Virus record (IMG/VR): IMGVR_UViG_3300034104_003795
Location: 124,001 to 188,000 of that record
Direction: 5' to 3' (one strand)
DNA: 64,000 nt
In this document: positions 1 to 64,000 of the stretch, piece after piece
Position numbering within the stretch: position 1 is the first letter of the stretch
Layout of the letters: each line of letters begins with the position of its first letter
The notes under the pieces: model-generated
The model's input: the letters and a program-made list of their open reading frames with translations, nothing else
Told to the model about the DNA's origin: nothing
Databases searched by the model: none
Program-made: the position numbers and the translations under genes

Positions 1-548
1 AACATAATACAATCTAAATGCTTTAATACTTCGGTAGCTCCACTTAAAACAATCAACTCAGCACCTTCAACATCCATATTTAAGAAATTGTAAGTATTTT
101 TATTTTCAACCAATTTATCTAATGTAATGGTTGGTACTTCAATTTCAGCAATATGTTCATACGGTACCCAAGATGAATCTCTACCCCACTCATTGATTTT
201 AAAAATAGAATCAGTACCACCATCGTAGTTACTCAAATTAAAAGTAATAACACCATCTTCTTTATCGCTAACTGCGTAGTTATATGCTTTGTATCCTTTT
301 AGAATTTGGGCTTCACTATCGTTAAAATAAGAATATGTAAGTGGTGAACACCAAGTAACATATCTACCGGTATTTAATGATTCGCTTAAATTGCTGAATC
401 TAAATGGATTTGCTTCAACGAGTATCACATCTTTTATACCAGCTTTTACATAAGCTAACGTTTCACCGCCTTCATGTGCCCCAACGTGTAGAACACCATT
501 TATTTTAATATTGTATTTTTCTAACAATTGGTTAAAATCTAACATCAT
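1..548 (-). CDS. FkbM-family (Methyltransf_21) SAM-dependent methyltransferase, partial (runs off left edge); not in ORF track
   Basis: Manual translation from ATG at 548: MMLDFNQLLEKYNIKINGVLHVGAHEG...ILVEANP...FLNMDVEGAELIVLSG, with no stop before base 1. The HVGAHxG, EANP and MDVEGAE motifs are typical of FkbM. Confidence 0.85.
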   Translation of the reverse strand, partial: MMLDFNQLLEKYNIKINGVLHVGAHEGGETLAYVKAGIKDVILVEANPFRFSNLSESLNTGRYVTWCSPLTYSYFNDSEAQILKGYKAYNYAVSDKEDGVITFNLSNYDGGTDSIFKINEWGRDSSWVPYEHIAEIEVPTITLDKLVENKNTYNFLNMDVEGAELIVLSGATEVLKHLDCIM

Positions 549-559
549 AGTTTATAAGT

Positions 560-1936
560 TTATTTATTGTAATTTTCTAGGTAATATTTTAAATCTTCAG
601 GTGTACCTAATCCCCACATTTTTTCAATATTGAATGTTTTTATTTTTTTACCATCACCAATTGCTTCATTGAAAACAGGACAAACATAGAATTCATTATT
701 TACTCTTATATTTTTATTAATCATTTGTTCTGCATACTTTACATAATCAGAACCTTTAGCCCAATAGTAAACACCAACAGTTGCTATATCTGAAATTGGA
801 TTCTTCTCTTGTACTTCGGTTACATAACCATACTCATCCACTTTAGCAAATGACCATTTAGGATGAGTTGAATGAAATGAAAGGATACCACCATCAACTT
901 TTTGTTCAATCATCTTATACATAAACTCATTTGAATCCCACTCTATAAATTGGTCAGAGTTTGCCATCAATAAAGGTGCATCGGAATCAATCAATTCTTT
1001 TGCCAATAGAGTAGTACATGCTGCACCTTCTGTCAATCCATCAACTTCCACAATCTTACAATTAGGCGTAATTAAGTTTAAAAGGGTATCCAAGTTATAC
1101 TTCTCTCTATGTGATTTCTGAACTACATAGATAAATGTAGCATCTATGTTTAGGTTATCAACTACAACCTGAATCATTGGTTTACCTTCCACATCAATTA
1201 GTGGTTTAGGGAACGTATATCCGGCTTGTTGAAATCTAGTTCCTGCACCTGCCATTGGGATAAGTACGTTCATCTTACCACCTTGCCATTTTGGTTTACT
1301 CATAACTTTCTTTTCGTTTAATTTGTTTACTATTTTTTCTAATGTCAAATCATGTGGATTATCTACTCTCAAAACATTTGCTCTACTTCTACTCGCAGCT
1401 AACAAACCGGGTGGTGAATCTTCTACAATTAACGTTTCTTCTGGTAATACACCCATCATACTCATAGCCTTCCAATACATTTCAGGATGTGGTTTAGAGT
1501 TCTTTACATCCTCATTAGAAAGGATTAAATCCATATACTCAATAAGTCCTATCTTTGATAACATAACCAATACAGACCTTCTAATTGAATTTGAAGCACA
1601 TGCTAATTGATAACCTCTATCTCTCAACTCTTTGAATACCGAAACCAATACATGATTAGTTTGTAATTGGGATATTGCCTCAATAGTTAAGTGTTGTTTT
1701 CTATACCAAATTTCATCATAGAAATCGGTATGTAACCCTTTATTTTTAGTAAGCATTTCAAGCTTTTGAGTTGTCTTTAATCCATCGTATATTGATAGAT
1801 GTTCAGCTTCGGTAATTACATAAGAATTACCAGTTAGAATTTCGATTTCTCTCAATGCCTGGTTTAATGTATTGTAGTGTATTTCTTTTGCTTCAACTAG
1901 TACACCATCTAAGTCAAAGATAATTAATTTTGTCAT
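560..1936 (-). CDS. HAD-family phosphatase fused to BcbE-like sugar-phosphate nucleotidyltransferase
   Basis: N-half has FDLDGVL, KPHPEMY and VEDS HAD motifs. C-half has IPMAGAGTRF..GYTFPKPLI, ANSDQ and GLGTPEDL. Start trimmed to MTKLIIFD (ATG 1936). Confidence 0.85.
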   Translation of the reverse strand: MTKLIIFDLDGVLVEAKEIHYNTLNQALREIEILTGNSYVITEAEHLSIYDGLKTTQKLEMLTKNKGLHTDFYDEIWYRKQHLTIEAISQLQTNHVLVSVFKELRDRGYQLACASNSIRRSVLVMLSKIGLIEYMDLILSNEDVKNSKPHPEMYWKAMSMMGVLPEETLIVEDSPPGLLAASRSRANVLRVDNPHDLTLEKIVNKLNEKKVMSKPKWQGGKMNVLIPMAGAGTRFQQAGYTFPKPLIDVEGKPMIQVVVDNLNIDATFIYVVQKSHREKYNLDTLLNLITPNCKIVEVDGLTEGAACTTLLAKELIDSDAPLLMANSDQFIEWDSNEFMYKMIEQKVDGGILSFHSTHPKWSFAKVDEYGYVTEVQEKNPISDIATVGVYYWAKGSDYVKYAEQMINKNIRVNNEFYVCPVFNEAIGDGKKIKTFNIEKMWGLGTPEDLKYYLENYNK

Positions 1937-1937
1937 A

Positions 1938-2633
1938 TTACCAAATTCCTCTATCAAACGGGTTTATATTATATTCTTCAAAAATAGGATTTAATTCGGT
2001 TTGATATTCTGTTAAATTCCATTTACCTTTATTAATCGCAGTTGCTATGTATGGAAATACAAAACTATCATAATGGAATATTCCTCTTTTTTTCTCAATA
2101 CCATTCGTTGCTGAAAAATCTTTTTCATTCAACTTTATAGAATCTTCAAATTCATAAATTGTTAATTCTAAATGATTTTCTATTAACTCCTTAAATGTTT
2201 TAGTTTTAATAATAGTTGGTTGTATTGAAAATTTAGATAAATCATTTTGAACCAAAGTATCTTCAAATTCCGATTTTGTTCCACCCGAACCAGCATATAA
2301 TAATTTTATACTATTAGCTTTATCGGTTAAAATATATTCATAATATTTTTCTAAATATACGTGAAGTGGATTGGAATATAAAATCATATCTTCGTGAAAA
2401 AATAATATCACATCTTCATTTATTTTATCCAAACATTCTAAAATACGATTTGTATATTTTTTAGAATCATCATATGTGATTTGTAAGCAATTTTCTGGAA
2501 GTGCCTTATCAATTTCATTAACACATACATAGAGTTTATAATCAGGCATAAATTTATTTAATTGCCCAAAAAAAGATGGCCATACATCTTTCATATCCGT
2601 ATGCGTGTATATTACTAACGGTAGTTTATTCAT
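1938..2633 (-). CDS. Putative GT-A-fold glycosyltransferase / glycan-related hypothetical
   Basis: Likely start MNKLPLVIYTHTD at 2633. It has a FFHEDMIL DxD-like motif and sits in the glycan cluster. Confidence 0.5.
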   Translation of the reverse strand: MNKLPLVIYTHTDMKDVWPSFFGQLNKFMPDYKLYVCVNEIDKALPENCLQITYDDSKKYTNRILECLDKINEDVILFFHEDMILYSNPLHVYLEKYYEYILTDKANSIKLLYAGSGGTKSEFEDTLVQNDLSKFSIQPTIIKTKTFKELIENHLELTIYEFEDSIKLNEKDFSATNGIEKKRGIFHYDSFVFPYIATAINKGKWNLTEYQTELNPIFEEYNINPFDRGIW

Positions 2634-3348
2634 AAAAATAAGATATTTCTTTTGAGTATTGAGAATATGGGTCCATGTAAGGTCTTGTTTTTCTACCATG
2701 TGTAAATTCATCAATAGAAGAACCAACATCTACATATTGGTTATTTGGATTAGCCCTATACATTTCATCTATTAGTATTTCAGAAACAGGACCCGCAGAT
2801 ACAAAAAATGTTTGATTCTCTAATTGGGATACATATTCAATTAGTTGTGTAATATAGTCCTCACCATAATCTAACCAATATCTTATACAATCATCTGGAA
2901 ATGGAAATATTTCATTTACTTTAAATGGAAAATTTTCTTTCCTAGCTCTATGATTACATATAACATATACACTCTTATCTAATGTTTTATAAAACTCATA
3001 CATCTTTTGATAATTTGAATTTATCCAAAGATTTGCAAAAGTTTTATTTGAGTTTTGAATTCTATCTGATAAGAAAGTATAATCATCAATACTATCCGAA
3101 TGAGCTGATATTGCATAATGGTAATTGGTTTCGGTATGTTCCAATGATTTTAATAAACCTTCACCAACTTTATTTAATCCAATTGGAGTAGTCCATCTAT
3201 CAACTGCAAATGCTTGTGAATTAGTACCAATTGCATTACCTTTCATCAAACCAACTTCACCGTCAGCATATCTTGCATAAGCAAAATTTGTATCCGATTT
3301 TATAAGATTGGTGTAGTATTCAAAATCTGTTTGAAATTTATTCTGCAT
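2626..3348 (-). CDS. GT-D-fold (DUF1792-like) glycosyltransferase-like protein
   Basis: AYARYADGE resembles the GT-D RxGDGE motif; C-terminal VSAGP...YVDVGS. Confidence 0.55.
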   Translation of the reverse strand: MQNKFQTDFEYYTNLIKSDTNFAYARYADGEVGLMKGNAIGTNSQAFAVDRWTTPIGLNKVGEGLLKSLEHTETNYHYAISAHSDSIDDYTFLSDRIQNSNKTFANLWINSNYQKMYEFYKTLDKSVYVICNHRARKENFPFKVNEIFPFPDDCIRYWLDYGEDYITQLIEYVSQLENQTFFVSAGPVSEILIDEMYRANPNNQYVDVGSSIDEFTHGRKTRPYMDPYSQYSKEISYFYE

Positions 3349-4342
3349 CTAATATCTTTTTAATTTTTTCCGCTGCTCTACCGTCTCCATATGGACAAGG
3401 TTTACAAATATACGAATTCTTTTCCAACTCACCAAATAATTCTTTAAGTTTAGTTGGTTCTTCGCACATATAAAGATGACCGGTTTTTATACCTTCAGGT
3501 CTTTCGGTTGTTTTTCTACACACAATTATTTTCTTATTAAAGAAAGAACCTTCTTCTTGCAATCCACCACTATCGGTAACTACCAACTTACAATCTTTAA
3601 GAATATTAATCGTTTCATTGTGCGTTAAAGGTTCTACGATATTAATATTTGTTAGTAAATTCTTATGCTTTTGTACGTTTGGATTTGGATGAATCGGTAA
3701 TACAAATTTGTATTGTGGATAATCAATTGCTAACTGATTAATTACATTAAACCATTCATCTAACCAATGATGATTTTCTCTACGATGCATTGTTACTAGA
3801 ATAGTATCACCATAACTACCTTTATCATACTTCATAAGATTATCCAATACAGTATTCCCAACTATATGGATATCTCCTTTTACTCTTTCCGCATCTAAAT
3901 TTTCAGCAGAAAGCTGTGTTGGTGCAAAATTAATATCTGCTAAACGAGCTATCATCTGTCTATATCCTTCTTCAGGATATGGGTTTTCTAAATCGTAACT
4001 CCTTAACCCAGCTTCCATATAATATATCTTAATACCTCTATGATAAGCTGCTAATGCACATGCAAAAGCGGAAGCCGTATCGCCTTGCACCAACACACCT
4101 CTAAATTTGTAATTTGGAAAATATTCCATACAACTAATCATAATAGAATCTAATCTAGTATAACGAAAGGATTCTTTTATATTAACTCTAAAATCAACTT
4201 TTACATCCGAAAGTAAATCTTCATGTTGACCTGTGAATAAAAGTTTATATTCTTTCTTATCCATAATATCAATCAATGGTTTTACTTTCAACCATTCTGG
4301 TCTAGTACCAAAACATATTAATATTGGGTCTTTCTTATTCAT
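3338..4342 (-). CDS. wecB: UDP-N-acetylglucosamine 2-epimerase (non-hydrolysing)
   Basis: FGTRPE, FTGQH, VQGDT, EAGLRS, PEEGYRQ, HRREN and TDSGGLQEE motifs. Confidence 0.95.
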   Translation of the reverse strand: MNKKDPILICFGTRPEWLKVKPLIDIMDKKEYKLLFTGQHEDLLSDVKVDFRVNIKESFRYTRLDSIMISCMEYFPNYKFRGVLVQGDTASAFACALAAYHRGIKIYYMEAGLRSYDLENPYPEEGYRQMIARLADINFAPTQLSAENLDAERVKGDIHIVGNTVLDNLMKYDKGSYGDTILVTMHRRENHHWLDEWFNVINQLAIDYPQYKFVLPIHPNPNVQKHKNLLTNINIVEPLTHNETINILKDCKLVVTDSGGLQEEGSFFNKKIIVCRKTTERPEGIKTGHLYMCEEPTKLKELFGELEKNSYICKPCPYGDGRAAEKIKKILDAE

Positions 4343-5525
4343 TTTTATTTACTCCCCATTTTTGAATTGCTTTATTGTATTCTCTACCATATTCTTTATC
4401 TATACTCTGCCTCATAGCTTTTGCACCAGCCAAAGTACCATCAGGATGCCCATGAAGTGCACCACCAACATTTGCCATATAATCAATACCAACTTTATCA
4501 GTTACCCATTGAGTAAGACCAGGATGGAAACCACAGCTTAATGCCGGCATTACACCATATTGGTGCAATACTTTCATTGAATCAATTACCTCATCTTCAG
4601 GCCATTTGTAATATCCACCAATCATTCCGGCGTGAATAAAATCAACACCCATCATACCTGCTAACTTACAAATTACCGTCCAATCAATATAATAAGCGTG
4701 ATTTCTATTGGTTAGAATTTTATCACCACTTTTTTGAAAATGTACAAATATTGGTAAGTCTAATTCTCTTACAGCCTTATAAACCCCCATACCACACCAA
4801 AAATTAATATGAACACCATTACCACCCAACTCATATACTCTCTTTACTCTATCTAAAATATGTGGATAATCTGAATGAATAGATACACAATAAACTACAT
4901 TTTTATCTTTTAAATATTCTGCAATCAATGGTACTCTTTCTTCAATTGTACAAAAAGCGGGATTACTCATAATCTCATCTTCTTTAATGAAATTAACGCC
5001 ACCTTCTACTAATTCTTTAACCATCTCTAATAATGTCTGCGGAGTGATACCAATTTTAGGTTTCACAATTGCACCAAACAACGGTTTATCAAATGTTTTA
5101 GTGTATTCTCTAATACCTTTAATACCAAATTTAGGTCCTAAAAATAAATCTTCAATATGTTGTGGAAACCAGATATCTTTAACAGCACATTTTGTAATAT
5201 TATCAATATCCATCTGCCCACCCATAATATTTACCAACAAATGTGCAATCCCATCCGTTTTAAAATCAATGTTTATAACAGGAAACGCTACCTTAACTAA
5301 TCCATTATTAATAGATTTAAGCTCATCTTCATCTCCCAATACTAAACAACTATTTCTCTCAAATAGCTCATCAGTTTCCCATTGATTTCTTACATTTGGA
5401 TTACCTACACTTTGGCCTATTGCCAAATTCCAAGCGGCATCTCTTAAATTAGTTTCAGATGCCAAATCATAAGTAACAATAAAGTACTTTTCTATATCTA
5501 CTTCTTTTCTAAAAATATTTACCAT
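4335..5525 (-). CDS. RuBisCO-like protein (form IV RLP)
   Basis: GPKFGIKGIRE, GAIVKPKIG (K175/K177), GGVNFIKEDE (K201/D203/E204), DFIHAG (H327), PALSCG and VGGALHGHPDG. E60, N123, H294 and K334 equivalents appear substituted. Confidence 0.92.
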   Translation of the reverse strand: MVNIFRKEVDIEKYFIVTYDLASETNLRDAAWNLAIGQSVGNPNVRNQWETDELFERNSCLVLGDEDELKSINNGLVKVAFPVINIDFKTDGIAHLLVNIMGGQMDIDNITKCAVKDIWFPQHIEDLFLGPKFGIKGIREYTKTFDKPLFGAIVKPKIGITPQTLLEMVKELVEGGVNFIKEDEIMSNPAFCTIEERVPLIAEYLKDKNVVYCVSIHSDYPHILDRVKRVYELGGNGVHINFWCGMGVYKAVRELDLPIFVHFQKSGDKILTNRNHAYYIDWTVICKLAGMMGVDFIHAGMIGGYYKWPEDEVIDSMKVLHQYGVMPALSCGFHPGLTQWVTDKVGIDYMANVGGALHGHPDGTLAGAKAMRQSIDKEYGREYNKAIQKWGVNKNE

Positions 5526-5526
5526 A

Positions 5527-5847
5527 TTATATAACGTATTTATCGCCAGGTATTGACGGAGTTTTTATAATTAAGACTGTACAATCTTCTAAAAAGATTG
5601 GGTCAGCAATTTCGTATGGGTTTAAAATAAAGATATCACCTTCATTTAATTCTTTGTCTTGTATGGTCATTTTTCCACTAACCAAATAATTTATTTCAGT
5701 ACCAGCTTTGTGATAATGAGTATCCCATTTTTCACCTTTAGTGTGGTGTTTATAACAAACCTCAAACTGGTCTGTTTTAAAAGCAGTTGGTTCAAAGTTA
5801 CCAATAAACCATCCACCTTTCATGTCTTTCATTTTAAGAATGTCCAT
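5527..5847 (-). CDS. Small cupin-domain protein (possible sugar epimerase/isomerase)
   Basis: HYHK..TEINYLVSG metal-binding cupin motif 1 and GDIFILNP motif 2. Confidence 0.8.
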   Translation of the reverse strand: MDILKMKDMKGGWFIGNFEPTAFKTDQFEVCYKHHTKGEKWDTHYHKAGTEINYLVSGKMTIQDKELNEGDIFILNPYEIADPIFLEDCTVLIIKTPSIPGDKYVI

Positions 5848-6562
5848 ATAATTGTTTGTATTTATTTAAATCCTCTGGTACACCAATTGGCCAATGTAAG
5901 TTATAAAAGAATGGTAATATTTTTTTCCCATCTTTAATAAGATAATTGTATGATGGTGCTATATAAAATTCGTTATTATACCTTTCACCAGATTCTATCA
6001 TTTCTTTTGCCGAAGATACGAAATCTTTTCCATGTTTCCAAAAATGTAATCCATTAGTTGCAGTATTACTGATTACAATCTTTTCTTTAACTTCAGTAAC
6101 CTCACCTTGTGGGTCTAATTTCATATATGAATTTTTCTTTGATGATGATATAAATGCACCTAATATACCATCTGCTTCATTTTTGTCACAAAACTCTAAA
6201 AGTTTATTAACATCAAAATCATGTATCATTTGGTCACAATTAACAATAATCAATGGAGTATCTTCATCTATATAATCACTAGCTAACAATGCGGTACATG
6301 CTGGTCCTTCTGTTAATTCATCTATTTCAATTACAACCGAATCGGGTTTTAGTGATTTTAAAAAGGTTTGTAAACTATTTCCTACTGAATGCTTTTTTTG
6401 AATTATAAAAATATGTTTCCCATCTATATTTAGATTTTCAACAACTGATTGTACCATTGGTTTTTTGTTTACCGGAATAAATGGTTTTGGTATCGTATAT
6501 CCTACATCGGAAAATCGTTTACCTTCGCCGGCCATCGGTATTATTACATTAACTTTTCTCAT
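5834..6562 (-). CDS. BcbE-like sugar-phosphate nucleotidyltransferase
   Basis: IPMAGEGKRF..GYTIPKPFI, VNCDQ, NEFYIAP and IGVPEDL; paralog of the C-half of 560..1936. Confidence 0.85.
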   Translation of the reverse strand: MRKVNVIIPMAGEGKRFSDVGYTIPKPFIPVNKKPMVQSVVENLNIDGKHIFIIQKKHSVGNSLQTFLKSLKPDSVVIEIDELTEGPACTALLASDYIDEDTPLIIVNCDQMIHDFDVNKLLEFCDKNEADGILGAFISSSKKNSYMKLDPQGEVTEVKEKIVISNTATNGLHFWKHGKDFVSSAKEMIESGERYNNEFYIAPSYNYLIKDGKKILPFFYNLHWPIGVPEDLNKYKQLYGHS

Positions 6563-6565
6563 TTG

Positions 6566-7162
6566 TTACGTTTTAAATGCTTCTATGTTTTTATAATGAC
6601 TCAAATAATTGTTATATTTTTGCCAATAAATGTCAACTCTATCTTTTTCTAGATTTTTGAGAATGAAATTGATTTTTTTATCAAATCCAAGCTCAAACAA
6701 TCTATTTGTAAATGCAACTTCTGCGTGTGGTACATTAAAATCTGAAAATGTAAATAATTGAATCATATCATCAACATTTCCTTCCGATAAATAATCTACC
6801 AAATATCCGGCATTATGTTGGTGATATGCTAGAAAATTTAAACAATCACTTTTAAACGATTTAAATATTTCTTCACAATTGATTGGGAACAAATCATATC
6901 TCCACTTTACAACTCTATCGTATCCCAGTTCTTTTGCCTTTATAAATCCATTTAAAGACGATACTCTTTGTAAATTTAAATTACCAACTCCAACTATTTC
7001 TGGTCTAGGGCTATATACAACCACATCGTTTTTATCCGGATAACAATAGGTTGGCTCCCCTTCCCATGTTGAAAAAATAATAGGAAATGGTTTCCAATCA
7101 TTTTTCAATTTTTCTATATTATCACAAATAGTGCTACCTTGTATAACAATTGCCGTTTTCAT
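6566..7162 (-). CDS. WavE-like glycan biosynthesis protein
   Basis: AIVIQG, IIFSTW, NLNLQRVSSLNG and VVKWRYD follow the WavE family pattern. Confidence 0.55.
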   Translation of the reverse strand: MKTAIVIQGSTICDNIEKLKNDWKPFPIIFSTWEGEPTYCYPDKNDVVVYSPRPEIVGVGNLNLQRVSSLNGFIKAKELGYDRVVKWRYDLFPINCEEIFKSFKSDCLNFLAYHQHNAGYLVDYLSEGNVDDMIQLFTFSDFNVPHAEVAFTNRLFELGFDKKINFILKNLEKDRVDIYWQKYNNYLSHYKNIEAFKT

Positions 7163-7164
7163 GT

Positions 7165-7935
7165 TTATTTTTCATATACAAGTTTCCAACCTTTCATTCT
7201 TTGGTTATGAAAATATTCATTCATCAATGCTCTAAATGGTACACCTTCCACACTTCTCTGATTTGATTCCCATAGTGAGTTAGCATCGCCACCATATTGT
7301 GCTCCTTTTATACTTCCCCACATTTGTTTATCATTCTTTGGATGTGGTGGTACAAATGTTTTAATTCCCGCATACTTCTGCAACATATATGAGAAGTGCA
7401 TATCTTCACCACAGGTATTATATTTAGATTCAGGTTGTTCTCTCCACATATGAGATAACCATTCCTTTTTAAAGAACCAACTATGCCCAACCAAATCAAC
7501 TTCTAATGTATGTTCATTATTTCCACCTTCAGGCCAACCAACTCTAGCATATGGTTCGTAGTATGATGATTGTTCCGGTGGAAGTGGTTGTGGATAAATT
7601 AATCCAACCGTACCCAATAGTCCTTCATTCGTTTTCATTGTATTCATGCAATTCTCTAACCATTTTGAACCAGGTATAGTATCATCATCAAAAATACAAA
7701 CATATGGATTTTTAGCCATAAATGCAAAAGCAAATCGTGCCCATACACCGAAGTTGTAATTACAATAAGCACCCGCTATTTCAGTACCAATATCATAATT
7801 AATCAGGTCATTATCACCAGGATTATTATACCAAAAAAGTATTTCATCCGGCTGAACCGTTTGGTTTCTTAATGCCTCTAATTGTTCATTAAGATTTTCC
7901 GCTCTTTTGTAACCATTTAATATAACTGTTATCAT
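7165..7935 (-). CDS. Glycosyltransferase, GT2-like
   Basis: MITVILNGYKR start, IFDDDTIPG DxD motif and GEDMHFSY. Confidence 0.75.
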   Translation of the reverse strand: MITVILNGYKRAENLNEQLEALRNQTVQPDEILFWYNNPGDNDLINYDIGTEIAGAYCNYNFGVWARFAFAFMAKNPYVCIFDDDTIPGSKWLENCMNTMKTNEGLLGTVGLIYPQPLPPEQSSYYEPYARVGWPEGGNNEHTLEVDLVGHSWFFKKEWLSHMWREQPESKYNTCGEDMHFSYMLQKYAGIKTFVPPHPKNDKQMWGSIKGAQYGGDANSLWESNQRSVEGVPFRALMNEYFHNQRMKGWKLVYEK

Positions 7936-8933
7936 AATTCTGTCATTATTCTTTTTAACCAAAGTTCTTTTGAAAAACAAGCTTCATAATTAGCCTTTGC
8001 CATTTCTGAACATTCATTGTAAAATTGTTTGTCATCTCTCAATCTTATTGCCAATTCTCTTGCACTTTCTAAATCATTTACAGCTACCGATAAGGATGGG
8101 TGACAAAGTAATTGTGTATCTACATCTTGATTTCCAATACAAGGGATACCAAAGTATGCACAATTTAGGGCAAACGTACCAGCTGCTACCGTTGGCATCA
8201 TATGAACTGCGTATTTGAATGTTGATAATACGGTCATCCATTCACTCCACATTAATCTTGGTAAGTGAGTTAAGTTATCAATTACATTTTCATTCTCTCT
8301 CATAGCATGAGATGTTTGTGCCCAAATAGGAACATCAAAGTTACCAGCTATCATATAACTTTCAAACCCACCATACCATCTTGCGAAGTTACCACCTATA
8401 ATTGCCTTATCTTCTTTTGTTGGTACTATGTCTTTGATTAGAGTATCAATCATCAATGTACCGATAGGTCTTACTTTTTTATTAGGAAACAATCCCTTAT
8501 AATAATATATATCTGAATCATTGTGCGTAAAGATTGAATCACATGATTGTAAGAAATTAAAGAAATAGATTTGGTCTGATATAGTATAATCATTATACCA
8601 CCAATGCGGTCCTTCTTGAATATAATGGACTTTCTTATTACCTCTTTCCTTCAATTTACCAACTATATCTTGTTGTAATAATTCTGAAAATGGATTAATA
8701 CCATCTATAATTTTACTTCCCTCTGCACTTAAAAATACTTTGCCTTTTGGAAATATAATAAACACATGGTCATAATTAATCAAATGTTTATCCGCACCAA
8801 ATAGATGAATATTATAATGGTCTGCGTCTAAAGCGTGCATCCAAGCAAATTCGGTTCTCATATTTGGATGATGTGCCGGTATTTTACCAATAAACCCCAT
8901 TTCAGTAAGGAAGGCTATTTTAGATTGTATCAT
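7932..8933 (-). CDS. Putative GT-B-fold glycosyltransferase
   Basis: C-terminal AGTFALNCAYFGIPCIG resembles the GT-B donor-binding region; cluster context. Start trimmed to MIQSKIAF. Confidence 0.55.
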   Translation of the reverse strand: MIQSKIAFLTEMGFIGKIPAHHPNMRTEFAWMHALDADHYNIHLFGADKHLINYDHVFIIFPKGKVFLSAEGSKIIDGINPFSELLQQDIVGKLKERGNKKVHYIQEGPHWWYNDYTISDQIYFFNFLQSCDSIFTHNDSDIYYYKGLFPNKKVRPIGTLMIDTLIKDIVPTKEDKAIIGGNFARWYGGFESYMIAGNFDVPIWAQTSHAMRENENVIDNLTHLPRLMWSEWMTVLSTFKYAVHMMPTVAAGTFALNCAYFGIPCIGNQDVDTQLLCHPSLSVAVNDLESARELAIRLRDDKQFYNECSEMAKANYEACFSKELWLKRIMTEL

Positions 8934-9549
8934 ATAAAGCGTTTTGTTTTTCTTGTCTTTCAATTTGCTTATGATGATACAAACAATAAATTTCTTCCTG
9001 AGGTAATATTGATAATGTATTATATCCCGCTATCCTTTCATGTACCTTACCACTCCATTCTATTTCAGAAGTTCTTCTATAAATACGAGTTTGATAGTCA
9101 GGAAAATTTACCCAACCGTTTTCATTAACTTTCCATCCCCATTTCTTAATATGTTCGGCAGTTAAACCATTCACCGTATTAATTCTAGGTACGAAGAAAA
9201 GGTCTACATCTTTATTATAATCTAAAAAGTTGTGAATATTTTCAACCAAATATTCGGATGGCATTTCATCTGCATCAATTTGAAAAATAAAAATACCGTT
9301 TGCATTATTTTTTAAATTATTCTTAAATGATGCAAAATCTTTATTAAGAGGAAATGAAATTACTCTTATATTCTTATGTATTTGTGAGATTATATTTAAA
9401 TAATCTTTTATCTGCGATGTTGCAGAATCGGAATCATACTGAACCAGTATTTCATCTTCGGATTTTATCCTAGGTTGTAGGAAATCAACTAAAGTTGTGA
9501 TTTCATTTATTTCATTACAAACTGTAATGGCGTATGTAACATTTATCAT
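8920..9549 (-). CDS. GT2-family glycosyltransferase
   Basis: YAITVCNE, FQIDADE, PDYQTRIY and VHERI motifs. Confidence 0.85.
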   Translation of the reverse strand: MINVTYAITVCNEINEITTLVDFLQPRIKSEDEILVQYDSDSATSQIKDYLNIISQIHKNIRVISFPLNKDFASFKNNLKNNANGIFIFQIDADEMPSEYLVENIHNFLDYNKDVDLFFVPRINTVNGLTAEHIKKWGWKVNENGWVNFPDYQTRIYRRTSEIEWSGKVHERIAGYNTLSILPQEEIYCLYHHKQIERQEKQNALYDTI

Positions 9550-9554
9550 AGATA

Positions 9555-9586
9555 CAAATATAACAATTTTTTTCTAAATTACCAAA
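9555..9586 (-). promoter_or_regulatory. Bacteroidota-type -33/-7 promoter heading the glycan cluster
   Basis: Minus strand TTTG-N20-TATATTTG, 5 nt before the ATG at 9549. Confidence 0.7.
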
Positions 9587-9646
9587 TCTATTTCGGTAAT
9601 ATATTTGTATATATAAATATAAAGTAAAAAGAGAAAACGATAAAAA

Positions 9647-11212
9647 TTATCGTATTTTAAACCCAATACCAGAAAATGATATGTTTGTAGCGGAAAATGT
9701 TTTTTCAGAATTAAACTTATTATATAACACCTTTAAACTACCACCCTTTAAACTTCTATAATTTGTCCAATCGTTGTTCACACCGGTATCGTATATCGCA
9801 GTACCTGCATTTGCTAATATTGCCGATTTTAATTGTGCAGGTGTTAATCTAGGATTTGCTTCTAAAAACAAAGCACATACACCTGCTACTTGTGGAGATG
9901 CCATAGATGTACCACTAATATTACATTGTTTATATGATGCGTTTAAGTAATAGGATTGTCCACTAAATCTATTTGTATTTGAACATGCACTCATAATATC
10001 GGTACCCGGTGCGTATATTGTTACACCTGGACCTGTTTCCGATGATGTTGATTTTTGGTCATTATTTGTATCATAAACCGTACTATCAATATTACCAACA
10101 ATAAACGCTTCATCATCAAACGGAGAAGAACCTCTATGATAATAAGTTGCACCAGTACCATCGTTATAATAATTATTATAATCTGTCCCACTAGGAACAT
10201 CAATTTTATGAGAACGATTACCAGCTGCTATACATACTATAATTCCAGCATCAATCATTTCTTGAATATCAGTATCAACCGATGATATTCTTACATTTGA
10301 TATAGATGATGCCGCTGACATTAATCCAAAATTATTTATTCTTTCAGTATTAGTATCAATAGATGCTCCCGTATATGATGTTCCTCTATAATTAATTTCG
10401 GTTAATGCTGCAAATGAAGTGTAATATCCCCAACTCATATTAACTACGGTTGGTCTTTTTACACCTGTTGTAAAATTCAATGACTTATTATTATGCCAAC
10501 CTTTAATCGCATCAAATGCATATGTTGTAGAAATACCAGTACCACTATCGCCACTTCCCTCTAATCCACTTATTTTTTGAGCATATACTCTTGCCTTTTT
10601 GGCCCAACCATATGTTTTACCCGCAGCTATACCGGCACAATGTGTACCATGTCCATCAAAATCTCTATAATGATTTGCATTTTGTGTGAATGAAACTCCA
10701 CTTTCACTTGACCAGTTAATTTGTTGTACTCTACTTACTCCATTTTCATCTTGAAATTCCGGATGGTCTACTTGTAATCCACTATCTTGAATTACTACAT
10801 CCACACCGTCACCGGTTAATGTATAATTATAGTTCAAAGTAGTAGTTGTTCCACTGGCATATACATTTGAGGTAGAATTACATCGTATCAATCCCCAATT
10901 GATATAAGTACCACTATCGGATGTTGTTTTTGTAAAATCACCTGTTTGAATTGCACGATGTCCTATTTGAATATCAGTTCTATGTTCAGGTGGAATCTCT
11001 ACAGCCAGCACTCTATCATCTAATTTTAATTGCTCAGCTTCTTCATCTGTCAGCATGTACCAACATTGACGTAAAGATGTAGGTCTTTCGTTTGTAAATT
11101 CTACTCTACGATTTGGAATGTAAAGTTTGCCACCATCGGTATCACTTTCTATATCATTCCAAAACCCATCGTAATCTACATCCTTTTTTAAGATAACGTT
11201 ATATTCTCTCAT
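9647..11212 (-). CDS. Subtilisin-like S8 serine protease with N-terminal prodomain
   Basis: Catalytic triad motifs VVIQDSG, HGTHCAG and GTSMASPQVAG. Confidence 0.92.
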   Translation of the reverse strand: MREYNVILKKDVDYDGFWNDIESDTDGGKLYIPNRRVEFTNERPTSLRQCWYMLTDEEAEQLKLDDRVLAVEIPPEHRTDIQIGHRAIQTGDFTKTTSDSGTYINWGLIRCNSTSNVYASGTTTTLNYNYTLTGDGVDVVIQDSGLQVDHPEFQDENGVSRVQQINWSSESGVSFTQNANHYRDFDGHGTHCAGIAAGKTYGWAKKARVYAQKISGLEGSGDSGTGISTTYAFDAIKGWHNNKSLNFTTGVKRPTVVNMSWGYYTSFAALTEINYRGTSYTGASIDTNTERINNFGLMSAASSISNVRISSVDTDIQEMIDAGIIVCIAAGNRSHKIDVPSGTDYNNYYNDGTGATYYHRGSSPFDDEAFIVGNIDSTVYDTNNDQKSTSSETGPGVTIYAPGTDIMSACSNTNRFSGQSYYLNASYKQCNISGTSMASPQVAGVCALFLEANPRLTPAQLKSAILANAGTAIYDTGVNNDWTNYRSLKGGSLKVLYNKFNSEKTFSATNISFSGIGFKIR

Positions 11213-11218
11213 ATTTTA

Positions 11219-14200
11219 TTAATGCAATTGTACCCAAGCCCCATTCGCGTATCCCATAAATTTATGAGTAGTTGAATTGTATATCATATCTCCATTCGCA
11301 GGAGTTAAACTTCCAGTTTGTACATCAGTAAATGTTGCCATTCTCATTGGTGATTGCGTTACAATTACCGCAGTACCAGCTGTTAAGTTTAAGTTAGTTG
11401 CCGATGTTATTTCAGGTGTACCGGTTGCATATATGTTAAATCCAGATGCACTTATCGCACCACTAACAAACATAGAACCTGTTAGTTTCATTTCTGCTCC
11501 ATCGAATGTGAGAGTATTACTTACAAATAATCTTTCAGGTGAATTTTCGTATCTAACTAACCCATTATTTACACTTCCAGTTACAGCTAATAGGGATGCA
11601 ACTCCAGAAGTTCCAGATGTACCATTCGTACCAGATGTGCCATCAACACCACTTGTACCAGTCACACCAGATGTACCAGATGAACCAAATGCAGTACCGT
11701 CTAAACCATTTTTACCAGATGAACCAGACGTACCATCAGAACCATTTGCTCCAGGTGCACCATTTGTTCCAGATGTACCACCACTACCAGCAGTTGCTCC
11801 TGCTGCGGTTAAACCACTTGTACCAGAAGTTCCAGAGCTACCACTAGTACCCATAGTACCGTTTTCTCCATTTAATCCCGATGAACCAGATGAACCAATA
11901 AATGTTCCATCTTTACCAGATGTACCAGATGACCCAAAAAATCCAGATATACCAGATGTACCGGAAGTACCATCTGAACCATTTACACCAGATGTTCCAT
12001 CTTTACCAAATCCAGATGAACCAGATGTACCAGATGAACCAACAAATGTTCCATCTTTACCGGAAGTACCGGATGTACCATCTTTACCAGATGAACCTGC
12101 ACTACCCGCACCACCACCGGTTCCTGCGGTGATTGTTATATGTCCACTACCAGGTGTATTAGTTACAACCGCCCCACCGGTAAATGTTATTTGATTTACA
12201 CCACTAATAGATGTAGGTCCAACATCATCATTTATTGTTAATGCAATAGATGTACCAGAACTACCACTTGAACCGGATGTACCGGCTGTTCCACCTATAC
12301 CAGTTATTCCAGATGAGCCAGATGTACCATCGGTACCAGGTGCCCCAATACCATTAAGTCCAGATGTTCCAGATGAGCCATCTTTACCAGATGTACCAGA
12401 TGTACCGCCACTTCCACTTACTCCTGCGGTTCCAGATGAACCAGAAGTTCCACCACCACCATCTTTACCAGATGTACCAGAAGTACCATTTGAACCCCCA
12501 CCGCCTACACCACCGGCTACAGTAAGTGCAACGGTACCGCCACCACTATTCGTAGCACGAATTGTATTATCCAATGTTAATGTGGTTGTTGCAGCTGCGG
12601 AGAATGAACCACTATTAATTGTAAGTCCACCACCACCACCACCGGTTGTTATAGTTACTTGTCCGCCACCATCATCTGCAACAACGGCTCCATTGAATCG
12701 TATTGTACGAACTGAACCAAAAGAACTACCACCTTGTTGAGATACTGTTATCGCTCCAAATGAAGATGTAGCTATTATTCTAGATATATCATTAACTCCA
12801 CCAACCCAAGCATATCCTTGTGGAAGTGAAGCAGATAAAGGTCCACTTACTTGTAGAGAACCTGTAATTTGTATATTATTTGTTGTTGCGAATACCGAAC
12901 CGGTTGCCGCAAATATTCCAGTACCACTACCAGCACTACCAAATGAAGATGTTGCTACTAAAATTGTTCTATTATTAGGACCACCTACCCAAGCATATCC
13001 TTCTCTTAAAGATGAAGTAATTGAACCACTAATATTCAAATTTTTACCAAATGTAACATCAGCATCGTCAAATGCAACTGCTTCAAAGGTTCTAAAATGT
13101 AGTTCATGATAGAGATTACCAGCTTTTGTATAAAGTTCTCCTTTGGCATTAGTACTTTTATCAGTCCACAATATTGAAGAATTTTCTTCCTGTGCTCCTC
13201 TAGAATCAGAACCTAAATCTAAAATTTGAACGGTAGGACCATACAACATACCACCATATTGTGTTTTACCAATTCGTATAGAACCGGTAATATGCAGAGA
13301 ACCACTAATATGTGCAGAACCAGTATAAGGGAATACAGTTGTTGTTAAACCAGATGTTCCCGCAGTTCCACTTATTCCAGATGAACCAGATGAGCCAGAA
13401 GTTCCAGATGAACCAGAGCTTCCAGAAGTTCCTGATGAACCACTTGTACCATCTAAACCGGTTGTACCATCTTTACCGGATGTACCAGAAGACCCACTTG
13501 AACCAGATGTTCCAGAACTACCACTACTTCCAGATGTACCAGATGAACCAGAAGTTCCAGATGAACCAGAGCTTCCAGAAGTTCCAGATGAACCACTTTG
13601 ACCAGGTGCACCTGCCGTATTTATATACCATGAAGTTATACCAGTACCACTACCTGATGTAGTTGTTATATTAACCACTAAATCACCTGTACCGCTGTTA
13701 TAAGATGTTACAGTTCCTTCTAATACATTTGATGCATTTTCAGAAATAATAATAGCCTGTCCAGGAGTCCATTGTAATCCAGTTCCTATTGTGAAATTTT
13801 TAGAACCAGTGCTTATATTGTTTGAAGTACTCGATGTTGATGAGAATCTATCACCATTTTGTCCAGAAGTTCCAGATGAACCCGATGAACCAGATGTACC
13901 ATCTTTACCAGATGTACCAGATGAACCGCTACTACCAGATGTTCCAGATGAACCGGAAGTACCACTCTCTCCAGAAGTTCCAGATGAACCTGAACTTCCA
14001 GAAGTTCCAGAACTACCACTACTTCCTGATGTGCCATCTTTACCAGATGTACCAGAAGAACCGGATGTACCTGAACTTCCTGATGTGCCATCTTTACCGG
14101 AAGTACCAGAAGAACCACCACTACCAGCAGTACCAGCAGGTCCACTAGCTATTGAAGTTGTTTTTCCTATTGTTTTTGTAGAACTATTGTAAACTAATAC

Positions 14201-14470
14201 TTCACTTGCAACAGCATCGGTTGAAATATTATCAAATCTTAAACTACCAGAAATTAAAACACTACCAGTAAATTGTCCGCTTAATTGTCCACTTAAAGTT
14301 GATAGATTCGATACGGATGAAGATACTGATGTTAATGTTGAATTTAAATTATCAGTTGTTGTATATAATGTATTTACGGAACTTGATACGTTTTCTAAAA
14401 TCGTCAAGTTGGCATCCATTTCTGCCGCCGTTAAGGGACTACCCTTTGGTATTCTTTTTATTATTGCCAT
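11219..14470 (-). CDS. Gly/Ser/Thr-rich collagen-like fibre protein (probable virion fibre)
   Basis: Long Gly-X-Y runs (GTS GSS GKD) separated by repeated TGSxxITGS-type fibre segments; C-terminal GDMIYNSTTHKFMGY. Confidence 0.7.
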   Translation of the reverse strand: MAIIKRIPKGSPLTAAEMDANLTILENVSSSVNTLYTTTDNLNSTLTSVSSSVSNLSTLSGQLSGQFTGSVLISGSLRFDNISTDAVASEVLVYNSSTKTIGKTTSIASGPAGTAGSGGSSGTSGKDGTSGSSGTSGSSGTSGKDGTSGSSGSSGTSGSSGSSGTSGESGTSGSSGTSGSSGSSGTSGKDGTSGSSGSSGTSGQNGDRFSSTSSTSNNISTGSKNFTIGTGLQWTPGQAIIISENASNVLEGTVTSYNSGTGDLVVNITTTSGSGTGITSWYINTAGAPGQSGSSGTSGSSGSSGTSGSSGTSGSSGSSGTSGSSGSSGTSGKDGTTGLDGTSGSSGTSGSSGSSGTSGSSGSSGISGTAGTSGLTTTVFPYTGSAHISGSLHITGSIRIGKTQYGGMLYGPTVQILDLGSDSRGAQEENSSILWTDKSTNAKGELYTKAGNLYHELHFRTFEAVAFDDADVTFGKNLNISGSITSSLREGYAWVGGPNNRTILVATSSFGSAGSGTGIFAATGSVFATTNNIQITGSLQVSGPLSASLPQGYAWVGGVNDISRIIATSSFGAITVSQQGGSSFGSVRTIRFNGAVVADDGGGQVTITTGGGGGGLTINSGSFSAAATTTLTLDNTIRATNSGGGTVALTVAGGVGGGGSNGTSGTSGKDGGGGTSGSSGTAGVSGSGGTSGTSGKDGSSGTSGLNGIGAPGTDGTSGSSGITGIGGTAGTSGSSGSSGTSIALTINDDVGPTSISGVNQITFTGGAVVTNTPGSGHITITAGTGGGAGSAGSSGKDGTSGTSGKDGTFVGSSGTSGSSGFGKDGTSGVNGSDGTSGTSGISGFFGSSGTSGKDGTFIGSSGSSGLNGENGTMGTSGSSGTSGTSGLTAAGATAGSGGTSGTNGAPGANGSDGTSGSSGKNGLDGTAFGSSGTSGVTGTSGVDGTSGTNGTSGTSGVASLLAVTGSVNNGLVRYENSPERLFVSNTLTFDGAEMKLTGSMFVSGAISASGFNIYATGTPEITSATNLNLTAGTAVIVTQSPMRMATFTDVQTGSLTPANGDMIYNSTTHKFMGYANGAWVQLH
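11580..14130 (-). repeat. Degenerate 9-nt-period coding repeats (GTS/GSS/GKD triplets) in several blocks
   Basis: Recurrent plus-strand units such as ccagatgaa, ccagatgta and ccagaagtt, around 11.6-12.5, 13.35-13.6 and 13.86-14.13 kb. Confidence 0.85.
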
Positions 14471-14534
14471 GGTTTTATTCTACTTGTGTGTAATTACACA
14501 AATAAATATAAATAAATGGAAGAAATAAACACTT

Positions 14535-15053
14535 TTAAGGATTTTCCGGTTTAGGGGGAGATTGCTTTGGTTTTGGTATCTTAAGAAACTTTAAAAAGTC
14601 ATCAGTAATAAACTTAACTTCCTTTATGGATTTCACATTATTAAGTAAATAGGTTCTATATGTACCAGGCTGATGTTCATATATTCCATGTCTTTTTAAT
14701 TCTTGAAATGTTTTTGAACCAATCTTATTATCGGGTGACAACAACTCATCTAAAGTATTTTTTTCTGCAATTTCTTTAATTTCATCGTATTTCAATCCCC
14801 TTTTTAAATTCAACTTTAGCCAATGAAAGAATTTTTCAGGTCGCGCTTCACTTATCTTTATACAATGTAGTACTTTATCAGGTGTAATACTAATTAAAAA
14901 AATAATAGCACTTTGAGGCCCATTAAACGAAGTAAGTTTTCCACCAACATACTCATACGAAACTATTTTATAAATTCGTCTTGGAGTTAGTTTTGTTTTA
15001 GGAACTATGGATTCTCTTTGTATCAGCCTATTATATAAGTTTCCGTATGGCAT
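14535..15053 (-). CDS. Hypothetical protein
   Basis: 172 aa ORF abutting the upstream GT4 gene; no recognised motif. Confidence 0.65.
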   Translation of the reverse strand: MPYGNLYNRLIQRESIVPKTKLTPRRIYKIVSYEYVGGKLTSFNGPQSAIIFLISITPDKVLHCIKISEARPEKFFHWLKLNLKRGLKYDEIKEIAEKNTLDELLSPDNKIGSKTFQELKRHGIYEHQPGTYRTYLLNNVKSIKEVKFITDDFLKFLKIPKPKQSPPKPENP

Positions 15054-16357
15054 TAACCTATTTTATTAAGTTTTGGTAATTGAATTTTTTGACTATTTAC
15101 TGTAGGTGCGTTAAATGGAACTACTTGAGGTGCTCTTTTTACATAAGTATTAAGTATTTCTTCAAATCTTTCCGTCATTTTTTCTAAAGTAAAACTTTTA
15201 AGAGTATTTTCTCTTAATCTAACGGATTGTGACTTATATGTGTTATAGTTCTTATATACATCATATAATTTATTTGCCGCATTTGAATAGTGTACCGTAA
15301 ACCATTGTGCTTCTTTCATACAAAACTGGTCTGCTGCTGAATCGTGTACATTTGTCAACGAACCCTCTAATAAAACCGCATGTTCTTTTGGTAAGAAATC
15401 GGTATGTCCACTCCAACCACTAGCTATAATTGGTTTACCCGTCAAACTAAATTCAGCCATAGGTCTACCATACCCTTCACCCTTCGCAAATGATACCATT
15501 GCTTTAACCTTCGGATGATGGTATAGATTACTCATATCGCTTTCTTCCATATCACCATGAAGTAAATAAATAGGTGGACACTTATCACCAAAACTCTTTA
15601 TAACTTCTTCAATTTTCTTTCTAGTAGCTTCTCTATCCATTACACTAAATCCGGCATGCGATGTCTTTATGATAAGAGCTGGTTTGTTTTCTTTGGTATA
15701 TTGGAATACGGTTGCAAATGTTTTAATTGCCATACCAATATCTTTTCTATCTTGTCCCAAGTCTCCTTTCAACCAATGTCCAACAACTAAAAAACAAAAA
15801 TCTTCTTTTATATTTTCTAAAATATCAGTATTTGTTTTAGATGGTACGGATGATTCAAATATATCGGTATCAACTCCTTCAAAAAGCACTTCAATTGGCT
15901 TTACAACTCTAATTTCACCAACTATTTCATCAGTTTGTTGATTTTTTTGTTGATAAACAGTTCCACCTAAATTTTGTCTTGTGAAATGAGATGGTACTAA
16001 TATCAAATCCATTTTGTTAGAACCATCAATGAAATCTTTTGGAGCGATTGTAGTTTCAACACCGGCAGTTATACCAATATTATAGTGCCCTTTTGGTTCA
16101 AATTCATTTGCTACCGAAACTTGCATAAACACATCCGGCTTTTGTTCTACTACTCCTACAACTCTTTCAAGCATCCATCTACCAAATTCATCTTGGTCAG
16201 TTACTTGATTTTGTGGAGTGTTACCCCAACGAAGTGGGATAATCTTAATATCATATTTATCCATTTTGCGTAGTGATTTCATCAAATCTCTACAATGGTC
16301 CCCATATCCACTTCTCGTAAAAATAGGTCCCTGAAATACTAATGTTGGTTTACTCAT
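15053..16357 (-). CDS. GT4-family glycosyltransferase
   Basis: SGYGDH, DRKDIG and KGEGYGRPMAE..GKPIIASGWSGHTDF (EGxGxPxxE motif). Confidence 0.85.
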   Translation of the reverse strand: MSKPTLVFQGPIFTRSGYGDHCRDLMKSLRKMDKYDIKIIPLRWGNTPQNQVTDQDEFGRWMLERVVGVVEQKPDVFMQVSVANEFEPKGHYNIGITAGVETTIAPKDFIDGSNKMDLILVPSHFTRQNLGGTVYQQKNQQTDEIVGEIRVVKPIEVLFEGVDTDIFESSVPSKTNTDILENIKEDFCFLVVGHWLKGDLGQDRKDIGMAIKTFATVFQYTKENKPALIIKTSHAGFSVMDREATRKKIEEVIKSFGDKCPPIYLLHGDMEESDMSNLYHHPKVKAMVSFAKGEGYGRPMAEFSLTGKPIIASGWSGHTDFLPKEHAVLLEGSLTNVHDSAADQFCMKEAQWFTVHYSNAANKLYDVYKNYNTYKSQSVRLRENTLKSFTLEKMTERFEEILNTYVKRAPQVVPFNAPTVNSQKIQLPKLNKIG

Positions 16358-16360
16358 AAC

Positions 16361-17746
16361 TTATTTAATTTTGAACACTTCAAATCTTTTTCTTGGTTTC
16401 CAATTCTCAAACACATCTTCAATCCCATCTATTAATTGTTGGGCCATATTGATATGTGTTAATCCCGCTTCATTGATAAAAAACTCTCTACCAATTAATG
16501 CGTTTGCTTTTCTTTCTTCTTTTGGTGTATTGTATGATTTAGCAATTGCTTGTGCAACATCTTCTATATCAACTCTATCATCCCAAATATACGGTGTTGG
16601 TACTGAACCTGCTAATGCTTGTGCTCTACTCCATACCGGATACGCCCAAGGACCAGGTTCTGCTTTACCTTCCCATTTTCTCCATTCATGTAAAGAACCA
16701 ATCTTAATATAATCATCTGCAACCAATACATTACCTTCAACTTTAAATCCACATTGGTCTTGCAATCCACCGGTTACGTTTACAATGATTGGAGTTCCAG
16801 CCATTATCGATTCTGCGGTTGCTAATCCAAATCCTTCGTTGTTAGCAATATTGATTGTTACATCTGCTATATTATAGTTCCAATTCAATTCTTGTTGAAC
16901 TCTTCTTTTTTCAGAAAAACGGATATTAATACCAGGTGTAAGTTCTTCAATTACAGCATACAAGTCAGTTCCATTTTCATCAACAGGCTGTGTATGCATT
17001 AATAAAAGACATTTATCCGCTTTATCTTTACCAATAATCTCACAAAATCTTTTATATGCCATTATTACATCGGCCGGTTGTTTTCTGCGAATATTTCTAT
17101 TACTCCAATACAATACAAAATCATATTCTTTACCACCTAAAATTTCATTACGATATTCCGCAGGTACTTCGGTTGGTTTGTAGATATCAGTATTAATACC
17201 GTGTGGTACATACTTTACTTGCCAATCTTTTAGAGGTCTCCATGTTACTTTATCGGTTCTAGAAGTAATTCTTTTTATAATACCATATGTTTGTCTTGAT
17301 ATACATCCAATCCAATCACAACTTTCATAATAATCTCTATTATACATTGGGTCTGGTAAATCATCCCAAATTGCGTAGAAAAGAATTGGAATATTTTGTC
17401 TGATTTCGTGTTCGATATCATACAACCATGTCCAATAACGAGGGTCAGTAAAGTGTAAGATTGCATCTGGGTTTTCTGAATTAATAATCTGCCTTAACAA
17501 ATCAGCATTTCCATACCCATTCCAAGGAAGTATTTTTAAACTAGCATCTGCTACTCCATAATTTTTTTGTATATCTTCGCTAACATCCAAAACCTTACCT
17601 TGTTCAGGATGGTTAATTGCCGCTCCAACTTGATACCAATCGTATTTGTGTATCGTACCCAATACGAATTCTTTTGACATTGTGGCTATACCACTTGCCA
17701 TTCTTAAATCATCCGAAAGTAATAGGATTTTTTTCTTTTTTGCCAT
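16361..17746 (-). CDS. GT4-family glycosyltransferase
   Basis: NRNIRRK and NEGFGLATAESIMAGTPII..TGGLQDQ. Confidence 0.87.
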   Translation of the reverse strand: MAKKKKILLLSDDLRMASGIATMSKEFVLGTIHKYDWYQVGAAINHPEQGKVLDVSEDIQKNYGVADASLKILPWNGYGNADLLRQIINSENPDAILHFTDPRYWTWLYDIEHEIRQNIPILFYAIWDDLPDPMYNRDYYESCDWIGCISRQTYGIIKRITSRTDKVTWRPLKDWQVKYVPHGINTDIYKPTEVPAEYRNEILGGKEYDFVLYWSNRNIRRKQPADVIMAYKRFCEIIGKDKADKCLLLMHTQPVDENGTDLYAVIEELTPGINIRFSEKRRVQQELNWNYNIADVTINIANNEGFGLATAESIMAGTPIIVNVTGGLQDQCGFKVEGNVLVADDYIKIGSLHEWRKWEGKAEPGPWAYPVWSRAQALAGSVPTPYIWDDRVDIEDVAQAIAKSYNTPKEERKANALIGREFFINEAGLTHINMAQQLIDGIEDVFENWKPRKRFEVFKIK

Positions 17747-17760
17747 AACTTATTTTTTCA

Positions 17761-17961
17761 TTAAAATTGTGAACCTGAAATTTGTAGTTTTAAGTATTCG
17801 TTCATTTCTTTTCTAAATTCTTCGTCAGAAACATATCTTTCAACAGTTCGGTTTACCAATTTTTGAAGGGTAACATCGGAATCAAAAGATACTTTTTTAA
17901 ATGATGAATATACATCTTTCAAGATTTTCACAGTTGTTAGCTTTGTGTTTTCTTGATTCAT
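17761..17961 (-). CDS. Small protein, possible ribbon-helix-helix DNA-binding regulator
   Basis: KLTTVKI beta-strand pattern followed by two amphipathic helices; 66 aa. Confidence 0.5.
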   Translation of the reverse strand: MNQENTKLTTVKILKDVYSSFKKVSFDSDVTLQKLVNRTVERYVSDEEFRKEMNEYLKLQISGSQF

Positions 17962-18019
17962 TGTAATATCGTTTTATATATTTGTATATATAAGTATATA
18001 GAAAATAAAAAAACGAAAA

Positions 18020-18886
18020 TTAAGGTTTACCATCACATATCCCTCTATTCATAAATTCGCACCATTTACAATTCTTTTTGTTATTGCCAGGTACTTTTGG
18101 GAATGGGATATCTTTGAAATTTCCATCATCATCAAAAACGGTATTAATAAATTCCATAAATTCATCATACACTTTGTTTACCGATGGTGTTCCATTTGGC
18201 GGAATATGTTTTGATATGTAAGGAATTGGAAATGCAGAATCTTCAGGAAGTTTTCTTCTCATAATTTGATATTCCACTTTGATTTTAGTCATTGGAATAT
18301 TAAACAATTCTGAATAATATTTTTTATACAAAAGAATTTGAGAGTTTTTCAATTTATCAGCCTTTTGATATTGATTCCATCCCATTGTTGAAGTTTTAAG
18401 GTCAACAATTATAATTGAGTTTTCCGCTAAATCTCTCAATACAATATCAATGAATCCAATAAAGTGTACACCGTTTTTAATAGTTGCATTTAAAGGAATT
18501 TCAATACCAACTAATTCATATCCACTTTTAGAATAAAATTTACTACAATATTTTTTAAACCAAGTTAATATTCTTCTACCATCTCCATAGAATTCTTCTA
18601 ATTCTATTTGAGTACAAGGTGTACCTTCGGTAAGAGATTCTTTTTCTTTAGTAAAAGCATCTTTTATTTTTTCTAAAAGAAGTTTATCTAAATCAATTTC
18701 ATCTGCCTGCTTTTTTGAAACACCATACATAACCGAAAGGTAATGTTGAATTGTTTCGTGCATTCCAGTACCGAAGATTGTGTGAATGTTGCCAGAACTT
18801 TCACCTAACTTATCTATGTAATTTAACTTATATTGTTGAGGGCAGCTACTCCACATTGAGTACTGCGAAAATGATACTTTTGCCAT
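18020..18886 (-). CDS. Cas4/AddB-like PD-(D/E)XK exonuclease
   Basis: SFSQY..CP, GFIDIV, VDLKT, QILLY and C-terminal CKWC..C (probable Fe-S ligands). Confidence 0.85.
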   Translation of the reverse strand: MAKVSFSQYSMWSSCPQQYKLNYIDKLGESSGNIHTIFGTGMHETIQHYLSVMYGVSKKQADEIDLDKLLLEKIKDAFTKEKESLTEGTPCTQIELEEFYGDGRRILTWFKKYCSKFYSKSGYELVGIEIPLNATIKNGVHFIGFIDIVLRDLAENSIIIVDLKTSTMGWNQYQKADKLKNSQILLYKKYYSELFNIPMTKIKVEYQIMRRKLPEDSAFPIPYISKHIPPNGTPSVNKVYDEFMEFINTVFDDDGNFKDIPFPKVPGNNKKNCKWCEFMNRGICDGKP

Positions 18887-18900
18887 TTGTTTTATTTATA

Positions 18901-18932
18901 TAAAGATACGAAAAAATGGTGATATTACCAAA
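18901..18932 (-). promoter_or_regulatory. Bacteroidota-type promoter (variant -7)
   Basis: TTTG-N20-TATCTTTA upstream of the nuclease gene. Confidence 0.5.
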
Positions 18933-19382
18933 TTAAAGTTTGAGTTTTAACTTGGTAATTAACTTGGGTTCTGTACCATATGCTTCAGCAATTCTTTTGA
19001 TTTCTTCTCTACCGGTGGTACTTTCATATAATATATCAAGATATTCAGATGCTTCTTTTGTAGAAACTTCGTACCATTTAGCTACCAAATCAATAATCCA
19101 TTGTTCATAATCTTTTACCGATTTGCCCTTCATATAACGAAGATAAGTTTTACCCTTTGGTATAACACCAATAAGTGCTTTATAAACTGCTTTTGGTGGT
19201 GCTTCTTGAATATAGGGTTGTATTTCTGCTATCATCTCTATCCAATCAGGATTCATAGACATATAGCGAAGAATTAACCAGTTACTCCAAGTCTTTTTAT
19301 CAGTATCATCTAGCTTATCCCAATACTTTGGGTCCTGGTCTTTTGTAATTGCGTTGATATGGTCAAATAATCCTTTAGGCAT
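18933..19382 (-). CDS. Clamp loader small subunit (T4 gp62-like), probable
   Basis: LFDHINAI...WLILRYMSM pattern; lies just downstream of the clamp loader ATPase. Confidence 0.6.
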   Translation of the reverse strand: MPKGLFDHINAITKDQDPKYWDKLDDTDKKTWSNWLILRYMSMNPDWIEMIAEIQPYIQEAPPKAVYKALIGVIPKGKTYLRYMKGKSVKDYEQWIIDLVAKWYEVSTKEASEYLDILYESTTGREEIKRIAEAYGTEPKLITKLKLKL

Positions 19383-19686
19383 TTGTATCTAAATCTAATG
19401 AGCGAGTTTCCGCTGCGGTTAATTTATCTTTTTGTTCTAATGCTCTTAATTCAAGAGGTTTAAGTGGTTCAAATTCTTCGCCACAACTTCCACATATAAC
19501 CAAATCAAATGGAATAACCATATCCTGTGCTCCACCAAATGATAATTTTGATAATCTTCTTACTTTTATAGTTGATATAAATTTATCATATCCACAATTT
19601 TCACATACCATAGGTAACGATTGTGAAATATCTACTTTAGGTTGAGGCATTTGTGGAACTTCACCTTGTCCAATAATGTTTGCCAT
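19375..19686 (-). CDS. Zn-ribbon hypothetical protein
   Basis: CENCG...CGSCG pairs. Confidence 0.6.
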   Translation of the reverse strand: MANIIGQGEVPQMPQPKVDISQSLPMVCENCGYDKFISTIKVRRLSKLSFGGAQDMVIPFDLVICGSCGEEFEPLKPLELRALEQKDKLTAAETRSLDLDTNA

Positions 19687-19687
19687 A

Positions 19688-20629
19688 TTATATTAAATTT
19701 AAAATTTGAATTAATGTTGCCGCTGCAATAATTTCTTTATCAATTGCTACTGCCGATTTAGCTACGCCATCTCCTAATACAAGAATAACGTTTGCTGTAT
19801 TTTCTCCCGCATACTCATCAACCTTATCATATAGTAATGTATAAAGGTCAGAAAAATCAGTTGCCTTTGAATCTAAAATAGCCTGTCTAACATTCATATA
19901 TTTATTTCTCTTATCATCTTTTGATTTAAGAATTTCCAAAACTTTCATTTTGTAATCATTCTCTAAAAGATTTTGAACATCTACTTGCAATTTACCTTTA
20001 AGAGAGTTTAATTGACAAGTATTAATAATCTTACGAATATCAGGGTAAGAAGAATCAATAATAGGAACTAAATCTTTTGGGTCAAACTGAACATCTTCTG
20101 CTCTTAAAATCTTACTCATCTGAATAGCTACATCTTTTTTAGTAGGTGGAGTTATTTGAAAAGTTTGACAACGGCTTTGGATAGGTTCAATGATTTTTTC
20201 AACATAGTTACAAGTCAAAATGAATCGGCAATGTTTACTGAATGTTTCCATTAAGTTCCTCAAAATCGCTTGTGCGTTTGGAGTCATATAATCAAACTCA
20301 TCAAGTATAATAATTTTATACTTTTTGAATCCCATAGATGATGCAAAGTTCTTTACCTTTGTTCTTACCGTCTCAACGTTGTTTTCATCTGATGCGTTTA
20401 TAATCATATAATCACAATCAATTGATTTGATAATCAATTTTGCCAATGTTGTTTTACCAGTACCGGCTTTTCCAAAGAACAAAAGATGTGGTACATCTTC
20501 GGTTTCTATATAACCTGCTACTTTACTTTTTAAGTGTTCATTACCTACATAATCATCCAATTTAGATGGGCGATATTTTTCTACCCAAAGTGAATGATTT
20601 ATTTGTTCTTCTTCTTTAAATTCAAACAT
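19688..20629 (-). CDS. Clamp loader large subunit (RFC / T4 gp44-like AAA+ ATPase)
   Basis: WVEKYRP, GKAGTGKT, NASDE, ILDEFD and SRC motifs. Confidence 0.95.
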   Translation of the reverse strand: MFEFKEEEQINHSLWVEKYRPSKLDDYVGNEHLKSKVAGYIETEDVPHLLFFGKAGTGKTTLAKLIIKSIDCDYMIINASDENNVETVRTKVKNFASSMGFKKYKIIILDEFDYMTPNAQAILRNLMETFSKHCRFILTCNYVEKIIEPIQSRCQTFQITPPTKKDVAIQMSKILRAEDVQFDPKDLVPIIDSSYPDIRKIINTCQLNSLKGKLQVDVQNLLENDYKMKVLEILKSKDDKRNKYMNVRQAILDSKATDFSDLYTLLYDKVDEYAGENTANVILVLGDGVAKSAVAIDKEIIAAATLIQILNLI

Positions 20630-20640
20630 ATTTTTATTTT

Positions 20641-21105
20641 TTAATTTCCAGTTGAGCCGAAACCACCTTCACCTCTTTCTGTATTTGATAATTCCTCTAC
20701 TTCATTAAACTCAATTGGTGGGTGTGGAATAATCATAATTTGTGATATACGGTCACCTACTTTATAAAAGTCATTAACCGGAACTTTAGTTTCTACCGTT
20801 TCATCATAAAAACCCTCGCCACCAAATATTTTGTTAAAGGTAGCCTGTATCTCACCTCTATATCCACTATCAATCACACCAACCGAATTACTTAATTGTA
20901 AACCGGTCTTTCTGATTGATGAACGAGGAAATACTAATCCTACAAATCCGTTAGGTATTTCCATAGCCAGTCCCGTTCCATAAGTTATTTGTTCAGGAGT
21001 ATCTTTAAGGATTTCAGTTGCTACTAAATCCATTCCAGCATCACCATCTTTAGCGTATGTTGGAATTACTGCGTTACTATTCAGTTTCTTTATTTTCACT
21101 TGCAT
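20641..21105 (-). CDS. dut: Trimeric dUTPase
   Basis: AGMDL, PRSS, GVIDSGYRGE and RGEGGFGSTG motifs; start trimmed to MQVKIKK. Confidence 0.95.
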   Translation of the reverse strand: MQVKIKKLNSNAVIPTYAKDGDAGMDLVATEILKDTPEQITYGTGLAMEIPNGFVGLVFPRSSIRKTGLQLSNSVGVIDSGYRGEIQATFNKIFGGEGFYDETVETKVPVNDFYKVGDRISQIMIIPHPPIEFNEVEELSNTERGEGGFGSTGN

Positions 21106-21469
21106 AATCTTCCATGTTTTTATCAAAGTTTTCTAAATCAGCTTGAGAGTTTTTGAAAGCCTGTCTTTGAGCTTCTCTCATTTCTTTTCCTGCATCTGAA
21201 ATTTCTCTAGCGTAAATTTTAAATGTTTTTCCCGATTTACCATTTGTAAATGTAATGTATGAATTTTCTCCATTAGTTATTTCAAAAATGATTTTAGGAT
21301 TCTCATCTGCACTAATTTCAGGATCAGTCCAAGCAAATACTTGTGGTTCATCTTCATCAAATTGGAAACACCATTCACAATCTTCATATTTTTTTTGTTC
21401 TAGTTTAACTTCACCAATTGGTTCTAGTTCAACTACTTCTTCTTTTTTTGTTTTTTTAGCCTTTGCCAT
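21077..21469 (-). CDS. Hypothetical protein
   Basis: 130 aa ORF with its own upstream promoter motif. Confidence 0.65.
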   Translation of the reverse strand: MAKAKKTKKEEVVELEPIGEVKLEQKKYEDCEWCFQFDEDEPQVFAWTDPEISADENPKIIFEITNGENSYITFTNGKSGKTFKIYAREISDAGKEMREAQRQAFKNSQADLENFDKNMEDYASENKETE

Positions 21470-21488
21470 ATTATTTTATTTTGTTTTA

Positions 21489-21519
21489 CAAATATACGAA
21501 AAAAAGTTTAGAATTCAAA
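21489..21519 (-). promoter_or_regulatory. Bacteroidota-type -33/-7 promoter
   Basis: TTTG-N19-TATATTTG, overlapping the polB stop. Confidence 0.6.
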
Positions 21520-24060
21520 AAACTTTTTTGCGTTTTGTGATTCTACCGATGCCATTTCCCATTTGAGAGCACCGAAGAAATCATTTAGTTTATTTTCTAA
21601 TTCTGCTTTATATATTTCATCTCTATCTATGTATTTATCAATGAAATCCAATACATCCTTTGGGTCATTATAATCTTTGAATGCCAAAGTATCTATTCCC
21701 AATGGATTACTTTTAAGATATACCCATTTAACTTTTTCACCATCTCTAATAGGTTCATGTTTAAACGGACATTCAAAGAATTTAAGTAATCTATTATAAG
21801 CAATTCCAGCCTTAACGTGTGCAGGTGTTCCTTTCTCAAAATTAGCAATCGCCAATCCACTATCTTTTCTCCACTTACCTTTATCGTATTTACTCAATTC
21901 TTTAATAGCTCCACCTTTTGCGATTTTATTTATCGGAAGTGTATAGATACTCTTTTTAAATTCTAAAAGAGATTCATTTATTTCTTCATTGGTTTTACCC
22001 ATTAGAATGTCTTTTAACATTTTAGCCATAAACTCCTGAAATGCTTTTGGAAACGATGAACGTACTACATCCAATCCTTTTACATCCAATTTATCGCAAG
22101 GAATTCCATTCTTCAAAATCATCCATTGTGCGTATCGCTTCTTTGCTACCCAAAATCCTGCTTTACTGATATACTCTTTCTTAATCTCAAAGCGGTGTTT
22201 CTCTTTTGGAATACAAAAGAATCTTTCCGCTAGTAAGTTATAAAATGAATTTAAAAATGCTTGAGTTTCTTCTGCAACGATATTAACTTCGGATGCCATT
22301 CTAGTTTGGTCAAATGTTTTATATTCAGGATACCTAAATTTAACCAAAGGTTCTGCCATCATATAAATTGAATCAGTATCAATGTAAACATTATAATCGT
22401 CTTTTGTACCCAACTCTTTTTGGTATTTAAGATTTGCCATTTCGGCAGTTTTCTTAATTACAGTTTGACCGGTAATCGTTACTGCTTCTGCATTATCAAT
22501 ATCATAGAATCTAAATGCAACAAGTCCTAACACACCATACATTGAGTTCAAAAGAATCTTTTGTACCAACTGCCTCTTACCATAGAATTCATATTTTTCA
22601 GTATCACCCGCCTCACCATACTTCTTCTCCAACTTTCTGAACTCAACCCTTTGTTTAAACCAAGTATCTAAAATATCTGCAATCAAACCAGGTTTCTTTT
22701 GTGTATATAACACACCATTTGCAGCAACACCTAATTGATTATCTCTAATTACTTCTTCTAATTCTTTTCTATTATATGTAAACTCTTTTGTTTTACCAAC
22801 AATCGTATATTGTCTATCTTCACCCCTAACCCAAGATTCAGGATCCCAATTTGAAATCTTACCAACCTTTGTTTCAGGTGAGATATTTAAGGTCATAATG
22901 ATTGATGGATATAGAGATGTTAAGTCCAAGTCATAAATCCAATCATACTTACCAACAATTGGTTCTTTAACATATGCCCCAATAAATTTTTCTTCACCAG
23001 CTTCAGCCTGTTCTGCAAGTTTATCTTTGTGATTCTTTGGTTTATTAGGTGCTACCAATCCTTTCTTTTTAAGATAAGCTAAACAAGCTCCTTCCAAATA
23101 CTTTGATGAGAAAATGTAATCTTCATATGGTGTAAATCCAGAATGACAAATCGCTCTACTTAATTCAATAAATTGAAGTTTGGTATCCATTGATACCACC
23201 AACTCAACGTCAGTAATGTTATATTCAATAAATTTTTCTAAATCATCCTCAAATAAGTCATCCAAACTTCCCTCATATTCAACCTTACCTCTACCCAATT
23301 CTTTCATAGCGATATGATTAAGAGTATATGAACTCTCTAAACCAAAGTTGTATCGTTTATACAAACCGATATAGTCCATAATACTCACACCCGCAATACT
23401 ATAACGATTACGATAAGGTGACCAATATGTTTTACCTATACAAGATAAACGATTGGCTTGATTTTCCCCACATACATTCTTAATACGATTATAAAGATAT
23501 GGAACGTCAAAGAAATCAATATTCCATCCCGTCCAAATCGTTGCGTTTACACTTTCAACATAAGTTAAGTATTTCATCAACAATTCACGCTCACTACCAA
23601 AGATATGAACATGCACATCTCTACCATCTTTTTGAAACGATTTACCGTTTACCTTACCTTTTTTATCTACAACGAATACATGATACTCTTTTGTGGCATC
23701 ATCATACGCTGCTATTGAAGTAATTTCGTTTTCGGCTTTTTCAATGTTTGGAAGTCCTGTTATCATTTCTACCTCAATGTCAAAAGTTAAAACAATATGA
23801 CCTTTAGATGGAGTATCATCCCCATATAGGTCTACTAATACTCTGGTGGTTTCCGGTACATCTGATTCAAATAATTCCTCACCACTATCCTTTTCCCATT
23901 TAAATACTTTACTTAAACGGTCACCATGCATAGATTGATATTCCCCATTTGGGTCTTTAACATATGCATATTTTTTATATGGAAATGTGCGATACCCTAA
24001 AGTGTCATCCCACAAATGAATTAAGTTTCTATTTCTTTCAAAGAAAATGTTTTGATACAT
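21508..24060 (-). CDS. polB: Family B DNA polymerase (T4 gp43-like)
   Basis: Exonuclease motifs FDIEV, GWNIDFFD and YNITDVE; polymerase motifs DLTSLYPSII, KILLNSMYG and YIDTDS; no intein apparent. Confidence 0.97.
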   Translation of the reverse strand: MYQNIFFERNRNLIHLWDDTLGYRTFPYKKYAYVKDPNGEYQSMHGDRLSKVFKWEKDSGEELFESDVPETTRVLVDLYGDDTPSKGHIVLTFDIEVEMITGLPNIEKAENEITSIAAYDDATKEYHVFVVDKKGKVNGKSFQKDGRDVHVHIFGSERELLMKYLTYVESVNATIWTGWNIDFFDVPYLYNRIKNVCGENQANRLSCIGKTYWSPYRNRYSIAGVSIMDYIGLYKRYNFGLESSYTLNHIAMKELGRGKVEYEGSLDDLFEDDLEKFIEYNITDVELVVSMDTKLQFIELSRAICHSGFTPYEDYIFSSKYLEGACLAYLKKKGLVAPNKPKNHKDKLAEQAEAGEEKFIGAYVKEPIVGKYDWIYDLDLTSLYPSIIMTLNISPETKVGKISNWDPESWVRGEDRQYTIVGKTKEFTYNRKELEEVIRDNQLGVAANGVLYTQKKPGLIADILDTWFKQRVEFRKLEKKYGEAGDTEKYEFYGKRQLVQKILLNSMYGVLGLVAFRFYDIDNAEAVTITGQTVIKKTAEMANLKYQKELGTKDDYNVYIDTDSIYMMAEPLVKFRYPEYKTFDQTRMASEVNIVAEETQAFLNSFYNLLAERFFCIPKEKHRFEIKKEYISKAGFWVAKKRYAQWMILKNGIPCDKLDVKGLDVVRSSFPKAFQEFMAKMLKDILMGKTNEEINESLLEFKKSIYTLPINKIAKGGAIKELSKYDKGKWRKDSGLAIANFEKGTPAHVKAGIAYNRLLKFFECPFKHEPIRDGEKVKWVYLKSNPLGIDTLAFKDYNDPKDVLDFIDKYIDRDEIYKAELENKLNDFFGALKWEMASVESQNAKKFFEF

Positions 24061-24068
24061 CTATTATG

Positions 24069-25640
24069 TTATGGTTTATAAAATATAAAAATTGGTTCGT
24101 ACTTATAAAATTGCCCTTCAATCTGCATACAATTTTTCGCTTTAGATAAATCCATTCCCGTCATTGGACTCATTGTCATTCTTAATTTGCCTTTATACTC
24201 ACATCCCAATTGTGTAAGTATATCAATACTATCTTGCTCCAATGGATAAAACTTATCAGGACCAACTTTAATATCTGCAATATTCCAACATACATAACGG
24301 TCATTACGAAGATACTCATATATAGTTTCTAATGTTGGTCTTAAAAATCCATCTCTCCAACTTTCATAGTTACCAAATTTCTTAAATGATTGTGTATCAT
24401 CATCAGAATATCGTTCTCTATCAAAGTATGGCGGAGAAGTAAATGCAAAATCTAATTTACCTTTATACTTTTGAAATCTCGGGTCATCTTTAATAATTTC
24501 AGAACCAGTTGTAAAGATTTCGTATGTATTAGCGTGTCCCCAAAAAGGATTAGCTGCACCCGGTACTTTATTATTAAAGAACTCCGCAAGATACTCATAG
24601 CGAGTCTTACCGATTTCTGAAATGTAGTTTTCGGTATTAGGGTCATTTCCTATGTAATGGATATTTCTATCATCAAGACTTAATGCTCCTAATATTCTAC
24701 CACCCCAACCCGCTGATGGGTCATAGATGTTAATTACATCTTGTTTTTTAATATGTTCCGTAAATCTTTTATAAAGATATTTTGCAGTAAGTGGTGGGAA
24801 GTTTACAACCGCCTGTGTACCCATACCGATACGAAATGCAGCAGTTGCTTCAGGAAATATTCTTTGTCCTAATGGGTATATCTTAATCTGAATTGGTTGT
24901 TTTGGAACATCAACTAAATTATCAATATTCTCACCCCAATCCGCAGTTTTTAATGAAGATATGTTTTCATACTTCAATATACCAGCTGCATAAAGGTCTT
25001 TAACTTCTTGTGCAGTAATTGGCGGTGATGGAACTTTGCTATCCGCTTGTGATAAACAAAATCCATATCCTTCTTTCTTATTACCCGCTGCCCATTTTTC
25101 AATCCACTCTTTACCACTTTGGATATGTGAATTATGAAATTCTGGATTATCTAAATGTAAGGTTTTAGAAAAACGATACATACCATCTTGCCTAGTTAAT
25201 CTTCTCATTTGTTTTACAAACTCTGTCAAATAGGCATCATCTGCGAATACATCGTAGATTGATGGTTTTGGCTTATCATAAGCCGAACCACCGATTCCCG
25301 TCTTATACATCGCAGGAAAGAATTGATTAACTGGTGTTGCAAACTTATTGAAGTTAAAGATGACTTCGTTTCCGTCATCATCTTTTTCTTCAAACTTTTC
25401 TACTTTGTAAGTTTGTAGTTTAGAAAATTGTTCAATCATTTCACCTTCATCAACACCGATTCTCGGTGGTGCTCCGGTTTCATTCCAAACTCTTACTGCG
25501 AGTTCTCTAAAAAATGCCACCCACCTTTCAAAATCGGCGAATGGCATTTTAAGAACATCTTCATATAATAAGTTCACTTCCGGTTCGTACAACCAGTCAT
25601 TCTTTTCGTAGAAATATTTCTTTTTGTAATTAAAACTCAT
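24069..25640 (-). CDS. Amino-methyltransferase-fold (N4/N6 DNA MTase-like) protein 1
   Basis: YDPSAGWGGR (motif I) and FTSPPYF (motif IV); long N-terminal extension. Confidence 0.8.
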   Translation of the reverse strand: MSFNYKKKYFYEKNDWLYEPEVNLLYEDVLKMPFADFERWVAFFRELAVRVWNETGAPPRIGVDEGEMIEQFSKLQTYKVEKFEEKDDDGNEVIFNFNKFATPVNQFFPAMYKTGIGGSAYDKPKPSIYDVFADDAYLTEFVKQMRRLTRQDGMYRFSKTLHLDNPEFHNSHIQSGKEWIEKWAAGNKKEGYGFCLSQADSKVPSPPITAQEVKDLYAAGILKYENISSLKTADWGENIDNLVDVPKQPIQIKIYPLGQRIFPEATAAFRIGMGTQAVVNFPPLTAKYLYKRFTEHIKKQDVINIYDPSAGWGGRILGALSLDDRNIHYIGNDPNTENYISEIGKTRYEYLAEFFNNKVPGAANPFWGHANTYEIFTTGSEIIKDDPRFQKYKGKLDFAFTSPPYFDRERYSDDDTQSFKKFGNYESWRDGFLRPTLETIYEYLRNDRYVCWNIADIKVGPDKFYPLEQDSIDILTQLGCEYKGKLRMTMSPMTGMDLSKAKNCMQIEGQFYKYEPIFIFYKP

Positions 25641-26359
25641 TATGCAGTTAATTGTTGTTCTACTAGGTAATATTTTGCAGTGAAATCATCAATTTTAAAT
25701 TCAACGTGCGAAATACCTTGTGTTGATACTTTAAGTACAACCGCAGTTGCCTCTTTATTTGCAGTTAAGATTTCTTTCAAATACTTTGCTGAGAAAGAAA
25801 TTGGTTTAACATCACCTGCATATGCTTTATCAACTACGAACACAACTCTATTTGAGTTAATATTTGAATAACCCAATACAACTTTTAATTCTTTCTTTTC
25901 AGTAAGAATAGTAAATGTATCAACATCACTCAATGCGTTTTTAGCTTTGATAAATTTATCAATAAACGCACCATCAAAATTAATATCAACATCAAAATCA
26001 GGAAGTTTTTTCAAATCTGGTACATTTGGAATAACTGCCAAATCTGCCAATTGAAACTGAACCTTTGTGTTTTCGCTTTTAACGAAAAGGTTTACAGCTT
26101 TACCTTCAATTTCTTGTGCTTCCAACTCAATATCTTCACCAACTACCGAAAGTAATTTTGATAATGCTGATGTTGTGTACACTCCTAAATCAGGTGCACT
26201 AAATGTGAAATTATCTAATTGAATTTCACCCAATACAGTTTTGTCATCGGATATGAAACGAGTAACTAATTTGTTATCTTCCGTTTTCCATGCAACTGAT
26301 TCTACTAATCCACCCAAACTATACTTTTGGATAAATCTTGTTAATTTTGCTTTGTTCAT
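25640..26359 (-). CDS. Sliding clamp (T4 gp45-like)
   Basis: 239 aa with a two-domain clamp-like pattern, in the PolB / clamp-loader neighbourhood. Confidence 0.7.
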   Translation of the reverse strand: MNKAKLTRFIQKYSLGGLVESVAWKTEDNKLVTRFISDDKTVLGEIQLDNFTFSAPDLGVYTTSALSKLLSVVGEDIELEAQEIEGKAVNLFVKSENTKVQFQLADLAVIPNVPDLKKLPDFDVDINFDGAFIDKFIKAKNALSDVDTFTILTEKKELKVVLGYSNINSNRVVFVVDKAYAGDVKPISFSAKYLKEILTANKEATAVVLKVSTQGISHVEFKIDDFTAKYYLVEQQLTA

Positions 26360-26391
26360 TTTGTTTATGTTTAAATTTTAAATTGTGAATA

Positions 26392-26423
26392 CAAATATAC
26401 GATATTTTATTGAATCTACCAAA
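26392..26423 (-). promoter_or_regulatory. Bacteroidota-type -33/-7 promoter for clamp-MTase1-polB
   Basis: TTTG-N20-TATATTTG. Confidence 0.7.
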
Positions 26424-26424
26424 T

Positions 26425-27639
26425 TTATTTTTCCCAAATCCATATTGGTTCTCCAAATGCGTGGTTTTTTGTTTCTTCAGCCTTTTCCTTCAATTCATCG
26501 GAGTAATATTCCGATACAGCCATCCCAGCACCCCCACTATTGGGTCTTTTTGTCATTTCCATACCAATACACCCTTTATAAATTAACCCTCTGGATTGAA
26601 GGAAATCGTTCATAGAATTAACTATGTCCACATACCCCTTATCAGGTGCGGAAAATACATCCGCAATATTGATTGCCAGTATTCCACCTTTTTTTAAGGT
26701 TGGTATAATTTTGTCTAATGTTGTATGAAAGAACCCTTTGTTCCAATCATCAAACTTTTTATATCTAATCCAACTTTGAGTATCATCAAAGCTGTATCTT
26801 TCCGTATTAAAATACGGTGGTGAAGTAAAGATTGTATCAAAGAAGTTTTCATACTCTGAATAATCTACATCTTCAGCCGCCGCTTGTAACATCTTTGCAT
26901 CTTTATCTTCTTCAAAGAATGTTGTATGTTTTTTATAGAACTCAATTTGTTTTTGATAGTTAGGATGATTACTACTATTTGGGTCAATACCTAAATAAAA
27001 CTTTGTTGTTTCTCCTGCAAAGAATCCAGCTAAACGGTCACCCCATCCTGCTGAAAAATCCATAACATTTTTACTTTGAAACTTATCATAGAATGCTTTT
27101 GCAATAACAGGTTTAAATTGTGATGCAACATACTTTCTTAATGTAGTTGCCATTTTAAGAGTTTCCAAATTTACATCCAATAACATTTTATCCAAAGTAA
27201 AGTATGCTCTTACGATTGTTTTAATACCTTCTACCGTTTGCCAAGTTTTCCAACCCGATGGTGTTCTAACCCAATCAACCTTCCAACGATTTTCTATATG
27301 AAATGGATTGGATGCATTATTACCTACATTAGTTCTTCTAAAATAATATTCAGAACCATCATAAGTTAATGGATACTTTGATACTCTTTCATTACGTGGA
27401 AACCATTTACCTTCTACTAAAATATCAGGCCACCAAGTTCCTTTTAATTTTTTATAAGCATCTAACGTATCTTCTTCTGTGATAGTTGGTATTGGTGGTG
27501 GGTATGTATGCAATACTTCTGAAAGTTCATCTATGATTTCTTTTTTCGTATAAGTTTTGAGAATAGTTTGCCATTCGTCTTTTTCAATACGAAGATACGG
27601 CTCCATCCCATAAAATTTTTTGAAGTATTCTTTTATCAT
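26425..27639 (-). CDS. Amino-methyltransferase-fold protein 2
   Basis: DFSAGWGDR and FTSPPYF; start trimmed to MIKEYF. Confidence 0.8.
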   Translation of the reverse strand: MIKEYFKKFYGMEPYLRIEKDEWQTILKTYTKKEIIDELSEVLHTYPPPIPTITEEDTLDAYKKLKGTWWPDILVEGKWFPRNERVSKYPLTYDGSEYYFRRTNVGNNASNPFHIENRWKVDWVRTPSGWKTWQTVEGIKTIVRAYFTLDKMLLDVNLETLKMATTLRKYVASQFKPVIAKAFYDKFQSKNVMDFSAGWGDRLAGFFAGETTKFYLGIDPNSSNHPNYQKQIEFYKKHTTFFEEDKDAKMLQAAAEDVDYSEYENFFDTIFTSPPYFNTERYSFDDTQSWIRYKKFDDWNKGFFHTTLDKIIPTLKKGGILAINIADVFSAPDKGYVDIVNSMNDFLQSRGLIYKGCIGMEMTKRPNSGGAGMAVSEYYSDELKEKAEETKNHAFGEPIWIWEK

Positions 27640-28865
27640 AATTTTTTCCAAATCCAAATAGGTTCACAAAATGTTTTATCACCGGCTTCTTCCGCCTTTT
27701 TCAAAGCTTCTTCGCTATATCTTTCCTCATCTCCTTCTATGATAGAACCCGCTCCAGCACTACCAGGTCTTTTCGCCATTTCCATTCCCAAACATCCTTC
27801 GTATTCTGCACCTAATGTTTGAATAAAATCATTCATTGGATTACATATCTCTTTATAACCTTTACCATCTCCTTTGGAACTTGCATATACATCTGCAATA
27901 TTAACTGCGAGGATACCACCTTTCTTTAAAGTAGGCCAAACGTTTGCAATTGTTTTATGTAAAAACTCTTTATTCCAAGCATCAATATTTTTATATCTAA
28001 CCCAACTTTGAGTATCATCGTAAGAATATCTCTCTACGTTGAAATACGGTGGTGAACTAAATACAATATCAAAGTGCTCTTTATATTGAGTTAAATCTGC
28101 ATCTTCCGCCGGTGATTCTATAAAATCAGCTTTCTTTTCAGTTTCAAAGAATGAATTGTGTTTAGTATAGAATTCCGCCTGTTTACGATATATTGGATGA
28201 TTTTCTTTTCTAGGGTCTATTCCTACATAATGTTCACCATTTTCAGATGCAAAGAATCCACATAATCTATCACCCCATCCCGCTGATATATCTAATACAT
28301 TTTTAGCTCCATAAAAATCATACAATACTTTTGCTGCATTTGGTTTAAATTGAGAACAAATATATTTTCTCAAACTTAAACACACTCTTAATTGGTTTCT
28401 ACCAACTTCATCAAATTTAAGAGTATATAACCCACCCATTAGAGTTGTCATAAATTCTTTACTTGCCCAAGTTCTAGAAGGTCCAGGTGATACCGTTCCA
28501 TCTACACTCCAACGATTTGCTTGTTGAAAATGATTTGATGCATCATTTCCGGTATTTAATCTACGAATGTATTGTGGTTTACCTTGAAAATCTAAAGAGT
28601 ATCTAAAATCTGATGCCTTTCTTGGAAACCATTCACCTTCGGTAAATAATTCATTCCAACGAATACCTTTTAATGCAAGATATTCTTTTCTAGCATCATC
28701 TTCACTTATTTCAGCAAAAGGCAATTCGTATGCCATACACACTTCTGCTAATGATTCTTTAACATCATTAACATCAAATGTTTTTTTAATATAAGTCCAT
28801 TCTTCTGAATTTATATATAGGTATGGCTGCATACCTTTAAATTTATCAAAATATTCTAAATACAT
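27636..28865 (-). CDS. Amino-methyltransferase-fold protein 3
   Basis: DISAGWGDR and FSSPPYF; clear paralog of 26425..27639. Confidence 0.8.
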   Translation of the reverse strand: MYLEYFDKFKGMQPYLYINSEEWTYIKKTFDVNDVKESLAEVCMAYELPFAEISEDDARKEYLALKGIRWNELFTEGEWFPRKASDFRYSLDFQGKPQYIRRLNTGNDASNHFQQANRWSVDGTVSPGPSRTWASKEFMTTLMGGLYTLKFDEVGRNQLRVCLSLRKYICSQFKPNAAKVLYDFYGAKNVLDISAGWGDRLCGFFASENGEHYVGIDPRKENHPIYRKQAEFYTKHNSFFETEKKADFIESPAEDADLTQYKEHFDIVFSSPPYFNVERYSYDDTQSWVRYKNIDAWNKEFLHKTIANVWPTLKKGGILAVNIADVYASSKGDGKGYKEICNPMNDFIQTLGAEYEGCLGMEMAKRPGSAGAGSIIEGDEERYSEEALKKAEEAGDKTFCEPIWIWKKL

Positions 28866-29377
28866 ACTGTTTCTATATTTTTGTTTGCAACCAATCTCAA
28901 TCTGAATACTATACCATTTATAACTCCGTCTTTTTTACTAGTCCAAGTTATATCACTATCTTTTACAAAACCATATCTCTCATAAAATAATACGGCTCTA
29001 TAATTGAATGCCCTAACGGTTAAGAATAGATTCTCTGCATGTTGTGATTTACAATATTCTACAAACTCATCTAATACTTCTTTTGAAGCATTTGTTTTAG
29101 AGTGATTTGTTGCAATTTGATGAAGAATATAATCTCCTTTCTTTTTATATGTAGTAGCATTTTTACTCATTCTACCATGAGATTTATATTTTCCAAAAGT
29201 GATAACAACACCGTCTTGCAGTATCATACCACCCTTTTCAATATACTTTTCCAACTTAAAGCCTTGCTTATATAAGTGTGGAAATATTTCAGGATACAAA
29301 TCAATAATAGTTGAAGCCTGATTTACAGCTTCAATCATTTCAGTTGTACCTTTTTCAGCTTTTACAAAATTAAGCAT
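28856..29377 (-). CDS. GNAT-family acyltransferase
   Basis: LHQIA...LFLTVRAFNYRAVLFYERYGF C-terminal GNAT signature; the CoA-binding loop looks degenerate. Confidence 0.75.
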   Translation of the reverse strand: MLNFVKAEKGTTEMIEAVNQASTIIDLYPEIFPHLYKQGFKLEKYIEKGGMILQDGVVITFGKYKSHGRMSKNATTYKKKGDYILHQIATNHSKTNASKEVLDEFVEYCKSQHAENLFLTVRAFNYRAVLFYERYGFVKDSDITWTSKKDGVINGIVFRLRLVANKNIETVCI

Positions 29378-30827
29378 ATTGAAAGAATTTATTTAAGTTT
29401 AGTTCGTCTTTATACAAATATAAGGATTTTAATTGAGATTTCAAAATATCTTTTTTAGCTTCCATCATATCACCTGTCCTACATCCTTTTGCGAAGTAAA
29501 CTTTAGGTCTATATAATAGTTCATCGGAAATCTCACCTTTGAATGCAGCTCTTAATAGTGGTTTCATATGTCCACCTTCTTTTTGATATAATGGTGGAAT
29601 ATTTAAAGTATATTCAACAAACGGTCTCCAACTATACGGAGTTCTTACCTCAACGGTTCCACCCCACATAATAGATTGGTTTGTTGTTAAGAAGTTTGTC
29701 TTATGTACATCTTCTACTAATTTTCTTCTGGCCTTATCGTAATCTTCGGGTTTGTAATGGAACGCTTGAATGTGCCCATAACTACCCCATATCTCATCGG
29801 ATAGGTCACCACTAAATACAACTTTGAATCCTAACTCATTTATCTTTTTAGATAGTGCTATTTGTGCAATTGCACTACCAACGTTTTGCCATCTACCTTG
29901 CTCAATAACATAAAGAGTTTCTTTAACCGCATCTTCAACATCCTGTTCGGTTAAAATAATTTCATGCAATTTTACTCCAAATTCTTTTGCAGCAATTCTA
30001 GCATATTTTATATCATCATTTTTAGTATCACCATCACCCATTGATACAACGAATGCTTCAATATCAGGTTTAATTTTAGAAAGAATATATGTAGTGATAA
30101 CGGAATCAATACCACCGCTAAGAATAGTACAAATAGGAACATCTGATACCATCTTAACTTTTACAGCTTCTTCCAACATTGTTCTAATATTCGTAACGAT
30201 AGTTTCTCTATCATCATTTATTATTTCATTTGGAAGTTTATAATAAGTTTGCGTTGAATGTTCTAATGTTTTATAGTTGTATTCTAAATAAGTTCCTGGA
30301 TAAATTGCCTTTACTTGCTTTTCATAAAGTTCTGATATTGGTAATCCTTTCTTTTCAGAACAAAATACCATCTTACCATCGTTATCAATTGCATACCATA
30401 AAGGTAACTCACCAACGTAATCTCTAACTACAAATATTTTATTAATTTTGGTATCAACTATTGCAAATGAAAACATCCCATCCAAATCTTTGAATGAATC
30501 AGTTCCAAATTCACAATAAGCATTAAGAATTATTTCAGTATCAGATTTTGTTTTAAATGGAATTGTAATTTTATCTTTTAATTCTTTTGTGTAATTACTA
30601 TCCCATAACTCTCCATTATATACAATACATACAGTCTTATCGCCATTCCACATTGGTTGGTTTGCTGTTGAAGATAAATCTTGAATTGAAAGACGATTGT
30701 GTCCAACAAAGACACTGTCTATCTCGTCTACAATAGAAGCATCTCTACCTCTATGAATTATTTTTTGTAAATGGGTATGGGTCTGCTTACTAGAAGTAAA
30801 CCAATTACCGCCTATTATTCCACACAT
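29370..30827 (-). CDS. Asparagine-synthetase-B-like glutamine amidotransferase (Ntn + PP-loop)
   Basis: MCGIIG N-terminal Cys, HRGRD, HNRLSI, YNGELW, SDTE, LSGGIDS and EVRTPY. Confidence 0.9.
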   Translation of the reverse strand: MCGIIGGNWFTSSKQTHTHLQKIIHRGRDASIVDEIDSVFVGHNRLSIQDLSSTANQPMWNGDKTVCIVYNGELWDSNYTKELKDKITIPFKTKSDTEIILNAYCEFGTDSFKDLDGMFSFAIVDTKINKIFVVRDYVGELPLWYAIDNDGKMVFCSEKKGLPISELYEKQVKAIYPGTYLEYNYKTLEHSTQTYYKLPNEIINDDRETIVTNIRTMLEEAVKVKMVSDVPICTILSGGIDSVITTYILSKIKPDIEAFVVSMGDGDTKNDDIKYARIAAKEFGVKLHEIILTEQDVEDAVKETLYVIEQGRWQNVGSAIAQIALSKKINELGFKVVFSGDLSDEIWGSYGHIQAFHYKPEDYDKARRKLVEDVHKTNFLTTNQSIMWGGTVEVRTPYSWRPFVEYTLNIPPLYQKEGGHMKPLLRAAFKGEISDELLYRPKVYFAKGCRTGDMMEAKKDILKSQLKSLYLYKDELNLNKFFQYA

Positions 30828-30831
30828 ATAA

Positions 30832-30863
30832 CAAATTTACGAAACTTTTTGGATATTACCAAA
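30832..30863 (-). promoter_or_regulatory. Bacteroidota-type promoter heading the AsnB-GNAT-MTase operon
   Basis: TTTG-N20-TAAATTTG, only 4 nt before the ATG at 30827. Confidence 0.7.
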
Positions 30864-30864
30864 T

Positions 30865-31134
30865 TTATTTTATAGCATCATTAATAGCATTTGTATATGC
30901 TACTTTAGCTGCTAAACCTTGAAATCTTTCTAAAACTACACCATCTTTTTCAATTATTACTAATGGAATAGATGTAACATTATATTGTACCGATTCTTCT
31001 GGAGAATTATCAACATCATATTCAACGAATGTTGCTTTACCTTCAAACTCTTTTTTAATTCCCTCTAATACAGGTGCCAATGCTCTACAAGGACCACACC
31101 ACGCTGCCCCAAATTTTTTAACTACTACACTCAT
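30865..31134 (-). CDS. trxA: Thioredoxin
   Basis: WCGPC active site and SIP cis-proline motif. Confidence 0.95.
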   Translation of the reverse strand: MSVVVKKFGAAWCGPCRALAPVLEGIKKEFEGKATFVEYDVDNSPEESVQYNVTSIPLVIIEKDGVVLERFQGLAAKVAYTNAINDAIK

Positions 31135-31318
31135 CGTTTTCTTTTTTATATATTTTTTCTAATTCTATATTTCCCTTTATATGTTTAGGTTCGTAAGGAC
31201 AGTGTCTACACCCATTCCCACAACAATATCCACGTTCTATGTGGTATTCCGGTGTAAACACTACCCTACTACCTTCAAAGTAATATAGGTTCTTATCGGT
31301 TTCCGCGAATCGAGCCAT
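31118..31318 (-). CDS. Small Cys-rich protein (DUF5522-like)
   Basis: RGYCCGNGCRHCPY motif. Confidence 0.7.
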   Translation of the reverse strand: MARFAETDKNLYYFEGSRVVFTPEYHIERGYCCGNGCRHCPYEPKHIKGNIELEKIYKKENDECSS

Positions 31319-31359
31319 ATATTCCGTTTACTATATTTTGTACCAAGTTATCGTGCATC

Positions 31360-33216
31360 TTACTTAACTTCACACGCACCACCCGCACATGCCAACTCAC
31401 CACTTAAGTCAGTTGTATCTTCTAACTCTATAACTTTACTTAAATCAACATCGTGCAATGTTTTCATAAGTTCTTCGTATTTTTCTTTTGTACAATCTTC
31501 AAATGGAGCCTGGATATAAGTTCCACCATCGTACGGTAATACTGAAAGACCATTATAGAATTCTTTGTTTTCCCACATCCACTCACCAACTGCTTTCCAC
31601 TCATGCTCTCTAATAGAAACAGTTGCAGATACATTGTGTGTATTGTTACCGCTTCTATGACCAGGCTTAACCCACTCGCTATGTACTCTCTTAACTCTCT
31701 CTAATAATTGAATTGGAGATTCAGTTCTAAAGATTGCATCTGCTGGTGCCTTTTGTGGAATACCAATTACGGCAGTATCATGTGGTCTGAAATATTCATC
31801 TTCAACCAATTCAGGATGATGTAATACTAAATGAGAATAAATTGATTCATTCTTACCAACTCTTACTCTACGAATGTAGTAATCATTGTGCCAAGCGTGA
31901 ATTCCAGAAGATGTACCCAAAGTTAATGATGTTGTTCCGGCAGGCTTTACGGTTGTACATCTTGCCGAAGCGTTGATTCCCATTAAATCAGCTACTCTTT
32001 TATTTTCTTCTTTAACAATTTTAGCCGCTGCCTTCATATCATGCTTTAAAATAGCACCACTTCCGATACCAGTCATAGATATTCCAATCAACGCATCCTT
32101 TTCGGTTGTTCTTTGCCAAATTGGTCTTAAATAATGGAAGTCAGTATATCCAGCTTGCAATGTTCCAATGAACGATGCTGCTTTAACTCTTTCTTCCAAA
32201 TCAGTTTGGTCTATAATATCACTTACGTTTACTTCACATAAGTTACAGAATTGATAAGGTCTTAATGCAATTTCACAACAAGGATTAGTTCCCCAATCTT
32301 TATCATTACTTAAATAGATACCAGGTTCACCGGCTCCACTTGCTTCAATTCTTTTCCATAAGTCCATAAAATAATCTTTTGTGATTTTATGTCTCATTAA
32401 TACCGCAGAGTTATTTGCTCTACCTCTTTGCGGATTTGTTTCCCACCATGCACCACTCTTACAACTAATCATTTTTTCATCGGTTGCTGAAAATAATGAA
32501 ATAAGTGCTGCTCTACGAATACCACCTGCCAATACTGCATCTGCAATATGACAAATAATATCATGTACTTCAATTGGTTCTAATTTATCACCGTCTTTGT
32601 GTGCATCTAATATACCTTCTACTTTAATCAAACACTCTTTAAGTGGTTGAGGTCCAGGTGCTTTACCACCCGAAGTAATTAATCTTGCACCCTTTGGTCT
32701 AATATCTCTAAAATCAAACTGCGGTTTACTTCCGCCAAAGAAGTATGCTTTCATTAATACTAACACAGCATCTGCCCATCCTTCAATAGAATCACCAATA
32801 AGAAATCTTCTTGTCTTATCTGCATTTGGTTTTCTAATTTCAGGTAAAGCATCAACGTGATGTTTTTGAACAGAGTAACCTACACCCGTTCCACCTAATA
32901 AAAGAAACATAATTTCTGAAAACACTCTCCAATCATCTGCTGGTGCGAATGCACAATTGTAAATTCTATTTGGTGAAATTTCAATTGGTTTACCAGCAAA
33001 CTGCATTGAACGCATTGATGGTAATACCTTTTTATCATACACGAATTTGTAGTTCTCTCTAATTTCGTTTTCTAATTTTGGGAACTTCTTAATATGCATA
33101 TCCATATTACGAGTAACTAATTCTTCCCATGTTTCTCTTCTGTTTAATTCCGGTACATACTTCGCATATTTCATATATACTGTAATGTCCGATAAAATTC
33201 GTGTTGAAATGTCCAT
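31360..33216 (-). CDS. nrdJ: Class II (adenosylcobalamin-dependent) ribonucleotide reductase
   Basis: TNPCCEI, CNLCEV, VKPAGT and C-terminal ACAGGAC; no beta subunit nearby. Confidence 0.9.
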   Translation of the reverse strand: MDISTRILSDITVYMKYAKYVPELNRRETWEELVTRNMDMHIKKFPKLENEIRENYKFVYDKKVLPSMRSMQFAGKPIEISPNRIYNCAFAPADDWRVFSEIMFLLLGGTGVGYSVQKHHVDALPEIRKPNADKTRRFLIGDSIEGWADAVLVLMKAYFFGGSKPQFDFRDIRPKGARLITSGGKAPGPQPLKECLIKVEGILDAHKDGDKLEPIEVHDIICHIADAVLAGGIRRAALISLFSATDEKMISCKSGAWWETNPQRGRANNSAVLMRHKITKDYFMDLWKRIEASGAGEPGIYLSNDKDWGTNPCCEIALRPYQFCNLCEVNVSDIIDQTDLEERVKAASFIGTLQAGYTDFHYLRPIWQRTTEKDALIGISMTGIGSGAILKHDMKAAAKIVKEENKRVADLMGINASARCTTVKPAGTTSLTLGTSSGIHAWHNDYYIRRVRVGKNESIYSHLVLHHPELVEDEYFRPHDTAVIGIPQKAPADAIFRTESPIQLLERVKRVHSEWVKPGHRSGNNTHNVSATVSIREHEWKAVGEWMWENKEFYNGLSVLPYDGGTYIQAPFEDCTKEKYEELMKTLHDVDLSKVIELEDTTDLSGELACAGGACEVK

Positions 33217-33380
33217 AATTTTTTGTGATTTGATTGTTTAATAATTTTTTTCAGGAAAACCCCAAAATGAAAATATAAATATGGGGTGTCTGACTAAACA
33301 ATACACGTTTGTGGATAAAAAATCCACTTTTTTTAAAATATTTTTATTTGTTAAAATAGGTGTCTATTATAACATATAAG

Positions 33381-33400
33381 AGGGGAGCCGTAGCCCCCCT
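33381..33400 (-). terminator. GC-rich hairpin with cUACGg tetraloop after the Hc1-like gene
   Basis: Minus strand AGGGGGGC-TACG-GCTCCCCT, 6 nt after the stop; the U-tract is weak. Confidence 0.55.
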
Positions 33401-33406
33401 ATCATA

Positions 33407-33580
33407 TTACGCTTTTCCTTCTTCTGTTGAAGCTTTCTTATAAGCAGTTACTAATTTCTTCAACTCACCAATTGCTTTTCTAGCTCTTGATTTGTTTACT
33501 TTTTTAGTACCATTGTGTTCTGTTTCAAAGGTTGTAAAATGTCCTTTGATTTGCTCAAATAATTCTTGACTTGTTGCCAT
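33407..33580 (-). CDS. Histone H1-like (Hc1-type) small basic nucleoid protein; not in ORF track
   Basis: Manual translation MATSQELFEQIKGHFTTFETEHNGTKKVNKSRARKAIGELKKLVTAYKKASTEEGKA (57 aa) resembles the Bacteroidota Hc1-like RARKA..ELKK...Y/FRKAS pattern. Confidence 0.75.
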   Translation of the reverse strand: MATSQELFEQIKGHFTTFETEHNGTKKVNKSRARKAIGELKKLVTAYKKASTEEGKA

Positions 33581-33599
33581 AGTTTTTGTTTTTTAATTG

Positions 33600-34994
33600 T
33601 TATCCTAATCCCGTAACCAGTTGCGGTTTGTTTCCAACCGGCATACTTTCAACATATTTCTTATGTAATAGTTGTCTTTCTATTTCATTCCCATTTGCAC
33701 TAGCCTTTTGTGCTAATACCCCATCGGTTGATGATGCTGTATATACTTCCAATGTACCATCGGTTGTATTCATTTTAGCTGGGAATGTTATACCATCTTG
33801 TCCAAATCGGTTTTTCATAACATGCACTCTTGCAGTGTTACTCAACTTATCTTTAGCTTTTCTACTCAAACTCATAATAAAGTCAGCGTTCATTACTTTA
33901 GCGTATGAATCTGCAATTTTATCAGCTTCAATAACCTCACTATCAATTGCTGAACGATTTGTTTGTGATGCTGTCCAAATTGGTATTCCTAACTCACCAC
34001 TCATTCCTCTTAAATCAATGTACACTCCACCTTGTTCAGCGTATGTACTATCGGTTTTGTTTGAATGTGATAATAACAAATCGGCATAATCCACAATAAC
34101 TAAATCGGGCTTATTACCGGCTGCTATCATCTTTTCTAAGTGAGCTTGAATTGTTTTTGAAGATGCACCTTTTGGTGGGAAGTATTTAATTTTAAGTTTA
34201 CCTCTTAATTTTTTCAGAGATGTTAATACTTTTTCTTTCTTATCAACCAATTCATGTGATGGTATGTGTGAAAATACAGTATCATATCGTAAACCAACAT
34301 ATTCTTGTGATAATTCCAATGAATAATGTGCAACGGTCTTTCCAGCTCTTACAGCTGCAGCTCCCAAAGCACATAATACCCAAGTCTTACCAACACCGGA
34401 TGGTGCAACTACAACCCCCAATTCGCCAGGTCCTAATCCACCATTCATAAGTTCATTGATACATTCCCAATCAGTACCAACAGTATCTCTTTTTGTTTCA
34501 TCATACCTTTTTTCAAAATCAATAAGGTAATCCATACCCAAATCGGCATCAACACCAACCTTCATTGCCTTATCAACCAAGTCTTTGATTTTATCATAGT
34601 TACCTGATTTCAACAAGTCAATAGATTGTACAATTACATTTTTTAAATTTTGATTAATACAAAATGAAGTAAACTCATCTTTGATATATTCAAAATCAGT
34701 ATTACCGATTTGTCCATATATTTCTTTAAGTTGTCCTACAATTGTTTTTTGTAAAGATTGATTATCAATTTTAGATACCTGAACTTTAAATACGTCCAAC
34801 GAAGGCACTTTATTGTAATCTTTATGATGCGATACAATCTCATCCACTATCCACTTATTCGCTTCCGATTCAAAGAATTTTTTATGAATAACATCGGATA
34901 ATGTATTCATCATTCTATCATCGGTAAGCAAAGCAGATATTACTTTGGTTTGAAATGATTGTCCGTATTTTGAAAGTGTGTCTTCGCTCTGCAT
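33600..34994 (-). CDS. Replicative DnaB-like helicase (T4 gp41-like)
   Basis: APSGVGKT, IVDYADL, TASQTNR and KNRFG motifs. Confidence 0.93.
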   Translation of the reverse strand: MQSEDTLSKYGQSFQTKVISALLTDDRMMNTLSDVIHKKFFESEANKWIVDEIVSHHKDYNKVPSLDVFKVQVSKIDNQSLQKTIVGQLKEIYGQIGNTDFEYIKDEFTSFCINQNLKNVIVQSIDLLKSGNYDKIKDLVDKAMKVGVDADLGMDYLIDFEKRYDETKRDTVGTDWECINELMNGGLGPGELGVVVAPSGVGKTWVLCALGAAAVRAGKTVAHYSLELSQEYVGLRYDTVFSHIPSHELVDKKEKVLTSLKKLRGKLKIKYFPPKGASSKTIQAHLEKMIAAGNKPDLVIVDYADLLLSHSNKTDSTYAEQGGVYIDLRGMSGELGIPIWTASQTNRSAIDSEVIEADKIADSYAKVMNADFIMSLSRKAKDKLSNTARVHVMKNRFGQDGITFPAKMNTTDGTLEVYTASSTDGVLAQKASANGNEIERQLLHKKYVESMPVGNKPQLVTGLG

Positions 34995-35011
34995 TTATCT
35001 TTATTGGTTTA

Positions 35012-35043
35012 CAAATATACAACAATTTAGTGATACCACCAAA
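35012..35043 (-). promoter_or_regulatory. Bacteroidota-type -33/-7 promoter
   Basis: TTTG-N20-TATATTTG upstream of the helicase. Confidence 0.7.
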
Positions 35044-36102
35044 TTATTTTACTATAATATTCGTGTATGTTGATTTTAGCCAATCGTTTATATCTTTCCA
35101 GTTTTGAAGAATTTTATACTTCATAGCTGCTCTGATAAATTCCATCTTATCAAACTTTTTGTTTGGTTCGGCAAAACGGTCATTTATTTTCAACTTTGTA
35201 TTTGTATTGATATGTGGTTCTTGCAATTGCATGATTTGTCTATTTCTCAAAACATCATCTTTGGCCGCAAGTATATCTTCATAGATTTTAGCTTCTTTCC
35301 TTCTATCTTCGCATATTTGAAAGAACTCATCAAAAGTTATTTCTCTATCTTCCGATAATTCAGGAAATCTTTTAAGAACAGTCTTTAATCCACATCCTTT
35401 AACACCAGGCACATTATCAGAATTATCTCCATCCAATGTTCTGAATAGTAAAAGATTTTGCGGATACATTCCCCATTCTGATTTAACTAATTCTCTATCG
35501 TAAAGTTTCTTTTTAGTTGGTGAAAATACTTTTGTTTTTTCATCTACTAGTTGTAAAAAATCTTTATCAGTAGAAACGATGTAACATTCTTCATCTTCAC
35601 CAAGCACATGCCTAGCTATGTGTCCTATTACATCATCCGCTTCAATACCATCATATATCATTGTAGTAATTGGTAAACTATCTAACAAGTCTACTAACCA
35701 TACAAATTGTCTTTTCATTGAAATTTGTTCATCTTCTTGAGTCATCATTTCAGGATACTGACGATTTACTCTAAAACGATTCTTACCTCTATCAGCTTTA
35801 TATCCTTCAAATAATTCTTTCCTGCCTTTTGAACCACCCTTACCATCAAAGGTTAAGATAACTCTGGTTGGATTGAATTGACGAATTTGATATCCGATTG
35901 AATTTAATGAACCAATAACTCCACCCGTATGTTCACCATCCTCATTCATAATGGGATTAGTAGTCCAACTACGGATGAAGGTATTGAGTCCATCTATGAT
36001 AAGAACTCTACCATTCCTTACCCTTTGGGCATTAGATTCATGTTCAGATTCTACTTCATTGAGTAATTTTTTGTATAAGTCTTTCATATTTTTTTGTAAC
36101 AT
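35044..36102 (-). CDS. 5'-3' exonuclease / flap endonuclease (T4 RNase H-like)
   Basis: IIDGLN, EADDVI, STDKDFLQL and GDNSDNVPGVKGCG. Confidence 0.92.
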   Translation of the reverse strand: MLQKNMKDLYKKLLNEVESEHESNAQRVRNGRVLIIDGLNTFIRSWTTNPIMNEDGEHTGGVIGSLNSIGYQIRQFNPTRVILTFDGKGGSKGRKELFEGYKADRGKNRFRVNRQYPEMMTQEDEQISMKRQFVWLVDLLDSLPITTMIYDGIEADDVIGHIARHVLGEDEECYIVSTDKDFLQLVDEKTKVFSPTKKKLYDRELVKSEWGMYPQNLLLFRTLDGDNSDNVPGVKGCGLKTVLKRFPELSEDREITFDEFFQICEDRRKEAKIYEDILAAKDDVLRNRQIMQLQEPHINTNTKLKINDRFAEPNKKFDKMEFIRAAMKYKILQNWKDINDWLKSTYTNIIVK

Positions 36103-36106
36103 TTAA

Positions 36107-37228
36107 TTAATCACCGATTACTTCTGAGTCTGTCACCAAACTATCAGTATCCAATGAATCTTTTTTGTATTGTGAAATTGTTGCTTCACAAATCCTTTTA
36201 TAGATTTGTTCTTTTATTTCCTGATTAGATTCTAATGTTGTTGGAAAATCTTTGGATTGAAATTTAATCACTTCGCCTGAATCAATATCAATATATTCAT
36301 ACCAAGCTCCTGATTGTTTTACAATACCATTATCCTTCATTAATCCTAACCAAGCACCATAGTTATCAATGCCTCTGTCAAAGAAGATATCAAAATCAGC
36401 GGAACGTAACGGTGGTCCCATACGATTTTTTACTACTTGACAACGAACTTTAATACCTACGATTCTTTCGTTACCATTTTCTTTAGCCTTAATCGTTCCC
36501 ATACTCTTTAATCTCAAACGAACTGATGCGTGGAAAGCAATTGCTTTACCACCAGAAGTTGTCCAAGGGTCAGAGAATGGCATTGCGTTCATCTTCTGTC
36601 TTAATTGATTTGTGAAAACCAAAGTGATTTTCTGTCTACCAATTAAGTTAGTAATTTTACGCATTGCTTTGGAAATGATAATTGCTTTATCGGTAGCGTA
36701 ACCATCTTTACCATAATCAGCTTCCATCTCCTTTTCAGTTGATGCCGCTGCTACTGAATCCACAACGATTGTTACATACTTATCTTTTGAGTTAGTTCTC
36801 ACTTTCTCAATAATGGTTTCGGTATATTCAAAACATTGTTCAACAGTTTCAGCTGCTACATAAAGTAATTTGGTTGTATCTACTCCAATGGCTTCCAAGA
36901 ACTCTCTACTTACGGCGTTTTCAGTATCAATCAACACAGCGATACCACCTAACTTTTGTGTTTCGGCAAGTAAGTGTGCTGAAAGTAATGATTTGCCGCT
37001 TTGTTCCAATCCTGTCACTTCGGTAATTCTACCAACAGGCAAACCACCATACGGGCGATTTGAGATAGCCACATCTAACATTGATGCTCCGGTTGAAATC
37101 CATCCCTCTACATTTGTGGGAGCTTCATCCGAGTCCAAAAAGAATGCTACCTTTTGGTCTTTTGATTGTTTGTTAAGGGACTCAGCAAGTACTGCTGCCA
37201 AGTCTATTTCCTTAGTTGCTTTAGCCAT
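36107..37228 (-). CDS. recA: RecA/UvsX recombinase
   Basis: GLEQSGKS, IDTENA, VVDSVAA, NQLR, GGKAIAFHASVR and KNRMGPP. Confidence 0.95.
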   Translation of the reverse strand: MAKATKEIDLAAVLAESLNKQSKDQKVAFFLDSDEAPTNVEGWISTGASMLDVAISNRPYGGLPVGRITEVTGLEQSGKSLLSAHLLAETQKLGGIAVLIDTENAVSREFLEAIGVDTTKLLYVAAETVEQCFEYTETIIEKVRTNSKDKYVTIVVDSVAAASTEKEMEADYGKDGYATDKAIIISKAMRKITNLIGRQKITLVFTNQLRQKMNAMPFSDPWTTSGGKAIAFHASVRLRLKSMGTIKAKENGNERIVGIKVRCQVVKNRMGPPLRSADFDIFFDRGIDNYGAWLGLMKDNGIVKQSGAWYEYIDIDSGEVIKFQSKDFPTTLESNQEIKEQIYKRICEATISQYKKDSLDTDSLVTDSEVIGD

Positions 37229-37241
37229 ATATTAACTTATT

Positions 37242-38063
37242 TTATGAATTGAAAAGGTCATCAAATGCCGCTGCCACATCATCTAATTTTTTAGCTGGCG
37301 CTGCCGCTGGTTTTGATGGAGTTGTATCAAATGGTGCTTCATCATCATCATTTTTAGCAGTTGATGAAAGTGTTTCAGCTGATGCTGATTTTTCATCTTC
37401 CGATGTTGCTGATGGATTTAACCAACCTTCTAATACATTTTTCAATTCTGCATAAGTTAATTCTGAATAAAGTTCAGTAATTTCTTTTTGAGAAGTTAAA
37501 TACTTGTCCGTATCTTCTTTAGATGTTGCCAATGGAGTTTCCTTTGGTTTAACACGGATTGTTGTTACAGGGTAAGATGTACCACTGTCTTCAGCTGATA
37601 CTACTTCAACAGTAATATCTCTACCTTCATTTGGGTCAGTAATATCACCGTAATCAGGATCTGCCATATAACCAAGAATCTCTTGATATACAGTTTTTCC
37701 AAAGCCCCAAAATTTTACACCTTCACCTTCTTCACCTCTTACCAATACTGGTACAAAAGTTCTAAGTTTCGGCTCCATTTTTTTAGCAGCTTTCCAATCT
37801 TCCTTATCACCCATTCTTTTAAGTTTGTCAGCAAACTCAACAATTGGGTCAGGTCTACCGAATGACATCGGAGATAGATAAGTTTTGTTGTTAATGTTGT
37901 AGTGAAAGTACAATTCAATGAAAGGATTCTCTTTGTTGAATTTGTAAGGGACTAAACGAATAGTGTGTTTTCCCGGTGCTGGTTTCCAAAGTTCTACAGT
38001 TGTTCTTTGGGTGTTTTGCAGTTTGTTAAGTCTGCTCTTAATTGCGTCTAAATTAATAGCCAT
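37242..38063 (-). CDS. Single-stranded DNA-binding protein (gp32-like)
   Basis: WKPAPGKHTIR, GFGKTVY, YGDITD..GRD and an acidic tail ending FDDLFNS. Confidence 0.85.
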   Translation of the reverse strand: MAINLDAIKSRLNKLQNTQRTTVELWKPAPGKHTIRLVPYKFNKENPFIELYFHYNINNKTYLSPMSFGRPDPIVEFADKLKRMGDKEDWKAAKKMEPKLRTFVPVLVRGEEGEGVKFWGFGKTVYQEILGYMADPDYGDITDPNEGRDITVEVVSAEDSGTSYPVTTIRVKPKETPLATSKEDTDKYLTSQKEITELYSELTYAELKNVLEGWLNPSATSEDEKSASAETLSSTAKNDDDEAPFDTTPSKPAAAPAKKLDDVAAAFDDLFNS

Positions 38064-38068
38064 TTTCT

Positions 38069-38140
38069 TTTAAGTTTTAAGAGTTTAAGGTTTAAAACGT
38101 TTATGTTTTAAGGTTGGATTATAGTGTCTTTCCTACACTT
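38069..38140 (-). promoter_or_regulatory. Candidate SSB autogenous translational operator (UUAAA repeats plus 5' hairpin)
   Basis: Five TTAAA copies in 43 nt just before the ATG, preceded by AGTGT-AGGAAAG-ACACT. Confidence 0.5.
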
Positions 38141-38169
38141 CCGTTACATTAATAAATATAATAGAAATA

Positions 38170-38201
38170 CAAATATACAACAATTTTCCGATATTTCCAA
38201 A
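38170..38201 (-). promoter_or_regulatory. Bacteroidota-type promoter (proximal of a tandem pair)
   Basis: TTTG-N20-TATATTTG. Confidence 0.7.
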
Positions 38202-38248
38202 TCTTTTTTTGTAATAAATTTCCATCTATTTTCTTATCAAATGTGTAA

Positions 38249-38280
38249 CAAATATACGATAAATTTGTGACAATACCAAA
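38249..38280 (-). promoter_or_regulatory. Bacteroidota-type promoter (distal of a tandem pair)
   Basis: TTTG-N20-TATATTTG. Confidence 0.7.
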
Positions 38281-38281
38281 T

Positions 38282-38313
38282 AAAAAAGGGAGAATTTTTA
38301 GTTTCTCCCTTTT
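38282..38313 (-). terminator. Intrinsic terminator
   Basis: Stem AAAAGGGAGAA/TTCTCCCTTTT running into a T-tract just after the 38316 stop. Confidence 0.8.
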
Positions 38314-38315
38314 GT

Positions 38316-39209
38316 TTATTTTTTAATCATTGATGTTAGTTTCGTTGAACTTTCTTTTACATTATCTCTATGATTCCATACTTTATTTTTGTCATCATAT
38401 CGGTAACCTAAATTTATCGCTGCATCAGCAAATCCTTTTTCATCAAAATTCTTACTACCAAATTTTCCAAAATCATATCCCATATCAGATAAAGCGTTAT
38501 ATAATTCCTCATCATCTTGTCCATCTACATCAGAATCATCATTATCATCCATGTCATCTCTATGATTCCATACTTTATTTTTGTCATCATATCGGTAACC
38601 TAAATTTATTGCTGCATCGGCGAATCCTTCTTCATCAAAATCATCACTGCCAAGTTCTCCGAAATCATATCCCATATCATACAAAGCATCGTATAATTCA
38701 TCATCAGTTTGTCCATCAATATCTTGTTTAACTGATTGTGAATATTTCGTATTAGAATCAGATTGTGAATATTTAGCAATTACATCTTTAGCGTATTTGT
38801 TACCATCAATACCACTAACTGCCGTTCTAAAATCAAATACATCTAACTCACCTGAATTTAAAGCATCGGATACTTTGGAAAGGTCTACACCATTCTTATC
38901 TGCCCAACCTGCTAACTGTTTTGGGACCATTTGAGCTCTAGATGCTACTGCAATAACAGGATCAGCTTTTGGAGCTTCTCCGCCTCTATCTTTTGCATAA
39001 TCTCCACCAAACATATCATTTGGTTTTGCAGATGCTTTAGGAGTTTTATCTTTTTTATCTTTAGGGTCTAAATGAGAACCAGCTTTCAATGCTGCATCTT
39101 TAGCTTGTGGTGTTTTGAAATAAACAAGTTTTCCACTTTCTTTACTTCTTGCTACCAATTTAGGGTCTATATTAGCTTCCAGTAATTCTTTTAATCTGAT
39201 ATTTGCCAT
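38316..39209 (-). CDS. Hypothetical acidic protein with a tandem duplicated ~60 aa domain (possible internal head protein)
   Basis: Two copies of DxDGQ.D.ELY.AL.DMGYDFG...FDE.GFADAAINLGYRYDDKNKVWNHRD. Confidence 0.7.
   Translation of the reverse strand: MANIRLKELLEANIDPKLVARSKESGKLVYFKTPQAKDAALKAGSHLDPKDKKDKTPKASAKPNDMFGGDYAKDRGGEAPKADPVIAVASRAQMVPKQLAGWADKNGVDLSKVSDALNSGELDVFDFRTAVSGIDGNKYAKDVIAKYSQSDSNTKYSQSVKQDIDGQTDDELYDALYDMGYDFGELGSDDFDEEGFADAAINLGYRYDDKNKVWNHRDDMDDNDDSDVDGQDDEELYNALSDMGYDFGKFGSKNFDEKGFADAAINLGYRYDDKNKVWNHRDNVKESSTKLTSMIKK
38364..38609. repeat. Direct repeat with a 54 bp identical core and 192 bp period
   Basis: 38364..38417 equals 38556..38609; flanks are similar but diverged. 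Confidence 0.9.
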
Positions 39210-39226
39210 TTTTTTACTTTATAATA

Positions 39227-39258
39227 TAAATATACGATTTTTTTATAAATCTACCAAA
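39227..39258 (-). promoter_or_regulatory. Composite promoter: host-type (variant -7) overlapping the ATATTTAT motif
   Basis: TTTG-N20-TATATTTA, with ATATTTAT at 39226..39233. Confidence 0.55.
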
Positions 39259-39261
39259 TTA

Positions 39262-40095
39262 TTATGCTAGTAAATGATAATATTCTTTAAAGTGTTTGAT
39301 ACGGTCTGGTAAACCAATTGTACCACCATTTACTCTTTTAGTAATAGATGTTACCACAGTATCATTTGCACCACCATCTGCCAACTTATTCAATCCATTT
39401 TTAGACCAGAACCAAGCTGCTGATAATAATGCGTATTGTCCACTAACTGCATCTGGATTATTTGCAATATCTTCACCAATTGCTTTACCGAATTGAGTGT
39501 AGTTATCTCTACCTGTTAATTGGATATATCCTCTACCTCTGAATTTGTAGCCATCACCACTTGCTTCAGAACCATTAGCCATACGATTTGCATATACTTT
39601 GTTTGCAATCTTTTGTGGTTGTCTAGCATATGGAGTTGCCGCTGCTTCAGTTGGGAAATATTTCTTAAAGATACCAGCCAATCCTTTAGCCGAATAGTTT
39701 AGGTTTTCTTGTGTTACTCTAAATCCACCACTCTCATGTCCACATTGTGCTAAGAAGTGTGCTAATCTTAATGGAGTATTAATTTGGAACTTAGCTGCCG
39801 TATCAGGAATCATAGCGATTACTGCATCAGGAATGTGTCCTTTTAATTTATCCAATTTTAACCCACCTACTGGTGCTATTGGTGCTGCTGGTGCCGGTGG
39901 TGGAGTTCCCTCTCCCATAATTTTAGCCCAAGTTGCATCACCTACAATACCATCTGCAGGAAGTCCATGTTTAGATTGGAATTCTTTTACTGCTGCTTCG
40001 GTTTTAGGACCAAAGTTAGTAACTGCCGGAGAGATACCTAATTTCTCCTGCATCAATTTTACGTTTTCGTTGTTATCACCTTTTTTTAATAACAT
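39262..40095 (-). CDS. Endolysin: peptidoglycan-binding domain plus GH19 catalytic domain
   Basis: FGPKTEAAVKEFQ..HGL.ADGIVG; AHFLAQCGHESGGF, FRGRGYIQLTGRDNY and KRVNGG. Confidence 0.92.
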   Translation of the reverse strand: MLLKKGDNNENVKLMQEKLGISPAVTNFGPKTEAAVKEFQSKHGLPADGIVGDATWAKIMGEGTPPPAPAAPIAPVGGLKLDKLKGHIPDAVIAMIPDTAAKFQINTPLRLAHFLAQCGHESGGFRVTQENLNYSAKGLAGIFKKYFPTEAAATPYARQPQKIANKVYANRMANGSEASGDGYKFRGRGYIQLTGRDNYTQFGKAIGEDIANNPDAVSGQYALLSAAWFWSKNGLNKLADGGANDTVVTSITKRVNGGTIGLPDRIKHFKEYYHLLA

Positions 40096-40102
40096 AATAA
40101 TA

Positions 40103-40531
40103 TTATTTGCGTTCTTCAGTTATAACCTCTTTTCCTTCACCAAAGTCAATTACTTCAAAAACTCTTGTTTGAATTTTTTTAGTACCTTCGGCGTTGGTTA
40201 ATATGATTGAATTTTTAAACTTCTGCCAATTGATGACAAAAGAAGTATCTAACACTCCACCATTTTCCTCTTTAACTAATTCGTTAAGAGCATTAATAGT
40301 ATAAAGTGAGTTAGACTCTTTTTTTCTATGTATTAAAATTGTATTTTCCAACGGAGTATCCGGTTGGAATGCTGTATCAATATTGTACGTGATAAATAAT
40401 TCATCTAAATTCGCCTTATTTTGGAGAATATAAATGTAATTATAAACGATGTGGTAAGTTTCTCTAATTAATTGTAATGTATTCTGTAACTCACCCTTCG
40501 TTGTAAACGTACATAGTAACTGTGTTTTCAT
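40103..40531 (-). CDS. Conserved-looking phage hypothetical protein
   Basis: 142 aa ORF preceded by the ATATTTAT motif. Confidence 0.7.
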   Translation of the reverse strand: MKTQLLCTFTTKGELQNTLQLIRETYHIVYNYIYILQNKANLDELFITYNIDTAFQPDTPLENTILIHRKKESNSLYTINALNELVKEENGGVLDTSFVINWQKFKNSIILTNAEGTKKIQTRVFEVIDFGEGKEVITEERK

Positions 40532-40592
40532 CCGCTTTTCCCTTTTCTTTTATATCATCTATAAATATGAAAAAACGGATGAAAGGGTATTT

Positions 40593-43500
40593 TTACATAC
40601 CCTTTGCTCGTTTATCAGCTTGTCTTTTATCAATTCTGTTAGTAATACAACTTCTTAAACCACCACCAAGTTTCTTTTCTACTTTTTGAGATGTACCGGC
40701 AGTTCTCCAAGTATCTTCTGCCAAAACACTAGTACCTTCTTCATTTGTAATTTCAATAGCTCTTGTTTGTGGATTTAGTTTACATCTTTGTAATAAGTGT
40801 TTATTTAGTAAATCTCTTCCTTCTTTTGTTTTGATTTCACCTTTAAATCCACTTAATTTCGTTAAACACTCTCTAAAGTCTGATGGAACTGAACCTCGTA
40901 TACCTGTGATAGCTCCTAAATTACCATCAAAGTTTTCAACCATCAAATCAAAGTGCATTGAATGCATTACAGTTGTAAGATATGCTTGTGTATGCGGACC
41001 ATTTACACCATCCTTTTTAGGATATCCAGCTACTTTATCTGCTTCCGCTATTGAATCTACTACATCTCTATGCACCGCTGCAGTTAATTCTTTTTCATCG
41101 TTTTTATTCTGAACTGCTTTTTTAACTGCAGAAGATTCAAAATTAATTTCAGTATGTTTTCTTACAAACGGTCCAACTTGCGCCAACTCACCAACTTTAT
41201 GTACAAATTTTCCAAATGGTTCGTATGGAGCATCATCGTTTTCTTTTGCATATTTTTGTGCAAGAACCAACCACTCTTTTGTTTCGGTTGGATTATATTT
41301 TTTATCAGATAACCATTGATTGAATTTTTTATGAGATTTCAATTGTCCCATATATTTTTTCATTTGTGGTGTATCACATACAGCAACAAAATCATCATTT
41401 AATTTCATTGTAGAAAACAGTCTTGTTGTTGCTTTTTTACTATTTGAAACTTTAAGTATTCCATCTTCAATAACACTTACAACCGTACCAGATACTTTAG
41501 GTCCAAAAGAATCTTTAATTAAATTTAAAGCATATTCAGGAGTTGTATTACCCCATATATCTTGTAAGTCATCTTGTTTTTTATTTGTAATACTGAACAC
41601 AGTTGTTCTTCCTTTCTTATCAAATCCAACTGCCATAGTATCATGGAATCCTAATTTGGTAAACGCATACACCTCGGCTTGATAATGTGCGATATCATCC
41701 TTATTACCTTTTGCTTTCGCTTGTTCTAATTTAGAATTCAAATGGTTTATAATACCATCATCATGTCCACCCTTCTTTGGGTCTGATTGTATAACAATAT
41801 AATCTTTGCTTGTATCAATTTTAGATTGTTCTTGAATTAATATTCTAGTTGATATTGCTCCATCAAAATCCGCTCTAGCCCATGCTCTAAACGCATCTTC
41901 ATCTTGTCCAAATCCTTGTTTTCCGGTTTTATACCATAATGAATTTTTATCTTTTTTCAATCTAGCCAATTCATTATCACCAAATACGATTCTTGCACCA
42001 ATATATTCTAAAACTTTAGCTTCATCCTTTGGTAAAACAAATCCCAATTGTCTAGCTACGGTTTCTATTGAACTTTTAAATGCTTTTCTATTTTTGCTAA
42101 TTTCACCAACTTTTTTAGCAACTGCGTTTTTATTTCCCGCTACATATCCTTCAAACCCACCAACTTCTTGTAATTTGTTTGCAAATGTAGTAAGTGCAGC
42201 TTCTCCATATGATGCAACAGGACCACCCGCTCCAGCTATTCCCTTATCTCTATCTGAAATCAATTTTGCATTTACACTTCTCAATGATTGTAAACTACCA
42301 TTATTTAATCCATTAGAAACTACCGATGGAGTTGAATTATCCGTAGTTACCGGTTTTGGTTCTGCCTTTGGAGTTGATTTTTTTAAATCTTTGGTTTGTC
42401 TAAATCCACTTGGAGCAATTGTTTTACCAACTTGTGCTTTTGGTTTAGGAGCTGCTGTTTTATTCTTATCTGCTTTTTCTTTTGCTGTTAATTTTCTTAA
42501 AGCACCACCATCGGTTTTATGTGTAATATCACCATCAGCTTGTTTAGAATAATACCCACCCCCTCTATGATAATATCCAGGATGTGTTTGAGATGGTTTC
42601 GGATTAGCTTCTTCAATAAATCCTTCAATAATTTGACCAATCATTTTATCAACTAATGGTAATAATTCTTCTTTCATTTGAATTTGTTCGTTTTTGTTTT
42701 TTTGTCTCCATATATCATCAACTAAATCAGCATGTCCCTCACCTGCAACTACAACCGGTATTTTACCTTGTGCAGATAATTCTTTTTGTTTTTTAATAAT
42801 ATTAAGGTCTCTTGCTTTATTAAATGCAACCTGAATATCATTTACTCCGGTTTCTCTATCGCCATTGTCTTCTGGAAATGATAATCTATATAGTGTATCT
42901 TTATCTTGTTCAGATGGATTATCCCAATTTCGTATTGGTGGGAATCCAGCTTCTTTAGCTGCATCTTGTAAGAATTGTTTACCTTCATTATCTAAAAATT
43001 TAGATGTCTCCATTGTATCAGTACCCTCACCTTGTCCAATCATACTAGCCCAATTACCAGCTTTGATTTTACTTTGTGAAAGGCCAGTTTGTTTCTCTTG
43101 TGATTTATATAATTCAGATTCGGGTTTGTGTACATCTAATGCATCTCCATCAAAACTATCCACACCCGCACCCATTTCTTTAAATTTTTCTTGTGCAGGT
43201 ATCATTTCATCATTGAACTCCAATTCACCACTATTACCGGTTGCACCACCTTCACCAACAAATACAATATCTTTCCACTTTTCTTTTGGTACGGTTGCTT
43301 TTACCTGATTTACAATATCATCAACCATTTTTTCGTCTCTATGAACGGTTCCAAAAAGGTATCCACCACCTTCAAATTCAATTGTTTTTATTTCTTTACC
43401 AGATGATTCACCTTTAAATGTTTTTACATTTGATTCAGGATCAGTTTCATTTGGTTTTACTTCTGCAGCTTTTGGTTCGGTTGGCGTTTCCTTATTAGCA

Positions 43501-44831
43501 TCTGCTTTTTTAGCTGCTATACCCATATCTTCTGCAAATTTATTACACATTGGGATAGCATCTTTAATATCCATATCAATTACCTGAACTTTCATTTGTA
43601 TTTGAGAATCTGAATGTGCTGCGTTATATGCCGCTATAGCTGCCCATCTATGATGACCATCAATTACATATCCATCTCTACTCACATAAATTGGTGCAGT
43701 AATTTTTTCATGTTCTGGATTTTCTTCCAATGCTCCCATCATTCCCACCACTTTAGCACCAACCAATTCAGATTGAGTTGCTTTTAATTTATCAGCGGGA
43801 ACTTCGGTTTGTGAAACGGTAATTCCTTTTTCTTTCAACATTTCTTTGAATACAGGTTCAGTATCTACTTCACCACTCGCATCAACTGGCATATTAGCCG
43901 CTCTACTACCCTCAATTGCTTTACCTTTAAATTGTGGCATCTCTGCTCTTGGAATACCTAAATTATCATCACAATATAAGTTAGTACCAGGCACTGTTAT
44001 TTGACAAAGGTTAATGTTTGGTGCTTTTTCACCTTTAGCCTTTGCATCGGCGACAATATCTTTTACTTTCTTTATATCAGTATTAAATTGTTCTAATTCT
44101 TTTTCGCCAATTCCATCTGGTATATCAGATTCACCACCAAATGTGTCAGGATCGGCTTCTGGTATTTCACTTTGAACATCTACAGCTGCTATTGGATTAA
44201 ATTCAGTTTCCTCTTTTGGTTTAACTTCTTTTTCAGCTTCCGCATCCTTTTCTTCATCATCTTTTGCCAATTGAGCAAGAGTTTCTTTTTCTTTATCTAA
44301 ACGTACTCCCATAGCAGGGTCTAATTTAGGGTCAAACATTGGAGCCGCTTTTTGAATTGGGTCTTCTTTTGGTTGTTGTTCCCCACCACCCTTATCATCA
44401 GTTGGTGTTTCTGGTTTTTCTGGTTGGTTTTCACCACCTAAATCTTTATTAATTGTATCTCTTTCCTCTGACCCTTCCGGTGGTAACATTCTTTCCGCTG
44501 CTTTTCTACCAGGATGTTCAGCCGGTAATCTCAAAAGGTTACCAACCAATCCTTCGGTATCTTCTCCTTTAGTATTTTTGTATTTTATACTTTTATTTAA
44601 AATAGGATTTTTAAATTGCTTATCCGCTTCTACCACATGCTTTTCTGGAGTTTTTCCTTTTTCAGTTAATAGATTTTCAACCAATTGGTTTTTGATATGA
44701 GATAGACCCATTTCAGAAAGCACAATACCCAACTCTTTTATATGGGTTGGGTTTTTTGGATTTGGCATTCCATCATCTACTCGGTATGCCCATTCGGTAA
44801 GAATTTCATTAATTAATTGAGATACGTTCAT
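40593..44831 (-). CDS. Large 1412 aa protein with an internal ParB/Srx-like domain (possible internal virion protein)
   Basis: KLKATQSEL...PIYVSRDGYVIDGHHRWAA, with low-complexity E/K/P linkers between domains. Confidence 0.65.
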   Translation of the reverse strand: MNVSQLINEILTEWAYRVDDGMPNPKNPTHIKELGIVLSEMGLSHIKNQLVENLLTEKGKTPEKHVVEADKQFKNPILNKSIKYKNTKGEDTEGLVGNLLRLPAEHPGRKAAERMLPPEGSEERDTINKDLGGENQPEKPETPTDDKGGGEQQPKEDPIQKAAPMFDPKLDPAMGVRLDKEKETLAQLAKDDEEKDAEAEKEVKPKEETEFNPIAAVDVQSEIPEADPDTFGGESDIPDGIGEKELEQFNTDIKKVKDIVADAKAKGEKAPNINLCQITVPGTNLYCDDNLGIPRAEMPQFKGKAIEGSRAANMPVDASGEVDTEPVFKEMLKEKGITVSQTEVPADKLKATQSELVGAKVVGMMGALEENPEHEKITAPIYVSRDGYVIDGHHRWAAIAAYNAAHSDSQIQMKVQVIDMDIKDAIPMCNKFAEDMGIAAKKADANKETPTEPKAAEVKPNETDPESNVKTFKGESSGKEIKTIEFEGGGYLFGTVHRDEKMVDDIVNQVKATVPKEKWKDIVFVGEGGATGNSGELEFNDEMIPAQEKFKEMGAGVDSFDGDALDVHKPESELYKSQEKQTGLSQSKIKAGNWASMIGQGEGTDTMETSKFLDNEGKQFLQDAAKEAGFPPIRNWDNPSEQDKDTLYRLSFPEDNGDRETGVNDIQVAFNKARDLNIIKKQKELSAQGKIPVVVAGEGHADLVDDIWRQKNKNEQIQMKEELLPLVDKMIGQIIEGFIEEANPKPSQTHPGYYHRGGGYYSKQADGDITHKTDGGALRKLTAKEKADKNKTAAPKPKAQVGKTIAPSGFRQTKDLKKSTPKAEPKPVTTDNSTPSVVSNGLNNGSLQSLRSVNAKLISDRDKGIAGAGGPVASYGEAALTTFANKLQEVGGFEGYVAGNKNAVAKKVGEISKNRKAFKSSIETVARQLGFVLPKDEAKVLEYIGARIVFGDNELARLKKDKNSLWYKTGKQGFGQDEDAFRAWARADFDGAISTRILIQEQSKIDTSKDYIVIQSDPKKGGHDDGIINHLNSKLEQAKAKGNKDDIAHYQAEVYAFTKLGFHDTMAVGFDKKGRTTVFSITNKKQDDLQDIWGNTTPEYALNLIKDSFGPKVSGTVVSVIEDGILKVSNSKKATTRLFSTMKLNDDFVAVCDTPQMKKYMGQLKSHKKFNQWLSDKKYNPTETKEWLVLAQKYAKENDDAPYEPFGKFVHKVGELAQVGPFVRKHTEINFESSAVKKAVQNKNDEKELTAAVHRDVVDSIAEADKVAGYPKKDGVNGPHTQAYLTTVMHSMHFDLMVENFDGNLGAITGIRGSVPSDFRECLTKLSGFKGEIKTKEGRDLLNKHLLQRCKLNPQTRAIEITNEEGTSVLAEDTWRTAGTSQKVEKKLGGGLRSCITNRIDKRQADKRAKGM

Positions 44832-44837
44832 AATTCA

Positions 44838-45443
44838 TTAAAATTTGTGGTCAGCCGGTTCACATATCATTTCTAACTCGTCCCAATGAAATTTTGGTTT
44901 TTCATTTAGAAATACAAAACATTTCCATTTATTTGATTTTTCAAAGTAAACATGTTTTTGTAAATATGATGGGATTGCTGCCCCAGTTGGTACTCTTTTA
45001 ACAGGAGTATCAAAAAAAGTTTTTATTAAAACGGTGATTGGTTCTACATCATCCCACTTACGAATTTGTTCTTCTAACAATCTCCACTCACCTCTATTAA
45101 GATATTGATTTTGCATTATACAATTTAGATATGAAAAAGTTTGCTTCAAATTTTCCATATTATCAGAAAATGATGCAGCAGGAGCTCCATGTCCTTTATC
45201 ATAAACATTTGCTTTATAATCATCTCCATCTGATGTTTTGATTGTTGGTTCTTTGTAGAAATCCATAGCTCCTCTATTCACATTTGTAGGTCTATTAGTT
45301 GAACGATATTTAATCACTAGGGGTTGTTCTAATGATTGTGAATAAAGTACTTCAAACACTTCATTCTTAATTCTCACATCCGCTTGTCCAATTGAAACCA
45401 AAGAAACGATTAAAAACGATAAAAGAAACATCAATTTTTTCAT
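44838..45443 (-). CDS. DNA/RNA non-specific endonuclease (His-Me finger) with probable signal peptide
   Basis: DKGHGAPA and QNQYLNRGEW; likely start MKKLMFLLSFLIVSLVSIGQA at 45443. Confidence 0.85.
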   Translation of the reverse strand: MKKLMFLLSFLIVSLVSIGQADVRIKNEVFEVLYSQSLEQPLVIKYRSTNRPTNVNRGAMDFYKEPTIKTSDGDDYKANVYDKGHGAPAASFSDNMENLKQTFSYLNCIMQNQYLNRGEWRLLEEQIRKWDDVEPITVLIKTFFDTPVKRVPTGAAIPSYLQKHVYFEKSNKWKCFVFLNEKPKFHWDELEMICEPADHKF

Positions 45444-45481
45444 ATTATAGCATATTTTTGTATATAATATAAATATGACTG

Positions 45482-46765
45482 TTATAACTTTCCGTAATCT
45501 AAACCCCAACTTGCTTTTACAGGAAACCCACTACCTTCAATGATTTCCTTCAATCCTTTAACCAATTCTTTATCCACATCAGTAGGAACATCAAAAAGGA
45601 ATGAATCGTATGTGTATAAACAAAACTTTATATCACTCCCCTTTATATAACCCAATACCTTTCCCATAACATCTACGTTCATCTCAGTCTCAACCGCTTG
45701 TAGTAGATAGTTAAATACTTTTTGTGGGTTAGCCCCTTCAATCCACTCCAAAGGAATAATACGATGTGGTGTTTGTAAGTATCCCAGCTTTTGTGTTTCA
45801 ATCCATAGGTTATCAATATAATCAGCTACGGCATTGAAATATGGAATTTGGCGGAAATCATCATCAATACCACCATACAATAATTGGAACGTAACCCCTT
45901 TGGATTCATCAACACTACACCCATATTGGTCAGCTAACCATTGGTGTACGTTACCATCCGGCATTTCGAACTTAATCAACTTACCGATAAGACGAGGGTG
46001 ATACGCATTATAATCCATTTGTAAGAATATCCCATCCGATACAAACACATCTCTACTACCATCCGATTTATTCAATGCCGCATAGTTCACACCGCCATGA
46101 CGATTGGATGGACGACCGGTTACGGTGAATGGATTGTATTCGGTATATACCACATCTCCTTTTAAGTGTTTCTGGGCTTGTGGCCATCTATCAATAAATT
46201 TTTTCTCATCGACCCGAACCCCATATCCCTCAATCTCTGAAAGGATGGGTAAGAAGATATCGTTGTACCAATTATAAGTTTTAGATTTTTGTCTATAAGT
46301 TTTTCTCAATTCCGGTTCTATCGCTTCCGCAAGTTTAAGAATGGGAATAGATTGAATGACATCTTCTTTGTAACCTTTGTGTAATAAGGGAGCTACCAGG
46401 TGTTGTAGTGGTTGTTGGTAGTCTATCGTTTCACCTGTTTTTAAGAAATAAGCGGTATCAATGTCATTCAATCCTTCCCTTATATTTTGAAACGATTGTA
46501 GTAGCTTTTTCTTTTGGAATACCCACTTATCCCCTTTTGTATTTAAGATACCCTCTATTAGTGATTTAGAGAGTGATAGAGAGTCTGTATGTTGATGTGG
46601 TAGAATATATCGGTCTGTCAAAGTTCTTACGAAAATAAAGGATATATGTGTGTTTCGTGGATGTTTATCATTATCCACCCACATAGGATACCAAACCGAT
46701 GGTTCAGTTTCCAAAATCCTCTTTAATTCATCAATCTCACCAATATTTTCTACTATCCTTATCAT
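45482..46765 (-). CDS. Compact family A DNA polymerase-like protein
   Basis: TVTGRPS, motif A MDYNAYHPR, motif B KGVTFQLLYGG, NYLLQAVE and motif C YDSFLFD. Confidence 0.8.
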   Translation of the reverse strand: MIRIVENIGEIDELKRILETEPSVWYPMWVDNDKHPRNTHISFIFVRTLTDRYILPHQHTDSLSLSKSLIEGILNTKGDKWVFQKKKLLQSFQNIREGLNDIDTAYFLKTGETIDYQQPLQHLVAPLLHKGYKEDVIQSIPILKLAEAIEPELRKTYRQKSKTYNWYNDIFLPILSEIEGYGVRVDEKKFIDRWPQAQKHLKGDVVYTEYNPFTVTGRPSNRHGGVNYAALNKSDGSRDVFVSDGIFLQMDYNAYHPRLIGKLIKFEMPDGNVHQWLADQYGCSVDESKGVTFQLLYGGIDDDFRQIPYFNAVADYIDNLWIETQKLGYLQTPHRIIPLEWIEGANPQKVFNYLLQAVETEMNVDVMGKVLGYIKGSDIKFCLYTYDSFLFDVPTDVDKELVKGLKEIIEGSGFPVKASWGLDYGKL

Positions 46766-47003
46766 TCTTATTTGCAGCCTTTGCTTTTTCTAATGTTGAT
46801 TGCTTTTTTGCCAATTTAGCTTCCTTTTGTTGTTTTTTCAACGCCTTCTCATAATGAGGCGGAAACTTATTTGTAACCTCTATCGGTCCATTTGGAAATT
46901 TTTTCAAATCATATTTCCATACGGATTCACACCCATCATCATCTTTATAGGTTATTTCAAACTTTGTAGGCTTTTCTTTTGCCGGTTCTGGCCACCTTCC
47001 CAT
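46737..47003 (-). CDS. Hypothetical basic protein
   Basis: The track start (TTG at 47021) lies inside the promoter, so ATG 47003 (MGRWPEP) is preferred. Confidence 0.6.
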   Translation of the reverse strand: MGRWPEPAKEKPTKFEITYKDDDGCESVWKYDLKKFPNGPIEVTNKFPPHYEKALKKQQKEAKLAKKQSTLEKAKAANKNDKDSRKYW

Positions 47004-47018
47004 ATAAACAAATTTATA

Positions 47019-47050
47019 CAAATATACGAAAAAATCCCCAAATTACCAAA
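47019..47050 (-). promoter_or_regulatory. Bacteroidota-type -33/-7 promoter
   Basis: TTTG-N20-TATATTTG. Confidence 0.7.
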
Positions 47051-47073
47051 TGTAAATTGAGGATTCAAAAAAA

Positions 47074-47460
47074 TGGTGGAGATGAGGGGAATCGAACCCC
47101 TGTCTTACGAAGTAATCATAATACCAGCATGTCACACGTTTAGGATAAAGTTTAATCTTATTTACTTTCCAAAATAATTGGGGCCGTATGGTTAGTACAG
47201 CTTTCCACCAACCTATCAGTTTTAGAGAGCCGATAGGTAGAGCTCCTTTTTGTTCACTTCTTTTTTAAACCCCATGAGTGATACGGGAGGTGATTAGGCT
47301 GCTACAGCTAAATCAGCACCCATGAATGACATTACATCATCAAAGGTCCAAGTAGATAATTCTACGTCAGTTATTGTTTTGTACAGATTTAAAGACATCT
47401 AGCACTTCTGTCTACGTGTGGTACTACCATTCTCATCGCAATCAAATCCATGGCATCCCC
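47074..47460 (-). ncRNA. ssrA: tmRNA (387 nt); predicted tag (A)DVELSTWTFDDVMSFMGADLAVAA*
   Basis: 5' GGGGATG pairs with 3' CATCTCC-A-CCA (G3-U wobble, encoded CCA). T-arm GGGG-TTCGATT-CCCC. ATAACT precedes the resume codon GAC. Tag ORF 47294..47368 ends AA-stop. Confidence 0.92.
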
Positions 47461-47471
47461 ATATAATTATG

Positions 47472-47503
47472 TAAATATACGAATAATAATTTAGATTACC
47501 AAA
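47472..47503 (-). promoter_or_regulatory. Promoter for tmRNA (variant -7)
   Basis: TTTG-N20-TATATTTA, 11 nt upstream of the mature 5' end. Confidence 0.6.
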
Positions 47504-47869
47504 TTATTTTATTTTTGCAAACTGCAAAAGATTTGGAAGATATAGTGAAAGTTTTGGCATGTTTTCTAATGCTAAAGAAATTGATTTTTTATTAGAATCC
47601 ATAATATCTTGTGGAGTTCCGATAATTCTCCATTTTATAGATTGAATTTTATATAGCCCATTCGATTGTACTGCATCCTGAAAGTAATTACTTATTTCAT
47701 ATATAGTAGCGTCCGTATCGTTTACCTTTTGTAAAAAGTATCTAACAATATACCCTACTGCATAATCATTTTCATCCGGAGTTGGGACATGTGTCTTTAT
47801 ATCTAATTGTGTAATTTCATCTTCATTTGTTGATTTAGCTCTAACATATGTAATAATATCTATTGCCAT
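47504..47869 (-). CDS. Hypothetical protein at the end of the baseplate operon
   Basis: Start MAIDIITY overlaps the upstream stop; contains PTPDENDY..GYIVRYF. Confidence 0.65.
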   Translation of the reverse strand: MAIDIITYVRAKSTNEDEITQLDIKTHVPTPDENDYAVGYIVRYFLQKVNDTDATIYEISNYFQDAVQSNGLYKIQSIKWRIIGTPQDIMDSNKKSISLALENMPKLSLYLPNLLQFAKIK

Positions 47870-50580
47870 TATACTGATTTTAATTGCTGAAAATATTGTC
47901 CGATTACGGTTGTGTACCAACTGTTACCCTCAACGGTTTGTTCTACCTGTGTTATTTGGAAAAATCCAAAGTCTCTATATTTTTTAGGAATACCAATAAC
48001 ATTAAAAGTATCACCTCTTCTTAAACCGCTTTTTCCCAAAATTTTAAAAGTATATTTTATCGGTAGTGGGTGTGATGTTTTTTCAACACCACTATATGCT
48101 TCAAATGCATTATTTTTCATAATGTCAAATAATTGAGTATCATCGCAACAATATATTTTAAAGTTTTTATTAAACTCCGTAAAACCTGCTGCGGGTTTCA
48201 ATGCCATTGGTACAATTATATTTGTAATTGGATTTGGTATAACATCAATTTTATTCAAATTTGTACTCAAAGCCGTCTCTGCTACATCCTTTGCCGCGGC
48301 CGTTAGGGTAGCAAGTTCTTTTCGTAAATCTAATAATTTGTCCGCTTCCGATATACCACGATTATATTTATTTGAACTCACTATACCACCAGTTCGTGTT
48401 TCGGTATAAACAAGATTACCTGCGGAATCTTTATATGTATCAGTTACAGTTGTAATCCCACTTCGTAATCCCGATGTTTTACTAGTTTTAACTAAACTAG
48501 CTAATAATGTATCAATTTCTTTTTGTACATCTGCTGGAGCACGAGATGGTGTTGAAGCTTTTTTGGGAGATGATGCTGTGGTTAGTGTGGTTTTTCTATA
48601 ATCCACTTCATCAAAAAATCTATCTTTTGATTTGCCAAATAATCCTCCCATATCCAATCCATGTGAATCAGGATTACTTGAATAATCTTCTCTTTTTAAA
48701 ACAATTTGGTTTGTCATTTCTTGTGGTATATCTATATCCAAAGTTGCTTCTAAAAAGATTGATTGCTCTCCTGAATGGAAAAATTCTTTTACAGTTTTTT
48801 TCTTATTGGCAAGATATCCTCTCCAGTTTTCATCAATTATTTGCAATTTAACACCGCCCTCCATTGGTATTTCAATAACTTGTAAATTCCAAAATGAGTT
48901 TACAGCAGATGACATTTCGTTACACATTTCAACCAACACATCTCTCATTGATTTATTTGATGAGTTTTTTAATGCGTTTATAAATACATTAAAATTTATG
49001 TATAAATTTTCTAATTTTCCATAATACCCAGCTTTTTCATAAAATCCATTATAATAACCACCTGCGGTAATAGTACCAGGTATGTCCACGTCTTGTACAA
49101 AAGATAATAGTGTGGGCACGTATTTGCCAGAACTCGCTTGAAACGCATATCCATCTATACGATTATCTATAAAATTTTTTGTTAAAATATCCTGAATTGA
49201 TACAGGAGTTGGATTGCAATAATATTGATAAAAATCCGGCATTTTTCCAGGTATTATTAATTTACTTGGTTTGGTAGAAAACATATTTGGAAATGCTCCA
49301 ATCAATCCATAATTATTTACTCTACAAGTAACCGATTGAGTTCCCATTTTATATGCCCACAATCCATTATTTGCATTAAGTATATCAAGTGCAGCCCCAA
49401 ATCTTATGTATCGATTTTCAGAAATCAATTTATCTTTTGGAACGGTTAATCCACCAACACTAAATTCTTTTTGACCAAATAATTCTTTTATAGAAGTAAT
49501 AAATGTATCAGCTAATGCATTAGCCACTTCTTGTGAAACTTTATAATCAAAATTTAGTAAATCCCACCAACCATATTCGTCAGTATCATATACCTTTTGA
49601 ATTATAGCTTTAACTTCAGCTGTTTGTCTATTTCCAGGTAGTTTGTTAAACATCCATTTATACCTTCTACCACCCATTGTTTTAGCTCTACCTGCACCAG
49701 TTGCAACCTCATCAATATCATTTATTGAATACGTCTGTGTTGCTGGTATATTTTTAACCTGTTTCGTACTTTTATCCAATTCTAAATAAGTGTGCTGCCC
49801 TTGTAAAAATATTGGTAATCCTGGTGCACCTCTTAAATTAATTGTTAAATTGAATATATCATTTTCCGAACTCAAAGAACCACCCACTATAAATCCATAA
49901 AACGCATCATAATCACCGTATGAACTTATTCGTTTGTTTTGTAATAAATTATAATCCAATCCAACATCGGTTGCTTCAGATATGATTGTTCCAGGAGTGC
50001 CAGTATCTATACATTCCGCAATTGATGCATCGGTGTTCCATCCATATTCAACAAAGAGGGTATGCCCCGGTTCCATTAAATATTCTTGTAAAAGTTCGGC
50101 CTGCGCAAGTGAAAAACATTTAACAGTTAAAGTACAATGTCTTGATATTTGGTCTTTACCTTCCTTTATATCCATAGCAGTTACCAACGGTCCAGGTCTT
50201 AATACAAGGTCTCCTGTCCATGGGGTTAGATACGGATAAATAGCCTTTCCACTAAAATCCACACCAAGCATACCACTTGTATATCTTCCCCCATATAAAC
50301 TCGGTGTTTGGTTTACCGCAGTAATTTGATTACTTGCATTTTTTGTAAATGAAAGGTAGTCCGCAAACATTGGTACATCTGGATTTGAAGAAAGTATCAA
50401 TCCAAAAGAACCAGATTTTCCCGCTTGTAATCTATCGGTTGCTGATATAATACGAACCCACGGCACCAATTCGGTTGAAGCCTGTGTTATATCTACACTT
50501 CCCCCGGTTGGTGCTTTACCTGATGTTTGTATGTTGTTATAGATATCGGTATCAATACTACCAAATACTGGATATGACAT
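47869..50580 (-). CDS. Putative baseplate hub protein
   Basis: 903 aa, downstream of the LysM/wedge gene; C-terminal GFFQITQVEQTVEGNSWYTTV beta-barrel pattern of phage hub proteins. Confidence 0.55.
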   Translation of the reverse strand: MSYPVFGSIDTDIYNNIQTSGKAPTGGSVDITQASTELVPWVRIISATDRLQAGKSGSFGLILSSNPDVPMFADYLSFTKNASNQITAVNQTPSLYGGRYTSGMLGVDFSGKAIYPYLTPWTGDLVLRPGPLVTAMDIKEGKDQISRHCTLTVKCFSLAQAELLQEYLMEPGHTLFVEYGWNTDASIAECIDTGTPGTIISEATDVGLDYNLLQNKRISSYGDYDAFYGFIVGGSLSSENDIFNLTINLRGAPGLPIFLQGQHTYLELDKSTKQVKNIPATQTYSINDIDEVATGAGRAKTMGGRRYKWMFNKLPGNRQTAEVKAIIQKVYDTDEYGWWDLLNFDYKVSQEVANALADTFITSIKELFGQKEFSVGGLTVPKDKLISENRYIRFGAALDILNANNGLWAYKMGTQSVTCRVNNYGLIGAFPNMFSTKPSKLIIPGKMPDFYQYYCNPTPVSIQDILTKNFIDNRIDGYAFQASSGKYVPTLLSFVQDVDIPGTITAGGYYNGFYEKAGYYGKLENLYINFNVFINALKNSSNKSMRDVLVEMCNEMSSAVNSFWNLQVIEIPMEGGVKLQIIDENWRGYLANKKKTVKEFFHSGEQSIFLEATLDIDIPQEMTNQIVLKREDYSSNPDSHGLDMGGLFGKSKDRFFDEVDYRKTTLTTASSPKKASTPSRAPADVQKEIDTLLASLVKTSKTSGLRSGITTVTDTYKDSAGNLVYTETRTGGIVSSNKYNRGISEADKLLDLRKELATLTAAAKDVAETALSTNLNKIDVIPNPITNIIVPMALKPAAGFTEFNKNFKIYCCDDTQLFDIMKNNAFEAYSGVEKTSHPLPIKYTFKILGKSGLRRGDTFNVIGIPKKYRDFGFFQITQVEQTVEGNSWYTTVIGQYFQQLKSV

Positions 50581-50598
50581 ATTGTATATATTTTATTT

Positions 50599-50883
50599 TT
50601 AATAACCCATTTGAGAAAGTATGGCCTGATATGCTAACGGTATTCTTAATATTGTCCCATCAGGAAATCCAATAGGAGCATTATGAATTTTATTTGCCGC
50701 AGCTATAATCCACCATAAATTTGAATCTTTGTAAAAAGTGTATGCCAAAGAATCCAGTCTATCACCGGTTTCGGTTGCCACATATATATCGGTTGGTGAT
50801 TCTGAAATATCTGGCAAAACTCTTGGTAAATAAACTTCTTTTCCGTCTATTGTTTTTTTTATTAAATTATTTCTATATCTCAT
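50599..50883 (-). CDS. LysM-like baseplate wedge / tail-X protein (gp53-like)
   Basis: GDRLDSLAYTFYKDSNLWWIIAAAN...GTILRIP. Confidence 0.8.
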   Translation of the reverse strand: MRYRNNLIKKTIDGKEVYLPRVLPDISESPTDIYVATETGDRLDSLAYTFYKDSNLWWIIAAANKIHNAPIGFPDGTILRIPLAYQAILSQMGY

Positions 50884-50907
50884 ATAATTAAGTATTAAAA
50901 ATCATAA

Positions 50908-52569
50908 TTATCTCTTCAAATCCGCACCTTGAAAAATCTTGTCACGTGCTGCATCACCGGAACGCAACCCCCTTTGACGATTGAATTCTTTTGGTGCATA
51001 TTTTGGATTTGCTGTATAAAACAATGGAAGAATATCTTTATTCCATTTTCCTTTTACCAATTCTTTATTTTCATTTTTAAAATTGACATATGCTTCGGTC
51101 GCTGCTGTCCGATTAGCATCTTTTACAAGTTCTCTAATAGCGGCCTCGTTATTTTTTAAGTTAGTATAATTAGCATAATTTATTGTAGTGATGGTTGAGC
51201 TAGTACCAGTTGTTCCGCTATTAGCACTTGTTGTTATAACAAGTTGGGTAGTAGTTAATTCTGCCTGTTGTTCCTTTTTCACAGGTGTTTTAACCATAAA
51301 ATTTCCATTTGGTTCAATTATAAATTGACCACCTGCCGCTTCCAAATCGGTTTTATACTTTGCTAACTGATTAATAACTGTATTGTTATAATCTATCCCG
51401 GAAGCTAATTTTTGTGATCCAGAATACCCCTTTCCAATCTTTGCTATTGATTTTACAATATCTTTTATAACTACTTCATATACTAAATCTACAACTCCAC
51501 TTGTTACTTTTTCAAAACCTGATTTTTTTTCTTTAGCCTTAAGTTGTTTTAATGCTGTTATCGCTTTATCATAACTTGCATATGCTTCAGGTTGAAATAT
51601 TCTATCTAATTTTTGAATCCATACATCTTTTGCCTTTTTAGTATCAAATTCCGCTATAAATCCTTCTAGTTGTTGTAGTTCACTTTTGGGTTTAGGTCCT
51701 AATAATCTCGGTGCTAAACGTACATTATCTACCAGATTTTTTTGTAATACCGTAGCTCTTTGTATTCCAAAATTTGTTGCAACATTATTCGTTGATGCGA
51801 CATTTTCTGGATTTGTTGGATTATAGTTATTTGTTTCAATGTGAGATTGATTGAGCTCACCATGTCCATTAGCCCATGGTTCGTAATGTTGTTTGTATCC
51901 AGGTACTATACTTTTTGCTATTTTTTTTGTACCACCTGCTTCAACTAATTGTAATCCCACAAACGGGTAAGTAATTTGCATCGGAACGTGACCTTTAACA
52001 TCCGGTGTTCCAAACTTTATGGCCGGTAAATGGTGATATTTTTTATGTAGACCAACACCAAAATTTGTCCATCCTTGTATTGCTTCTCCTACAAGTCTTT
52101 CCGTGGGGTCAACGGAGCTTAAAAGTTTTTTAGATGTATTATCAAGTGCAGGATTTGTAAATTTATATGAAGCAAACGATGGTTTAAGTACGGTCGCAAC
52201 TACACTTATTCCCAATGAACTTAAAACATTCACATCATCCGCTGCTAAACTAACTGTTGATGCAGTTATTCTTCCGGCGTTTAAACTAATTTGAGCAACC
52301 TTTCCCTCAACCGTTATTAATAACAATGTATTATATACTACTCCTGCAGCTCCTGATATCATTTTTTTATGAAAATCAGCAGCACTTAAATATTGTCCAG
52401 ATTCTGAATCAAATAATTTACCTCTATTTTGATAATAAAAATCCGATACTACCCCGTATGGAATTTTTTGAGTGGTCGTCCCATTCGGATTGGTGGTGGT
52501 TGTGGTTTTATTTGCGGGCTTTTCACCACCTTTATCATTTTTTACAGGCGCTGTACTATATACACTCAT
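50908..52569 (-). CDS. Hypothetical tail/baseplate-region protein
   Basis: 553 aa ORF inside the tail operon; no recognised motif. Confidence 0.6.
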   Translation of the reverse strand: MSVYSTAPVKNDKGGEKPANKTTTTTNPNGTTTQKIPYGVVSDFYYQNRGKLFDSESGQYLSAADFHKKMISGAAGVVYNTLLLITVEGKVAQISLNAGRITASTVSLAADDVNVLSSLGISVVATVLKPSFASYKFTNPALDNTSKKLLSSVDPTERLVGEAIQGWTNFGVGLHKKYHHLPAIKFGTPDVKGHVPMQITYPFVGLQLVEAGGTKKIAKSIVPGYKQHYEPWANGHGELNQSHIETNNYNPTNPENVASTNNVATNFGIQRATVLQKNLVDNVRLAPRLLGPKPKSELQQLEGFIAEFDTKKAKDVWIQKLDRIFQPEAYASYDKAITALKQLKAKEKKSGFEKVTSGVVDLVYEVVIKDIVKSIAKIGKGYSGSQKLASGIDYNNTVINQLAKYKTDLEAAGGQFIIEPNGNFMVKTPVKKEQQAELTTTQLVITTSANSGTTGTSSTITTINYANYTNLKNNEAAIRELVKDANRTAATEAYVNFKNENKELVKGKWNKDILPLFYTANPKYAPKEFNRQRGLRSGDAARDKIFQGADLKR

Positions 52570-52572
52570 TTA

Positions 52573-54531
52573 TTAAACTTTTGTATAGTTAGGTGGAACC
52601 GGTTTACCTGTTTTTTGGTCTTTACTTTCGTATATTGCAGGTAATTCGTAACCATATAGATTTGAAGTTTCAATTGTCTGTCTTGATTCTAAGAATTTAA
52701 GCGATACTTCAATATCCATCATCATTGGAAGTTTATGATTTTTTGATGTCAATTGATTTTCAATAAAAGCAGCATATCCCCCAATATTTGGAATAGGTAA
52801 CATTTGCGTACCATTTGCTATTTTTTCATTTAATCCGATTTCCCAAGGACTATCCTGATTAATTGCAAAAGAAAGGTTATCAATAATTGCCGGTTTTGCA
52901 ACATACAAATCACCTAATGTAAATTTAATAATAGGTGGAACAACTGCTCCAGATGCTCCTTTGAATTCTTGTGGCATGGTTAGTTTTCCTAAAAAATCAA
53001 GTTTTTTCCAAACATTCATATGCTCAACTAAATTCAAAGAAAAAACTCTAAAACTAAAAGTACAAGTTCTTTCAATACTATCATAGGTATAAAATGGAAA
53101 TGGATTTCCTATAAATTTATGAGTCTCCCAAGATGGTGTAAAAGTTTCAGTAAAATCGGTTACCGTACATCTAAATTGAACCGTTTTATCCAATCCAACC
53201 GAATAAAATTTTAAAGGAATAAAATCAAAATCATCAAAAGAGTTATTGGTATTTGAATCAACAACTTCAATACCACTATAAACCACATCATCCGATAAAT
53301 TTATTACATCACCTTTTGTTGACATTCCTCTTTTAGCATCTCTTGAATTAGCAATAATAGTTTTGTCACTGCTCTTTGATGCTGGTTCAGTATTTATAAA
53401 ATTTAACAGGTCTTCATCCGCTTGTTTTTGAGGTGTAGCGGGTGAAGATGCTGGTAATTTTATATTTGGGTCTGCTTTTAATGCTTCAGCTACTCTTTGT
53501 AAAAAAATCGCTTTAAGTGTAGTTTGCTCACTTAATGGTCTAGTAGTTTCATAATCCGCGGATTTTCCATATGGATTATAACTTGACCAAGGAGTATCTT
53601 CTCTTCCTAATGGTGTTTTGCCAGGAACACCACTGGCAGCTTGTAATTTATTTGCTGCAATTTTCTTTTTTGTTACAGCATTTACTCCTAAATTTATTAA
53701 TGACCTTACACCGGATTTTACAAGTCCTGATGCGATTCCCGCTACCGTAGATTGAATAACTCCTCCAGTTTGAGATAATATGTTTTTATTTTCTTTTAAA
53801 AGATTTGCAAAGAATCCCGGAACTTTTGATGAATTTGCTAATGTTGTTATGGCCTTATCTCTATTATATTCCCTATTAAAATTGGTTGCTTTATTGCCAC
53901 TACCCGCCTTTCCTCTTGTTTGCAATTCTTCTGCAACTTTTGAAGGGACCATTGGCATTGGTAAAACCGAACCCAATAATCCACCGGCCACATTTACCGC
54001 TAATTGCGTTCCCAGTGCAGTTATATCCGGTGCAGGTGGTCTTGCATCTTTTCCTTTTTTACCAGCAAATAAATTATTAATATAATCATTTGCCATATTA
54101 CCCGCTGCATTTGCAATAGTATCGGTAATACCAGAAAGTCCATTGTTTAAATTTGCTTTTTGTTTAATATAACTTAAACTTGTTGTTCTTTTATTTAGAA
54201 TTCTAAAAATATCCCCACCATAAATTAAAGGTCTTGCAGTGATTGCAAATTGTTGTAAACCTACCTGTTCTTGCTCTACAAATGATTCACCTTCCGTAAC
54301 ACTAAACTTTTTTCTTCTTTCGTTTATTTTACCGATAAAATCAAAACTTTTAATAACACCACCCAAAAGACTAGGATTTGTATTTTTATTAATTGCTCTT
54401 AATAAAAAATTTGAAGATTGTATAGGTAAATCTTTGCTGTTTCTAATAGCATATGCATCTTCCGCAGTTTTTCCTGTATTCGGTCCTTCGGTTATTACTT
54501 TATTTTTAAATAATTCTTCTAAAGTTGGCAT
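52573..54531 (-). CDS. Tail tube initiator / baseplate protein (gp48/gp54-like C-terminal domain)
   Basis: C-terminal TETFTPSW...FYTYDSIERTCTFSF...PPIIKFTLGDLY; follows the tape measure gene. Confidence 0.6.
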   Translation of the reverse strand: MPTLEELFKNKVITEGPNTGKTAEDAYAIRNSKDLPIQSSNFLLRAINKNTNPSLLGGVIKSFDFIGKINERRKKFSVTEGESFVEQEQVGLQQFAITARPLIYGGDIFRILNKRTTSLSYIKQKANLNNGLSGITDTIANAAGNMANDYINNLFAGKKGKDARPPAPDITALGTQLAVNVAGGLLGSVLPMPMVPSKVAEELQTRGKAGSGNKATNFNREYNRDKAITTLANSSKVPGFFANLLKENKNILSQTGGVIQSTVAGIASGLVKSGVRSLINLGVNAVTKKKIAANKLQAASGVPGKTPLGREDTPWSSYNPYGKSADYETTRPLSEQTTLKAIFLQRVAEALKADPNIKLPASSPATPQKQADEDLLNFINTEPASKSSDKTIIANSRDAKRGMSTKGDVINLSDDVVYSGIEVVDSNTNNSFDDFDFIPLKFYSVGLDKTVQFRCTVTDFTETFTPSWETHKFIGNPFPFYTYDSIERTCTFSFRVFSLNLVEHMNVWKKLDFLGKLTMPQEFKGASGAVVPPIIKFTLGDLYVAKPAIIDNLSFAINQDSPWEIGLNEKIANGTQMLPIPNIGGYAAFIENQLTSKNHKLPMMMDIEVSLKFLESRQTIETSNLYGYELPAIYESKDQKTGKPVPPNYTKV

Positions 54532-54550
54532 TATTTCTATTTATTTTTTC

Positions 54551-56956
54551 TTATCGTTGTCCGTAACTAAAATTGTTTCTCGTAGAATTTTCAGATACAT
54601 TTGTTATACCTGATGTGATTTTCATACCATCCAAGAATGCGTTTGCTTTAATCTTACCAGACCCCATATCTTCTCTTAATTTTTTCACTTCATTTATTAA
54701 AAGTGTTACACCACTATTTGCATTCAGTCCACCAGTTTGTACTCCACCGGCATTTGCCATTCTATTTTGGCTTTCTAATCGGTTTAATACACCAGGTCCT
54801 ACTGCAATTTGGTCATTTCCGGATGGTTCAAATATTCCACCTTCCGCTGTTGTGATTCTCGCTTTTCCACCACTATTCCCAGCATCAATCGCCATATCAC
54901 CAACTTGTTTCGCTTGATTTATTTTTGATAATAAGCCTGCTACAGCCAGTCCCGCTAAAGCAACTCCAAATGGTCCCATAGCACCAAAGCCGGTAAAAAT
55001 AGCTGCTATTGCACTAGCTATTGATTTTATATACAGTTTAGCTAAAACACCAACTAACACATATGCCGCAATACTACCTTGCTTTAAACCATCAACTACC
55101 ATTTTAATACCTTCCGCTGCCCATGTTATCGGTGCAAGTACGGCCTGTAATACCGGTGCTAAAGCTTCTAATATTGGCATTAATGCACCACCCACTTGTG
55201 CAACTACACTTTGAAATGAATTTTCTAATTGTTTTACTTTATCAACAATTTCTTCTTGTTTTTCCAATTCTTTTACTTTGGAAGCAAGTTGGTCTTCATT
55301 AAGTGCAGTAATATCTAAACCTTTATCCATTGCTTCGGATACAAGTTTCTTTTGTTCGGCAGTTGCACTATTTAATCTATCCTGTATAGTTAATTGCTTT
55401 GTAATTTCACCCACAGTCATATTCGTTGCATCTGCCAAAGCTTTTTGAGTGAACATATCTTTATCTCTAAAATCACCACTCCTTTGCAATTGTCTTAAAA
55501 CTTCTTGTTGTGCTTCAATTTCTTTTCCTGAATATGCTAAAGCTCTAGCACGTGATAAATTAAACTGCCCACTAACAAATGTAGCTGCAACTAATTCTTT
55601 TTCTATACCGGTTTCAAAATCTAAAAGACCTTCTGCCGTTTTGAGAACACCTTTTAAATTTGTTCCTAATCTTCTAGCTTCTATTGCCGATTTATAAAGA
55701 GCATTTACATCATCTCTAAAATATAGATTTGCTTCTTCGGCAGATTCAGCAATATCTGCAAATACCTGAGATGGTGCAACCCCTGCCATATTTGCAAGGT
55801 CAGCCAATTGCATTGAAACGTTTTGTGCAGTTTCAGCACTTAGCCCCGCCATACTCTGGAATACCATATTTACGGCAGCAGCATCTTTTTGAGCAACTGA
55901 AAAGTTTTTGTTTAAAACTACAATCGATGCGACTGTTGCATTGGAAAATCTAGCTGTATCACCAAATTCTTCGGTTACTGCTTTAATTGTATCGTAATAA
56001 TCTTCCGCGGTTACTCCTAATGCAGCAAAGTCAGCTCTAATAGTTTTTGCCTGTTCAGCTATTTCTTTTGTATTAGATTTTGTTAATCCAGTATCTTCTC
56101 TAAATTTACCGGCAGCTTCTTCAATTGCAGTAAATTCGCTTAATGCAGCGGCTAATACGGCCCCCAATATAACAATAGGACCTAATCCGGCTGCAATTCC
56201 TTTTATTAAATCTTTTACAACGGTTAACGCCGATTGTAGTCCTTCTGGCAATGCACCTACTAATTGGTCTTGTTGCTTTTGTAGTTCAACTAATCGTTCC
56301 TGTTGTTTTAATAAATTTTCGTTTGATTCAAATATTTGTTCGGATAGTTTTCTATCTTCTTCATTCATTCCAAGAATAGATGCCTGAAATTCTTGTCTCC
56401 TTCTTTGTGAATCGGTTATACCAAATACGTTTTCTTTTTCAGTTGCCAAAGCTTCTGCCGCATCTATTTGAGTACTTCTTATACCTTCTAATGCTTTTCT
56501 TCTCTCTTGTATTGCTTCTAACTCATCGCCCTCTGCATTAATTTCTTGCTTTTTTAAACTTAAAATTCTAGCAGTGATTGCCGCAAATTGATTACCACCC
56601 GTATTAGAATCTGTTAGGTATTTTTTAACCTCTGGTGTCATTTTAGCAAACGCAGATGCAAAATCATTTGAGGTTTTCCAAAAATCTTCTTGTTTTTCTG
56701 CCGCTTCTTCCCAAAGGTCTGTATAATCTTTGGCTTTATCTTCAACTTCTTTTAAAGTTTTTAATTCTTCGTTTAAGTTTTTGGCATGAGTTTTATCTTC
56801 CTCATTTCTTTTTTTAAGGCGTTTAATTTCTTCTTGTCCAGCAACAGCTATTCTTTTATTTCGCTCTTCTATTCGCTGTTCAATTTGGTCTCGCTCTTTT
56901 AGTAGTTGATTTTGTCTTTCCAACTCTTGAGCCGATAAATTTCTTACATCTGCCAT
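54551..56956 (-). CDS. Tape measure protein
   Basis: Coiled-coil, Ala/Leu/Gly-rich 801 aa protein with hydrophobic segments, downstream of tube and chaperone genes. Confidence 0.8.
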   Translation of the reverse strand: MADVRNLSAQELERQNQLLKERDQIEQRIEERNKRIAVAGQEEIKRLKKRNEEDKTHAKNLNEELKTLKEVEDKAKDYTDLWEEAAEKQEDFWKTSNDFASAFAKMTPEVKKYLTDSNTGGNQFAAITARILSLKKQEINAEGDELEAIQERRKALEGIRSTQIDAAEALATEKENVFGITDSQRRRQEFQASILGMNEEDRKLSEQIFESNENLLKQQERLVELQKQQDQLVGALPEGLQSALTVVKDLIKGIAAGLGPIVILGAVLAAALSEFTAIEEAAGKFREDTGLTKSNTKEIAEQAKTIRADFAALGVTAEDYYDTIKAVTEEFGDTARFSNATVASIVVLNKNFSVAQKDAAAVNMVFQSMAGLSAETAQNVSMQLADLANMAGVAPSQVFADIAESAEEANLYFRDDVNALYKSAIEARRLGTNLKGVLKTAEGLLDFETGIEKELVAATFVSGQFNLSRARALAYSGKEIEAQQEVLRQLQRSGDFRDKDMFTQKALADATNMTVGEITKQLTIQDRLNSATAEQKKLVSEAMDKGLDITALNEDQLASKVKELEKQEEIVDKVKQLENSFQSVVAQVGGALMPILEALAPVLQAVLAPITWAAEGIKMVVDGLKQGSIAAYVLVGVLAKLYIKSIASAIAAIFTGFGAMGPFGVALAGLAVAGLLSKINQAKQVGDMAIDAGNSGGKARITTAEGGIFEPSGNDQIAVGPGVLNRLESQNRMANAGGVQTGGLNANSGVTLLINEVKKLREDMGSGKIKANAFLDGMKITSGITNVSENSTRNNFSYGQR

Positions 56957-56966
56957 TTACAAACTT

Positions 56967-57200
56967 TTATTTTATAAATCCGTTTTTTTGTAAATACTGA
57001 TAAATTTCCGGTTCTTCTTTTTTTACTGTATCCAAATAATCGGTAGCTTTATCGTGTATATTTCTTAAATCAGATTGAAGTTTTTTAAGAACTGGGTCAT
57101 TATTAACAATTGCTTGTAATTTTTCCGGTGTTTTCTTATTAGTAAACAATCCCCAAAACTCTTGTAAGTTGTTTTCTGATATTTTGTATTTTTTTCCCAT
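56967..57200 (-). CDS. Hypothetical protein
   Basis: 77 aa, preceded by ATATTTAT at 57229..57236. Confidence 0.65.
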   Translation of the reverse strand: MGKKYKISENNLQEFWGLFTNKKTPEKLQAIVNNDPVLKKLQSDLRNIHDKATDYLDTVKKEEPEIYQYLQKNGFIK

Positions 57201-57241
57201 TTTACGTTTATTTACACTTATTCAAACTATAAATATCTACT

Positions 57242-57280
57242 AAAAGAAAAAGTTAGGACTATCTCTTAATCCTAACTTTT
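57242..57280 (-). terminator. Intrinsic terminator overlapping the stop of the frameshift ORF
   Basis: AAAAGTTAGGA-N11-TCCTAACTTTT followed by TCTTTT. Confidence 0.7.
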
Positions 57281-57481
57281 GAAGATGTATTACCTTTTTG
57301 TGCTTGTTTAGCATCTTCTGCTTCTTTTTTCTTGGATTCTACCAACTTATCGTAATAAAACATTCTTAAATAAGTTGGCATTTTATAAAGTTCCATCATC
57401 GTAAACCCATTACTATACTCAACCATTTCAAAAATTTGAGTATGTAGGTGTACACTATGATTCCTCGGAAGGCCAAAAAAA
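57259..57481 (-). CDS. Tail chaperone C-terminal extension (gp51/gpT-like), probably reached by frameshift; not in ORF track
   Basis: The +1 frame is open from the T7 run: FFGLPRNHSVHLHTQIFEMVEYSNGFTMMELYKMPTYLRMFYYDKLVESKKKEAEDAKQAQKGNTSSKVRIKR*. An internal ATG lies at 57426. Confidence 0.65.
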
Positions 57482-58219
57482 CCCTACTCCCATTGGAATA
57501 GGCGCCTCCTCCACCTCACCATCTTCGTGGATATATTTAAATACCATATTCATATCTGGTGAAATCTTCTTAACATAATCTCTAAATGCTTTACTATCTC
57601 TAGCTAAAAATTCATTATTGATGAATTTATTAATTCTACCAATATCCGAATTACCATCAACCGATTTAATCATATAACGTAATCTCGTTGTAATTTCAAA
57701 AGATGTATCCTTATTTAGTTTTTCTAATGCCTGAATATCTTTATCAATCGCTCTTTCATCACCATGTGTAAGTAATTTAAATGTTAATTTATTTTTACCA
57801 ATAGGTGTTGTAAATTCAAATTCATTGATATTTTGAACATCTGATACATCAATATCCTTTGTTCTAATTTCCGATATATCTACGGTTGTTTCAACTGTTT
57901 TATTAAGTTTATTAGAATAAAATGATATTTTATAATTAGGTCCATAACCTAAAAGTCTTGTTGCAAGAACAATTGCGTTTTTATCACCAATTAGAATATC
58001 ATCAATATTAACGTTATCTACTATAATTGATTCAAAAAGTTTATCTAAAACAATACCTTTTTTAATTAAATTTGCAGATGAAAGAATATCCTCTTCCTTC
58101 GCTGTCATATACTTTATTGTAATATTACCAGAGGATAATGGGTTTGTTTTTGGGTAAAGTTTTCCTTTAGACGGAAGTTCAATTACCTGTGTTGGAAAAT
58201 CAAATTGCTTTTCACTCAT
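57455..58219 (-). CDS. Tail assembly chaperone / baseplate hub assembly protein (gp26-like)
   Basis: IELPSKG..YP, MTAKEEDIL, GDKNAI..ATR..GYG and C-terminal GFFWP; lies between tube and tape measure genes. Confidence 0.75.
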   Translation of the reverse strand: MSEKQFDFPTQVIELPSKGKLYPKTNPLSSGNITIKYMTAKEEDILSSANLIKKGIVLDKLFESIIVDNVNIDDILIGDKNAIVLATRLLGYGPNYKISFYSNKLNKTVETTVDISEIRTKDIDVSDVQNINEFEFTTPIGKNKLTFKLLTHGDERAIDKDIQALEKLNKDTSFEITTRLRYMIKSVDGNSDIGRINKFINNEFLARDSKAFRDYVKKISPDMNMVFKYIHEDGEVEEAPIPMGVGFFWPSEES

Positions 58220-58277
58220 AACTTTGTGTTTTATTTTGTTTGTATATATAAATACATAAATTTAAAAAATTTGAAAT

Positions 58278-58308
58278 AAAAAAAGGGATACCTTTTGAGT
58301 ATCCCTTT
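58278..58308 (-). terminator. Intrinsic terminator after the tail tube gene
   Basis: AAAGGGATAC-N7-GTATCCCTTT running into TTTTATTT. Confidence 0.85.
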
Positions 58309-58327
58309 ATTATATCTAAATTGATTA

Positions 58328-58831
58328 TTAGTATTCTAATATAGCGTAATCATATGTAAGAGTTAATTCAATTGTTGCAGGTTCGTTTTCGCTTGAGAAA
58401 TCAAGTTCACCAAATGCCGCTCTTGAAATAAATGCACCCATAATAGTCCATTTTTCAATCTTATCACCAACAGGTCCTAACATATAGAAGTTAAGATTTT
58501 TCTTATAGAATTCAGCGTATCCATCTCTACCGGTAATAGATTCATGTGATAAACGTACCCACTCCATTACATATTGTGCCGCTGATGGTACAATTGGGTC
58601 ATAAAGTGTGATAGTTAAATCTTGCCACTCACCTTTACCTTTAAGTTTTCTATAAACGTTAATGTGGTCAATCTTTACAGTTTGAAACTGAATTTCTGGT
58701 CTATTTGCCGCCTTTACCATATATGCTGGAATGCCAGTATCTGCCATTTCCATATAGTAACGATTCTTCATCTTTGGCTCAAACTGAGCGAAAGTCATTT
58801 TATCATACGATAATATTAAATCATCTGCCAT
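58328..58831 (-). CDS. Tail tube protein (T4 gp19-like)
   Basis: EPKMKNRY, KGKGEWQDLTITLYDP, EKWTIMGAF and LTLTYDYA. Confidence 0.88.
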   Translation of the reverse strand: MADDLILSYDKMTFAQFEPKMKNRYYMEMADTGIPAYMVKAANRPEIQFQTVKIDHINVYRKLKGKGEWQDLTITLYDPIVPSAAQYVMEWVRLSHESITGRDGYAEFYKKNLNFYMLGPVGDKIEKWTIMGAFISRAAFGELDFSSENEPATIELTLTYDYAILEY

Positions 58832-58856
58832 TTTTCTTTCCTTTTAATTTATATTA

Positions 58857-58864
58857 ATAAATAT
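58857..58864 (-). promoter_or_regulatory. Candidate late-promoter motif ATATTTAT (representative copy, upstream of tube gene)
   Basis: The same 8-mer sits in about 11 short intergenic gaps (listed in findings). Confidence 0.55.
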
Positions 58865-58885
58865 TCAATTTACTGCTTTCCAATA

Positions 58886-61222
58886 TTATGCTGAGAAACT
58901 TGCTCCAGTTGGTAAGATGTTGAAATCAATTACGATGAATTCCGCGGTCTTAGTTGGTTGAAGGAAGATAGCTCCTGCTAATATGTTTCTATCAATTACA
59001 TCCGGTGTGTTATTTGTGTCATCCATTACAACGTTGAAAGCGTATAAGCCTTGTCTTTGTTGAATTGATTCCAAATAAGGAGTTACAGTATTGATAAATC
59101 TGCTTCTCGTTTCAGAAGTATTTTGTTCAAATACTAAATATCTAGATGTAGATGCAATAAATTTCTTCACAGCAATCAATAATCTTCTTACGTTGATTCT
59201 ATCTAATGCCGATGCTTTATCTTGCAATGTTTTTTGTCCGAATGCTACAATACCTTGTCCAGGGAATGAAGCGATTGGGTTTACTTTGTTCTCATATAGA
59301 GTATCTCTTTCAGCGTGTGTAAGTCTATTCAATACACTCACAGCACCGATAATACCACCTCTATTTAAACCAGCAGGTGCAAACCATTCTGCAGATAATC
59401 TATCACTACTTGCAAATACTGCAGGTAATAATACTGATGGTGGAACAGTTGTCATTTTATTGGTATTAACATCAATTGTTTTTAACCAAGGATAGTAACA
59501 AGCTGCGTAGTTTGAATCAACTGCGTTTGCTTGTTCAGTTGCGGTTGTTATTGATGAATCATAATCAGTAAAATCAGCAATATAGAAACAATCTTGTCTG
59601 TCTTCACACATATCAATTATTCTTTGTGTGATTGCAGGATGTAATTCTCTATTGATACCAGGTGCCGCAACTAAATTAATATCATATTCATCAGGATTAG
59701 ATAAAGCGTTGATTGCTTTAGTATATCCGATTGAACCAGATGTAGTTGATGCTCCACAATTGAAGCCTTGGTTATTAGATGCACCCCATATATCATTACC
59801 ATTTAGGTCTTTATCACCAGCTTTAGCGATAGGAATTGTTGGATTAACACCATCAAATCCACCCTGGAATGCTACTAAAAATTGTCTTTTAACCATATCA
59901 ACAGCTGCTGAACCGGTCATCTTATAAGTTAATTGCGAATCAAATGCAAACAATGTATTTGCACCATTTGTTGCATTTTTAGGAATTGGTTTTAAATATT
60001 GAGTGTTATCGATAACAACACCAGTTGTTTCATAATCAAATCCAGAGAAATAAACTGGAGATGATGATGTGTTATTAGCAGAACCAGTCTGATATGTAAC
60101 TGCAGGGATTAAACTATCACTTGCAGTAGTTTTGATTGGTAATTCATATGCTCCATGTCCAAATGGTGCTGCTGAAATAGGGAATGAACCCTCTTTAGCA
60201 ACTTCAACTCTTATATGAAGTGATTTGTTTGTGTAATCACCAAATTCAGTAATTTTACCATTTGCATCAGTTTCAAAATATCTGTCACCGATTACTCTAG
60301 CAATATATCTAGGAGATGATGGGTCTAAATTTACATTATTCCATGTTTCACTTACACTCTTTCTCTTATCAGTATCACCATATGTTCTAAGCGTTACAGA
60401 GAATACAGCATAATCAGTTGAACCATCTTCACCAGCTGCTCTTACATTTGAAATACCAATTTTGTATTTCTTATTATAAACATTACCATGTCCAATTGTA
60501 TGGAAACGGAAAAGGTCATATCTTATATCGTTATTATCTTTTTGTGATACAATCCAAGGAGTAGATGCTACAGTTGCATCGTTAGTAAAATCTTGTGTTG
60601 GTAATTGTACTACACTAATTACAACACCTTGTGCACCACCACCATCGGTATCATATTCACTTGCTACATTTTCAAAATAAGTGTATGAATATGCATGTTT
60701 AGAACCAAATGCAGATTCACCAAATACATCTCTAATATCATTTTGAGATGATGGTAATACAGATGCAGAAACCAAACCAATACCAGAGCCAGATAGTAAG
60801 AAAGAACCAGAAAACGCCGCTCTACCATCATTTGTTAGAACTGAACTTGGGAAACCCACAGTCTCATCTCCAACTCTTGTTGAATGTAGAGTTGCAACGA
60901 TTTTTTCTCCAAATGAACCAGATGCTTTAATTGCAATTGGTGATGTTTGGAAATAACCACCGATTCCACCAACTCTTACAATTGTTGCTGAACCCGCTTC
61001 TCTTAAATAATTTTGTACTGCGTATTCAGTATAATAAGTTCCATCAGGTGTTCCAAAAATAGTTTCAAACTCTGATTGAGTTCTTACTACAGTTGGTACA
61101 TATACAGGTCCTTGTTTGAAAGGTCCTATAAATGCGCCACCAATTTCACCTACTCCCTGTGCTAAGAAGGACAGGTCATTTTCTCTTGTGAATACACCAG
61201 GTGATACAATTCTTTCTGCCAT
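58886..61222 (-). CDS. Contractile tail sheath protein (gp18-like)
   Basis: SPGVFTRENDLS, WFAPAGLNRG, GQKTLQ..SALDRINVRRLL and PTKTAEFI. Confidence 0.95.
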   Translation of the reverse strand: MAERIVSPGVFTRENDLSFLAQGVGEIGGAFIGPFKQGPVYVPTVVRTQSEFETIFGTPDGTYYTEYAVQNYLREAGSATIVRVGGIGGYFQTSPIAIKASGSFGEKIVATLHSTRVGDETVGFPSSVLTNDGRAAFSGSFLLSGSGIGLVSASVLPSSQNDIRDVFGESAFGSKHAYSYTYFENVASEYDTDGGGAQGVVISVVQLPTQDFTNDATVASTPWIVSQKDNNDIRYDLFRFHTIGHGNVYNKKYKIGISNVRAAGEDGSTDYAVFSVTLRTYGDTDKRKSVSETWNNVNLDPSSPRYIARVIGDRYFETDANGKITEFGDYTNKSLHIRVEVAKEGSFPISAAPFGHGAYELPIKTTASDSLIPAVTYQTGSANNTSSSPVYFSGFDYETTGVVIDNTQYLKPIPKNATNGANTLFAFDSQLTYKMTGSAAVDMVKRQFLVAFQGGFDGVNPTIPIAKAGDKDLNGNDIWGASNNQGFNCGASTTSGSIGYTKAINALSNPDEYDINLVAAPGINRELHPAITQRIIDMCEDRQDCFYIADFTDYDSSITTATEQANAVDSNYAACYYPWLKTIDVNTNKMTTVPPSVLLPAVFASSDRLSAEWFAPAGLNRGGIIGAVSVLNRLTHAERDTLYENKVNPIASFPGQGIVAFGQKTLQDKASALDRINVRRLLIAVKKFIASTSRYLVFEQNTSETRSRFINTVTPYLESIQQRQGLYAFNVVMDDTNNTPDVIDRNILAGAIFLQPTKTAEFIVIDFNILPTGASFSA

Positions 61223-61291
61223 TTTATTTCTCCGATTTGATTTTGATTGTTGGTATTATTTTTTTATAACAATACACATATAAATATAATG

Positions 61292-61336
61292 AAAATACCC
61301 AAAACACAATTTTATTAGTTAAAGTGCTTTGGGTAT
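61292..61336 (-). terminator. Hairpin / possible terminator after 61359..61784
   Basis: ATACCCAAAGCAC-N16-GTGTTTTGGGTAT followed by TTTC. Confidence 0.5.
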
Positions 61337-61358
61337 ATACTATTTTTAAATTAATCTA

Positions 61359-61784
61359 CTAATCAGCTTGAGCTGCGTATAATGCTTGTCCAGATAATGG
61401 GTCTGGAGTTACTGAACCAGATAATGAACCTGAATACCAAGGTAATTCGGTTTCATTAACGATTTGTACAACATTTCGTTGACCATCTATATCTTTTTGG
61501 ATTCTACCAATTATATGGTCCCAATAATTTGTTGCTGTATTTGAACCACTAACGTGATTTTTTATCCATCCTAATACTTGCTCTTCTGTCAATTCATTAT
61601 ATGCCGTAAAAGTACTTACATTAACTTCCGCTGCTTTAAATGGAGTTGCTCCAGTGAATTTTGCACTATATCCGTCATCATCGGTAACTACTACTTCCCA
61701 GTTAGTTCCAATAATAACGCCTTCAAGACCTTCGTGATTTTGTTTTCTTAGGCCCTTTAATGACCAACTTTGTGTATATCCCAT
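61359..61784 (-). CDS. Tail-fibre-associated hypothetical protein
   Basis: FTAYNELTEEQVLGWI...LPW pattern, common next to phage fibre genes. Confidence 0.6.
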   Translation of the reverse strand: MGYTQSWSLKGLRKQNHEGLEGVIIGTNWEVVVTDDDGYSAKFTGATPFKAAEVNVSTFTAYNELTEEQVLGWIKNHVSGSNTATNYWDHIIGRIQKDIDGQRNVVQIVNETELPWYSGSLSGSVTPDPLSGQALYAAQAD

Positions 61785-61835
61785 AGCTTACTATTTTATC
61801 TATAAATATATGTGTTTTTAAAAAAAGTAACCAAT

Positions 61836-64000
61836 TTAGTTTTTATTTAAAATTTTATAAACTATTGTTTTCAGTTCTTCAATTTGTTTATTTTGATTTT
61901 CTATAATTTCTTGTTGTTCTTTAACCGATTGTATAAGTACAGGAACAATCTTTTCTAATTGAACTGTCTTATAGTGTTCTCCACTTATAGATTTACCATC
62001 TCCTAACGCATCAAATGGTGCCGGTTTAATTGCTTGTGGTATTACCTTTTCAACTTCTTGCGCAATTACTCCAATATCATGTCTATCAATTGGATTAAAC
62101 CCTAACGAATCAACCATCTCTTTCCAATCAAAATAAACACCTCTTAATTGCTTCAACATTCCCAATGCATCACTAATTGTAGTAATATTTTCTTTCAATC
62201 TTTCATCCGATGAATATGCAACAACGTTACCAGCTGCATACATGTCACCGCTAGCGTTTAACTGCCATCTGTTATTTGACATTGACCAGCCACCAATACG
62301 AATCCAGTTATCACCATCCAATCCCATATTAGTTGCAAATACACCGGTCTTATGCCAAGATAAGAATGCAGAGTTATTACCTTCCGAATATGCCTGTAAG
62401 TTGGCAGTATCGTTCATATAATAACCTCTATTTACATTAAATTGGAATTGGTTATTTGACTGAGAGAATCCACCATTAGTATTTGTGTATCTAAATCTAC
62501 CATCACCTGCACTAGAACCAAAGTAGTATCCAGTATCATCTAAATCATAGTAAATTCTTGCTTGTATATCGGAATTTACTAAAACAGTATTACCGGTGTG
62601 CCAGTTAAGGTACATTGGATATCCTGGTCTAGCATCAATATGTAAGTTACCGTTTGATGTGAACATTTGTGCCCAATCACCTATATGGTTGTTAGCACCA
62701 ACTCTTAAATAAGCTCCCCACCACCAGTTAGGTCCGTGAAGTGTACCACCTCTGATTCTTAAACCTTGGTTATCGGTATTGTGTTGGTCTAAATAGTATC
62801 CAGTATCTTGGTTATCATAGAAAATTGGTGCTCTCAATGAACCACCTGCTTCCAAATATTGGTCTACATATACACCCCATCCGGTTGTTACCATTCTTCT
62901 GGAACCTGCATAGTACATATTCAATTCAGCACCACTCATATACCAAATCCAACCTCTAGCACTATCATGTAAACCGATATTATCACCCAGTGTACTCATT
63001 AGAGTATATCTACTACCCACACCATATCCATACCAACCATTTCTGCCACCACCATAAGTTGCAATATGTCCATAAGGGTTACCCTCACACTCCGGTGACC
63101 AAATACCTCTACCATACGATTCCCAATATACACCGGTACATCCTTGTGGTCTGAACCAGTTATTTGCTAATACATAGTGAAGTTGAGATGTACCATTAGG
63201 GTCTAATCTATATCCAGAATCATTTCTATCATAATAGATATTAGAATAAATTTCACCAAATCCATACCCACCATATCCATTCATTTCAATATATCCATAA
63301 TATCTGGTTGGTCTATTGGTGTAATACTGCATATAAATGTCATATCCACAATATGAATCTATGTGTAAATTTCCAGGTAAGTAAATTCTACCACAACCAT
63401 TTCTAGATATAATTTCAGAATCTACAGTAATTCTACTTAATGCAGAAGTACCATTAGGGTCTGAATAGAATCCTGTATTATTACTATCATATACGATTGT
63501 AGCGTAGAAATCATTAGAATATTCATTTAGGCCATACATTGCTATTTTTCTCCAACCAGAAGGTGAAGACCAAACATTTCTAAACCATAATCCACTAATA
63601 GGTCCACCAACCATTTGCCAACCATATCCACAACCATATCCACAAGTGTAGTGAGCCGTTTGAATACCAGTCCAGTGAGATGTACCCGCTGGTTGGTTAC
63701 CAGGGTTACCCCAGCTATCAAAGAATCCACTACCCCAGTTCCAAACGGAGTTAAGGTCAGTTGTACCCCAACCCATTGAACCAACCCAATAGTTACTATC
63801 ACCAGTGAAATCCCAACGAGGTGAATTATATTTTGCGGTATTACCCATAGAAGCTTTTGTTCTATCGGTAAATCTATTCATATTGGATGTACCATTACCA
63901 TCAAAATAGTATCCAGTATCGTGGTCATAGAATATAGAAGCTCTAGCATCTGCATCAAAGTAAACACCATGCGATTCAGTTACCATTCTACGGTTTCCAG
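61836..64000 (-). CDS. Long tail fibre, C-terminal part with peptidase S74 intramolecular chaperone (5'-partial)
   Basis: The frame is open to the window edge (GNRRMVT matches internal GSRRMVT). Five IxYDxxDTGYYxD repeats; YSSDERLKENI...GVIAQE...coiled-coil end. Confidence 0.85.
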   Translation of the reverse strand, partial: GNRRMVTESHGVYFDADARASIFYDHDTGYYFDGNGTSNMNRFTDRTKASMGNTAKYNSPRWDFTGDSNYWVGSMGWGTTDLNSVWNWGSGFFDSWGNPGNQPAGTSHWTGIQTAHYTCGYGCGYGWQMVGGPISGLWFRNVWSSPSGWRKIAMYGLNEYSNDFYATIVYDSNNTGFYSDPNGTSALSRITVDSEIISRNGCGRIYLPGNLHIDSYCGYDIYMQYYTNRPTRYYGYIEMNGYGGYGFGEIYSNIYYDRNDSGYRLDPNGTSQLHYVLANNWFRPQGCTGVYWESYGRGIWSPECEGNPYGHIATYGGGRNGWYGYGVGSRYTLMSTLGDNIGLHDSARGWIWYMSGAELNMYYAGSRRMVTTGWGVYVDQYLEAGGSLRAPIFYDNQDTGYYLDQHNTDNQGLRIRGGTLHGPNWWWGAYLRVGANNHIGDWAQMFTSNGNLHIDARPGYPMYLNWHTGNTVLVNSDIQARIYYDLDDTGYYFGSSAGDGRFRYTNTNGGFSQSNNQFQFNVNRGYYMNDTANLQAYSEGNNSAFLSWHKTGVFATNMGLDGDNWIRIGGWSMSNNRWQLNASGDMYAAGNVVAYSSDERLKENITTISDALGMLKQLRGVYFDWKEMVDSLGFNPIDRHDIGVIAQEVEKVIPQAIKPAPFDALGDGKSISGEHYKTVQLEKIVPVLIQSVKEQQEIIENQNKQIEELKTIVYKILNKN

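What the first reader, a model, noticed from the sequence alone, without database searches (positions are those of the whole stretch)
1..17746. Possible virion-glycosylation system: Ser/Thr-rich collagen-like fibre and subtilisin flanked by about 8 glycosyltransferase-like genes
Seen: a 1083 aa fibre with hundreds of Ser/Thr in Gly-X-Y triplets (GTS, GSS) lies with two GT4 genes upstream. Downstream are an S8 protease and then GT2, GT-B, WavE-like, GT-D-like, WecB and FkbM genes. Established: Thr-rich collagen-like surface fibres can be O-glycosylated (Bacillus anthracis BclA), and Pro-poor bacterial collagens exist. Inference: the fibre is the acceptor for the phage-made, possibly O-methylated glycan, giving a sugar-coated virion. 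The protease may mature the fibre. The alternative is modification of the host surface for superinfection exclusion.
Basis: inference. Interest (0 to 1): 0.62.

Follow-up and report, generated by a model that had tools for sequence, protein, structure and literature searches.

The report
Sugar-enzyme island around a phage fibre
A large freshwater T4-like phage keeps a proline-free, serine/threonine-rich collagen-like fibre gene inside an old, phage-only cluster of soluble sugar-transfer and sugar-making enzymes, so a sugar-coated fibre is plausible and testable but not shown.

Summary
The observation largely holds. The fibre has 1083 aa and 144 Gly-X-Y triplets, with 196 Ser/Thr in X/Y and almost no Pro. 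An S8 protease with an intact catalytic triad follows it. Four firm and two probable glycosyltransferases (GTs) surround it, with WecB and FkbM.

The island also runs about 12 kb past the window start, about 29 kb in all.

- **Core:** GT4–GT4-like–small ORF–GT2 keeps its order at 37–47% identity in phages of Flavobacterium and Microcystis. It is almost absent from 185,579 prokaryote genomes.
- **Membrane steps:** no island protein has a membrane segment. The genome shows no flippase, polymerase or priming transferase, and its ThyA is canonical.
- **Fibre slot:** 30 of 33 related contigs hold a GSS/GTS collagen fibre in the same slot, although its end modules were swapped at least 5–6 times.
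- **S8:** it travels with one fibre C-terminal domain.
- **Composition:** all four collagen-like proteins of this phage are Pro-free and Ser/Thr-rich. P-SSM2, of similar GC, has Pro-rich ones.
- **Against:** two phages carry the GT core and no collagen, so the fibre is not the only acceptor.

Virion glycosylation is the best reading (about 0.4). Host-surface remodelling is the main rival (about 0.3).

The parts
16361..17746 (-). GT4-family glycosyltransferase (461 aa), first gene of the conserved phage GT core
   Evidence: Pfam Glycos_transf_1 and GT4-conflict. The best PDB sequence match is the chlorovirus NY-2A GT B736L, E 2e-8. E304-x7-E312 motif. 41-47% identical homologues sit in the same position in immuto, Mel-JY01 and two MAG-binned contigs.
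15053..16357 (-). GT4-like glycosyltransferase (434 aa), second core gene
   Evidence: phrog_2170 E 2e-18. Paralogue of the 461-aa GT. E294 and E302 are invariant in alignment A3. Only 4 matches in 185,579 species genomes, all on MAG contigs.
14535..15053 (-). 172-aa protein of unknown function, third core gene; fast-evolving (29-60% identity where the GTs keep 76-87%)
   Evidence: Present in the core with or without the fibre. AF2 pLDDT 88.7, with no convincing fold match: best Z 5.2, a small beta-barrel.
11219..14470 (-). Modular collagen-like fibre (1083 aa): conserved N-terminus, GSS/GTS triple-helix runs, non-collagen domains at about residues 209-286, 377-652 and 742-782, and a C-terminal domain at about 990-1083
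   Evidence: Pieces with 0-1 mismatches occur in two freshwater RNA libraries, which is not proof of transcription.
9647..11212 (-). Subtilisin-like S8 protease (521 aa), 6 nt after the fibre; no membrane segment, N-terminal 100 aa unassigned
   Evidence: Pfam S8 and phrog_9158 E 1.5e-81. Triad and oxyanion Asn present. Co-occurs with the fibre C-terminal domain.
8920..9549 (-). GT2 glycosyltransferase (209 aa), fourth core gene; a TAnnTTTG motif lies 13 and 41 nt upstream
   Evidence: Pfam Glycos_transf_2. 40-46% identical homologues in the same order in immuto, Mel-JY01 and the MAG contigs. Motif.
7932..8930 (-). 332-aa probable GT-B glycosyltransferase
   Evidence: No HMM match. The AF2 model is poor (pLDDT 56.6). 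Its top Foldseek matches are all GT-B: PglA, BshA and Gtf3 of serine-rich-repeat protein glycosylation, E 4e-4 to 1e-3. Weak evidence.
7165..7980 (-). GT2 glycosyltransferase (271 aa)
   Evidence: Pfam Glycos_transf_2 E 6e-8.
6566..7162 (-). WavE-like protein (198 aa), first gene of the four-gene RLP cassette
   Evidence: BLASTP E 2e-11 to the Pfam WavE gene at L003:10932-11705.
5834..6562 (-). Sugar-1-phosphate nucleotidyltransferase (242 aa)
   Evidence: Pfam NTP_transferase E 6e-14. Next to the RLP in 69 of 78 loci.
5527..5847 (-). Small cupin (106 aa)
   Evidence: Weak Pfam Cupin_7 and Cupin_2 matches. phrog_24762 E 5e-36. Directly upstream of the RLP in 47 of 78 loci.
4335..5525 (-). RuBisCO-like protein (396 aa); not a carboxylase
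   Evidence: Pfam RuBisCO_large E 6e-33. All NCBIfam scores are far below cut-off. Active-site map. No match in 50,697 phage records, but more than 2600 metagenomic homologues.
3338..4342 (-). Non-hydrolysing UDP-GlcNAc 2-epimerase (WecB)
   Evidence: TIGR00236, 229 bits against a cut-off of 210.
1938..3348 (-). Two conserved ORFs of unknown function (240 aa, and 263 aa that is probably 231 aa)
   Evidence: No family match. 525 homologues, all 'hypothetical'.
560..1957 (-). Fusion of a HAD-IA (beta-phosphoglucomutase-like) domain and an NTP_transferase domain (465 aa)
   Evidence: Pfam HAD_2 E 1e-29 plus NTP_transferase E 1e-10. NCBIfam beta-PGM family match, below cut-off.
1..548 (-). FkbM-family methyltransferase; the 230-aa gene runs off the window start (genome 123856-124548)
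   Evidence: Pfam Methyltransf_21 and TIGR01444.
61836..63998 (-). C-terminal part of a 3069-aa GSS/GTS collagen-like protein next to the tail sheath gene; a further candidate acceptor

Best explanation
The span is most of a roughly 29-kb glycan island in a 274-kb freshwater T4-like myovirus.

**Backbone.** The backbone is an old, phage-restricted module next to the replication genes. It reads PD-(D/E)XK nuclease | GT4 - GT4-like - small ORF - GT2, followed by further GTs and a supply of activated and decorated sugars. The supply genes are WecB, a HAD-nucleotidyltransferase fusion, a nucleotidyltransferase-cupin-RuBisCO-like cassette, FkbM methyltransferases, APS kinase and a sulfotransferase.

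**Inserted cassette.** A swappable host-recognition cassette sits between the small ORF and the GT2. It is a fibre with a conserved N-terminus, Pro-free GSS/GTS collagen runs and exchangeable distal modules. One distal module always comes with an active S8 protease.

**Proposed mechanism (inferred).** The soluble enzymes make nucleotide sugars and build methylated, possibly sulfated, O-glycans in the cytoplasm directly on phage structural proteins. The main acceptors would be the Ser/Thr side chains of this fibre and of the three other collagen-like proteins. The glycans would stabilise and shield triple helices that have no proline. S8 would process, or dock on, the fibre's C-terminal domain.

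**Shown:** gene identities, their order and its conservation, fibre composition, absence of membrane and lipid-carrier parts.

**Inferred:** the acceptor, the glycan, and the role of S8.
For: 1. The collagen fibre occupies the slot between the 172-aa ORF and the GT2 in 30 of 33 distinct contigs. The with-S8 and without-S8 states changed at least 5-6 times on the GT tree.
2. X/Y positions are 63-79% Ser/Thr in all these fibres, although triplet numbers range from 34 to 159.
3. All four collagen-like ORFs of this genome are Pro-free with Ser/Thr at 0.68-0.87 of X/Y, 675 triplets in all. Mel-JY01 and contig G001, which carry the GT core, have the same type. P-SSM2 has no homologue of the core's GT4-like gene, is of similar GC by my recollection, and has Pro at 0.37-0.53 and Ser/Thr at 0.17-0.29.
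4. None of the 22 island proteins has a membrane segment. The genome's few membrane proteins are DUF454, TerC and unknowns. No Wzx, Wzy, WecA or GtrA type was found.
5. The GT core keeps its order at 37-47% identity in phages of Flavobacterium and Microcystis and on contigs binned with other phyla. It has only 4 matches in 185,579 species genomes. An acceptor conserved across such hosts is most simply a phage component.
6. ThyA passes the thymidylate-synthase equivalog cut-offs and is the only PF00303 match, so no hydroxymethyl-pyrimidine route for DNA sugars was found.
7. The 461-aa GT's nearest solved relative is a chlorovirus GT.
8. S8 and the fibre C-terminal domain co-occur: 77 loci with both, 56 with neither, 17 and 3 discordant.
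9. Precedents, from my own knowledge or papers cited: O-glycosylated mycobacteriophage capsid and tail proteins (Freeman 2023), BclA, Mimivirus fibrils.
Against: - No glycan was observed, and no GT here can be assigned to protein O-glycosylation by sequence.
- Immuto and the complete contig G006 have the GT core and no collagen protein. At least three contigs have the core without the fibre in the slot, and one of them keeps the fibre elsewhere. The core therefore does not need this fibre.
- Soluble GTs also act on lipid-linked intermediates made by host enzymes.
- The sample of lineages is small and related, so the link between composition and GT core may be one historical event.
- The collagen runs could be flexible Gly/Ser-rich spacers.
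- A host-type promoter motif precedes the GT2 gene but not the fibre, so co-expression is not shown.
- The S8-fibre complex prediction gave no verdict.
Confidence: 0.4

Rival explanations
1. Host-surface remodelling. The enzymes divert or extend host lipid-linked glycans (O-antigen, capsule, S-layer glycan) during infection to block other phages. The fibre lies among them only because both sit in the hypervariable host-recognition region.
For: This is the standing reading for P-SSM2's 24 'LPS' genes and for pelagimyophage host-recognition clusters that mix fibres and GTs. WecB, WavE and GT2 families are typical of envelope polysaccharide loci. A host-type TAnnTTTG motif precedes the GT2 operon. 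The core exists without collagen proteins.
Against: No priming transferase, flippase, polymerase, ligase or GtrA/B type protein was found in the genome. The core is conserved in order across phages of hosts from different phyla and is nearly absent from cellular genomes, which is hard to square with host-specific acceptors. There is no sign of lysogeny in the window.
Confidence: 0.3
2. The island glycosylates other virion proteins (capsid, sheath, other fibres), and the 1083-aa fibre is not an acceptor. Its position is a recombination hot spot.
For: The core is present in phages without collagen. The fibre cassette was exchanged and relocated repeatedly. Mycobacteriophage glycans sit on capsid and tail-tube proteins (cited).
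Against: The Ser/Thr-rich, Pro-free composition is shared by all four collagen proteins and was seen only in core-bearing phages. The fibre persists in the slot in 30 of 33 contigs.
Confidence: 0.12
3. DNA glycosylation. The GTs next to the replication genes put sugars on modified bases to evade restriction.
For: The core always follows a PD-(D/E)XK nuclease and lies beside the clamp loader and polymerase. GT-B enzymes glucosylate T4 DNA, and T4 alpha-glucosyltransferase appears among the weak fold matches. Diverse DNA glycans are known (Pyle 2024, cited).
Against: The only thymidylate-synthase homologue is a canonical ThyA. Six or more GTs with methyl and sulfate decoration exceed the known DNA glycans.
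Confidence: 0.05
4. The products are free or lipid-bound small glycoconjugates used in host takeover, unrelated to the virion.
For: Several enzymes have no assignable substrate: the RLP, the cupin, and the ORFs of 172, 240 and 263 aa.
Against: Nothing positive supports it, and it does not explain the conserved link to the fibre.
Confidence: 0.1

Closest known systems
Mycobacteriophage virion O-glycosylation (Freeman et al. 2023, cited)
   Same: Phage-encoded soluble GTs beside structural genes. Cytoplasmic O-glycosylation of Ser/Thr-rich stretches of virion proteins is the mechanism proposed here.
   Different: There, one to a few GTs act on C-terminal tails of capsid and tail-tube proteins of siphoviruses, and the glycans were measured. 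Here there are at least 6 GTs plus sugar synthesis, collagen-like fibres of a T4-like myovirus, and nothing measured.
Bacillus anthracis BclA exosporium collagen-like glycoprotein (own knowledge)
   Same: A Gly-X-Y filament with hydroxy amino acids that carry O-glycans containing methylated sugars. Its biosynthetic genes lie nearby.
   Different: BclA is GPT-rich, with Pro in X. This fibre is Pro-free, with Ser in Y. No homology exists outside the repeats.
Mimivirus fibril glycosylation and chlorovirus capsid glycosylation (own knowledge; Chem Rev review PMC9614988 listed, not read)
   Same: Virus-encoded, host-independent sugar synthesis and GT clusters that decorate surface fibrils or capsids. 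Collagen-like genes are present. The 461-aa GT's best solved relative is chlorovirus B736L.
   Different: Those are eukaryotic giant viruses. The sugars, enzymes and acceptors differ.
'LPS' gene clusters of cyanomyovirus P-SSM2 and host-recognition clusters of pelagimyophages
   Same: T4-like aquatic phages with large GT and sugar clusters, in pelagimyophages interleaved with fibre genes.
   Different: Those were read as host O-chain modification. P-SSM2 lacks a homologue of the core's GT4-like gene, and its collagen proteins are Pro-rich.
GtfA/GtfB/Gtf3 glycosylation of serine-rich repeat adhesins (own knowledge; Gtf3 and GtfC among the fold matches)
   Same: Cytoplasmic GT4-type GT-B enzymes working in series on long Ser-rich repeats. 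Here there is a pair of paralogous GT4-like genes and a roughly 330-aa GT-B.
   Different: No sequence-level membership. The fold match rests on a poor model. No SecA2/Y2 export system is present.
Phage 'form IV-like' RuBisCO-like proteins (Jaffe et al. 2018)
   Same: The 396-aa RLP is of this kind: divergent, on myovirus contigs, lacking carboxylase residues.
   Different: That work left the function open. Here the RLP is tied to a nucleotidyltransferase and a cupin inside a glycan island.

Membership tests
Collagen-like triple-helix protein (Pfam PF01391) | Long uninterrupted Gly-X-Y runs | tested here: met
   144 triplets, runs of up to 33; Pfam E 2.5e-41.
Collagen-like triple-helix protein (Pfam PF01391) | Forms a trimeric triple helix | not testable with these tools
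   Pro-free GSS/GTS runs with GKD triplets. Stability is unknown and needs CD or EM.
BclA-type glycosylated collagen-like filament | O-glycans on Thr/Ser of the repeats | not testable with these tools
   Only composition (196 Ser/Thr in X/Y) and neighbouring GTs are known.
Phage virion glycosylation system (mycobacteriophage type) | Phage-encoded soluble GTs genetically linked to a structural protein gene | tested here: met
Phage virion glycosylation system (mycobacteriophage type) | Glycan demonstrated on virion protein | not testable with these tools
   No proteomic or staining data are at hand.
Gtr-type or Wzx/Wzy-type host O-antigen modification | Membrane flippase, bactoprenol transferase, polymerase or priming transferase | tested here: not met
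   No membrane segments in 22 island proteins. The genome's membrane ORFs are DUF454, TerC, unknowns, or off-frame artefacts of collagen DNA.
GT4 retaining glycosyltransferases | GT-B C-terminal domain with an E-x7-E motif | tested here: met
   E304..E312 in the 461-aa protein. E294..E302 in the 434-aa protein, invariant in A3.
Subtilase (peptidase S8) | Asp-His-Ser triad and oxyanion Asn in order | tested here: met
   The DSG, GHGTH, AAGN and GTSMA motifs align to keratinase 5wsl.
Bona fide RuBisCO (forms I-III) | Full set of catalytic residues (spinach numbering) | tested here: not met
   Aligned to T. kodakarensis RbcL. Kept: K175, K177, K201, D203, E204, H327, S379, G381, G403/404. Replaced: N123>G, H294>Q, R295>K, H298>D, K334>Y, E60>G, T65>N, W66>P. 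Every NCBIfam score is far below its cut-off.
Known RLP functions (MtnW enolase, OiaX and others) | Score above the family cut-off and the matching pathway neighbours | tested here: not met
   149 bits against 409 for MtnW, and 140 against 700 for OiaX. The neighbours are a nucleotidyltransferase, a cupin and methyltransferases.
T4-type DNA glucosylation | dCMP or dUMP hydroxymethylase to provide the acceptor base | tested here: not met
   The single PF00303 match passes the thymidylate-synthase equivalog cut-offs.
Non-hydrolysing UDP-GlcNAc 2-epimerase (WecB) | Score above the TIGR00236 equivalog cut-off | tested here: met
   229.2 bits against 210.15.

The most novel reading that the evidence does not exclude
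A lineage of large aquatic T4-like phages builds its fibres from proline-free Gly-Ser/Thr-Ser collagen. These helices would fold and survive only because a phage-only GT core coats them with methylated and sulfated O-glycans. One sugar would be made by the phage RuBisCO-like protein together with a nucleotidyltransferase and a cupin, which would be the first assigned role for phage form IV-like RLPs: making a nucleotide sugar.
Probability: 0.15. Interest if true: 0.85.

Novelty: new variant of a known kind. Interest (0 to 1): 0.6.

Why it matters
**Reach of virion glycosylation.** It has been measured only in a few actinobacteriophages. If it holds here, it extends to abundant freshwater T4-like phages and to their host-recognition fibres. 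That bears on receptor binding, particle stability and escape from host or grazer recognition.

**A different reading of phage 'LPS' islands.** These are usually read as host-surface modification. The features that argue for a phage-intrinsic acceptor are a phage-restricted core, conservation across host phyla and the absence of lipid-carrier parts.

**Protein chemistry.** It would be a natural case of collagen triple helices without proline.

**The RuBisCO-like protein.** The conserved trio of nucleotidyltransferase, cupin and RLP gives these proteins, reported without function, a concrete biochemical setting.

**Testability.** Two cultured relatives make the ideas testable now. Mel-JY01 has the core plus GTS/GSS collagen. 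Immuto has the core and no collagen.

Tried and rejected
- **Megablast** of bases 1-18000 against 50,697 phage records: no match.
- **Complex prediction**, S8 with fibre residues 945-1083: no verdict, so not evidence either way.
- **T4 late promoter** TATAAATA: not enriched, 14 on the coding strand against about 49 expected.
- **Sigma-70 and terminator scans:** at chance level.
- **172-aa ORF:** a confident model but no convincing fold relative. The Atlas gave no hit.
- **332-aa ORF:** a poor model, so its GT-B matches are only a lead.
- **263-aa ORF:** 525 homologues, all unnamed.
- **148-aa RLP neighbour family:** viral hypothetical proteins only.
- **Non-collagen fibre domains and the S8 N-terminus:** no Pfam family, and only marginal PHROG matches.
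- **Fibre C-terminus against the proteins upstream of S8 in Sf-FR1 and P-SSM2:** no similarity. The C-terminus-S8 link therefore holds only for the metagenomic set with S8 identity of 45% or more.
- **'Moraphage' paper:** a different, non-T4 lineage.
- **Cyanophage idea:** weakened. No psbA is present.
- **Marine origin:** wrong. The holders are lake metagenomes.
- **ORFs with many membrane-like segments at genome 193-200 kb:** off-frame readings of collagen DNA.
- **One Pfam call** failed through my own frame error and was repeated.

Full report
**Setting**

The window is bases 124001-188000 of a single 273,997-bp virus contig of 33% GC. CheckV rates it complete. Nearly all genes are on the minus strand.

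Beside the finding lie a PD-(D/E)XK nuclease, clamp-loader subunits, a family-B DNA polymerase, ribonucleotide reductase and a DnaB-type helicase. A tail sheath gene lies further on. So this is a T4-like myovirus.

It has no psbA. Its nearest isolates are Microcystis phage Mel-JY01 (polymerase 48% identical) and, for the GT genes, Flavobacterium phage immuto. The DNA occurs in lake-water metagenomes of at least 16 studies, so it is a freshwater phage.

A TAnnTTTG motif is enriched between genes: 49 intergenic copies against 17 expected. From my own knowledge it resembles the Bacteroidota -7 promoter box. Two small contigs with close GT homologues are binned in Bacteroidetes MAGs. A Bacteroidota host is possible but not shown.

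**What is in the span**

In transcription order, with window coordinates:

| Coordinates | Gene | Basis |
|---|---|---|
| 16361-17746 | GT4, 461 aa | Pfam; best solved relative is chlorovirus B736L |
| 15053-16357 | GT4-like, 434 aa | phrog_2170; paralogue of the first; both carry E-x7-E |
| 14535-15053 | 172-aa ORF | Confident model, no known fold |
| 11219-14470 | Fibre, 1083 aa | See below |
| 9647-11212 | S8 protease | Complete triad |
| 8920-9549 | GT2 | |
| 7932-8930 | 332-aa ORF | Poor model that resembles GT-B enzymes |
| 7165-7980 | GT2 | |
| 6566-7162 | WavE paralogue | |
| 5834-6562 | Nucleotidyltransferase | |
| 5527-5847 | Cupin, 106 aa | |
| 4335-5525 | RuBisCO-like protein | |
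| 3338-4342 | WecB | Above the equivalog cut-off |
| 1938-3348 | Two unknown ORFs | |
| 560-1957 | HAD-nucleotidyltransferase fusion | |
| 1-548 | FkbM | Cut by the window start |

Past the window start the island goes on for about 12 kb. It adds a third GT2, a HAD-like protein, an APS kinase, a P-loop kinase, an HNH gene, a DUF454 membrane protein, WavE, a SET-domain protein and a sulfotransferase. The whole island is about 29 kb.

It over-counted GTs (4 firm plus 2 probable in the span). It also missed the sugar-activation genes and the RuBisCO-like protein.

**The fibre**

It has 144 Gly-X-Y triplets in nine runs: GTS 46, GSS 37, GKD 10. X is mostly Thr or Ser, and Y is Ser in 88 triplets. 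That gives 196 Ser/Thr in X/Y, with only three Pro in the repeats. The coding repeats are diverged, so periodicity and composition are maintained by selection.

The non-collagen parts are modular. Across relatives they are present or absent independently:
- an N-terminus whose first roughly 26 residues are conserved;
- domains at about residues 209-286, 377-652 and 742-782;
- a C-terminal domain.

Pieces of the gene with 0-1 mismatches occur in two freshwater RNA libraries. That is compatible with expression but does not prove it.

*S8 as the anchor.* With S8 as the probe, 79 IMG/VR loci were fetched. About 20 of them, with S8 at least 63% identical, show the same order: GT4, GT4-like, small ORF, collagen fibre, S8, GT2, 332-aa ORF, GT2. 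More distant ones have a non-collagen fibre upstream of S8 and no homologues of the island's GTs in the flanks fetched.

*The GT4-like gene as the anchor.* With it as the probe, 80 loci were fetched. Where the contig reaches far enough:
- 37 have a collagen ORF right after the small ORF;
- 14 have a fibre cut by the contig end;
- 4 go straight to the GT2.

*Tree of the GT4-like protein.* It covers 33 distinct contigs with the whole slot: 20 have fibre plus S8, 10 have the fibre alone, and 3 have nothing. Well-supported branches force at least 5-6 changes of the S8 state and 2 losses. So the fibre's distal part is exchanged often, while a GSS/GTS collagen fibre stays in the slot.

*Conservation.* The GTs keep 76-87% identity. 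The small ORF keeps only 29-60%, and the fibre varies most.

*The fibre can move.* One contig without the fibre in the slot (G001) has, elsewhere in the genome, a fibre with the same N-terminus and GSS collagen.

**S8**

Presence of S8 follows presence of the fibre's C-terminal domain, about the last 90 residues:

| | S8 present | S8 absent |
|---|---|---|
| C-terminal domain present | 77 | 3 (two at a contig end; in the third the domain is internal) |
| C-terminal domain absent | 17 | 56 |

This holds down to 45% S8 identity, in phages without collagen or these GTs. Fibres without S8 end in a different module.

In cultured cyanomyoviruses, S8 homologues (27-38% identical) also follow fibre or baseplate genes. 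Those neighbours are not similar to this C-terminus.

So S8 is a partner of one distal fibre module. Whether it cleaves that module, or rides on it as an enzyme at the fibre tip, is open. The complex prediction gave no verdict.

**The GT core is older than the fibre insertion**

Immuto has: PD-(D/E)XK nuclease, GT (46% identical), GT (42%), a 152-aa ORF, GT2 (46%), then amino-sugar genes and more GTs. It has no fibre there. Mel-JY01 has the same core, with the small ORF not found there. So do a contig binned with a Methanobacteriota MAG and a 93-kb contig binned with Anaeromicropila.

A profile-guided scan of one genome for each of 185,579 prokaryote species found only these four MAG contigs. 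The family therefore looks phage-restricted.

**Which acceptor?**

*For a phage-intrinsic protein acceptor:*
- None of the 22 island proteins has a membrane segment. The genome has no recognisable flippase, polymerase, priming transferase or Gtr protein.
- The core is conserved across hosts of different phyla.
- The ThyA is canonical, which removes the usual basis for DNA sugars.

*For the collagen proteins in particular:*
- This genome has four collagen-like ORFs of 1083, 3069, 3729 and 1386 aa. All are Pro-free with Ser/Thr at 0.68-0.87 of X/Y. Two of them lie just upstream of the sheath gene.
- Mel-JY01 has a GTS/GSS collagen ORF with Ser/Thr at 0.84.
- P-SSM2 is of similar GC (from memory) and has no homologue of the core's GT4-like gene. 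Its collagen ORFs are Pro-rich.
- Contig G004 also lacks that gene. Its collagen ORFs have Ser/Thr at 0.21-0.33.

*Against:*
- Immuto and the complete contig G006 have the core and no collagen protein.
- The pattern is therefore one-way. Ser/Thr collagen was seen only with the core, but the core does not need collagen.
- The lineages sampled are few and related.

I rate virion-protein glycosylation that includes the fibres at about 0.4. Host-surface remodelling gets 0.3, virion glycosylation that spares this fibre 0.12, other products 0.1 and DNA 0.05.

**The RuBisCO-like protein**

- It matches no record among 50,697 phage genomes. It has more than 2600 metagenomic homologues, the 120 listed being 71-94% identical, on phage-like contigs.
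- Against T. kodakarensis RbcL it keeps the carbamylated-lysine and metal site and the K175/K177 pair. It loses N123, H294, R295, K334, E60 and T65. It is therefore not a carboxylase, though it could still enolise a phospho-ketose (inference).
- In 78 IMG/VR loci its neighbours are a nucleotidyltransferase (69), a 148-aa viral-only ORF (65) and the small cupin (47). TylF-type or FkbM methyltransferases and NAD epimerases are often nearby.
- In this island, WavE-like, transferase, cupin and RLP form a four-gene insertion that close relatives lack.
- Phage 'IV-like' RLPs were reported without a function. I found no paper linking them to a nucleotidyltransferase and a cupin.
- The inference is a role in making an unusual nucleotide sugar.

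**Limits**

- ORFs were called mechanically.
- Most comparison sequences are metagenome contigs and are not independent.
- Several statements about known systems rest on my own knowledge and are marked as such.
- Nothing here measures a glycan.

Noticed in passing
window 4335-7162 (-): A four-gene cassette of WavE-like, nucleotidyltransferase, 106-aa cupin and RuBisCO-like protein. It is absent from close relatives, where the GT2 gene is followed directly by WecB. The trio of transferase, cupin and RLP is conserved in most of 78 phage contigs. The RLP keeps the metal and carbamate site but lacks the carboxylase residues. A role in making a nucleotide sugar is inferred.
   Followed up: partly
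window 61836-63998 (-), continuing to genome 195045; also genome 197089-208278 and 225495-229655: Three further giant collagen-like ORFs of 3069, 3729 and 1386 aa, all Pro-free with GSS/GTS triplets (Ser/Thr 0.76-0.87 of X/Y). Two lie just upstream of the tail sheath gene. With the finding's fibre they make 675 triplets.
   Followed up: partly
L003 (genome 104001-124000), left of the window: The island continues about 12 kb beyond the window start. It holds a GT2 (386 aa), a 292-aa unknown ORF, a HAD-like protein, an APS kinase, an HNH gene, a P-loop kinase, a DUF454 membrane protein, WavE, a SET-domain protein and a sulfotransferase. APS kinase together with a sulfotransferase suggests sulfated products.
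   Followed up: partly
whole genome; window 9550-9646: TAnnTTTG is enriched in intergenic DNA (49 against 17 expected), and TTCGTATA more so (12 against 1.6). Copies lie 13 and 41 nt upstream of the GT2 gene at 9549. The motif resembles the Bacteroidota -7 promoter box. Two Bacteroidetes-binned contigs carry close GT homologues. A Bacteroidota host is possible.
   Followed up: partly
window 9600-15100: The stretch is held by lake-water metagenomes of at least 16 studies, so the phage is a widespread freshwater one. Two freshwater RNA libraries hold near-identical pieces of the fibre gene.
   Followed up: partly
genome 193014-200687, several frames: ORFs that look like multi-pass membrane proteins are off-frame readings of collagen-coding repeats. 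They should not be annotated as transporters.
   Followed up: yes
window 14471-14534: The 64-nt gap upstream of the fibre holds a short palindrome (GTGTAATTACAC) in an AT-rich stretch. The gap after S8 (9550-9646) holds a hairpin-like repeat. Their function is not known.
   Followed up: no
window 24069-25640 (-): A 523-aa ORF next to the DNA polymerase whose C-terminal part weakly matches a phage DNA methyltransferase family.
   Followed up: no
window 47869-56956 (-): Four large ORFs (903, 553, 652 and 801 aa) near the sheath gene have no PHROG match at E 1e-5.
   Followed up: no
related ENA contig of 149,854 bp (no DNA held): A relative has the GT island with the RLP but no fibre or S8 in the slot. 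It carries an extra 261-aa ORF between the cupin and the RLP, and a Hint/intein-containing gene downstream.
   Followed up: no

What the first reader, a model, noticed from the sequence alone, without database searches (positions are those of the whole stretch)
560..6562. Phage-encoded RuBisCO-like protein embedded in a nucleotide-sugar pathway (RLP + cupin + two BcbE-like nucleotidyltransferases + HAD + WecB)
Seen: a 396 aa form IV RLP is tightly packed between a cupin and WecB (2-nt gap and 8-nt overlap), inside a single-promoter glycan cluster. It keeps K175/K177, K201-x-D203-E204, H327, S379 and the GG phosphate loop. It lacks E60, N123, H294 and K334 equivalents and has K at R295. Established: characterised RLPs act on phosphorylated keto-sugars or keto-acids (methionine-salvage enolases/isomerases, apiose-catabolism transcarboxylase). 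BcbE-type nucleotidyltransferase-like and HAD genes occur in bacterial capsule loci. Inference: RLP, cupin, NTP-transferases and HAD form a biosynthetic route to an unusual activated sugar (ketose or branched), which the neighbouring GTs then use. That would be a RuBisCO fold repurposed for viral glycan synthesis. It is not a CO2-fixation gene.
Basis: partly seen in the sequence, partly recalled or inferred. Interest (0 to 1): 0.88.

Follow-up and report, generated by a model that had tools for sequence, protein, structure and literature searches.

The report
Phage RuBisCO-like enzyme in sugar-activation module
A large phage carries a non-carbon-fixing relative of RuBisCO locked into a conserved gene module with a sugar-activating enzyme and a small cupin. 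In sister phages a ribose-5-phosphate isomerase sits in its place, so it most likely reshapes a pentose phosphate into an unusual activated sugar for the phage's glycan genes.

Summary
Window 4335-5525 (-) encodes a 396-aa RuBisCO-like protein (RLP) between a 106-aa cupin and WecB, in a myovirus-like phage.

The RLP keeps the Mg/enolisation core: K175, K177, K201, D203, E204, S379, G381 and GG403/404. It has lost the carboxylase residues: E60G, N123G, H294Q, K334Y.

It belongs to the phage "IV-like" RLP clade reported in 2019 with unknown function, so a phage RLP is not new.

The following appears undescribed:
- In 79 of 80 IMG/VR loci the RLP lies beside, almost always abutting, a 4EVW-type nucleotidyltransferase (NTase), usually with the cupin between them.
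- NTase-cupin, RLP-NTase and mini-GDPD-RLP fusions exist.
- In cyanophage relatives the same module (NTase, cupin, mini-GDPD) carries RpiB fused to the NTase where the RLP sits here. Another relative fuses the NTase to RibB.

The common denominator is ribulose-5-phosphate.

WecB and the HAD-NTase fusion are separate, non-core passengers of the glycan island.

Best reading: the RLP is an enolising isomerase or epimerase that feeds a nucleotide-activated pentose-derived sugar. The product is unknown.

The parts
5834..6562 (-). Nucleotidyltransferase (242 aa), the first gene of the core module. It is of the sugar-phosphate nucleotidylyltransferase (4EVW/'BcbE'-like) type.
   Evidence: PF00483 52.7 bits, cutoff 21.2. 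Best PDB match is 4EVW, 7e-10. Adjacent to the RLP in 79/80 viral loci. phrog_3980, 'unknown function'.
5527..5847 (-). Small metal-binding cupin (106 aa), the second gene of the core module. Probably a sugar-phosphate isomerase or epimerase.
   Evidence: The HxH...E motif (H44, H46, E51) and the C-terminal KTPSxPGDK motif are conserved in 34 homologues. AF2 pLDDT 95. Best Foldseek hits are the Thermococcus mini phosphomannose isomerases 7ZVM/7ZVY (E 2e-6, TM 0.65). Fused to the NTase in about 10 loci. 45% identical to the cupin of cyanophage Bellamy gp207.
4335..5525 (-). RuBisCO-like protein (396 aa) of the phage 'IV-like' clade. It keeps the enolisation/Mg core and lacks the carboxylase residues.
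   Evidence: PF00016 6e-33. Below every NCBIfam equivalog cutoff. Clade support SH-aLRT 99. K175, K177, K201, D203, E204, Q294, Y334, S379, G381 and G403 are invariant in 87 family members.
3338..4342 (-). Non-hydrolysing UDP-GlcNAc 2-epimerase (WecB). An island passenger, not part of the core module.
   Evidence: TIGR00236 229 bits, cutoff 210. Near the RLP in only about 7/80 loci.
2626..3348 (-). ORF of 240 aa, function unknown.
   Evidence: No Pfam, NCBIfam or PHROG hit. Homologues in 4 of 68 loci.
1938..2729 (-). ORF of 263 aa, function unknown.
   Evidence: No Pfam, NCBIfam or PHROG hit.
560..1957 (-). HAD (beta-phosphoglucomutase-like, class IA) fused to a second nucleotidyltransferase paralogue. 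A separate module shared with cultured cyanophages. The likely true start is the Met at residue 8 (about position 1936).
   Evidence: PF13419 1e-29 and PF00483 1e-10. 59% identical over the full length to Synechococcus phage S-CAM9 gp067. The bPGM equivalog cutoffs are not met.
6566..9549 (-). Upstream island genes, tightly packed with the module: a 198-aa unknown, a GT2 (7165-7980), a 343-aa unknown, and a GT2 (8920-9549).
   Evidence: PF00535 hits. Gene packing.
15053..17746 (-). Two further glycosyltransferases, beyond a collagen-like tail-fibre gene (11219-14470).
   Evidence: phrog_2170 glycosyltransferase. PF00534/GT4. Tail-fibre PHROGs for 11219-14470.

Best explanation
The RLP is the sugar-phosphate-rearranging enzyme of a conserved, horizontally mobile module: nucleotidyltransferase, cupin, RLP and, in most other phages, a mini GDPD-like protein. 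The module turns a pentose-phosphate-pathway ketose phosphate, most likely ribulose-5-phosphate or a close relative, into a nucleotide-activated sugar or keto-sugar unit. The glycosyltransferases and methyltransferases of the phage's glycan island then use it.

Proposed mechanism:
1. The RLP binds the phosphate at the retained P1 site (G381, G403, G404).
2. It uses the carbamylated-Lys/Mg2+ centre (K201, D203, E204) with K175 and K177 to enolise the ketose.
3. It reprotonates the enediolate to give an epimer or a positional keto-isomer. There is no carboxylation, because K334, H294, N123 and E60 are replaced.
4. The cupin performs a further metal-dependent isomerisation.
5. The NTase adds NMP from an NTP.

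Shown: gene content, residue pattern, clade, module conservation, fusions, and the RpiB/RibB alternatives.

Inferred: the substrate, the order of steps, the product and the acceptor.
For: - NTase, then usually the cupin, then the RLP: same strand and close together in 79/80 IMG/VR loci.
- The same trio occurs in bacterial MAG chromosomes or contigs with a different gene order: L087 and L088.
- It also occurs in deep branches of the family: P0134 and P0136 with the small cupin-sized ORF, P0128 with the NTase only.
- Rosetta-stone fusions:
  - NTase-cupin (343-371 aa) in about 10 loci.
  - RLP-NTase in P0122.
  - Mini-GDPD-RLP in P0150.
- In 30 viral loci and cultured cyanophage Bellamy, the homologous NTase is fused to RpiB (PDB 1o1x, 5e-25).
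  - In nearly all of them the same cupin and the mini-GDPD follow.
  - RpiB therefore occupies the RLP's slot.
- No RLP locus has RpiB within 10 kb.
- In S-SKS1 and 10 viral loci the NTase is fused to RibB (PDB 3h07, 1e-47).
- RpiB and RibB both act on ribulose-5-phosphate (established biochemistry).
- The family-wide invariant active-site signature argues for an active enzyme with enolisation chemistry.
- The most basal member, P0135, sits with a cupin-type sugar-phosphate isomerase (PF06560), an FGGY kinase, transketolase and an aldolase.
- The surroundings in many phages are sugar-nucleotide and glycan genes.
Against: - There is no biochemical datum for any member.
- The cupin is missing in about a quarter of the non-redundant loci (17 of 68), some of them cut contigs. 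The mini-GDPD is missing from this window. The minimal set is therefore only RLP plus NTase.
- The NTase's substrate class, anomeric 1-phosphate versus terminal phosphate, is unknown.
- If the substrate is an anomeric 1-phosphate, a mutase is needed. A candidate for it, the HAD domain, is found near the RLP in only about 8 of 80 loci.
- The cupin fold match is generic (TM 0.65, about 20% identity).
- RpiB 'replacing' the RLP shows a shared slot, not a shared reaction.
- Two loci (L029, L057) carry both the RLP and RibB.
Confidence: 0.6

Rival explanations
1. The module makes an NDP-pentose that is used to glycosylate the phage's own DNA bases, for example a pentosyl-hydroxymethylcytosine as in RB69 or Thanatos. 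It would not be used to build a glycan.
For: - Phages do make NDP-pentoses for DNA modification: UDP-arabinose is inferred for RB69.
- A UDP-xylose pyrophosphorylase has been shown for Thanatos (PMC12838424).
- The RpiB and RibB fusions point to pentose chemistry.
Against: - The island holds many GT2 and GT4 glycosyltransferases, FkbM/TylF-type sugar O-methyltransferases, WecB, GDP-mannose dehydratases and DegT aminotransferases. That is typical of oligo- or polysaccharide assembly, not of one-step base glycosylation.
- tblastn with the NTase found no RB69- or Thanatos-type phages.
- The module also occurs in bacterial chromosomes.
- Genes for hydroxymethyl-pyrimidine synthesis could not be surveyed. 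Only 64 kb of a 274-kb genome is available.
Confidence: 0.12
2. The RLP is an auxiliary metabolic gene that reroutes host pentose-phosphate or nucleotide-derived carbon. This would be catabolic, like the operon around basal member P0135 or the archaeal AMP pathway. It would have no role in glycan synthesis.
For: - P0135 lies in a catabolic operon with an FGGY kinase, transketolase, aldolase and an ABC transporter.
- The best NCBIfam and PDB scores are to form III RuBisCO.
- Cyanophage relatives carry transaldolase nearby.
Against: - All members other than P0135 that were examined pair the RLP with an NTase, not with kinases or transketolase.
- An RLP-NTase fusion exists.
- The carboxylase residues are absent.
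- No AMP phosphorylase or R15P isomerase is nearby.
Confidence: 0.1
3. RLP, cupin and HAD form a methionine-salvage-like trio. They would correspond to the MtnW enolase, the MtnD acireductone dioxygenase and the MtnX phosphatase, recycling methylthioadenosine or 5'-deoxyadenosine by-products.
For: - The same three folds form the Bacillus mtnW-mtnX-mtnB-mtnD cluster.
- MtnW is among the better-scoring relatives (149 bits NCBIfam, 123 bits PDB).
- From memory, not tested: R. rubrum pairs a DeepYkr RLP with a cupin methylsulfurylase.
Against: - The RLP is outside the MtnW clade and far below the MtnW cutoffs (149 vs 409 bits, 125 vs 514 bits).
- The cupin shows no significant similarity to MtnD, and the HAD none to MtnX.
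- The HAD is non-core and fused to an NTase.
- No mtnA, mtnB, mtnK or mtnP lies nearby.
- K177 is kept, where the MtnW reference has V.
Confidence: 0.03
4. The module makes or destroys a ribose-derived signalling nucleotide (ADP-ribose-like) as a counter-defence. The NTase would form an NDP-5-pentose and the GDPD-like protein would cut a phosphodiester.
For: - A TIR-RuBisCO-like fusion exists among distant relatives (P0185).
- The GDPD-like partner retains a full phosphodiesterase motif.
- The pentose-5-phosphate logic fits.
Against: - P0185 is outside the family (31% identity).
- The module sits consistently in glycan-gene neighbourhoods.
- No defence or anti-defence genes were seen adjacent.
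- No PADLOC search was run.
Confidence: 0.05

Closest known systems
Phage 'IV-like' RuBisCO-like proteins (Jaffe, Castelle, Dupont & Banfield 2019, Mol Biol Evol; PMC6389311)
   Same: It is the same clade. The proteins are encoded on large myovirus-type phage contigs from many environments. They group with Beckwithbacteria sequences (L084 nests in the clade). They branch outside the other RLPs and have diverged key residues.
   Different: That paper left the function 'unclear', and its text mentions no gene context for the phage RLPs. The following are added here: the NTase-cupin-RLP(-mini-GDPD) module, the fusions, the RpiB/RibB alternatives, and the invariant Q294/Y334/C380 signature.
MtnW/YkrW 2,3-diketo-5-methylthiopentyl-1-phosphate enolase (methionine salvage)
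   Same: Both have the RuBisCO fold, the carbamyl-Lys/Mg enolisation core, no carboxylation, and a monophosphate keto-substrate logic.
   Different: They are separate clades. The equivalog cutoffs are missed. K177 is kept here and is V in the MtnW reference. There are no mtn neighbours here. The cupin and HAD are unrelated to MtnD and MtnX.
Type II phosphomannose isomerase/GDP-mannose pyrophosphorylase (ManC/AlgA-type; from memory), and the Thermococcus mini-cupin PMIs (7ZVM/7ZVY)
   Same: Both have a nucleotidyltransferase domain followed by a cupin isomerase. They occur either as one protein or as adjacent genes, which is the same logic as the NTase-cupin fusions here. The best structural match of the cupin is the mini-PMI.
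   Different: There is no detectable orthology at the sequence level. The NTase is of the 4EVW type and is not a guanylyltransferase equivalog. An RLP or RpiB is added as a third enzyme.
CDP-6-D-fructose/CDP-6-D-glucitol pathway of Campylobacter jejuni HS:5 (Ghosh et al. 2024, PMC10918830), and the CDP-ribitol (TarI/TarJ) logic
   Same: These are precedents for a nucleotidyltransferase that activates a ketose phosphate or alditol phosphate through its terminal, non-anomeric phosphate, for capsule decoration. That is the kind of reaction a ribulose-5-P-derived substrate would need.
   Different: Different enzyme partners are used: a reductase there, and an RLP, cupin and GDPD-like protein here. 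Orthology of the NTases was not tested.
NTase-RpiB + cupin + mini-GDPD module of cyanophage Bellamy, and the NTase-RibB fusion of S-SKS1
   Same: The NTase (34-38% identity), cupin (42-46%) and mini-GDPD (37-45%) are homologous. They sit in the same kind of glycan island.
   Different: RpiB or RibB stands where the RLP stands here. These cultured phages have no RLP at all. Their genes are annotated only as 'phosphatase', 'hypothetical protein' or 'DHBP synthase'.

Membership tests
RuBisCO large-subunit superfamily | Significant match to the catalytic TIM-barrel domain (PF00016) and the N-terminal domain (PF02788) | tested here: met
   PF00016 scores 114.8 bits against a cutoff of 30.1. PF02788 scores 19.5 bits, just under its cutoff of 20.7. 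There are 98 PDB RuBisCO/RLP chains at E<1e-10.
Bona fide RuBisCO (forms I-III) | Complete carboxylase residue set: E60, T65, W66, N123, K175, K177, K201, D203, E204, H294, R295, H298, H327, K334, S379, G381, G403, G404 | tested here: not met
   E60G, T65N, N123G, H294Q, R295K, H298D and K334Y in the window protein. Q294 and Y334 are invariant in 87 family members. The rubisco_III model scores 179 bits against a cutoff of 497.
Form IV RLP in the broad sense | RuBisCO fold with the Mg-binding K201/D203/E204 kept but carboxylase residues replaced | tested here: met
Phage 'IV-like' RLP clade (Jaffe et al. 2019) | Phage-encoded, forms one clade with Beckwithbacteria sequences, branches outside the characterised RLP clades | tested here: met
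   Clade of 50 rows with SH-aLRT 99, containing Beckwithbacteria L084. It is separate from the MtnW, OiaX, form I and form II references.
MtnW/YkrW enolase | NCBIfam equivalog score, clade membership, and mtn gene neighbourhood | tested here: not met
   149 bits vs cutoff 409, and 125 vs 514. Separate clade. No mtn genes in the neighbourhood. The cupin and HAD are unrelated to MtnD and MtnX.
OiaX / apiose- and tetronate-pathway RLPs | NCBIfam equivalog score, clade membership, and a four-carbon acid-sugar kinase neighbour | tested here: not met
   140 bits vs cutoff 700. Separate clade from the Marivivens OiaX and Sulfitobacter references. No DUF1537-type kinase in the window or the related loci.
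DeepYkr RLP (R. rubrum MTRu-1-P isomerase) with cupin methylsulfurylase | Clade membership with the R. rubrum RLP and orthology of the cupin | not tested
   No tool-provided reference sequence was available. The solved cupins found by profile and fold search did not include a methylsulfurylase.
Sugar-phosphate nucleotidylyltransferase (PF00483) | Pfam gathering score and the N-terminal G-x-G-x-R...PK signature | tested here: met
   52.7 bits (5834-6562) and 41.7 bits (560-1957), cutoff 21.2. The motif is visible in the 4EVW alignment. No specific equivalog (RmlA, GalU, HddC, GlmU, IspD) reaches its cutoff.
Cupin superfamily | Double-stranded beta-helix fold with the metal motif G-x5-HxH-x3,4-E | tested here: met
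   Pfam scores are below gathering (20.6 vs 27). H44, H46 and E51 are conserved. The AF2 model has pLDDT 95 with 225 cupin matches at E<=1e-3. The second-motif His is absent.
WecB non-hydrolysing UDP-GlcNAc 2-epimerase | TIGR00236 equivalog cutoff | tested here: met
   229.2 bits vs cutoff 210.15.
Beta-phosphoglucomutase (HAD-IA) | TIGR01990/TIGR02009 cutoffs | tested here: not met
   87.5 bits vs cutoff 189, and 94 vs 153. Only the general HAD-IA model passes (48.7 vs 29.4). Whether it is a mutase or a phosphatase is undecided.

The most novel reading that the evidence does not exclude
The RuBisCO fold has been recruited for a reaction class not yet known in the superfamily. It would make, from ribulose-5-phosphate or on an NDP-linked pentulose, a rare ketose, epimeric pentose or rearranged keto-sugar. 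That sugar would be nucleotide-activated and installed on phage or infected-cell glycans. It might be installed as a phosphodiester-linked decoration that the mini-GDPD partner handles. RLP, RpiB and RibB would then be interchangeable entry enzymes of one widespread, uncharacterised viral sugar pathway.
Probability: 0.35. Interest if true: 0.9.

Novelty: new variant of a known kind. Interest (0 to 1): 0.75.

Why it matters
RuBisCO-like proteins are a classic test case for how one active site evolves new chemistry. All assigned functions so far are catabolic or salvage reactions.

The phage clade is large: 2,621 proteins at E<1e-10 and 189 IMG/VR loci. It has had no proposed function since 2019.

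The module architecture, the three kinds of fusion and the RpiB/RibB alternatives turn that open question into a short list of testable substrates: ribulose-5-P and its relatives, plus NTPs.

They also point to cultured cyanophages (Bellamy, S-SKS1, S-CAM9, B3) as tractable proxies. These phages carry the sister modules.

The result would also add a new sugar to the poorly known glycobiology of large aquatic phages.

Tried and rejected
- **GenBank phages.** Megablast of 12 kb and tblastn of the RLP gave no hit. No cultured phage carries this RLP, and PHROGs has no family for it.
- **Methionine-salvage reading.** Rejected by the tree, the cutoffs and the MtnD/MtnX comparisons.
- **Promoter/terminator scan.** At chance level, uninformative.
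- **Cupin against the cupin-type PGI next to basal member P0135.** No orthology (hhalign probability 1%). Only the pairing is analogous.
- **Correlation of active-site variants (positions 295, 298, 327) with presence of the cupin or mini-GDPD.** No pattern.
- **Foldseek of the mini-GDPD model.** No hit at E<=1e-3. GDPD 2PZ0 is only among the top weak hits. The GDPD assignment rests on the sequence motif and a profile hit (7E0V, 1.7e-4).
- **Literature searches** for RLP with nucleotidyltransferase/cupin, or with nucleotide sugar/viral terms. Nothing found.
- **Reference clades.** DeepYkr, Photo, AMC, GOS and Aful references could not be placed in the tree, because no tool-provided sequences were available.

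Full report
**What is there**

The window is part of a large myovirus-like phage.
- All genes run on the minus strand at about 32% G+C.
- They include a family-B DNA polymerase, UvsX, DnaB, ribonucleotide reductase, a tail sheath and tail fibres.
- An identical RLP gene lies on IMG/VR contigs of 274 kb and 134 kb.
- There is no nucleotide match to any GenBank phage.

Region 560-6562 holds seven tightly packed ORFs:
- a nucleotidyltransferase, NTase (5834-6562)
- a 106-aa cupin (5527-5847)
- a 396-aa RuBisCO-like protein, RLP (4335-5525)
- WecB (3338-4342), which passes its equivalog cutoff
- two ORFs with no family match (2626-3348, 1938-2729)
- one fusion ORF of a class-IA HAD domain and a second NTase (560-1957)

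The cupin/RLP gap is 1 nt.

The island continues on both sides.
- Upstream lie GT2 genes and, beyond a collagen-like tail fibre, two more glycosyltransferases.
- Past the window's left edge lie an FkbM methyltransferase, a GT2, a HAD and an APS-kinase-like gene.

The 'single promoter' claim cannot be judged, because consensus hits are at chance level.

**The RLP itself**

Two alignments were used: one to T. kodakarensis RuBisCO and a motif-anchored one to a form I reference.
- Kept: K175, K177, K201, D203, E204, H327, S379, G381, G403, G404.
- Changed: E60G, T65N, N123G, H294Q, R295K, H298D, K334Y.

Across 87 family members:
- K175, K177, K201, D203, E204, Q294, Y334, S379, G381 and G403 are invariant.
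- C380 is nearly invariant (85/87).

This is the pattern of an active enzyme. It keeps the carbamyl-Lys/Mg enolisation machinery and the P1 phosphate site, and it has a family-specific replacement of the carboxylation residues. Keeping K177 is unusual, because the MtnW, OiaX and tetronate-type references have V, S and N there.

No NCBIfam equivalog cutoff is approached: form III 179/497, MtnW 149/409, OiaX 140/700.

**Phylogeny**

A search of 1.8 billion representatives shows a discrete family. Scores are at least 220 bits, followed by a gap to about 170 bits.

In an IQ-TREE analysis of 136 sequences:
- The family is one clade with SH-aLRT 99.
- It is separate from annotated MtnW, OiaX, four-carbon-kinase-linked RLP, form I and form II references.
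- It is an unresolved sister to the bulk of the other RLPs.
- The nearest outsiders are form-III-like or MtnW-like proteins that also miss their cutoffs.
- MAG sequences labelled Beckwithbacteria, Patescibacteria, Verrucomicrobia, Planctomycetes, Bacteroidota and Balneola nest inside.

This matches the 'IV-like' phage clade of Jaffe et al. 2019 (PMC6389311). That paper left the function unclear, and its text mentions no gene context for the phage RLPs. The existence of phage RLPs is already published.

**Gene neighbourhood**

tblastn of the window's proteins against 80 IMG/VR loci shows NTase, then cupin, then RLP in 79 of 80. They are on one strand and usually abutting.
- The cupin is detected in about 60 of the 80.
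- WecB is near the RLP in only about 7 loci, and a HAD domain in about 8.

The trio also occurs elsewhere:
- In a Verrucomicrobial 2.3-Mb chromosome in a non-phage context, in the order RLP-NTase-cupin.
- In a Sphingobacteriales contig among GT8, GT25, methyltransferase and radical-SAM genes.
- In deep branches of the family: RLP, a small cupin-sized ORF and NTase for P0134 and P0136, and RLP with NTase only for P0128.

Fusions tie the parts together:
- NTase-cupin proteins of 343-371 aa in about ten loci.
- An RLP-NTase fusion, P0122, 57% identical to the window's RLP.

Clustering of neighbours in 68 non-redundant loci revealed a fourth partner.
- It is a ~145-aa protein present in 53 of 68 loci and fused to the RLP in P0150.
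- Its invariant H-R-G, E-N, E-x-D and G-H-D motifs are the catalytic signature of glycerophosphodiester phosphodiesterases. A profile hit to GDPD 7E0V scores 1.7e-4.
- The AF2 model is very confident (pLDDT 96.7) and has no close solved neighbour.
- It is absent from this window.

Other recurrent neighbours are FkbM-, TylF- and CmcI-type methyltransferases, GDP-mannose 4,6-dehydratase-type enzymes, DegT aminotransferases and WecB. The module sits in glycan islands in many phages.

**The key clue from cultured phages**

No cultured phage has the RLP, but Synechococcus myoviruses have the other parts.
- **Bellamy.** gp206 is the homologous NTase fused to a ribose-5-phosphate isomerase B domain (PDB 1o1x, 5e-25). 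The cupin follows directly (45% identical).
- **Thirty IMG/VR relatives.** The order is [NTase-RpiB], cupin, mini-GDPD in nearly all of them. RpiB therefore occupies the slot that the RLP occupies here.
- **Mutual exclusion.** None of the 89 RLP loci has RpiB within 10 kb.
- **S-SKS1 and ten viral contigs.** The NTase is fused to a bona fide RibB domain (PDB 3h07, 1e-47).
- **RLP with RibB.** Two RLP loci, L029 and L057, also carry RibB.
- **S-CAM9.** gp067 is 59% identical over the full length to the window's HAD-NTase fusion.
- **Phage B3.** A mini-GDPD follows such a fusion (hhalign probability 100%).

RpiB and RibB both act on ribulose-5-phosphate, and RuBisCO-family enzymes act on its phosphorylated relative. 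The most parsimonious common substrate is therefore a pentulose phosphate from the pentose-phosphate pathway.

The most basal family member, P0135, fits this.
- It keeps Q294 and Y334.
- It sits in a bacterial catabolic operon with a cupin-type sugar-phosphate isomerase, an FGGY kinase, transketolase and an aldolase.
- This fits an ancestral role in ketose-phosphate interconversion.

**Cupin, NTase and HAD**

- **Cupin.** It keeps HxH...E, and its best structural matches are the ~105-aa Thermococcus phosphomannose isomerases. This match is suggestive only. Together with the NTase-cupin fusions it recalls the NTase-plus-cupin logic of bifunctional PMI/GMP enzymes (from memory).
- **NTase.** Its best solved relative is the uncharacterised Vibrio 4EVW protein, and it reaches no equivalog cutoff. 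Neither the nucleotide nor the phosphate position is known. Activation of a ketose through its terminal phosphate has a precedent in CDP-6-D-fructose (PMC10918830).
- **HAD.** It is beta-phosphoglucomutase-like but below the cutoffs. Whether it is a mutase or a phosphatase is open.

**Most likely mechanism**

The RLP enolises a pentulose phosphate, or its NDP-ester, at the Mg/carbamyl-Lys centre. It reprotonates it to an epimer or keto-isomer. The cupin isomerises further, and the NTase makes the NDP-derivative. The island's transferases and methyltransferases use that product.

Only the architecture and residue patterns are shown. The substrate, the order of steps, the product and the acceptor are inferences. 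I put about 0.6 on the general statement and much less on any particular product.

**Rivals**

| Rival | Confidence | Main point |
|---|---|---|
| DNA base glycosylation with an NDP-pentose | 0.12 | Has precedent, but fits the many GT2/GT4 and sugar-tailoring genes poorly |
| Purely catabolic or carbon-rerouting role | 0.1 | Contradicted by the NTase linkage and fusion |
| Methionine-salvage-like trio | 0.03 | Rejected by the tree, the cutoffs and the MtnD/MtnX comparisons |
| ADP-ribose-type counter-defence | 0.05 | Suggested only by a distant TIR-RLP fusion |

**Verdict**

- The RLP-cupin-NTase coupling and the activated-sugar idea are well supported and sharpened.
- The inclusion of WecB and the HAD in one five-enzyme route is not supported.
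- The phage RLP clade itself was already known.

The conserved module, its fusions and the RpiB/RibB equivalence appear undescribed in the literature I could search. They make the function directly testable.

**Limits**
- Several classical RLP clade references were unavailable.

Noticed in passing
L003 8377-8811; alignment A2; absent from the window: A ~145-aa 'mini-GDPD' protein accompanies the module in 53 of 68 non-redundant loci. It has an invariant HRG / EN / ExD / GHD phosphodiesterase motif. Its AF2 model is very confident (pLDDT 96.7) and has no close solved structure. It is also present in cultured cyanophage B3 (gp359). PHROGs lists it as unknown function (phrog_34507).
   Followed up: partly
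L102 5998-7155 (Bellamy gp206); L103 6001-7428 (S-SKS1 SWZG_00042); L106-L146: The cyanophage genes are annotated 'phosphatase' and 'DHBP synthase'. They are in fact NTase-RpiB and NTase-RibB fusions. These fusions are conserved in 30 and 10 uncultivated viral contigs respectively.
   Followed up: yes
P0185 (583 aa; from the representative search): A TIR domain is fused to a full RuBisCO-like protein. It lies outside the phage family, at 31% identity. It may be a defence-system context for an RLP.
   Followed up: no
L095 1-13287 (NCBI GCA_023488455.1) and L096: The most basal family member, P0135, lies in a bacterial sugar-catabolic operon. The operon has a GntR regulator, an FGGY kinase, a split transketolase, a cupin-type PGI, the RLP, a glycoside hydrolase, an ABC transporter and a class II aldolase. 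It is an uncharacterised RLP pathway in its own right.
   Followed up: partly
window 11219-14470: A 1083-aa collagen-like tail-fibre gene (G+C rises to 0.42) sits between two blocks of glycosyltransferase genes. It is a candidate acceptor of the glycan. This was not tested.
   Followed up: no
L035 580-1561 (IMGVR_UViG_3300008110_007812): This RLP copy is 94% identical to the window's RLP but lacks residues 71-137 and is split into two overlapping frames. It is either a decayed gene or an assembly error.
   Followed up: no
L029 12610-13188; L057 12568-13164: Two RLP loci also carry a RibB (DHBP synthase) domain about 1.4 kb downstream of the RLP. RLP and RibB are therefore not mutually exclusive, unlike RLP and RpiB.
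   Followed up: partly
window 560-1957: The mechanical ORF starts at a TTG and overlaps the upstream ORF by 20 nt. Comparison with S-CAM9 gp067 suggests that the real start is the Met at residue 8 (about position 1936).
   Followed up: partly
P0157, P0201: These are IF-2B (ribose-1,5-bisphosphate isomerase)-form III RuBisCO fusions. They match the AMP-pathway fusions already described by Jaffe et al. and are unrelated to the finding.
   Followed up: no

What the first reader, a model, noticed from the sequence alone, without database searches (positions are those of the whole stretch)
24069..30863. Candidate DNA hypermodification operon: AsnB-like amidotransferase + GNAT + three SPPY-type methyltransferase-fold paralogs inside the replisome cluster
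Seen: a dedicated promoter (30832..30863) drives AsnB-like, GNAT, MTase3 and MTase2, whose reading frames overlap in a chain. A third paralog is fused start-to-stop behind the sliding clamp and sits 8 nt before polB. All three have D.SAGWG.R and SPPYF motifs plus large N-terminal extensions. Established: SPPY-type folds modify exocyclic amines of A or C. A GNAT-fold enzyme (Mu Mom) hypermodifies adenine. AsnB-type enzymes amidate carboxylates using ATP and glutamine. Inference: free asparagine synthesis makes little sense in this position. The genes more plausibly build a multi-step base modification: a SAM-derived group (methyl, carboxymethyl or aminocarboxypropyl), then amidation and acylation, to resist restriction or CRISPR. 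I know of no described pathway with this exact gene set.
Basis: partly seen in the sequence, partly recalled or inferred. Interest (0 to 1): 0.82.

Follow-up and report, generated by a model that had tools for sequence, protein, structure and literature searches.

The report
Phage DNA-modification operon with amidotransferase
A lake-water cyanophage carries, inside its DNA-replication genes, a promoter-driven operon that most likely builds a new elaborate chemical decoration on its own DNA, but no chemistry has been measured yet.

Summary
The described sequence features are all present: the gene chain AsnB-like, GNAT, MT3, MT2, then clamp, MT1, polB, with the stated overlaps and motifs. The proposed promoter is one of nine copies of a strand-specific motif.

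- The AsnB-like protein is not a canonical asparagine synthetase. It falls in a well-supported clade with glutamine-type CmoY-like ligases, whose glycine-using member was shown to amidate carboxymethyl-cytosine in phage DNA. It shares that clade's D384N change.
- Relatives at 38-51% identity sit beside members of the same SPPY methyltransferase-fold family in three further unrelated contexts. None of 73 generic AsnB-like loci do.
- No Cx-SAM synthase (CmoA) or C5-methylase accompanies these systems.
- The GNAT shows no similarity to Mom.
- MT3 is a core gene, more conserved than polB, and often occurs without AsnB and GNAT, so these two are optional tailoring enzymes.

Best reading: MT3 puts a carboxyl-bearing, SAM-derived group on a base's exocyclic amine. 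AsnB then amidates it and GNAT acetylates it. The chemistry is inferred, not shown. This is a new variant of the CmoX/CmoY kind of DNA hypermodification.

The parts
30833..30862 (-). Promoter-like motif (TTGGTA-N15-TCGTAAATTT) in the 37-nt gap between the thioredoxin gene and the AsnB-like gene
   Evidence: One of 9 strand-specific copies against 0.08 expected by chance. Conserved at the same place in L001-L017.
29370..30827 (-). AsnB-like glutamine-dependent amidotransferase / AMP-forming amide ligase (485 aa). Cys2 nucleophile, SGGIDS PP-loop and K449 equivalent are kept. E348D, D384N and R387T relative to E. coli AsnB.
   Evidence: Clade membership. Contexts of relatives.
28856..29377 (-). 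GNAT-fold acyltransferase (173 aa), always paired with this AsnB subclade
   Evidence: Pfam/NCBIfam weak GNAT and RimI-like matches. 34 of 34 co-occurrence with the close AsnB. Paired again in L098 and L136. No similarity to Mom.
27636..28865 (-). MT3: core member of a virus-only SPPY methyltransferase-fold family (409 aa). It has a novel N-terminal domain plus a Rossmann domain with motif I before motif IV.
   Evidence: More conserved than polB.
26425..27657 (-). MT2: paralog of MT3 (51% identity), present in only a subset of relatives
26393..26422 (-). Second copy of the promoter-like motif, upstream of the clamp gene. It starts the next unit (clamp, MT1, polB).
25640..26359 (-). PCNA-like sliding clamp (context gene)
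   Evidence: PCNA_C, weak. Synteny.
24069..25640 (-). MT1: third, more divergent paralog (30% to MT3, 523 aa, longer N-terminus). Its start overlaps the clamp stop, and it ends 8 nt before polB.
21508..24060 (-). Family B DNA polymerase (context gene)

Best explanation
This is a replication-coupled DNA base hypermodification module of a freshwater cyanomyovirus.

Shown by comparison: the AsnB-like enzyme belongs to the clade of CmoY-type amide ligases that act on carboxylated DNA bases. It is recurrently encoded next to one virus-specific family of SPPY methyltransferase-fold enzymes.

Inferred mechanism:
1. MT3 is the conserved core enzyme. It uses SAM to put a carboxyl-bearing group on an exocyclic amine of a base. 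The SPPY motif points to cytosine N4, less likely adenine N6 or guanine N2.
2. No Cx-SAM synthase accompanies these systems. The variable partner enzymes are a GNAT, an ACC-deaminase-like PLP enzyme, a 2-hydroxyacid-dehydrogenase fusion and an aminoacyl-tRNA-transferase-like protein. All of these handle alpha-amino-acid head groups. The group is therefore most simply the 3-amino-3-carboxypropyl (acp) moiety of SAM itself.
3. The AsnB-like enzyme adenylates the carboxylate and converts it to a carboxamide with glutamine-derived ammonia. The GNAT acetylates the amine. The result is a neutral, capped side chain.
4. MT2 and MT1 are paralogs that probably widen the sequence contexts or bases covered.

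The likely purpose is protection of phage DNA from host nucleases.
For: 1. Tree of 106 AsnB-family proteins. The window protein lies in a 41-tip clade (SH-like support 1.0) with Streptomyces phage TurkishDelight gp124 and with P0294, an 818-aa fusion of a C5 DNA methylase with GATase and Asn_synthase domains. The clade is separate from the E. coli AsnB clade.
2. Signature residues. E. coli D384 is Asn in 39 of 41 clade members, but Asp in 15 of 15 canonical AsnB. D384 (human D400) is part of the pocket that binds the aspartate amino group (PMC6748925).
3. TurkishDelight gp124 sits in the order ParB, ParB, C5-methylase (GSPPC), AsnB-like, CmoA-like. Ten of the 12 best cellular-genome relatives are flanked by CmoX-like and CmoA-like genes. 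CmoY, an AsnB homolog, was shown to amidate 5-carboxymethylcytosine in DNA (PMC12783734).
4. Linkage to the SPPY family. AsnB and GNAT lie directly upstream of MT3 in 34 loci with at least three different surrounding gene orders. AsnB relatives at 51%, 45% and 38% identity (L098, L099/L100, L103) again lie within 0-2 genes of an SPPY-family member. None of 73 generic AsnB-like loci (650 kb) do.
5. The GNAT-AsnB pair recurs in L098 and L136.
6. The slot beside MT3 holds alternative tailoring sets in relatives: a ThyA-like gene (best PDB match CMP hydroxymethylase), AsnB' and an ACC-deaminase-like PLP enzyme.
7. The operon has its own conserved promoter-like motif.
8. MT3 is 62-66% identical across relatives where polB is 36-49%, which fits a core function.
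Against: - There is no biochemical or sequencing-signal evidence for any modification.
- MT3 occurs without a nearby AsnB or GNAT in about 30 of 80 loci, including 24 with clamp directly followed by MT3. The partnership is therefore optional, and adjacency could partly reflect a recombination hot spot.
- AsnB is 90% identical between lineages whose polB is 57% identical, so it behaves as a mobile cassette.
- The AsnB-like protein passes the TIGR01536 asparagine-synthase cut-off and keeps D351, E352 and K449.
- Nothing in the MT sequences or model distinguishes methyl, carboxymethyl and acp transfer. Foldseek finds only generic methyltransferases in the PDB.
- The annotations of the PLP, 2-hydroxyacid-dehydrogenase and aminoacyl-tRNA-transferase-like partners are below curated thresholds.
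- About 24 kb of the 134-kb contig was not examined for CmoA.
- That the target is DNA, rather than nucleotides or RNA, is inferred from context only.
Confidence: 0.5

Rival explanations
1. Carboxymethyl version. The SPPY enzymes use carboxy-SAM, made by the host or by a CmoA elsewhere in the genome, to N-carboxymethylate a base. The AsnB-like enzyme converts it to N-carbamoylmethyl. This would be a Mom-like end product reached by a CmoX/CmoY-like route. The GNAT would have a separate role.
For: Direct precedent: CmoA/CmoX/CmoY, and the authors' prediction that GATase-bearing CmoY homologs use glutamine-derived ammonia (PMC12783734). The window AsnB is in the same clade as those homologs. An invariant Arg (R200) follows motif I, and an invariant E-x-Y-S loop follows SPPYF; either could bind an extra carboxylate.
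Against: No CmoA-like or C5-methylase gene in the window, in 80 related loci, or in L098, L099 and L103, nor in the examined parts (about 110 kb) of the 134-kb contig. In CmoX systems, CmoA is adjacent. Cyanophage S-B43 carries its own CmoA, which suggests cyanobacterial hosts do not supply Cx-SAM. A carbamoylmethyl group leaves the GNAT and PLP partners without a substrate.
Confidence: 0.15
2. Ordinary explanation. MT1-3 are orphan m4C or m6A DNA methyltransferases that protect against restriction. AsnB and GNAT are an unrelated auxiliary metabolic cassette (asparagine synthesis and an acetyltransferase) that happens to sit in a hyperplastic slot.
For: SPPY motif, marginal PF01555 matches, and automatic 'N4-cytosine methylase' names for relatives. 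AsnB passes the TIGR01536 cut-off. The AsnB cassette is horizontally mobile. MT3 is often found alone. Some phages and giant viruses carry asnB-like genes in other contexts, for example the S-SCSM1 glycosyltransferase cluster.
Against: The AsnB clade is separate from canonical AsnB, carries D384N, and in the window subclade also carries R387T and E348D. AsnB is repeatedly linked to the SPPY family in unrelated contexts, against 0 of 73 controls. Clade relatives are fused to or flanked by DNA methylases. MT3 is more conserved than polB, which is unusual for an anti-restriction methylase.
Confidence: 0.15
3. The SPPY-family enzymes act before replication on nucleotides, or on RNA or protein, rather than on DNA. 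AsnB and GNAT tailor that small-molecule or RNA product.
For: Very high conservation, typical of small-molecule enzymes. Relatives are placed among nucleotide-metabolism genes, for example in a Vibrio phage next to dCMP deaminase, DHFR and ThyA. The top PDB fold matches are RNA and small-molecule methyltransferases. The N-terminal domain has no DNA-binding fold match.
Against: The CmoY precedent acts on DNA. The genes sit between the clamp and polB. The family is related to N4/N6 DNA methylases around motif IV.
Confidence: 0.12
4. AsnB and GNAT serve glycan chemistry, as PseA- and PseH-like enzymes forming acetamidino or N-acetyl sugars, for the phage's large sugar-nucleotide gene cluster.
For: The window and contig carry a large sugar cluster: UDP-GlcNAc 2-epimerase, nucleotidyltransferases, glycosyltransferases and an FkbM methylase. 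The L098 GNAT has a weak PseH match.
Against: The pair lies about 20 kb from the sugar cluster and always directly upstream of MT3. The AsnB clade is linked to DNA methylases.
Confidence: 0.04

Closest known systems
CmoA/CmoX/CmoY cytosine carboxymethylation and amide-ligation pathway of Synechococcus phage S-B43 (PMC12783734)
   Same: A methyltransferase-fold enzyme is encoded next to an asparagine-synthetase homolog that amidates a carboxyl handle on a DNA base. The window AsnB-like protein is in the same well-supported clade as the GATase-bearing CmoY homologs (TurkishDelight gp124, fusion protein P0294). The host range (cyanophage) is similar.
   Different: The transferase here is an SPPY amino-methyltransferase-like protein with a novel N-terminal domain, not a C5 methylase with SPPC and R350. 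No CmoA is present. A GNAT is an added constant partner. There are three transferase paralogs. The amine donor would be glutamine-derived ammonia, a variant that has not yet been shown biochemically even for CmoY.
Asparagine synthetase B (E. coli AsnB, human ASNS)
   Same: Two-domain architecture with an N-terminal Cys glutaminase and a PP-loop synthetase. About 30% identity over the full length. D351, E352 and K449 are kept.
   Different: Shorter (485 aa against 554 aa). D384N, R387T and E348D. Separate clade. Different genomic partners.
Mom of phage Mu (GNAT fold, Gly-tRNA-dependent adenine N6 modification; PMC13219725)
   Same: A GNAT-fold protein in a phage that may decorate a base's exocyclic amine. 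The possible end product resembles a carbamoyl-alkyl adduct.
   Different: No sequence similarity (E = 9.8). Mom works alone, without a methyltransferase or an amidotransferase. The window GNAT resembles RimI-type N-alpha-acetyltransferases.
N4-cytosine / N6-adenine DNA methyltransferases (PF01555 and relatives)
   Same: Motif IV is SPPY(F) and the downstream region is similar. The Rossmann SAM-binding motifs I-III are present.
   Different: Motif I comes before motif IV, whereas PF01555 enzymes are permuted. Scores are at or below the Pfam threshold. The family has a hallmark loop F[ST]SPPYFxxExYSx[DE][DE][TN]Q and an invariant Arg after motif I. It has a large novel N-terminal domain, is found only in viruses, and is more conserved than polB.
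Thymidine hypermodification pathways (5-hmdU kinase, aGPT-Pplase, PLP enzymes; PMC5889632, PMC8989533)
   Same: The logic is a core installing step followed by variable tailoring enzymes that act on an appended amino-acid-like group, including PLP enzymes. Relatives carry a ThyA-like hydroxymethylase homolog beside AsnB'.
   Different: No 5-HMUDK or aGPT-Pplase homolog was seen. The window phage has no ThyA-like gene.

Membership tests
CmoA/CmoX/CmoY system | AsnB-homologous AMP-forming ligase (CmoY) encoded beside the transferase | tested here: met
   The AsnB-like gene lies two genes upstream of MT3. It is in the same clade (support 1.0) as the GATase-type CmoY homologs TurkishDelight gp124 and P0294.
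CmoA/CmoX/CmoY system | CmoX: C5-cytosine methylase fold with SPPC motif and R350 | tested here: not met
   MT1-3 have SPPYF and no PF00145 match. tblastn with TurkishDelight CmoX finds nothing in the window or the related loci.
CmoA/CmoX/CmoY system | CmoA carboxy-SAM synthase in the same genome or cluster | tested here: not met
   No homolog in the window, the 80 loci, L098, L099 or L103, or in the examined parts (about 110 kb) of the contig. About 24 kb remains unexamined.
Asparagine synthetase B (EC 6.3.5.4) | N-terminal Cys nucleophile, glutaminase residues and SGGxDS PP-loop | tested here: met
   MCGIIG, R49/N74/E76/D98 equivalents and SGGIDS are present.
Asparagine synthetase B (EC 6.3.5.4) | Conserved synthetase-site residues E348, D384 and R387 (human E364, D400, R403) | tested here: not met
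   The window protein has D, N and T at these positions. Their roles are taken from PMC6748925.
Asparagine synthetase B (EC 6.3.5.4) | Curated model cut-offs | tested here: inconclusive
   TIGR01536: 283.7 bits against a cut-off of 267.1 (passes). NF006949 AsnB equivalog: 285.9 against 499 (fails).
N4/N6 amino DNA methyltransferases (PF01555) | Motif IV (S/D/N)PP(Y/F) plus a SAM-binding motif I | tested here: met
   SPPYF and DxSAGWGxR are invariant in MT1-3 and in distant relatives.
N4/N6 amino DNA methyltransferases (PF01555) | Pfam gathering score and the family's motif order (IV before I) | tested here: not met
   Scores against the 26.7 cut-off: MT2 27.6, MT3 24.8, MT1 19.3. Only profile positions 2-61 match. 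Motif I comes before motif IV.
N4/N6 amino DNA methyltransferases (PF01555) | Methyl transfer to DNA | not testable with these tools
   Needs an enzyme assay or nucleoside mass spectrometry.
Mom-type DNA-modifying GNAT | Sequence or structure relationship to Mu Mom, with catalytic R111 and S124 | tested here: not met
   BLASTP of the window GNAT against Mu Mom gives E = 9.8. The best PDB sequence matches are N-alpha-acetyltransferases.
7-deazaguanine DNA modification (DpdA, QueC/D/E, FolE) | DpdA transglycosylase plus preQ0 pathway genes | tested here: not met
   Only a GTP cyclohydrolase I was found on the contig. No TGT, QueC, QueD or QueE was seen in the scanned ORFs. A more distant AsnB-like gene sits in such a cluster in phage Motura.

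The most novel reading that the evidence does not exclude
The SPPY family, with MT3 as prototype, is not a methyltransferase family. It is a family of SAM-dependent 3-amino-3-carboxypropyl transferases acting on an exocyclic amine of a DNA base. In this phage the appended amino-acid head group is then N-acetylated by the GNAT and amidated by the AsnB-like enzyme. In relatives it is deaminated, reduced or aminoacylated instead. This would be the first acp-type DNA modification. It would be carried by an abundant clade of freshwater and marine cyanophages, with homologs in giant viruses.
Probability: 0.25. Interest if true: 0.9.

Novelty: new variant of a known kind. Interest (0 to 1): 0.72.

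Why it matters
- It would extend the newly found 'carboxyl handle plus AsnB-type amide ligase' logic of phage DNA hypermodification. The known case is C5 of cytosine with a dedicated Cx-SAM synthase. The new case would be an exocyclic-amine transferase family that needs no extra cofactor enzyme.
- It would assign a function to a very abundant virus-only protein family: 2,894 proteins at 90% clustering, more conserved than the DNA polymerase, and with structural relatives in giant viruses.
- Such modifications affect restriction and CRISPR escape and the sequencing of environmental viruses, and they can supply new DNA-labelling enzymes.
- The operon is small enough (3-4 genes) to test directly in E. 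coli.

Tried and rejected
- Megablast of 13 kb against GenBank phages found no match. The closest cultured relative by polB is Microcystis phage Mel-JY01 (48%). It did not appear among the MT3 tblastn matches.
- Sequence and profile searches of MT3 against the PDB gave nothing useful. Foldseek of the full model found only generic Rossmann methyltransferases. The N-terminal domain modelled alone (pLDDT 74) has no PDB match.
- Mom homology of the GNAT was rejected.
- A CmoA or CmoX homolog in the window or loci was not found.
- The 7-deazaguanine pathway was rejected, because only FolE is present.
- The generic sigma-70 scan did not flag the proposed promoter. A motif search replaced it.
- Contig walking: two look-ups failed, probably because the called genes have non-ATG starts, and one window gene was not on record. 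About 24 kb of the 134-kb contig was not read.
- Metatranscriptome contigs touch the clamp, MT2, MT3 and AsnB only in fragments. They prove neither an operon nor expression. All DNA runs are held as contigs, so no modification signal could be sought.
- IMG/VR searches with P0242, P0244 and P0248 found no relatives.
- My recollection of AsnB residues T322, T323 and R325 did not map cleanly onto the numbering used, so they were left out of the argument.

Full report
**What is there.** All genes in the window lie on the minus strand. The finding's region reads, in the direction of transcription:
- thioredoxin-like gene (30865-31134)
- a 37-nt gap
- AsnB-like (29370-30827, 485 aa)
- GNAT (28856-29377, 173 aa)
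- MT3 (27636-28865, 409 aa)
- MT2 (26425-27657, 410 aa)
- a 65-nt gap
- PCNA-like clamp (25640-26359)
- MT1 (24069-25640, 523 aa)
- family B polymerase (21508-24060)

Around this stretch lie a class II ribonucleotide reductase, DnaB, a 5'-3' exonuclease, RecA, a gp32-like protein, clamp-loader subunits, dUTPase and a PD-(D/E)XK nuclease. The 'inside the replisome cluster' description is therefore correct. The three MTs share D-x-SAGWG-x-R and SPPYF.

**Promoter.** The generic sigma-70 scan did not list the proposed site. When I listed the intergenic gaps, a recurring sequence stood out. The pattern TTGGT-N14-17-YGTWWMTTT occurs 9 times in the window. All copies are on the coding strand, and 0.08 are expected by chance. 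One copy is at 30833-30862 in front of AsnB, one at 26393-26422 in front of the clamp, and one in front of DnaB. Close relatives keep the motif at the same three places. No transcript data of useful quality exist.

**Whose genome.**
- There is no nucleotide match among GenBank phages.
- The nearest cultured polB is that of Microcystis phage Mel-JY01 (48%), followed by T4-like cyanophages.
- The window has a tail sheath, a T4-like baseplate and tube proteins.
- The source contig is 134,411 bp and comes from lake water. It also carries heme oxygenase and a bilin reductase.

This is a freshwater cyanomyovirus-like phage.

**The MT family.**
- MT3 has 2,894 relatives in the 90%-clustered protein collection, all unnamed or auto-named, and 218 relatives in IMG/VR.
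- Across 80 fetched loci, MT3 is 62-66% identical where polB is 36-49% and the clamp is 40-47%. MT3 is a core gene, not a mobile restriction-modification methylase.
- MT2 is present in a subset of loci. MT1 is more divergent.
- The AlphaFold model (pLDDT 86) shows a Rossmann domain with motifs I, II, III and IV in the unpermuted order, and a 170-residue N-terminal domain.
- The PDB gives only generic methyltransferase matches. The N-terminal domain has no match.
- In the viral structure library, full-length matches (TM 0.6-0.7) are giant-virus proteins, including one 699-aa protein named glutathione synthase. The ESM Atlas shows a virus-only family.
- Distant members share a hallmark: DxSxG[WF]GxR, then F[ST]SPPYFxxExYSx[DE][DE][TN]Q, then NIxD, then EPI.
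- SPPY is typical of enzymes that act on exocyclic amino groups, most often cytosine N4 (established knowledge).

**The AsnB-like enzyme.**
- It keeps the Cys nucleophile, the glutaminase residues, the PP-loop and the K449 equivalent.
- It differs from E. coli AsnB at E348 (D), D384 (N) and R387 (T). The corresponding human residues E364, D400 and R403 are conserved active-site residues of asparagine synthetases, and D400 helps bind the amino group (PMC6748925).
- A search of 1.8 billion cluster representatives and a tree of 106 sequences place it in a 41-member clade (support 1.0) separate from canonical AsnB. In that clade, D384N is found in 39 of 41 members, against 0 of 15 in the canonical clade.
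- The same clade holds Streptomyces phage TurkishDelight gp124, which sits between a GSPPC C5-methylase and a CmoA-like methyltransferase behind two ParB genes. It also holds P0294, a single 818-aa protein that fuses a C5 DNA methylase to the GATase and Asn_synthase domains.
- In cellular genomes, 10 of the 12 best relatives are flanked by CmoX-like and CmoA-like genes.
- This is the system described in 2025 (PMC12783734). CmoA makes carboxy-SAM, CmoX carboxymethylates cytosine C5 in DNA, and the AsnB homolog CmoY ligates the carboxyl group to glycine. The authors predicted that the GATase-bearing subgroup uses glutamine-derived ammonia.
- A more distant AsnB-like gene in Achromobacter phage Motura sits in the order QueC, AsnB-like, DpdA, QueE, FolE.

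Phage AsnB-likes of this kind are DNA-modification enzymes.

**Linkage to the SPPY family.**
- Within the window's phage clade, AsnB and GNAT lie directly upstream of MT3 in 34 loci. This holds even though the surrounding order differs: Trx-AsnB-GNAT-MT3-(MT2)-clamp-MT1-polB in some loci, and polB-clamp-x-AsnB-GNAT-MT3-(MT2) in others.
- Outside that clade, three AsnB relatives were checked:
  - P0242 (51% identity): GNAT and AsnB abut a convergent 421-aa SPPY-family gene (L098).
  - P0244 (45%): a 420-aa SPPY-family gene lies two genes upstream (L099/L100).
  - P0248 (38%): a 436-aa SPPY-family gene lies two small genes downstream (L103).
- As a control, 73 loci with generic AsnB-like genes (650 kb) contain no SPPY-family gene.
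- None of these contexts has a CmoA-like gene.

**Limits of the linkage.**
- MT3 stands directly after the clamp, with no AsnB within 10 kb, in 24 loci.
- Other relatives carry different neighbours. One set is a ThyA-like protein (best PDB match CMP 5-hydroxymethylase, with Asp at the cytosine-specifying position), a second AsnB type and an ACC-deaminase-like PLP enzyme. Others carry only a PLP-enzyme-like protein.
- AsnB is 90% identical between lineages whose polB is 57% identical, so it moves as a cassette.

AsnB and GNAT are therefore optional tailoring genes that dock beside a conserved core enzyme.

**The GNAT.** It always accompanies this AsnB subclade (34 of 34 loci; also L098 and L136). 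It shows no similarity to Mu Mom. Mom is now known to use Gly-tRNA (PMC13219725). The GNAT's weak matches are to RimI-type N-alpha-acetyltransferases.

**Mechanism.**
- Shown: clade membership of AsnB, its altered site, its recurrent linkage to the SPPY family, and the operon layout.
- Inferred: the SPPY enzyme installs a group that bears a carboxylate. AsnB adenylates that carboxylate and amidates it with ammonia from glutamine. The GNAT acetylates an amine.
- Why acp: CmoA is never present. The alternative partners are a GNAT, a PLP enzyme, a 2-hydroxyacid-dehydrogenase fused to AsnB in P0245 and an MprF-C-like protein in L099. All of these act on alpha-amino-acid head groups. The simplest donor is therefore the 3-amino-3-carboxypropyl part of SAM itself. 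I hold this specific chemistry at about one in four.
- Rivals: carboxymethyl from host carboxy-SAM, or plain methylation with an unrelated AsnB-GNAT cassette.

**Verdict.** The closest known system is CmoA/CmoX/CmoY, and this is a new variant of it: a different transferase family, no CmoA and an added GNAT. It is a strong, cheaply testable lead in an abundant group of environmental phages.

Noticed in passing
window 47074-47460 (-): A phage-encoded tmRNA (ARAGORN, tag peptide ending ...ADLAVAA; Rfam RF00023, 83 bits). It is flanked on both sides by copies of the promoter-like motif (47020-47049 and 47473-47502).
   Followed up: partly
window 3406-3435, 18902-18931, 26393-26422, 30833-30862, 35013-35042, 38250-38279, 39228-39257, 47020-47049, 47473-47502 (all -): Nine copies of a bipartite motif, TTGGT(A)-N14-17-YGTATATTT, in front of replication and early-type genes. 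It is probably the phage's early or middle promoter. It is conserved in close relatives.
   Followed up: partly
window 4335-5525 (-), within 560-9549: A RuBisCO large-subunit-like protein (396 aa). Its best NCBIfam matches are type III RuBisCO and MtnW enolase, both far below their cut-offs. It is embedded in a sugar-nucleotide cluster: a HAD-nucleotidyltransferase fusion, UDP-GlcNAc 2-epimerase, a nucleotidyltransferase and two GT2 glycosyltransferases. If it worked in methylthioadenosine salvage, it would fit an MTA-producing transferase, but its sugar context argues for another role.
   Followed up: partly
L024:12465-15928, L052:5216-8248, L030, L031, L051, L055: Relatives carry an alternative module beside MT3: a short ThyA-like protein (CMP-hydroxymethylase-like, catalytic Cys kept, Asp at the cytosine-specifying site), a second AsnB type that keeps E348 and R387, and an ACC-deaminase / D-cysteine-desulfhydrase-like PLP enzyme with the PLP lysine aligned.
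   Followed up: partly
L012-L014, L019-L021, L032-L042 compared with the window: Class II RNR and AsnB are about 90% identical between lineages whose polB is 57-77% identical. Some relatives instead have class I RNR (L024:6674-9482). This points to module exchange within the replication region.
   Followed up: no
same contig outside the window: L092/L094 (contig 102-132 kb): Ribosomal protein S21, an APS-kinase-like protein and an AAA_33 kinase, a SET-domain protein, GTP cyclohydrolase I, NifU and Fe-S assembly proteins, heme oxygenase and a ferredoxin-dependent bilin reductase. The last two point to a cyanobacterial host.
   Followed up: no
window 11219-14470 (-): A 1083-aa tail-fibre-like protein with collagen-like repeats, lying in the most G+C-rich stretch of the window (0.37-0.42 against about 0.32).
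   Followed up: no
window 16361-17746 (-) and 44838-45509 (-): A GT4 glycosyltransferase that matches the 'conflict systems' GT4 family sits just downstream of the replisome genes. A non-specific DNA/RNA endonuclease (Endonuclease_NS) could degrade unmodified host DNA.
   Followed up: no
BFVD hit A0A3G5AD75 (Satyrvirus): A 699-aa giant-virus protein named 'glutathione synthase' aligns structurally with full-length MT3 (TM 0.65 on the query). If it is an ATP-grasp ligase fused to this fold, that would be independent support for a carboxylate-bearing product. The sequence could not be fetched to check.
   Followed up: no
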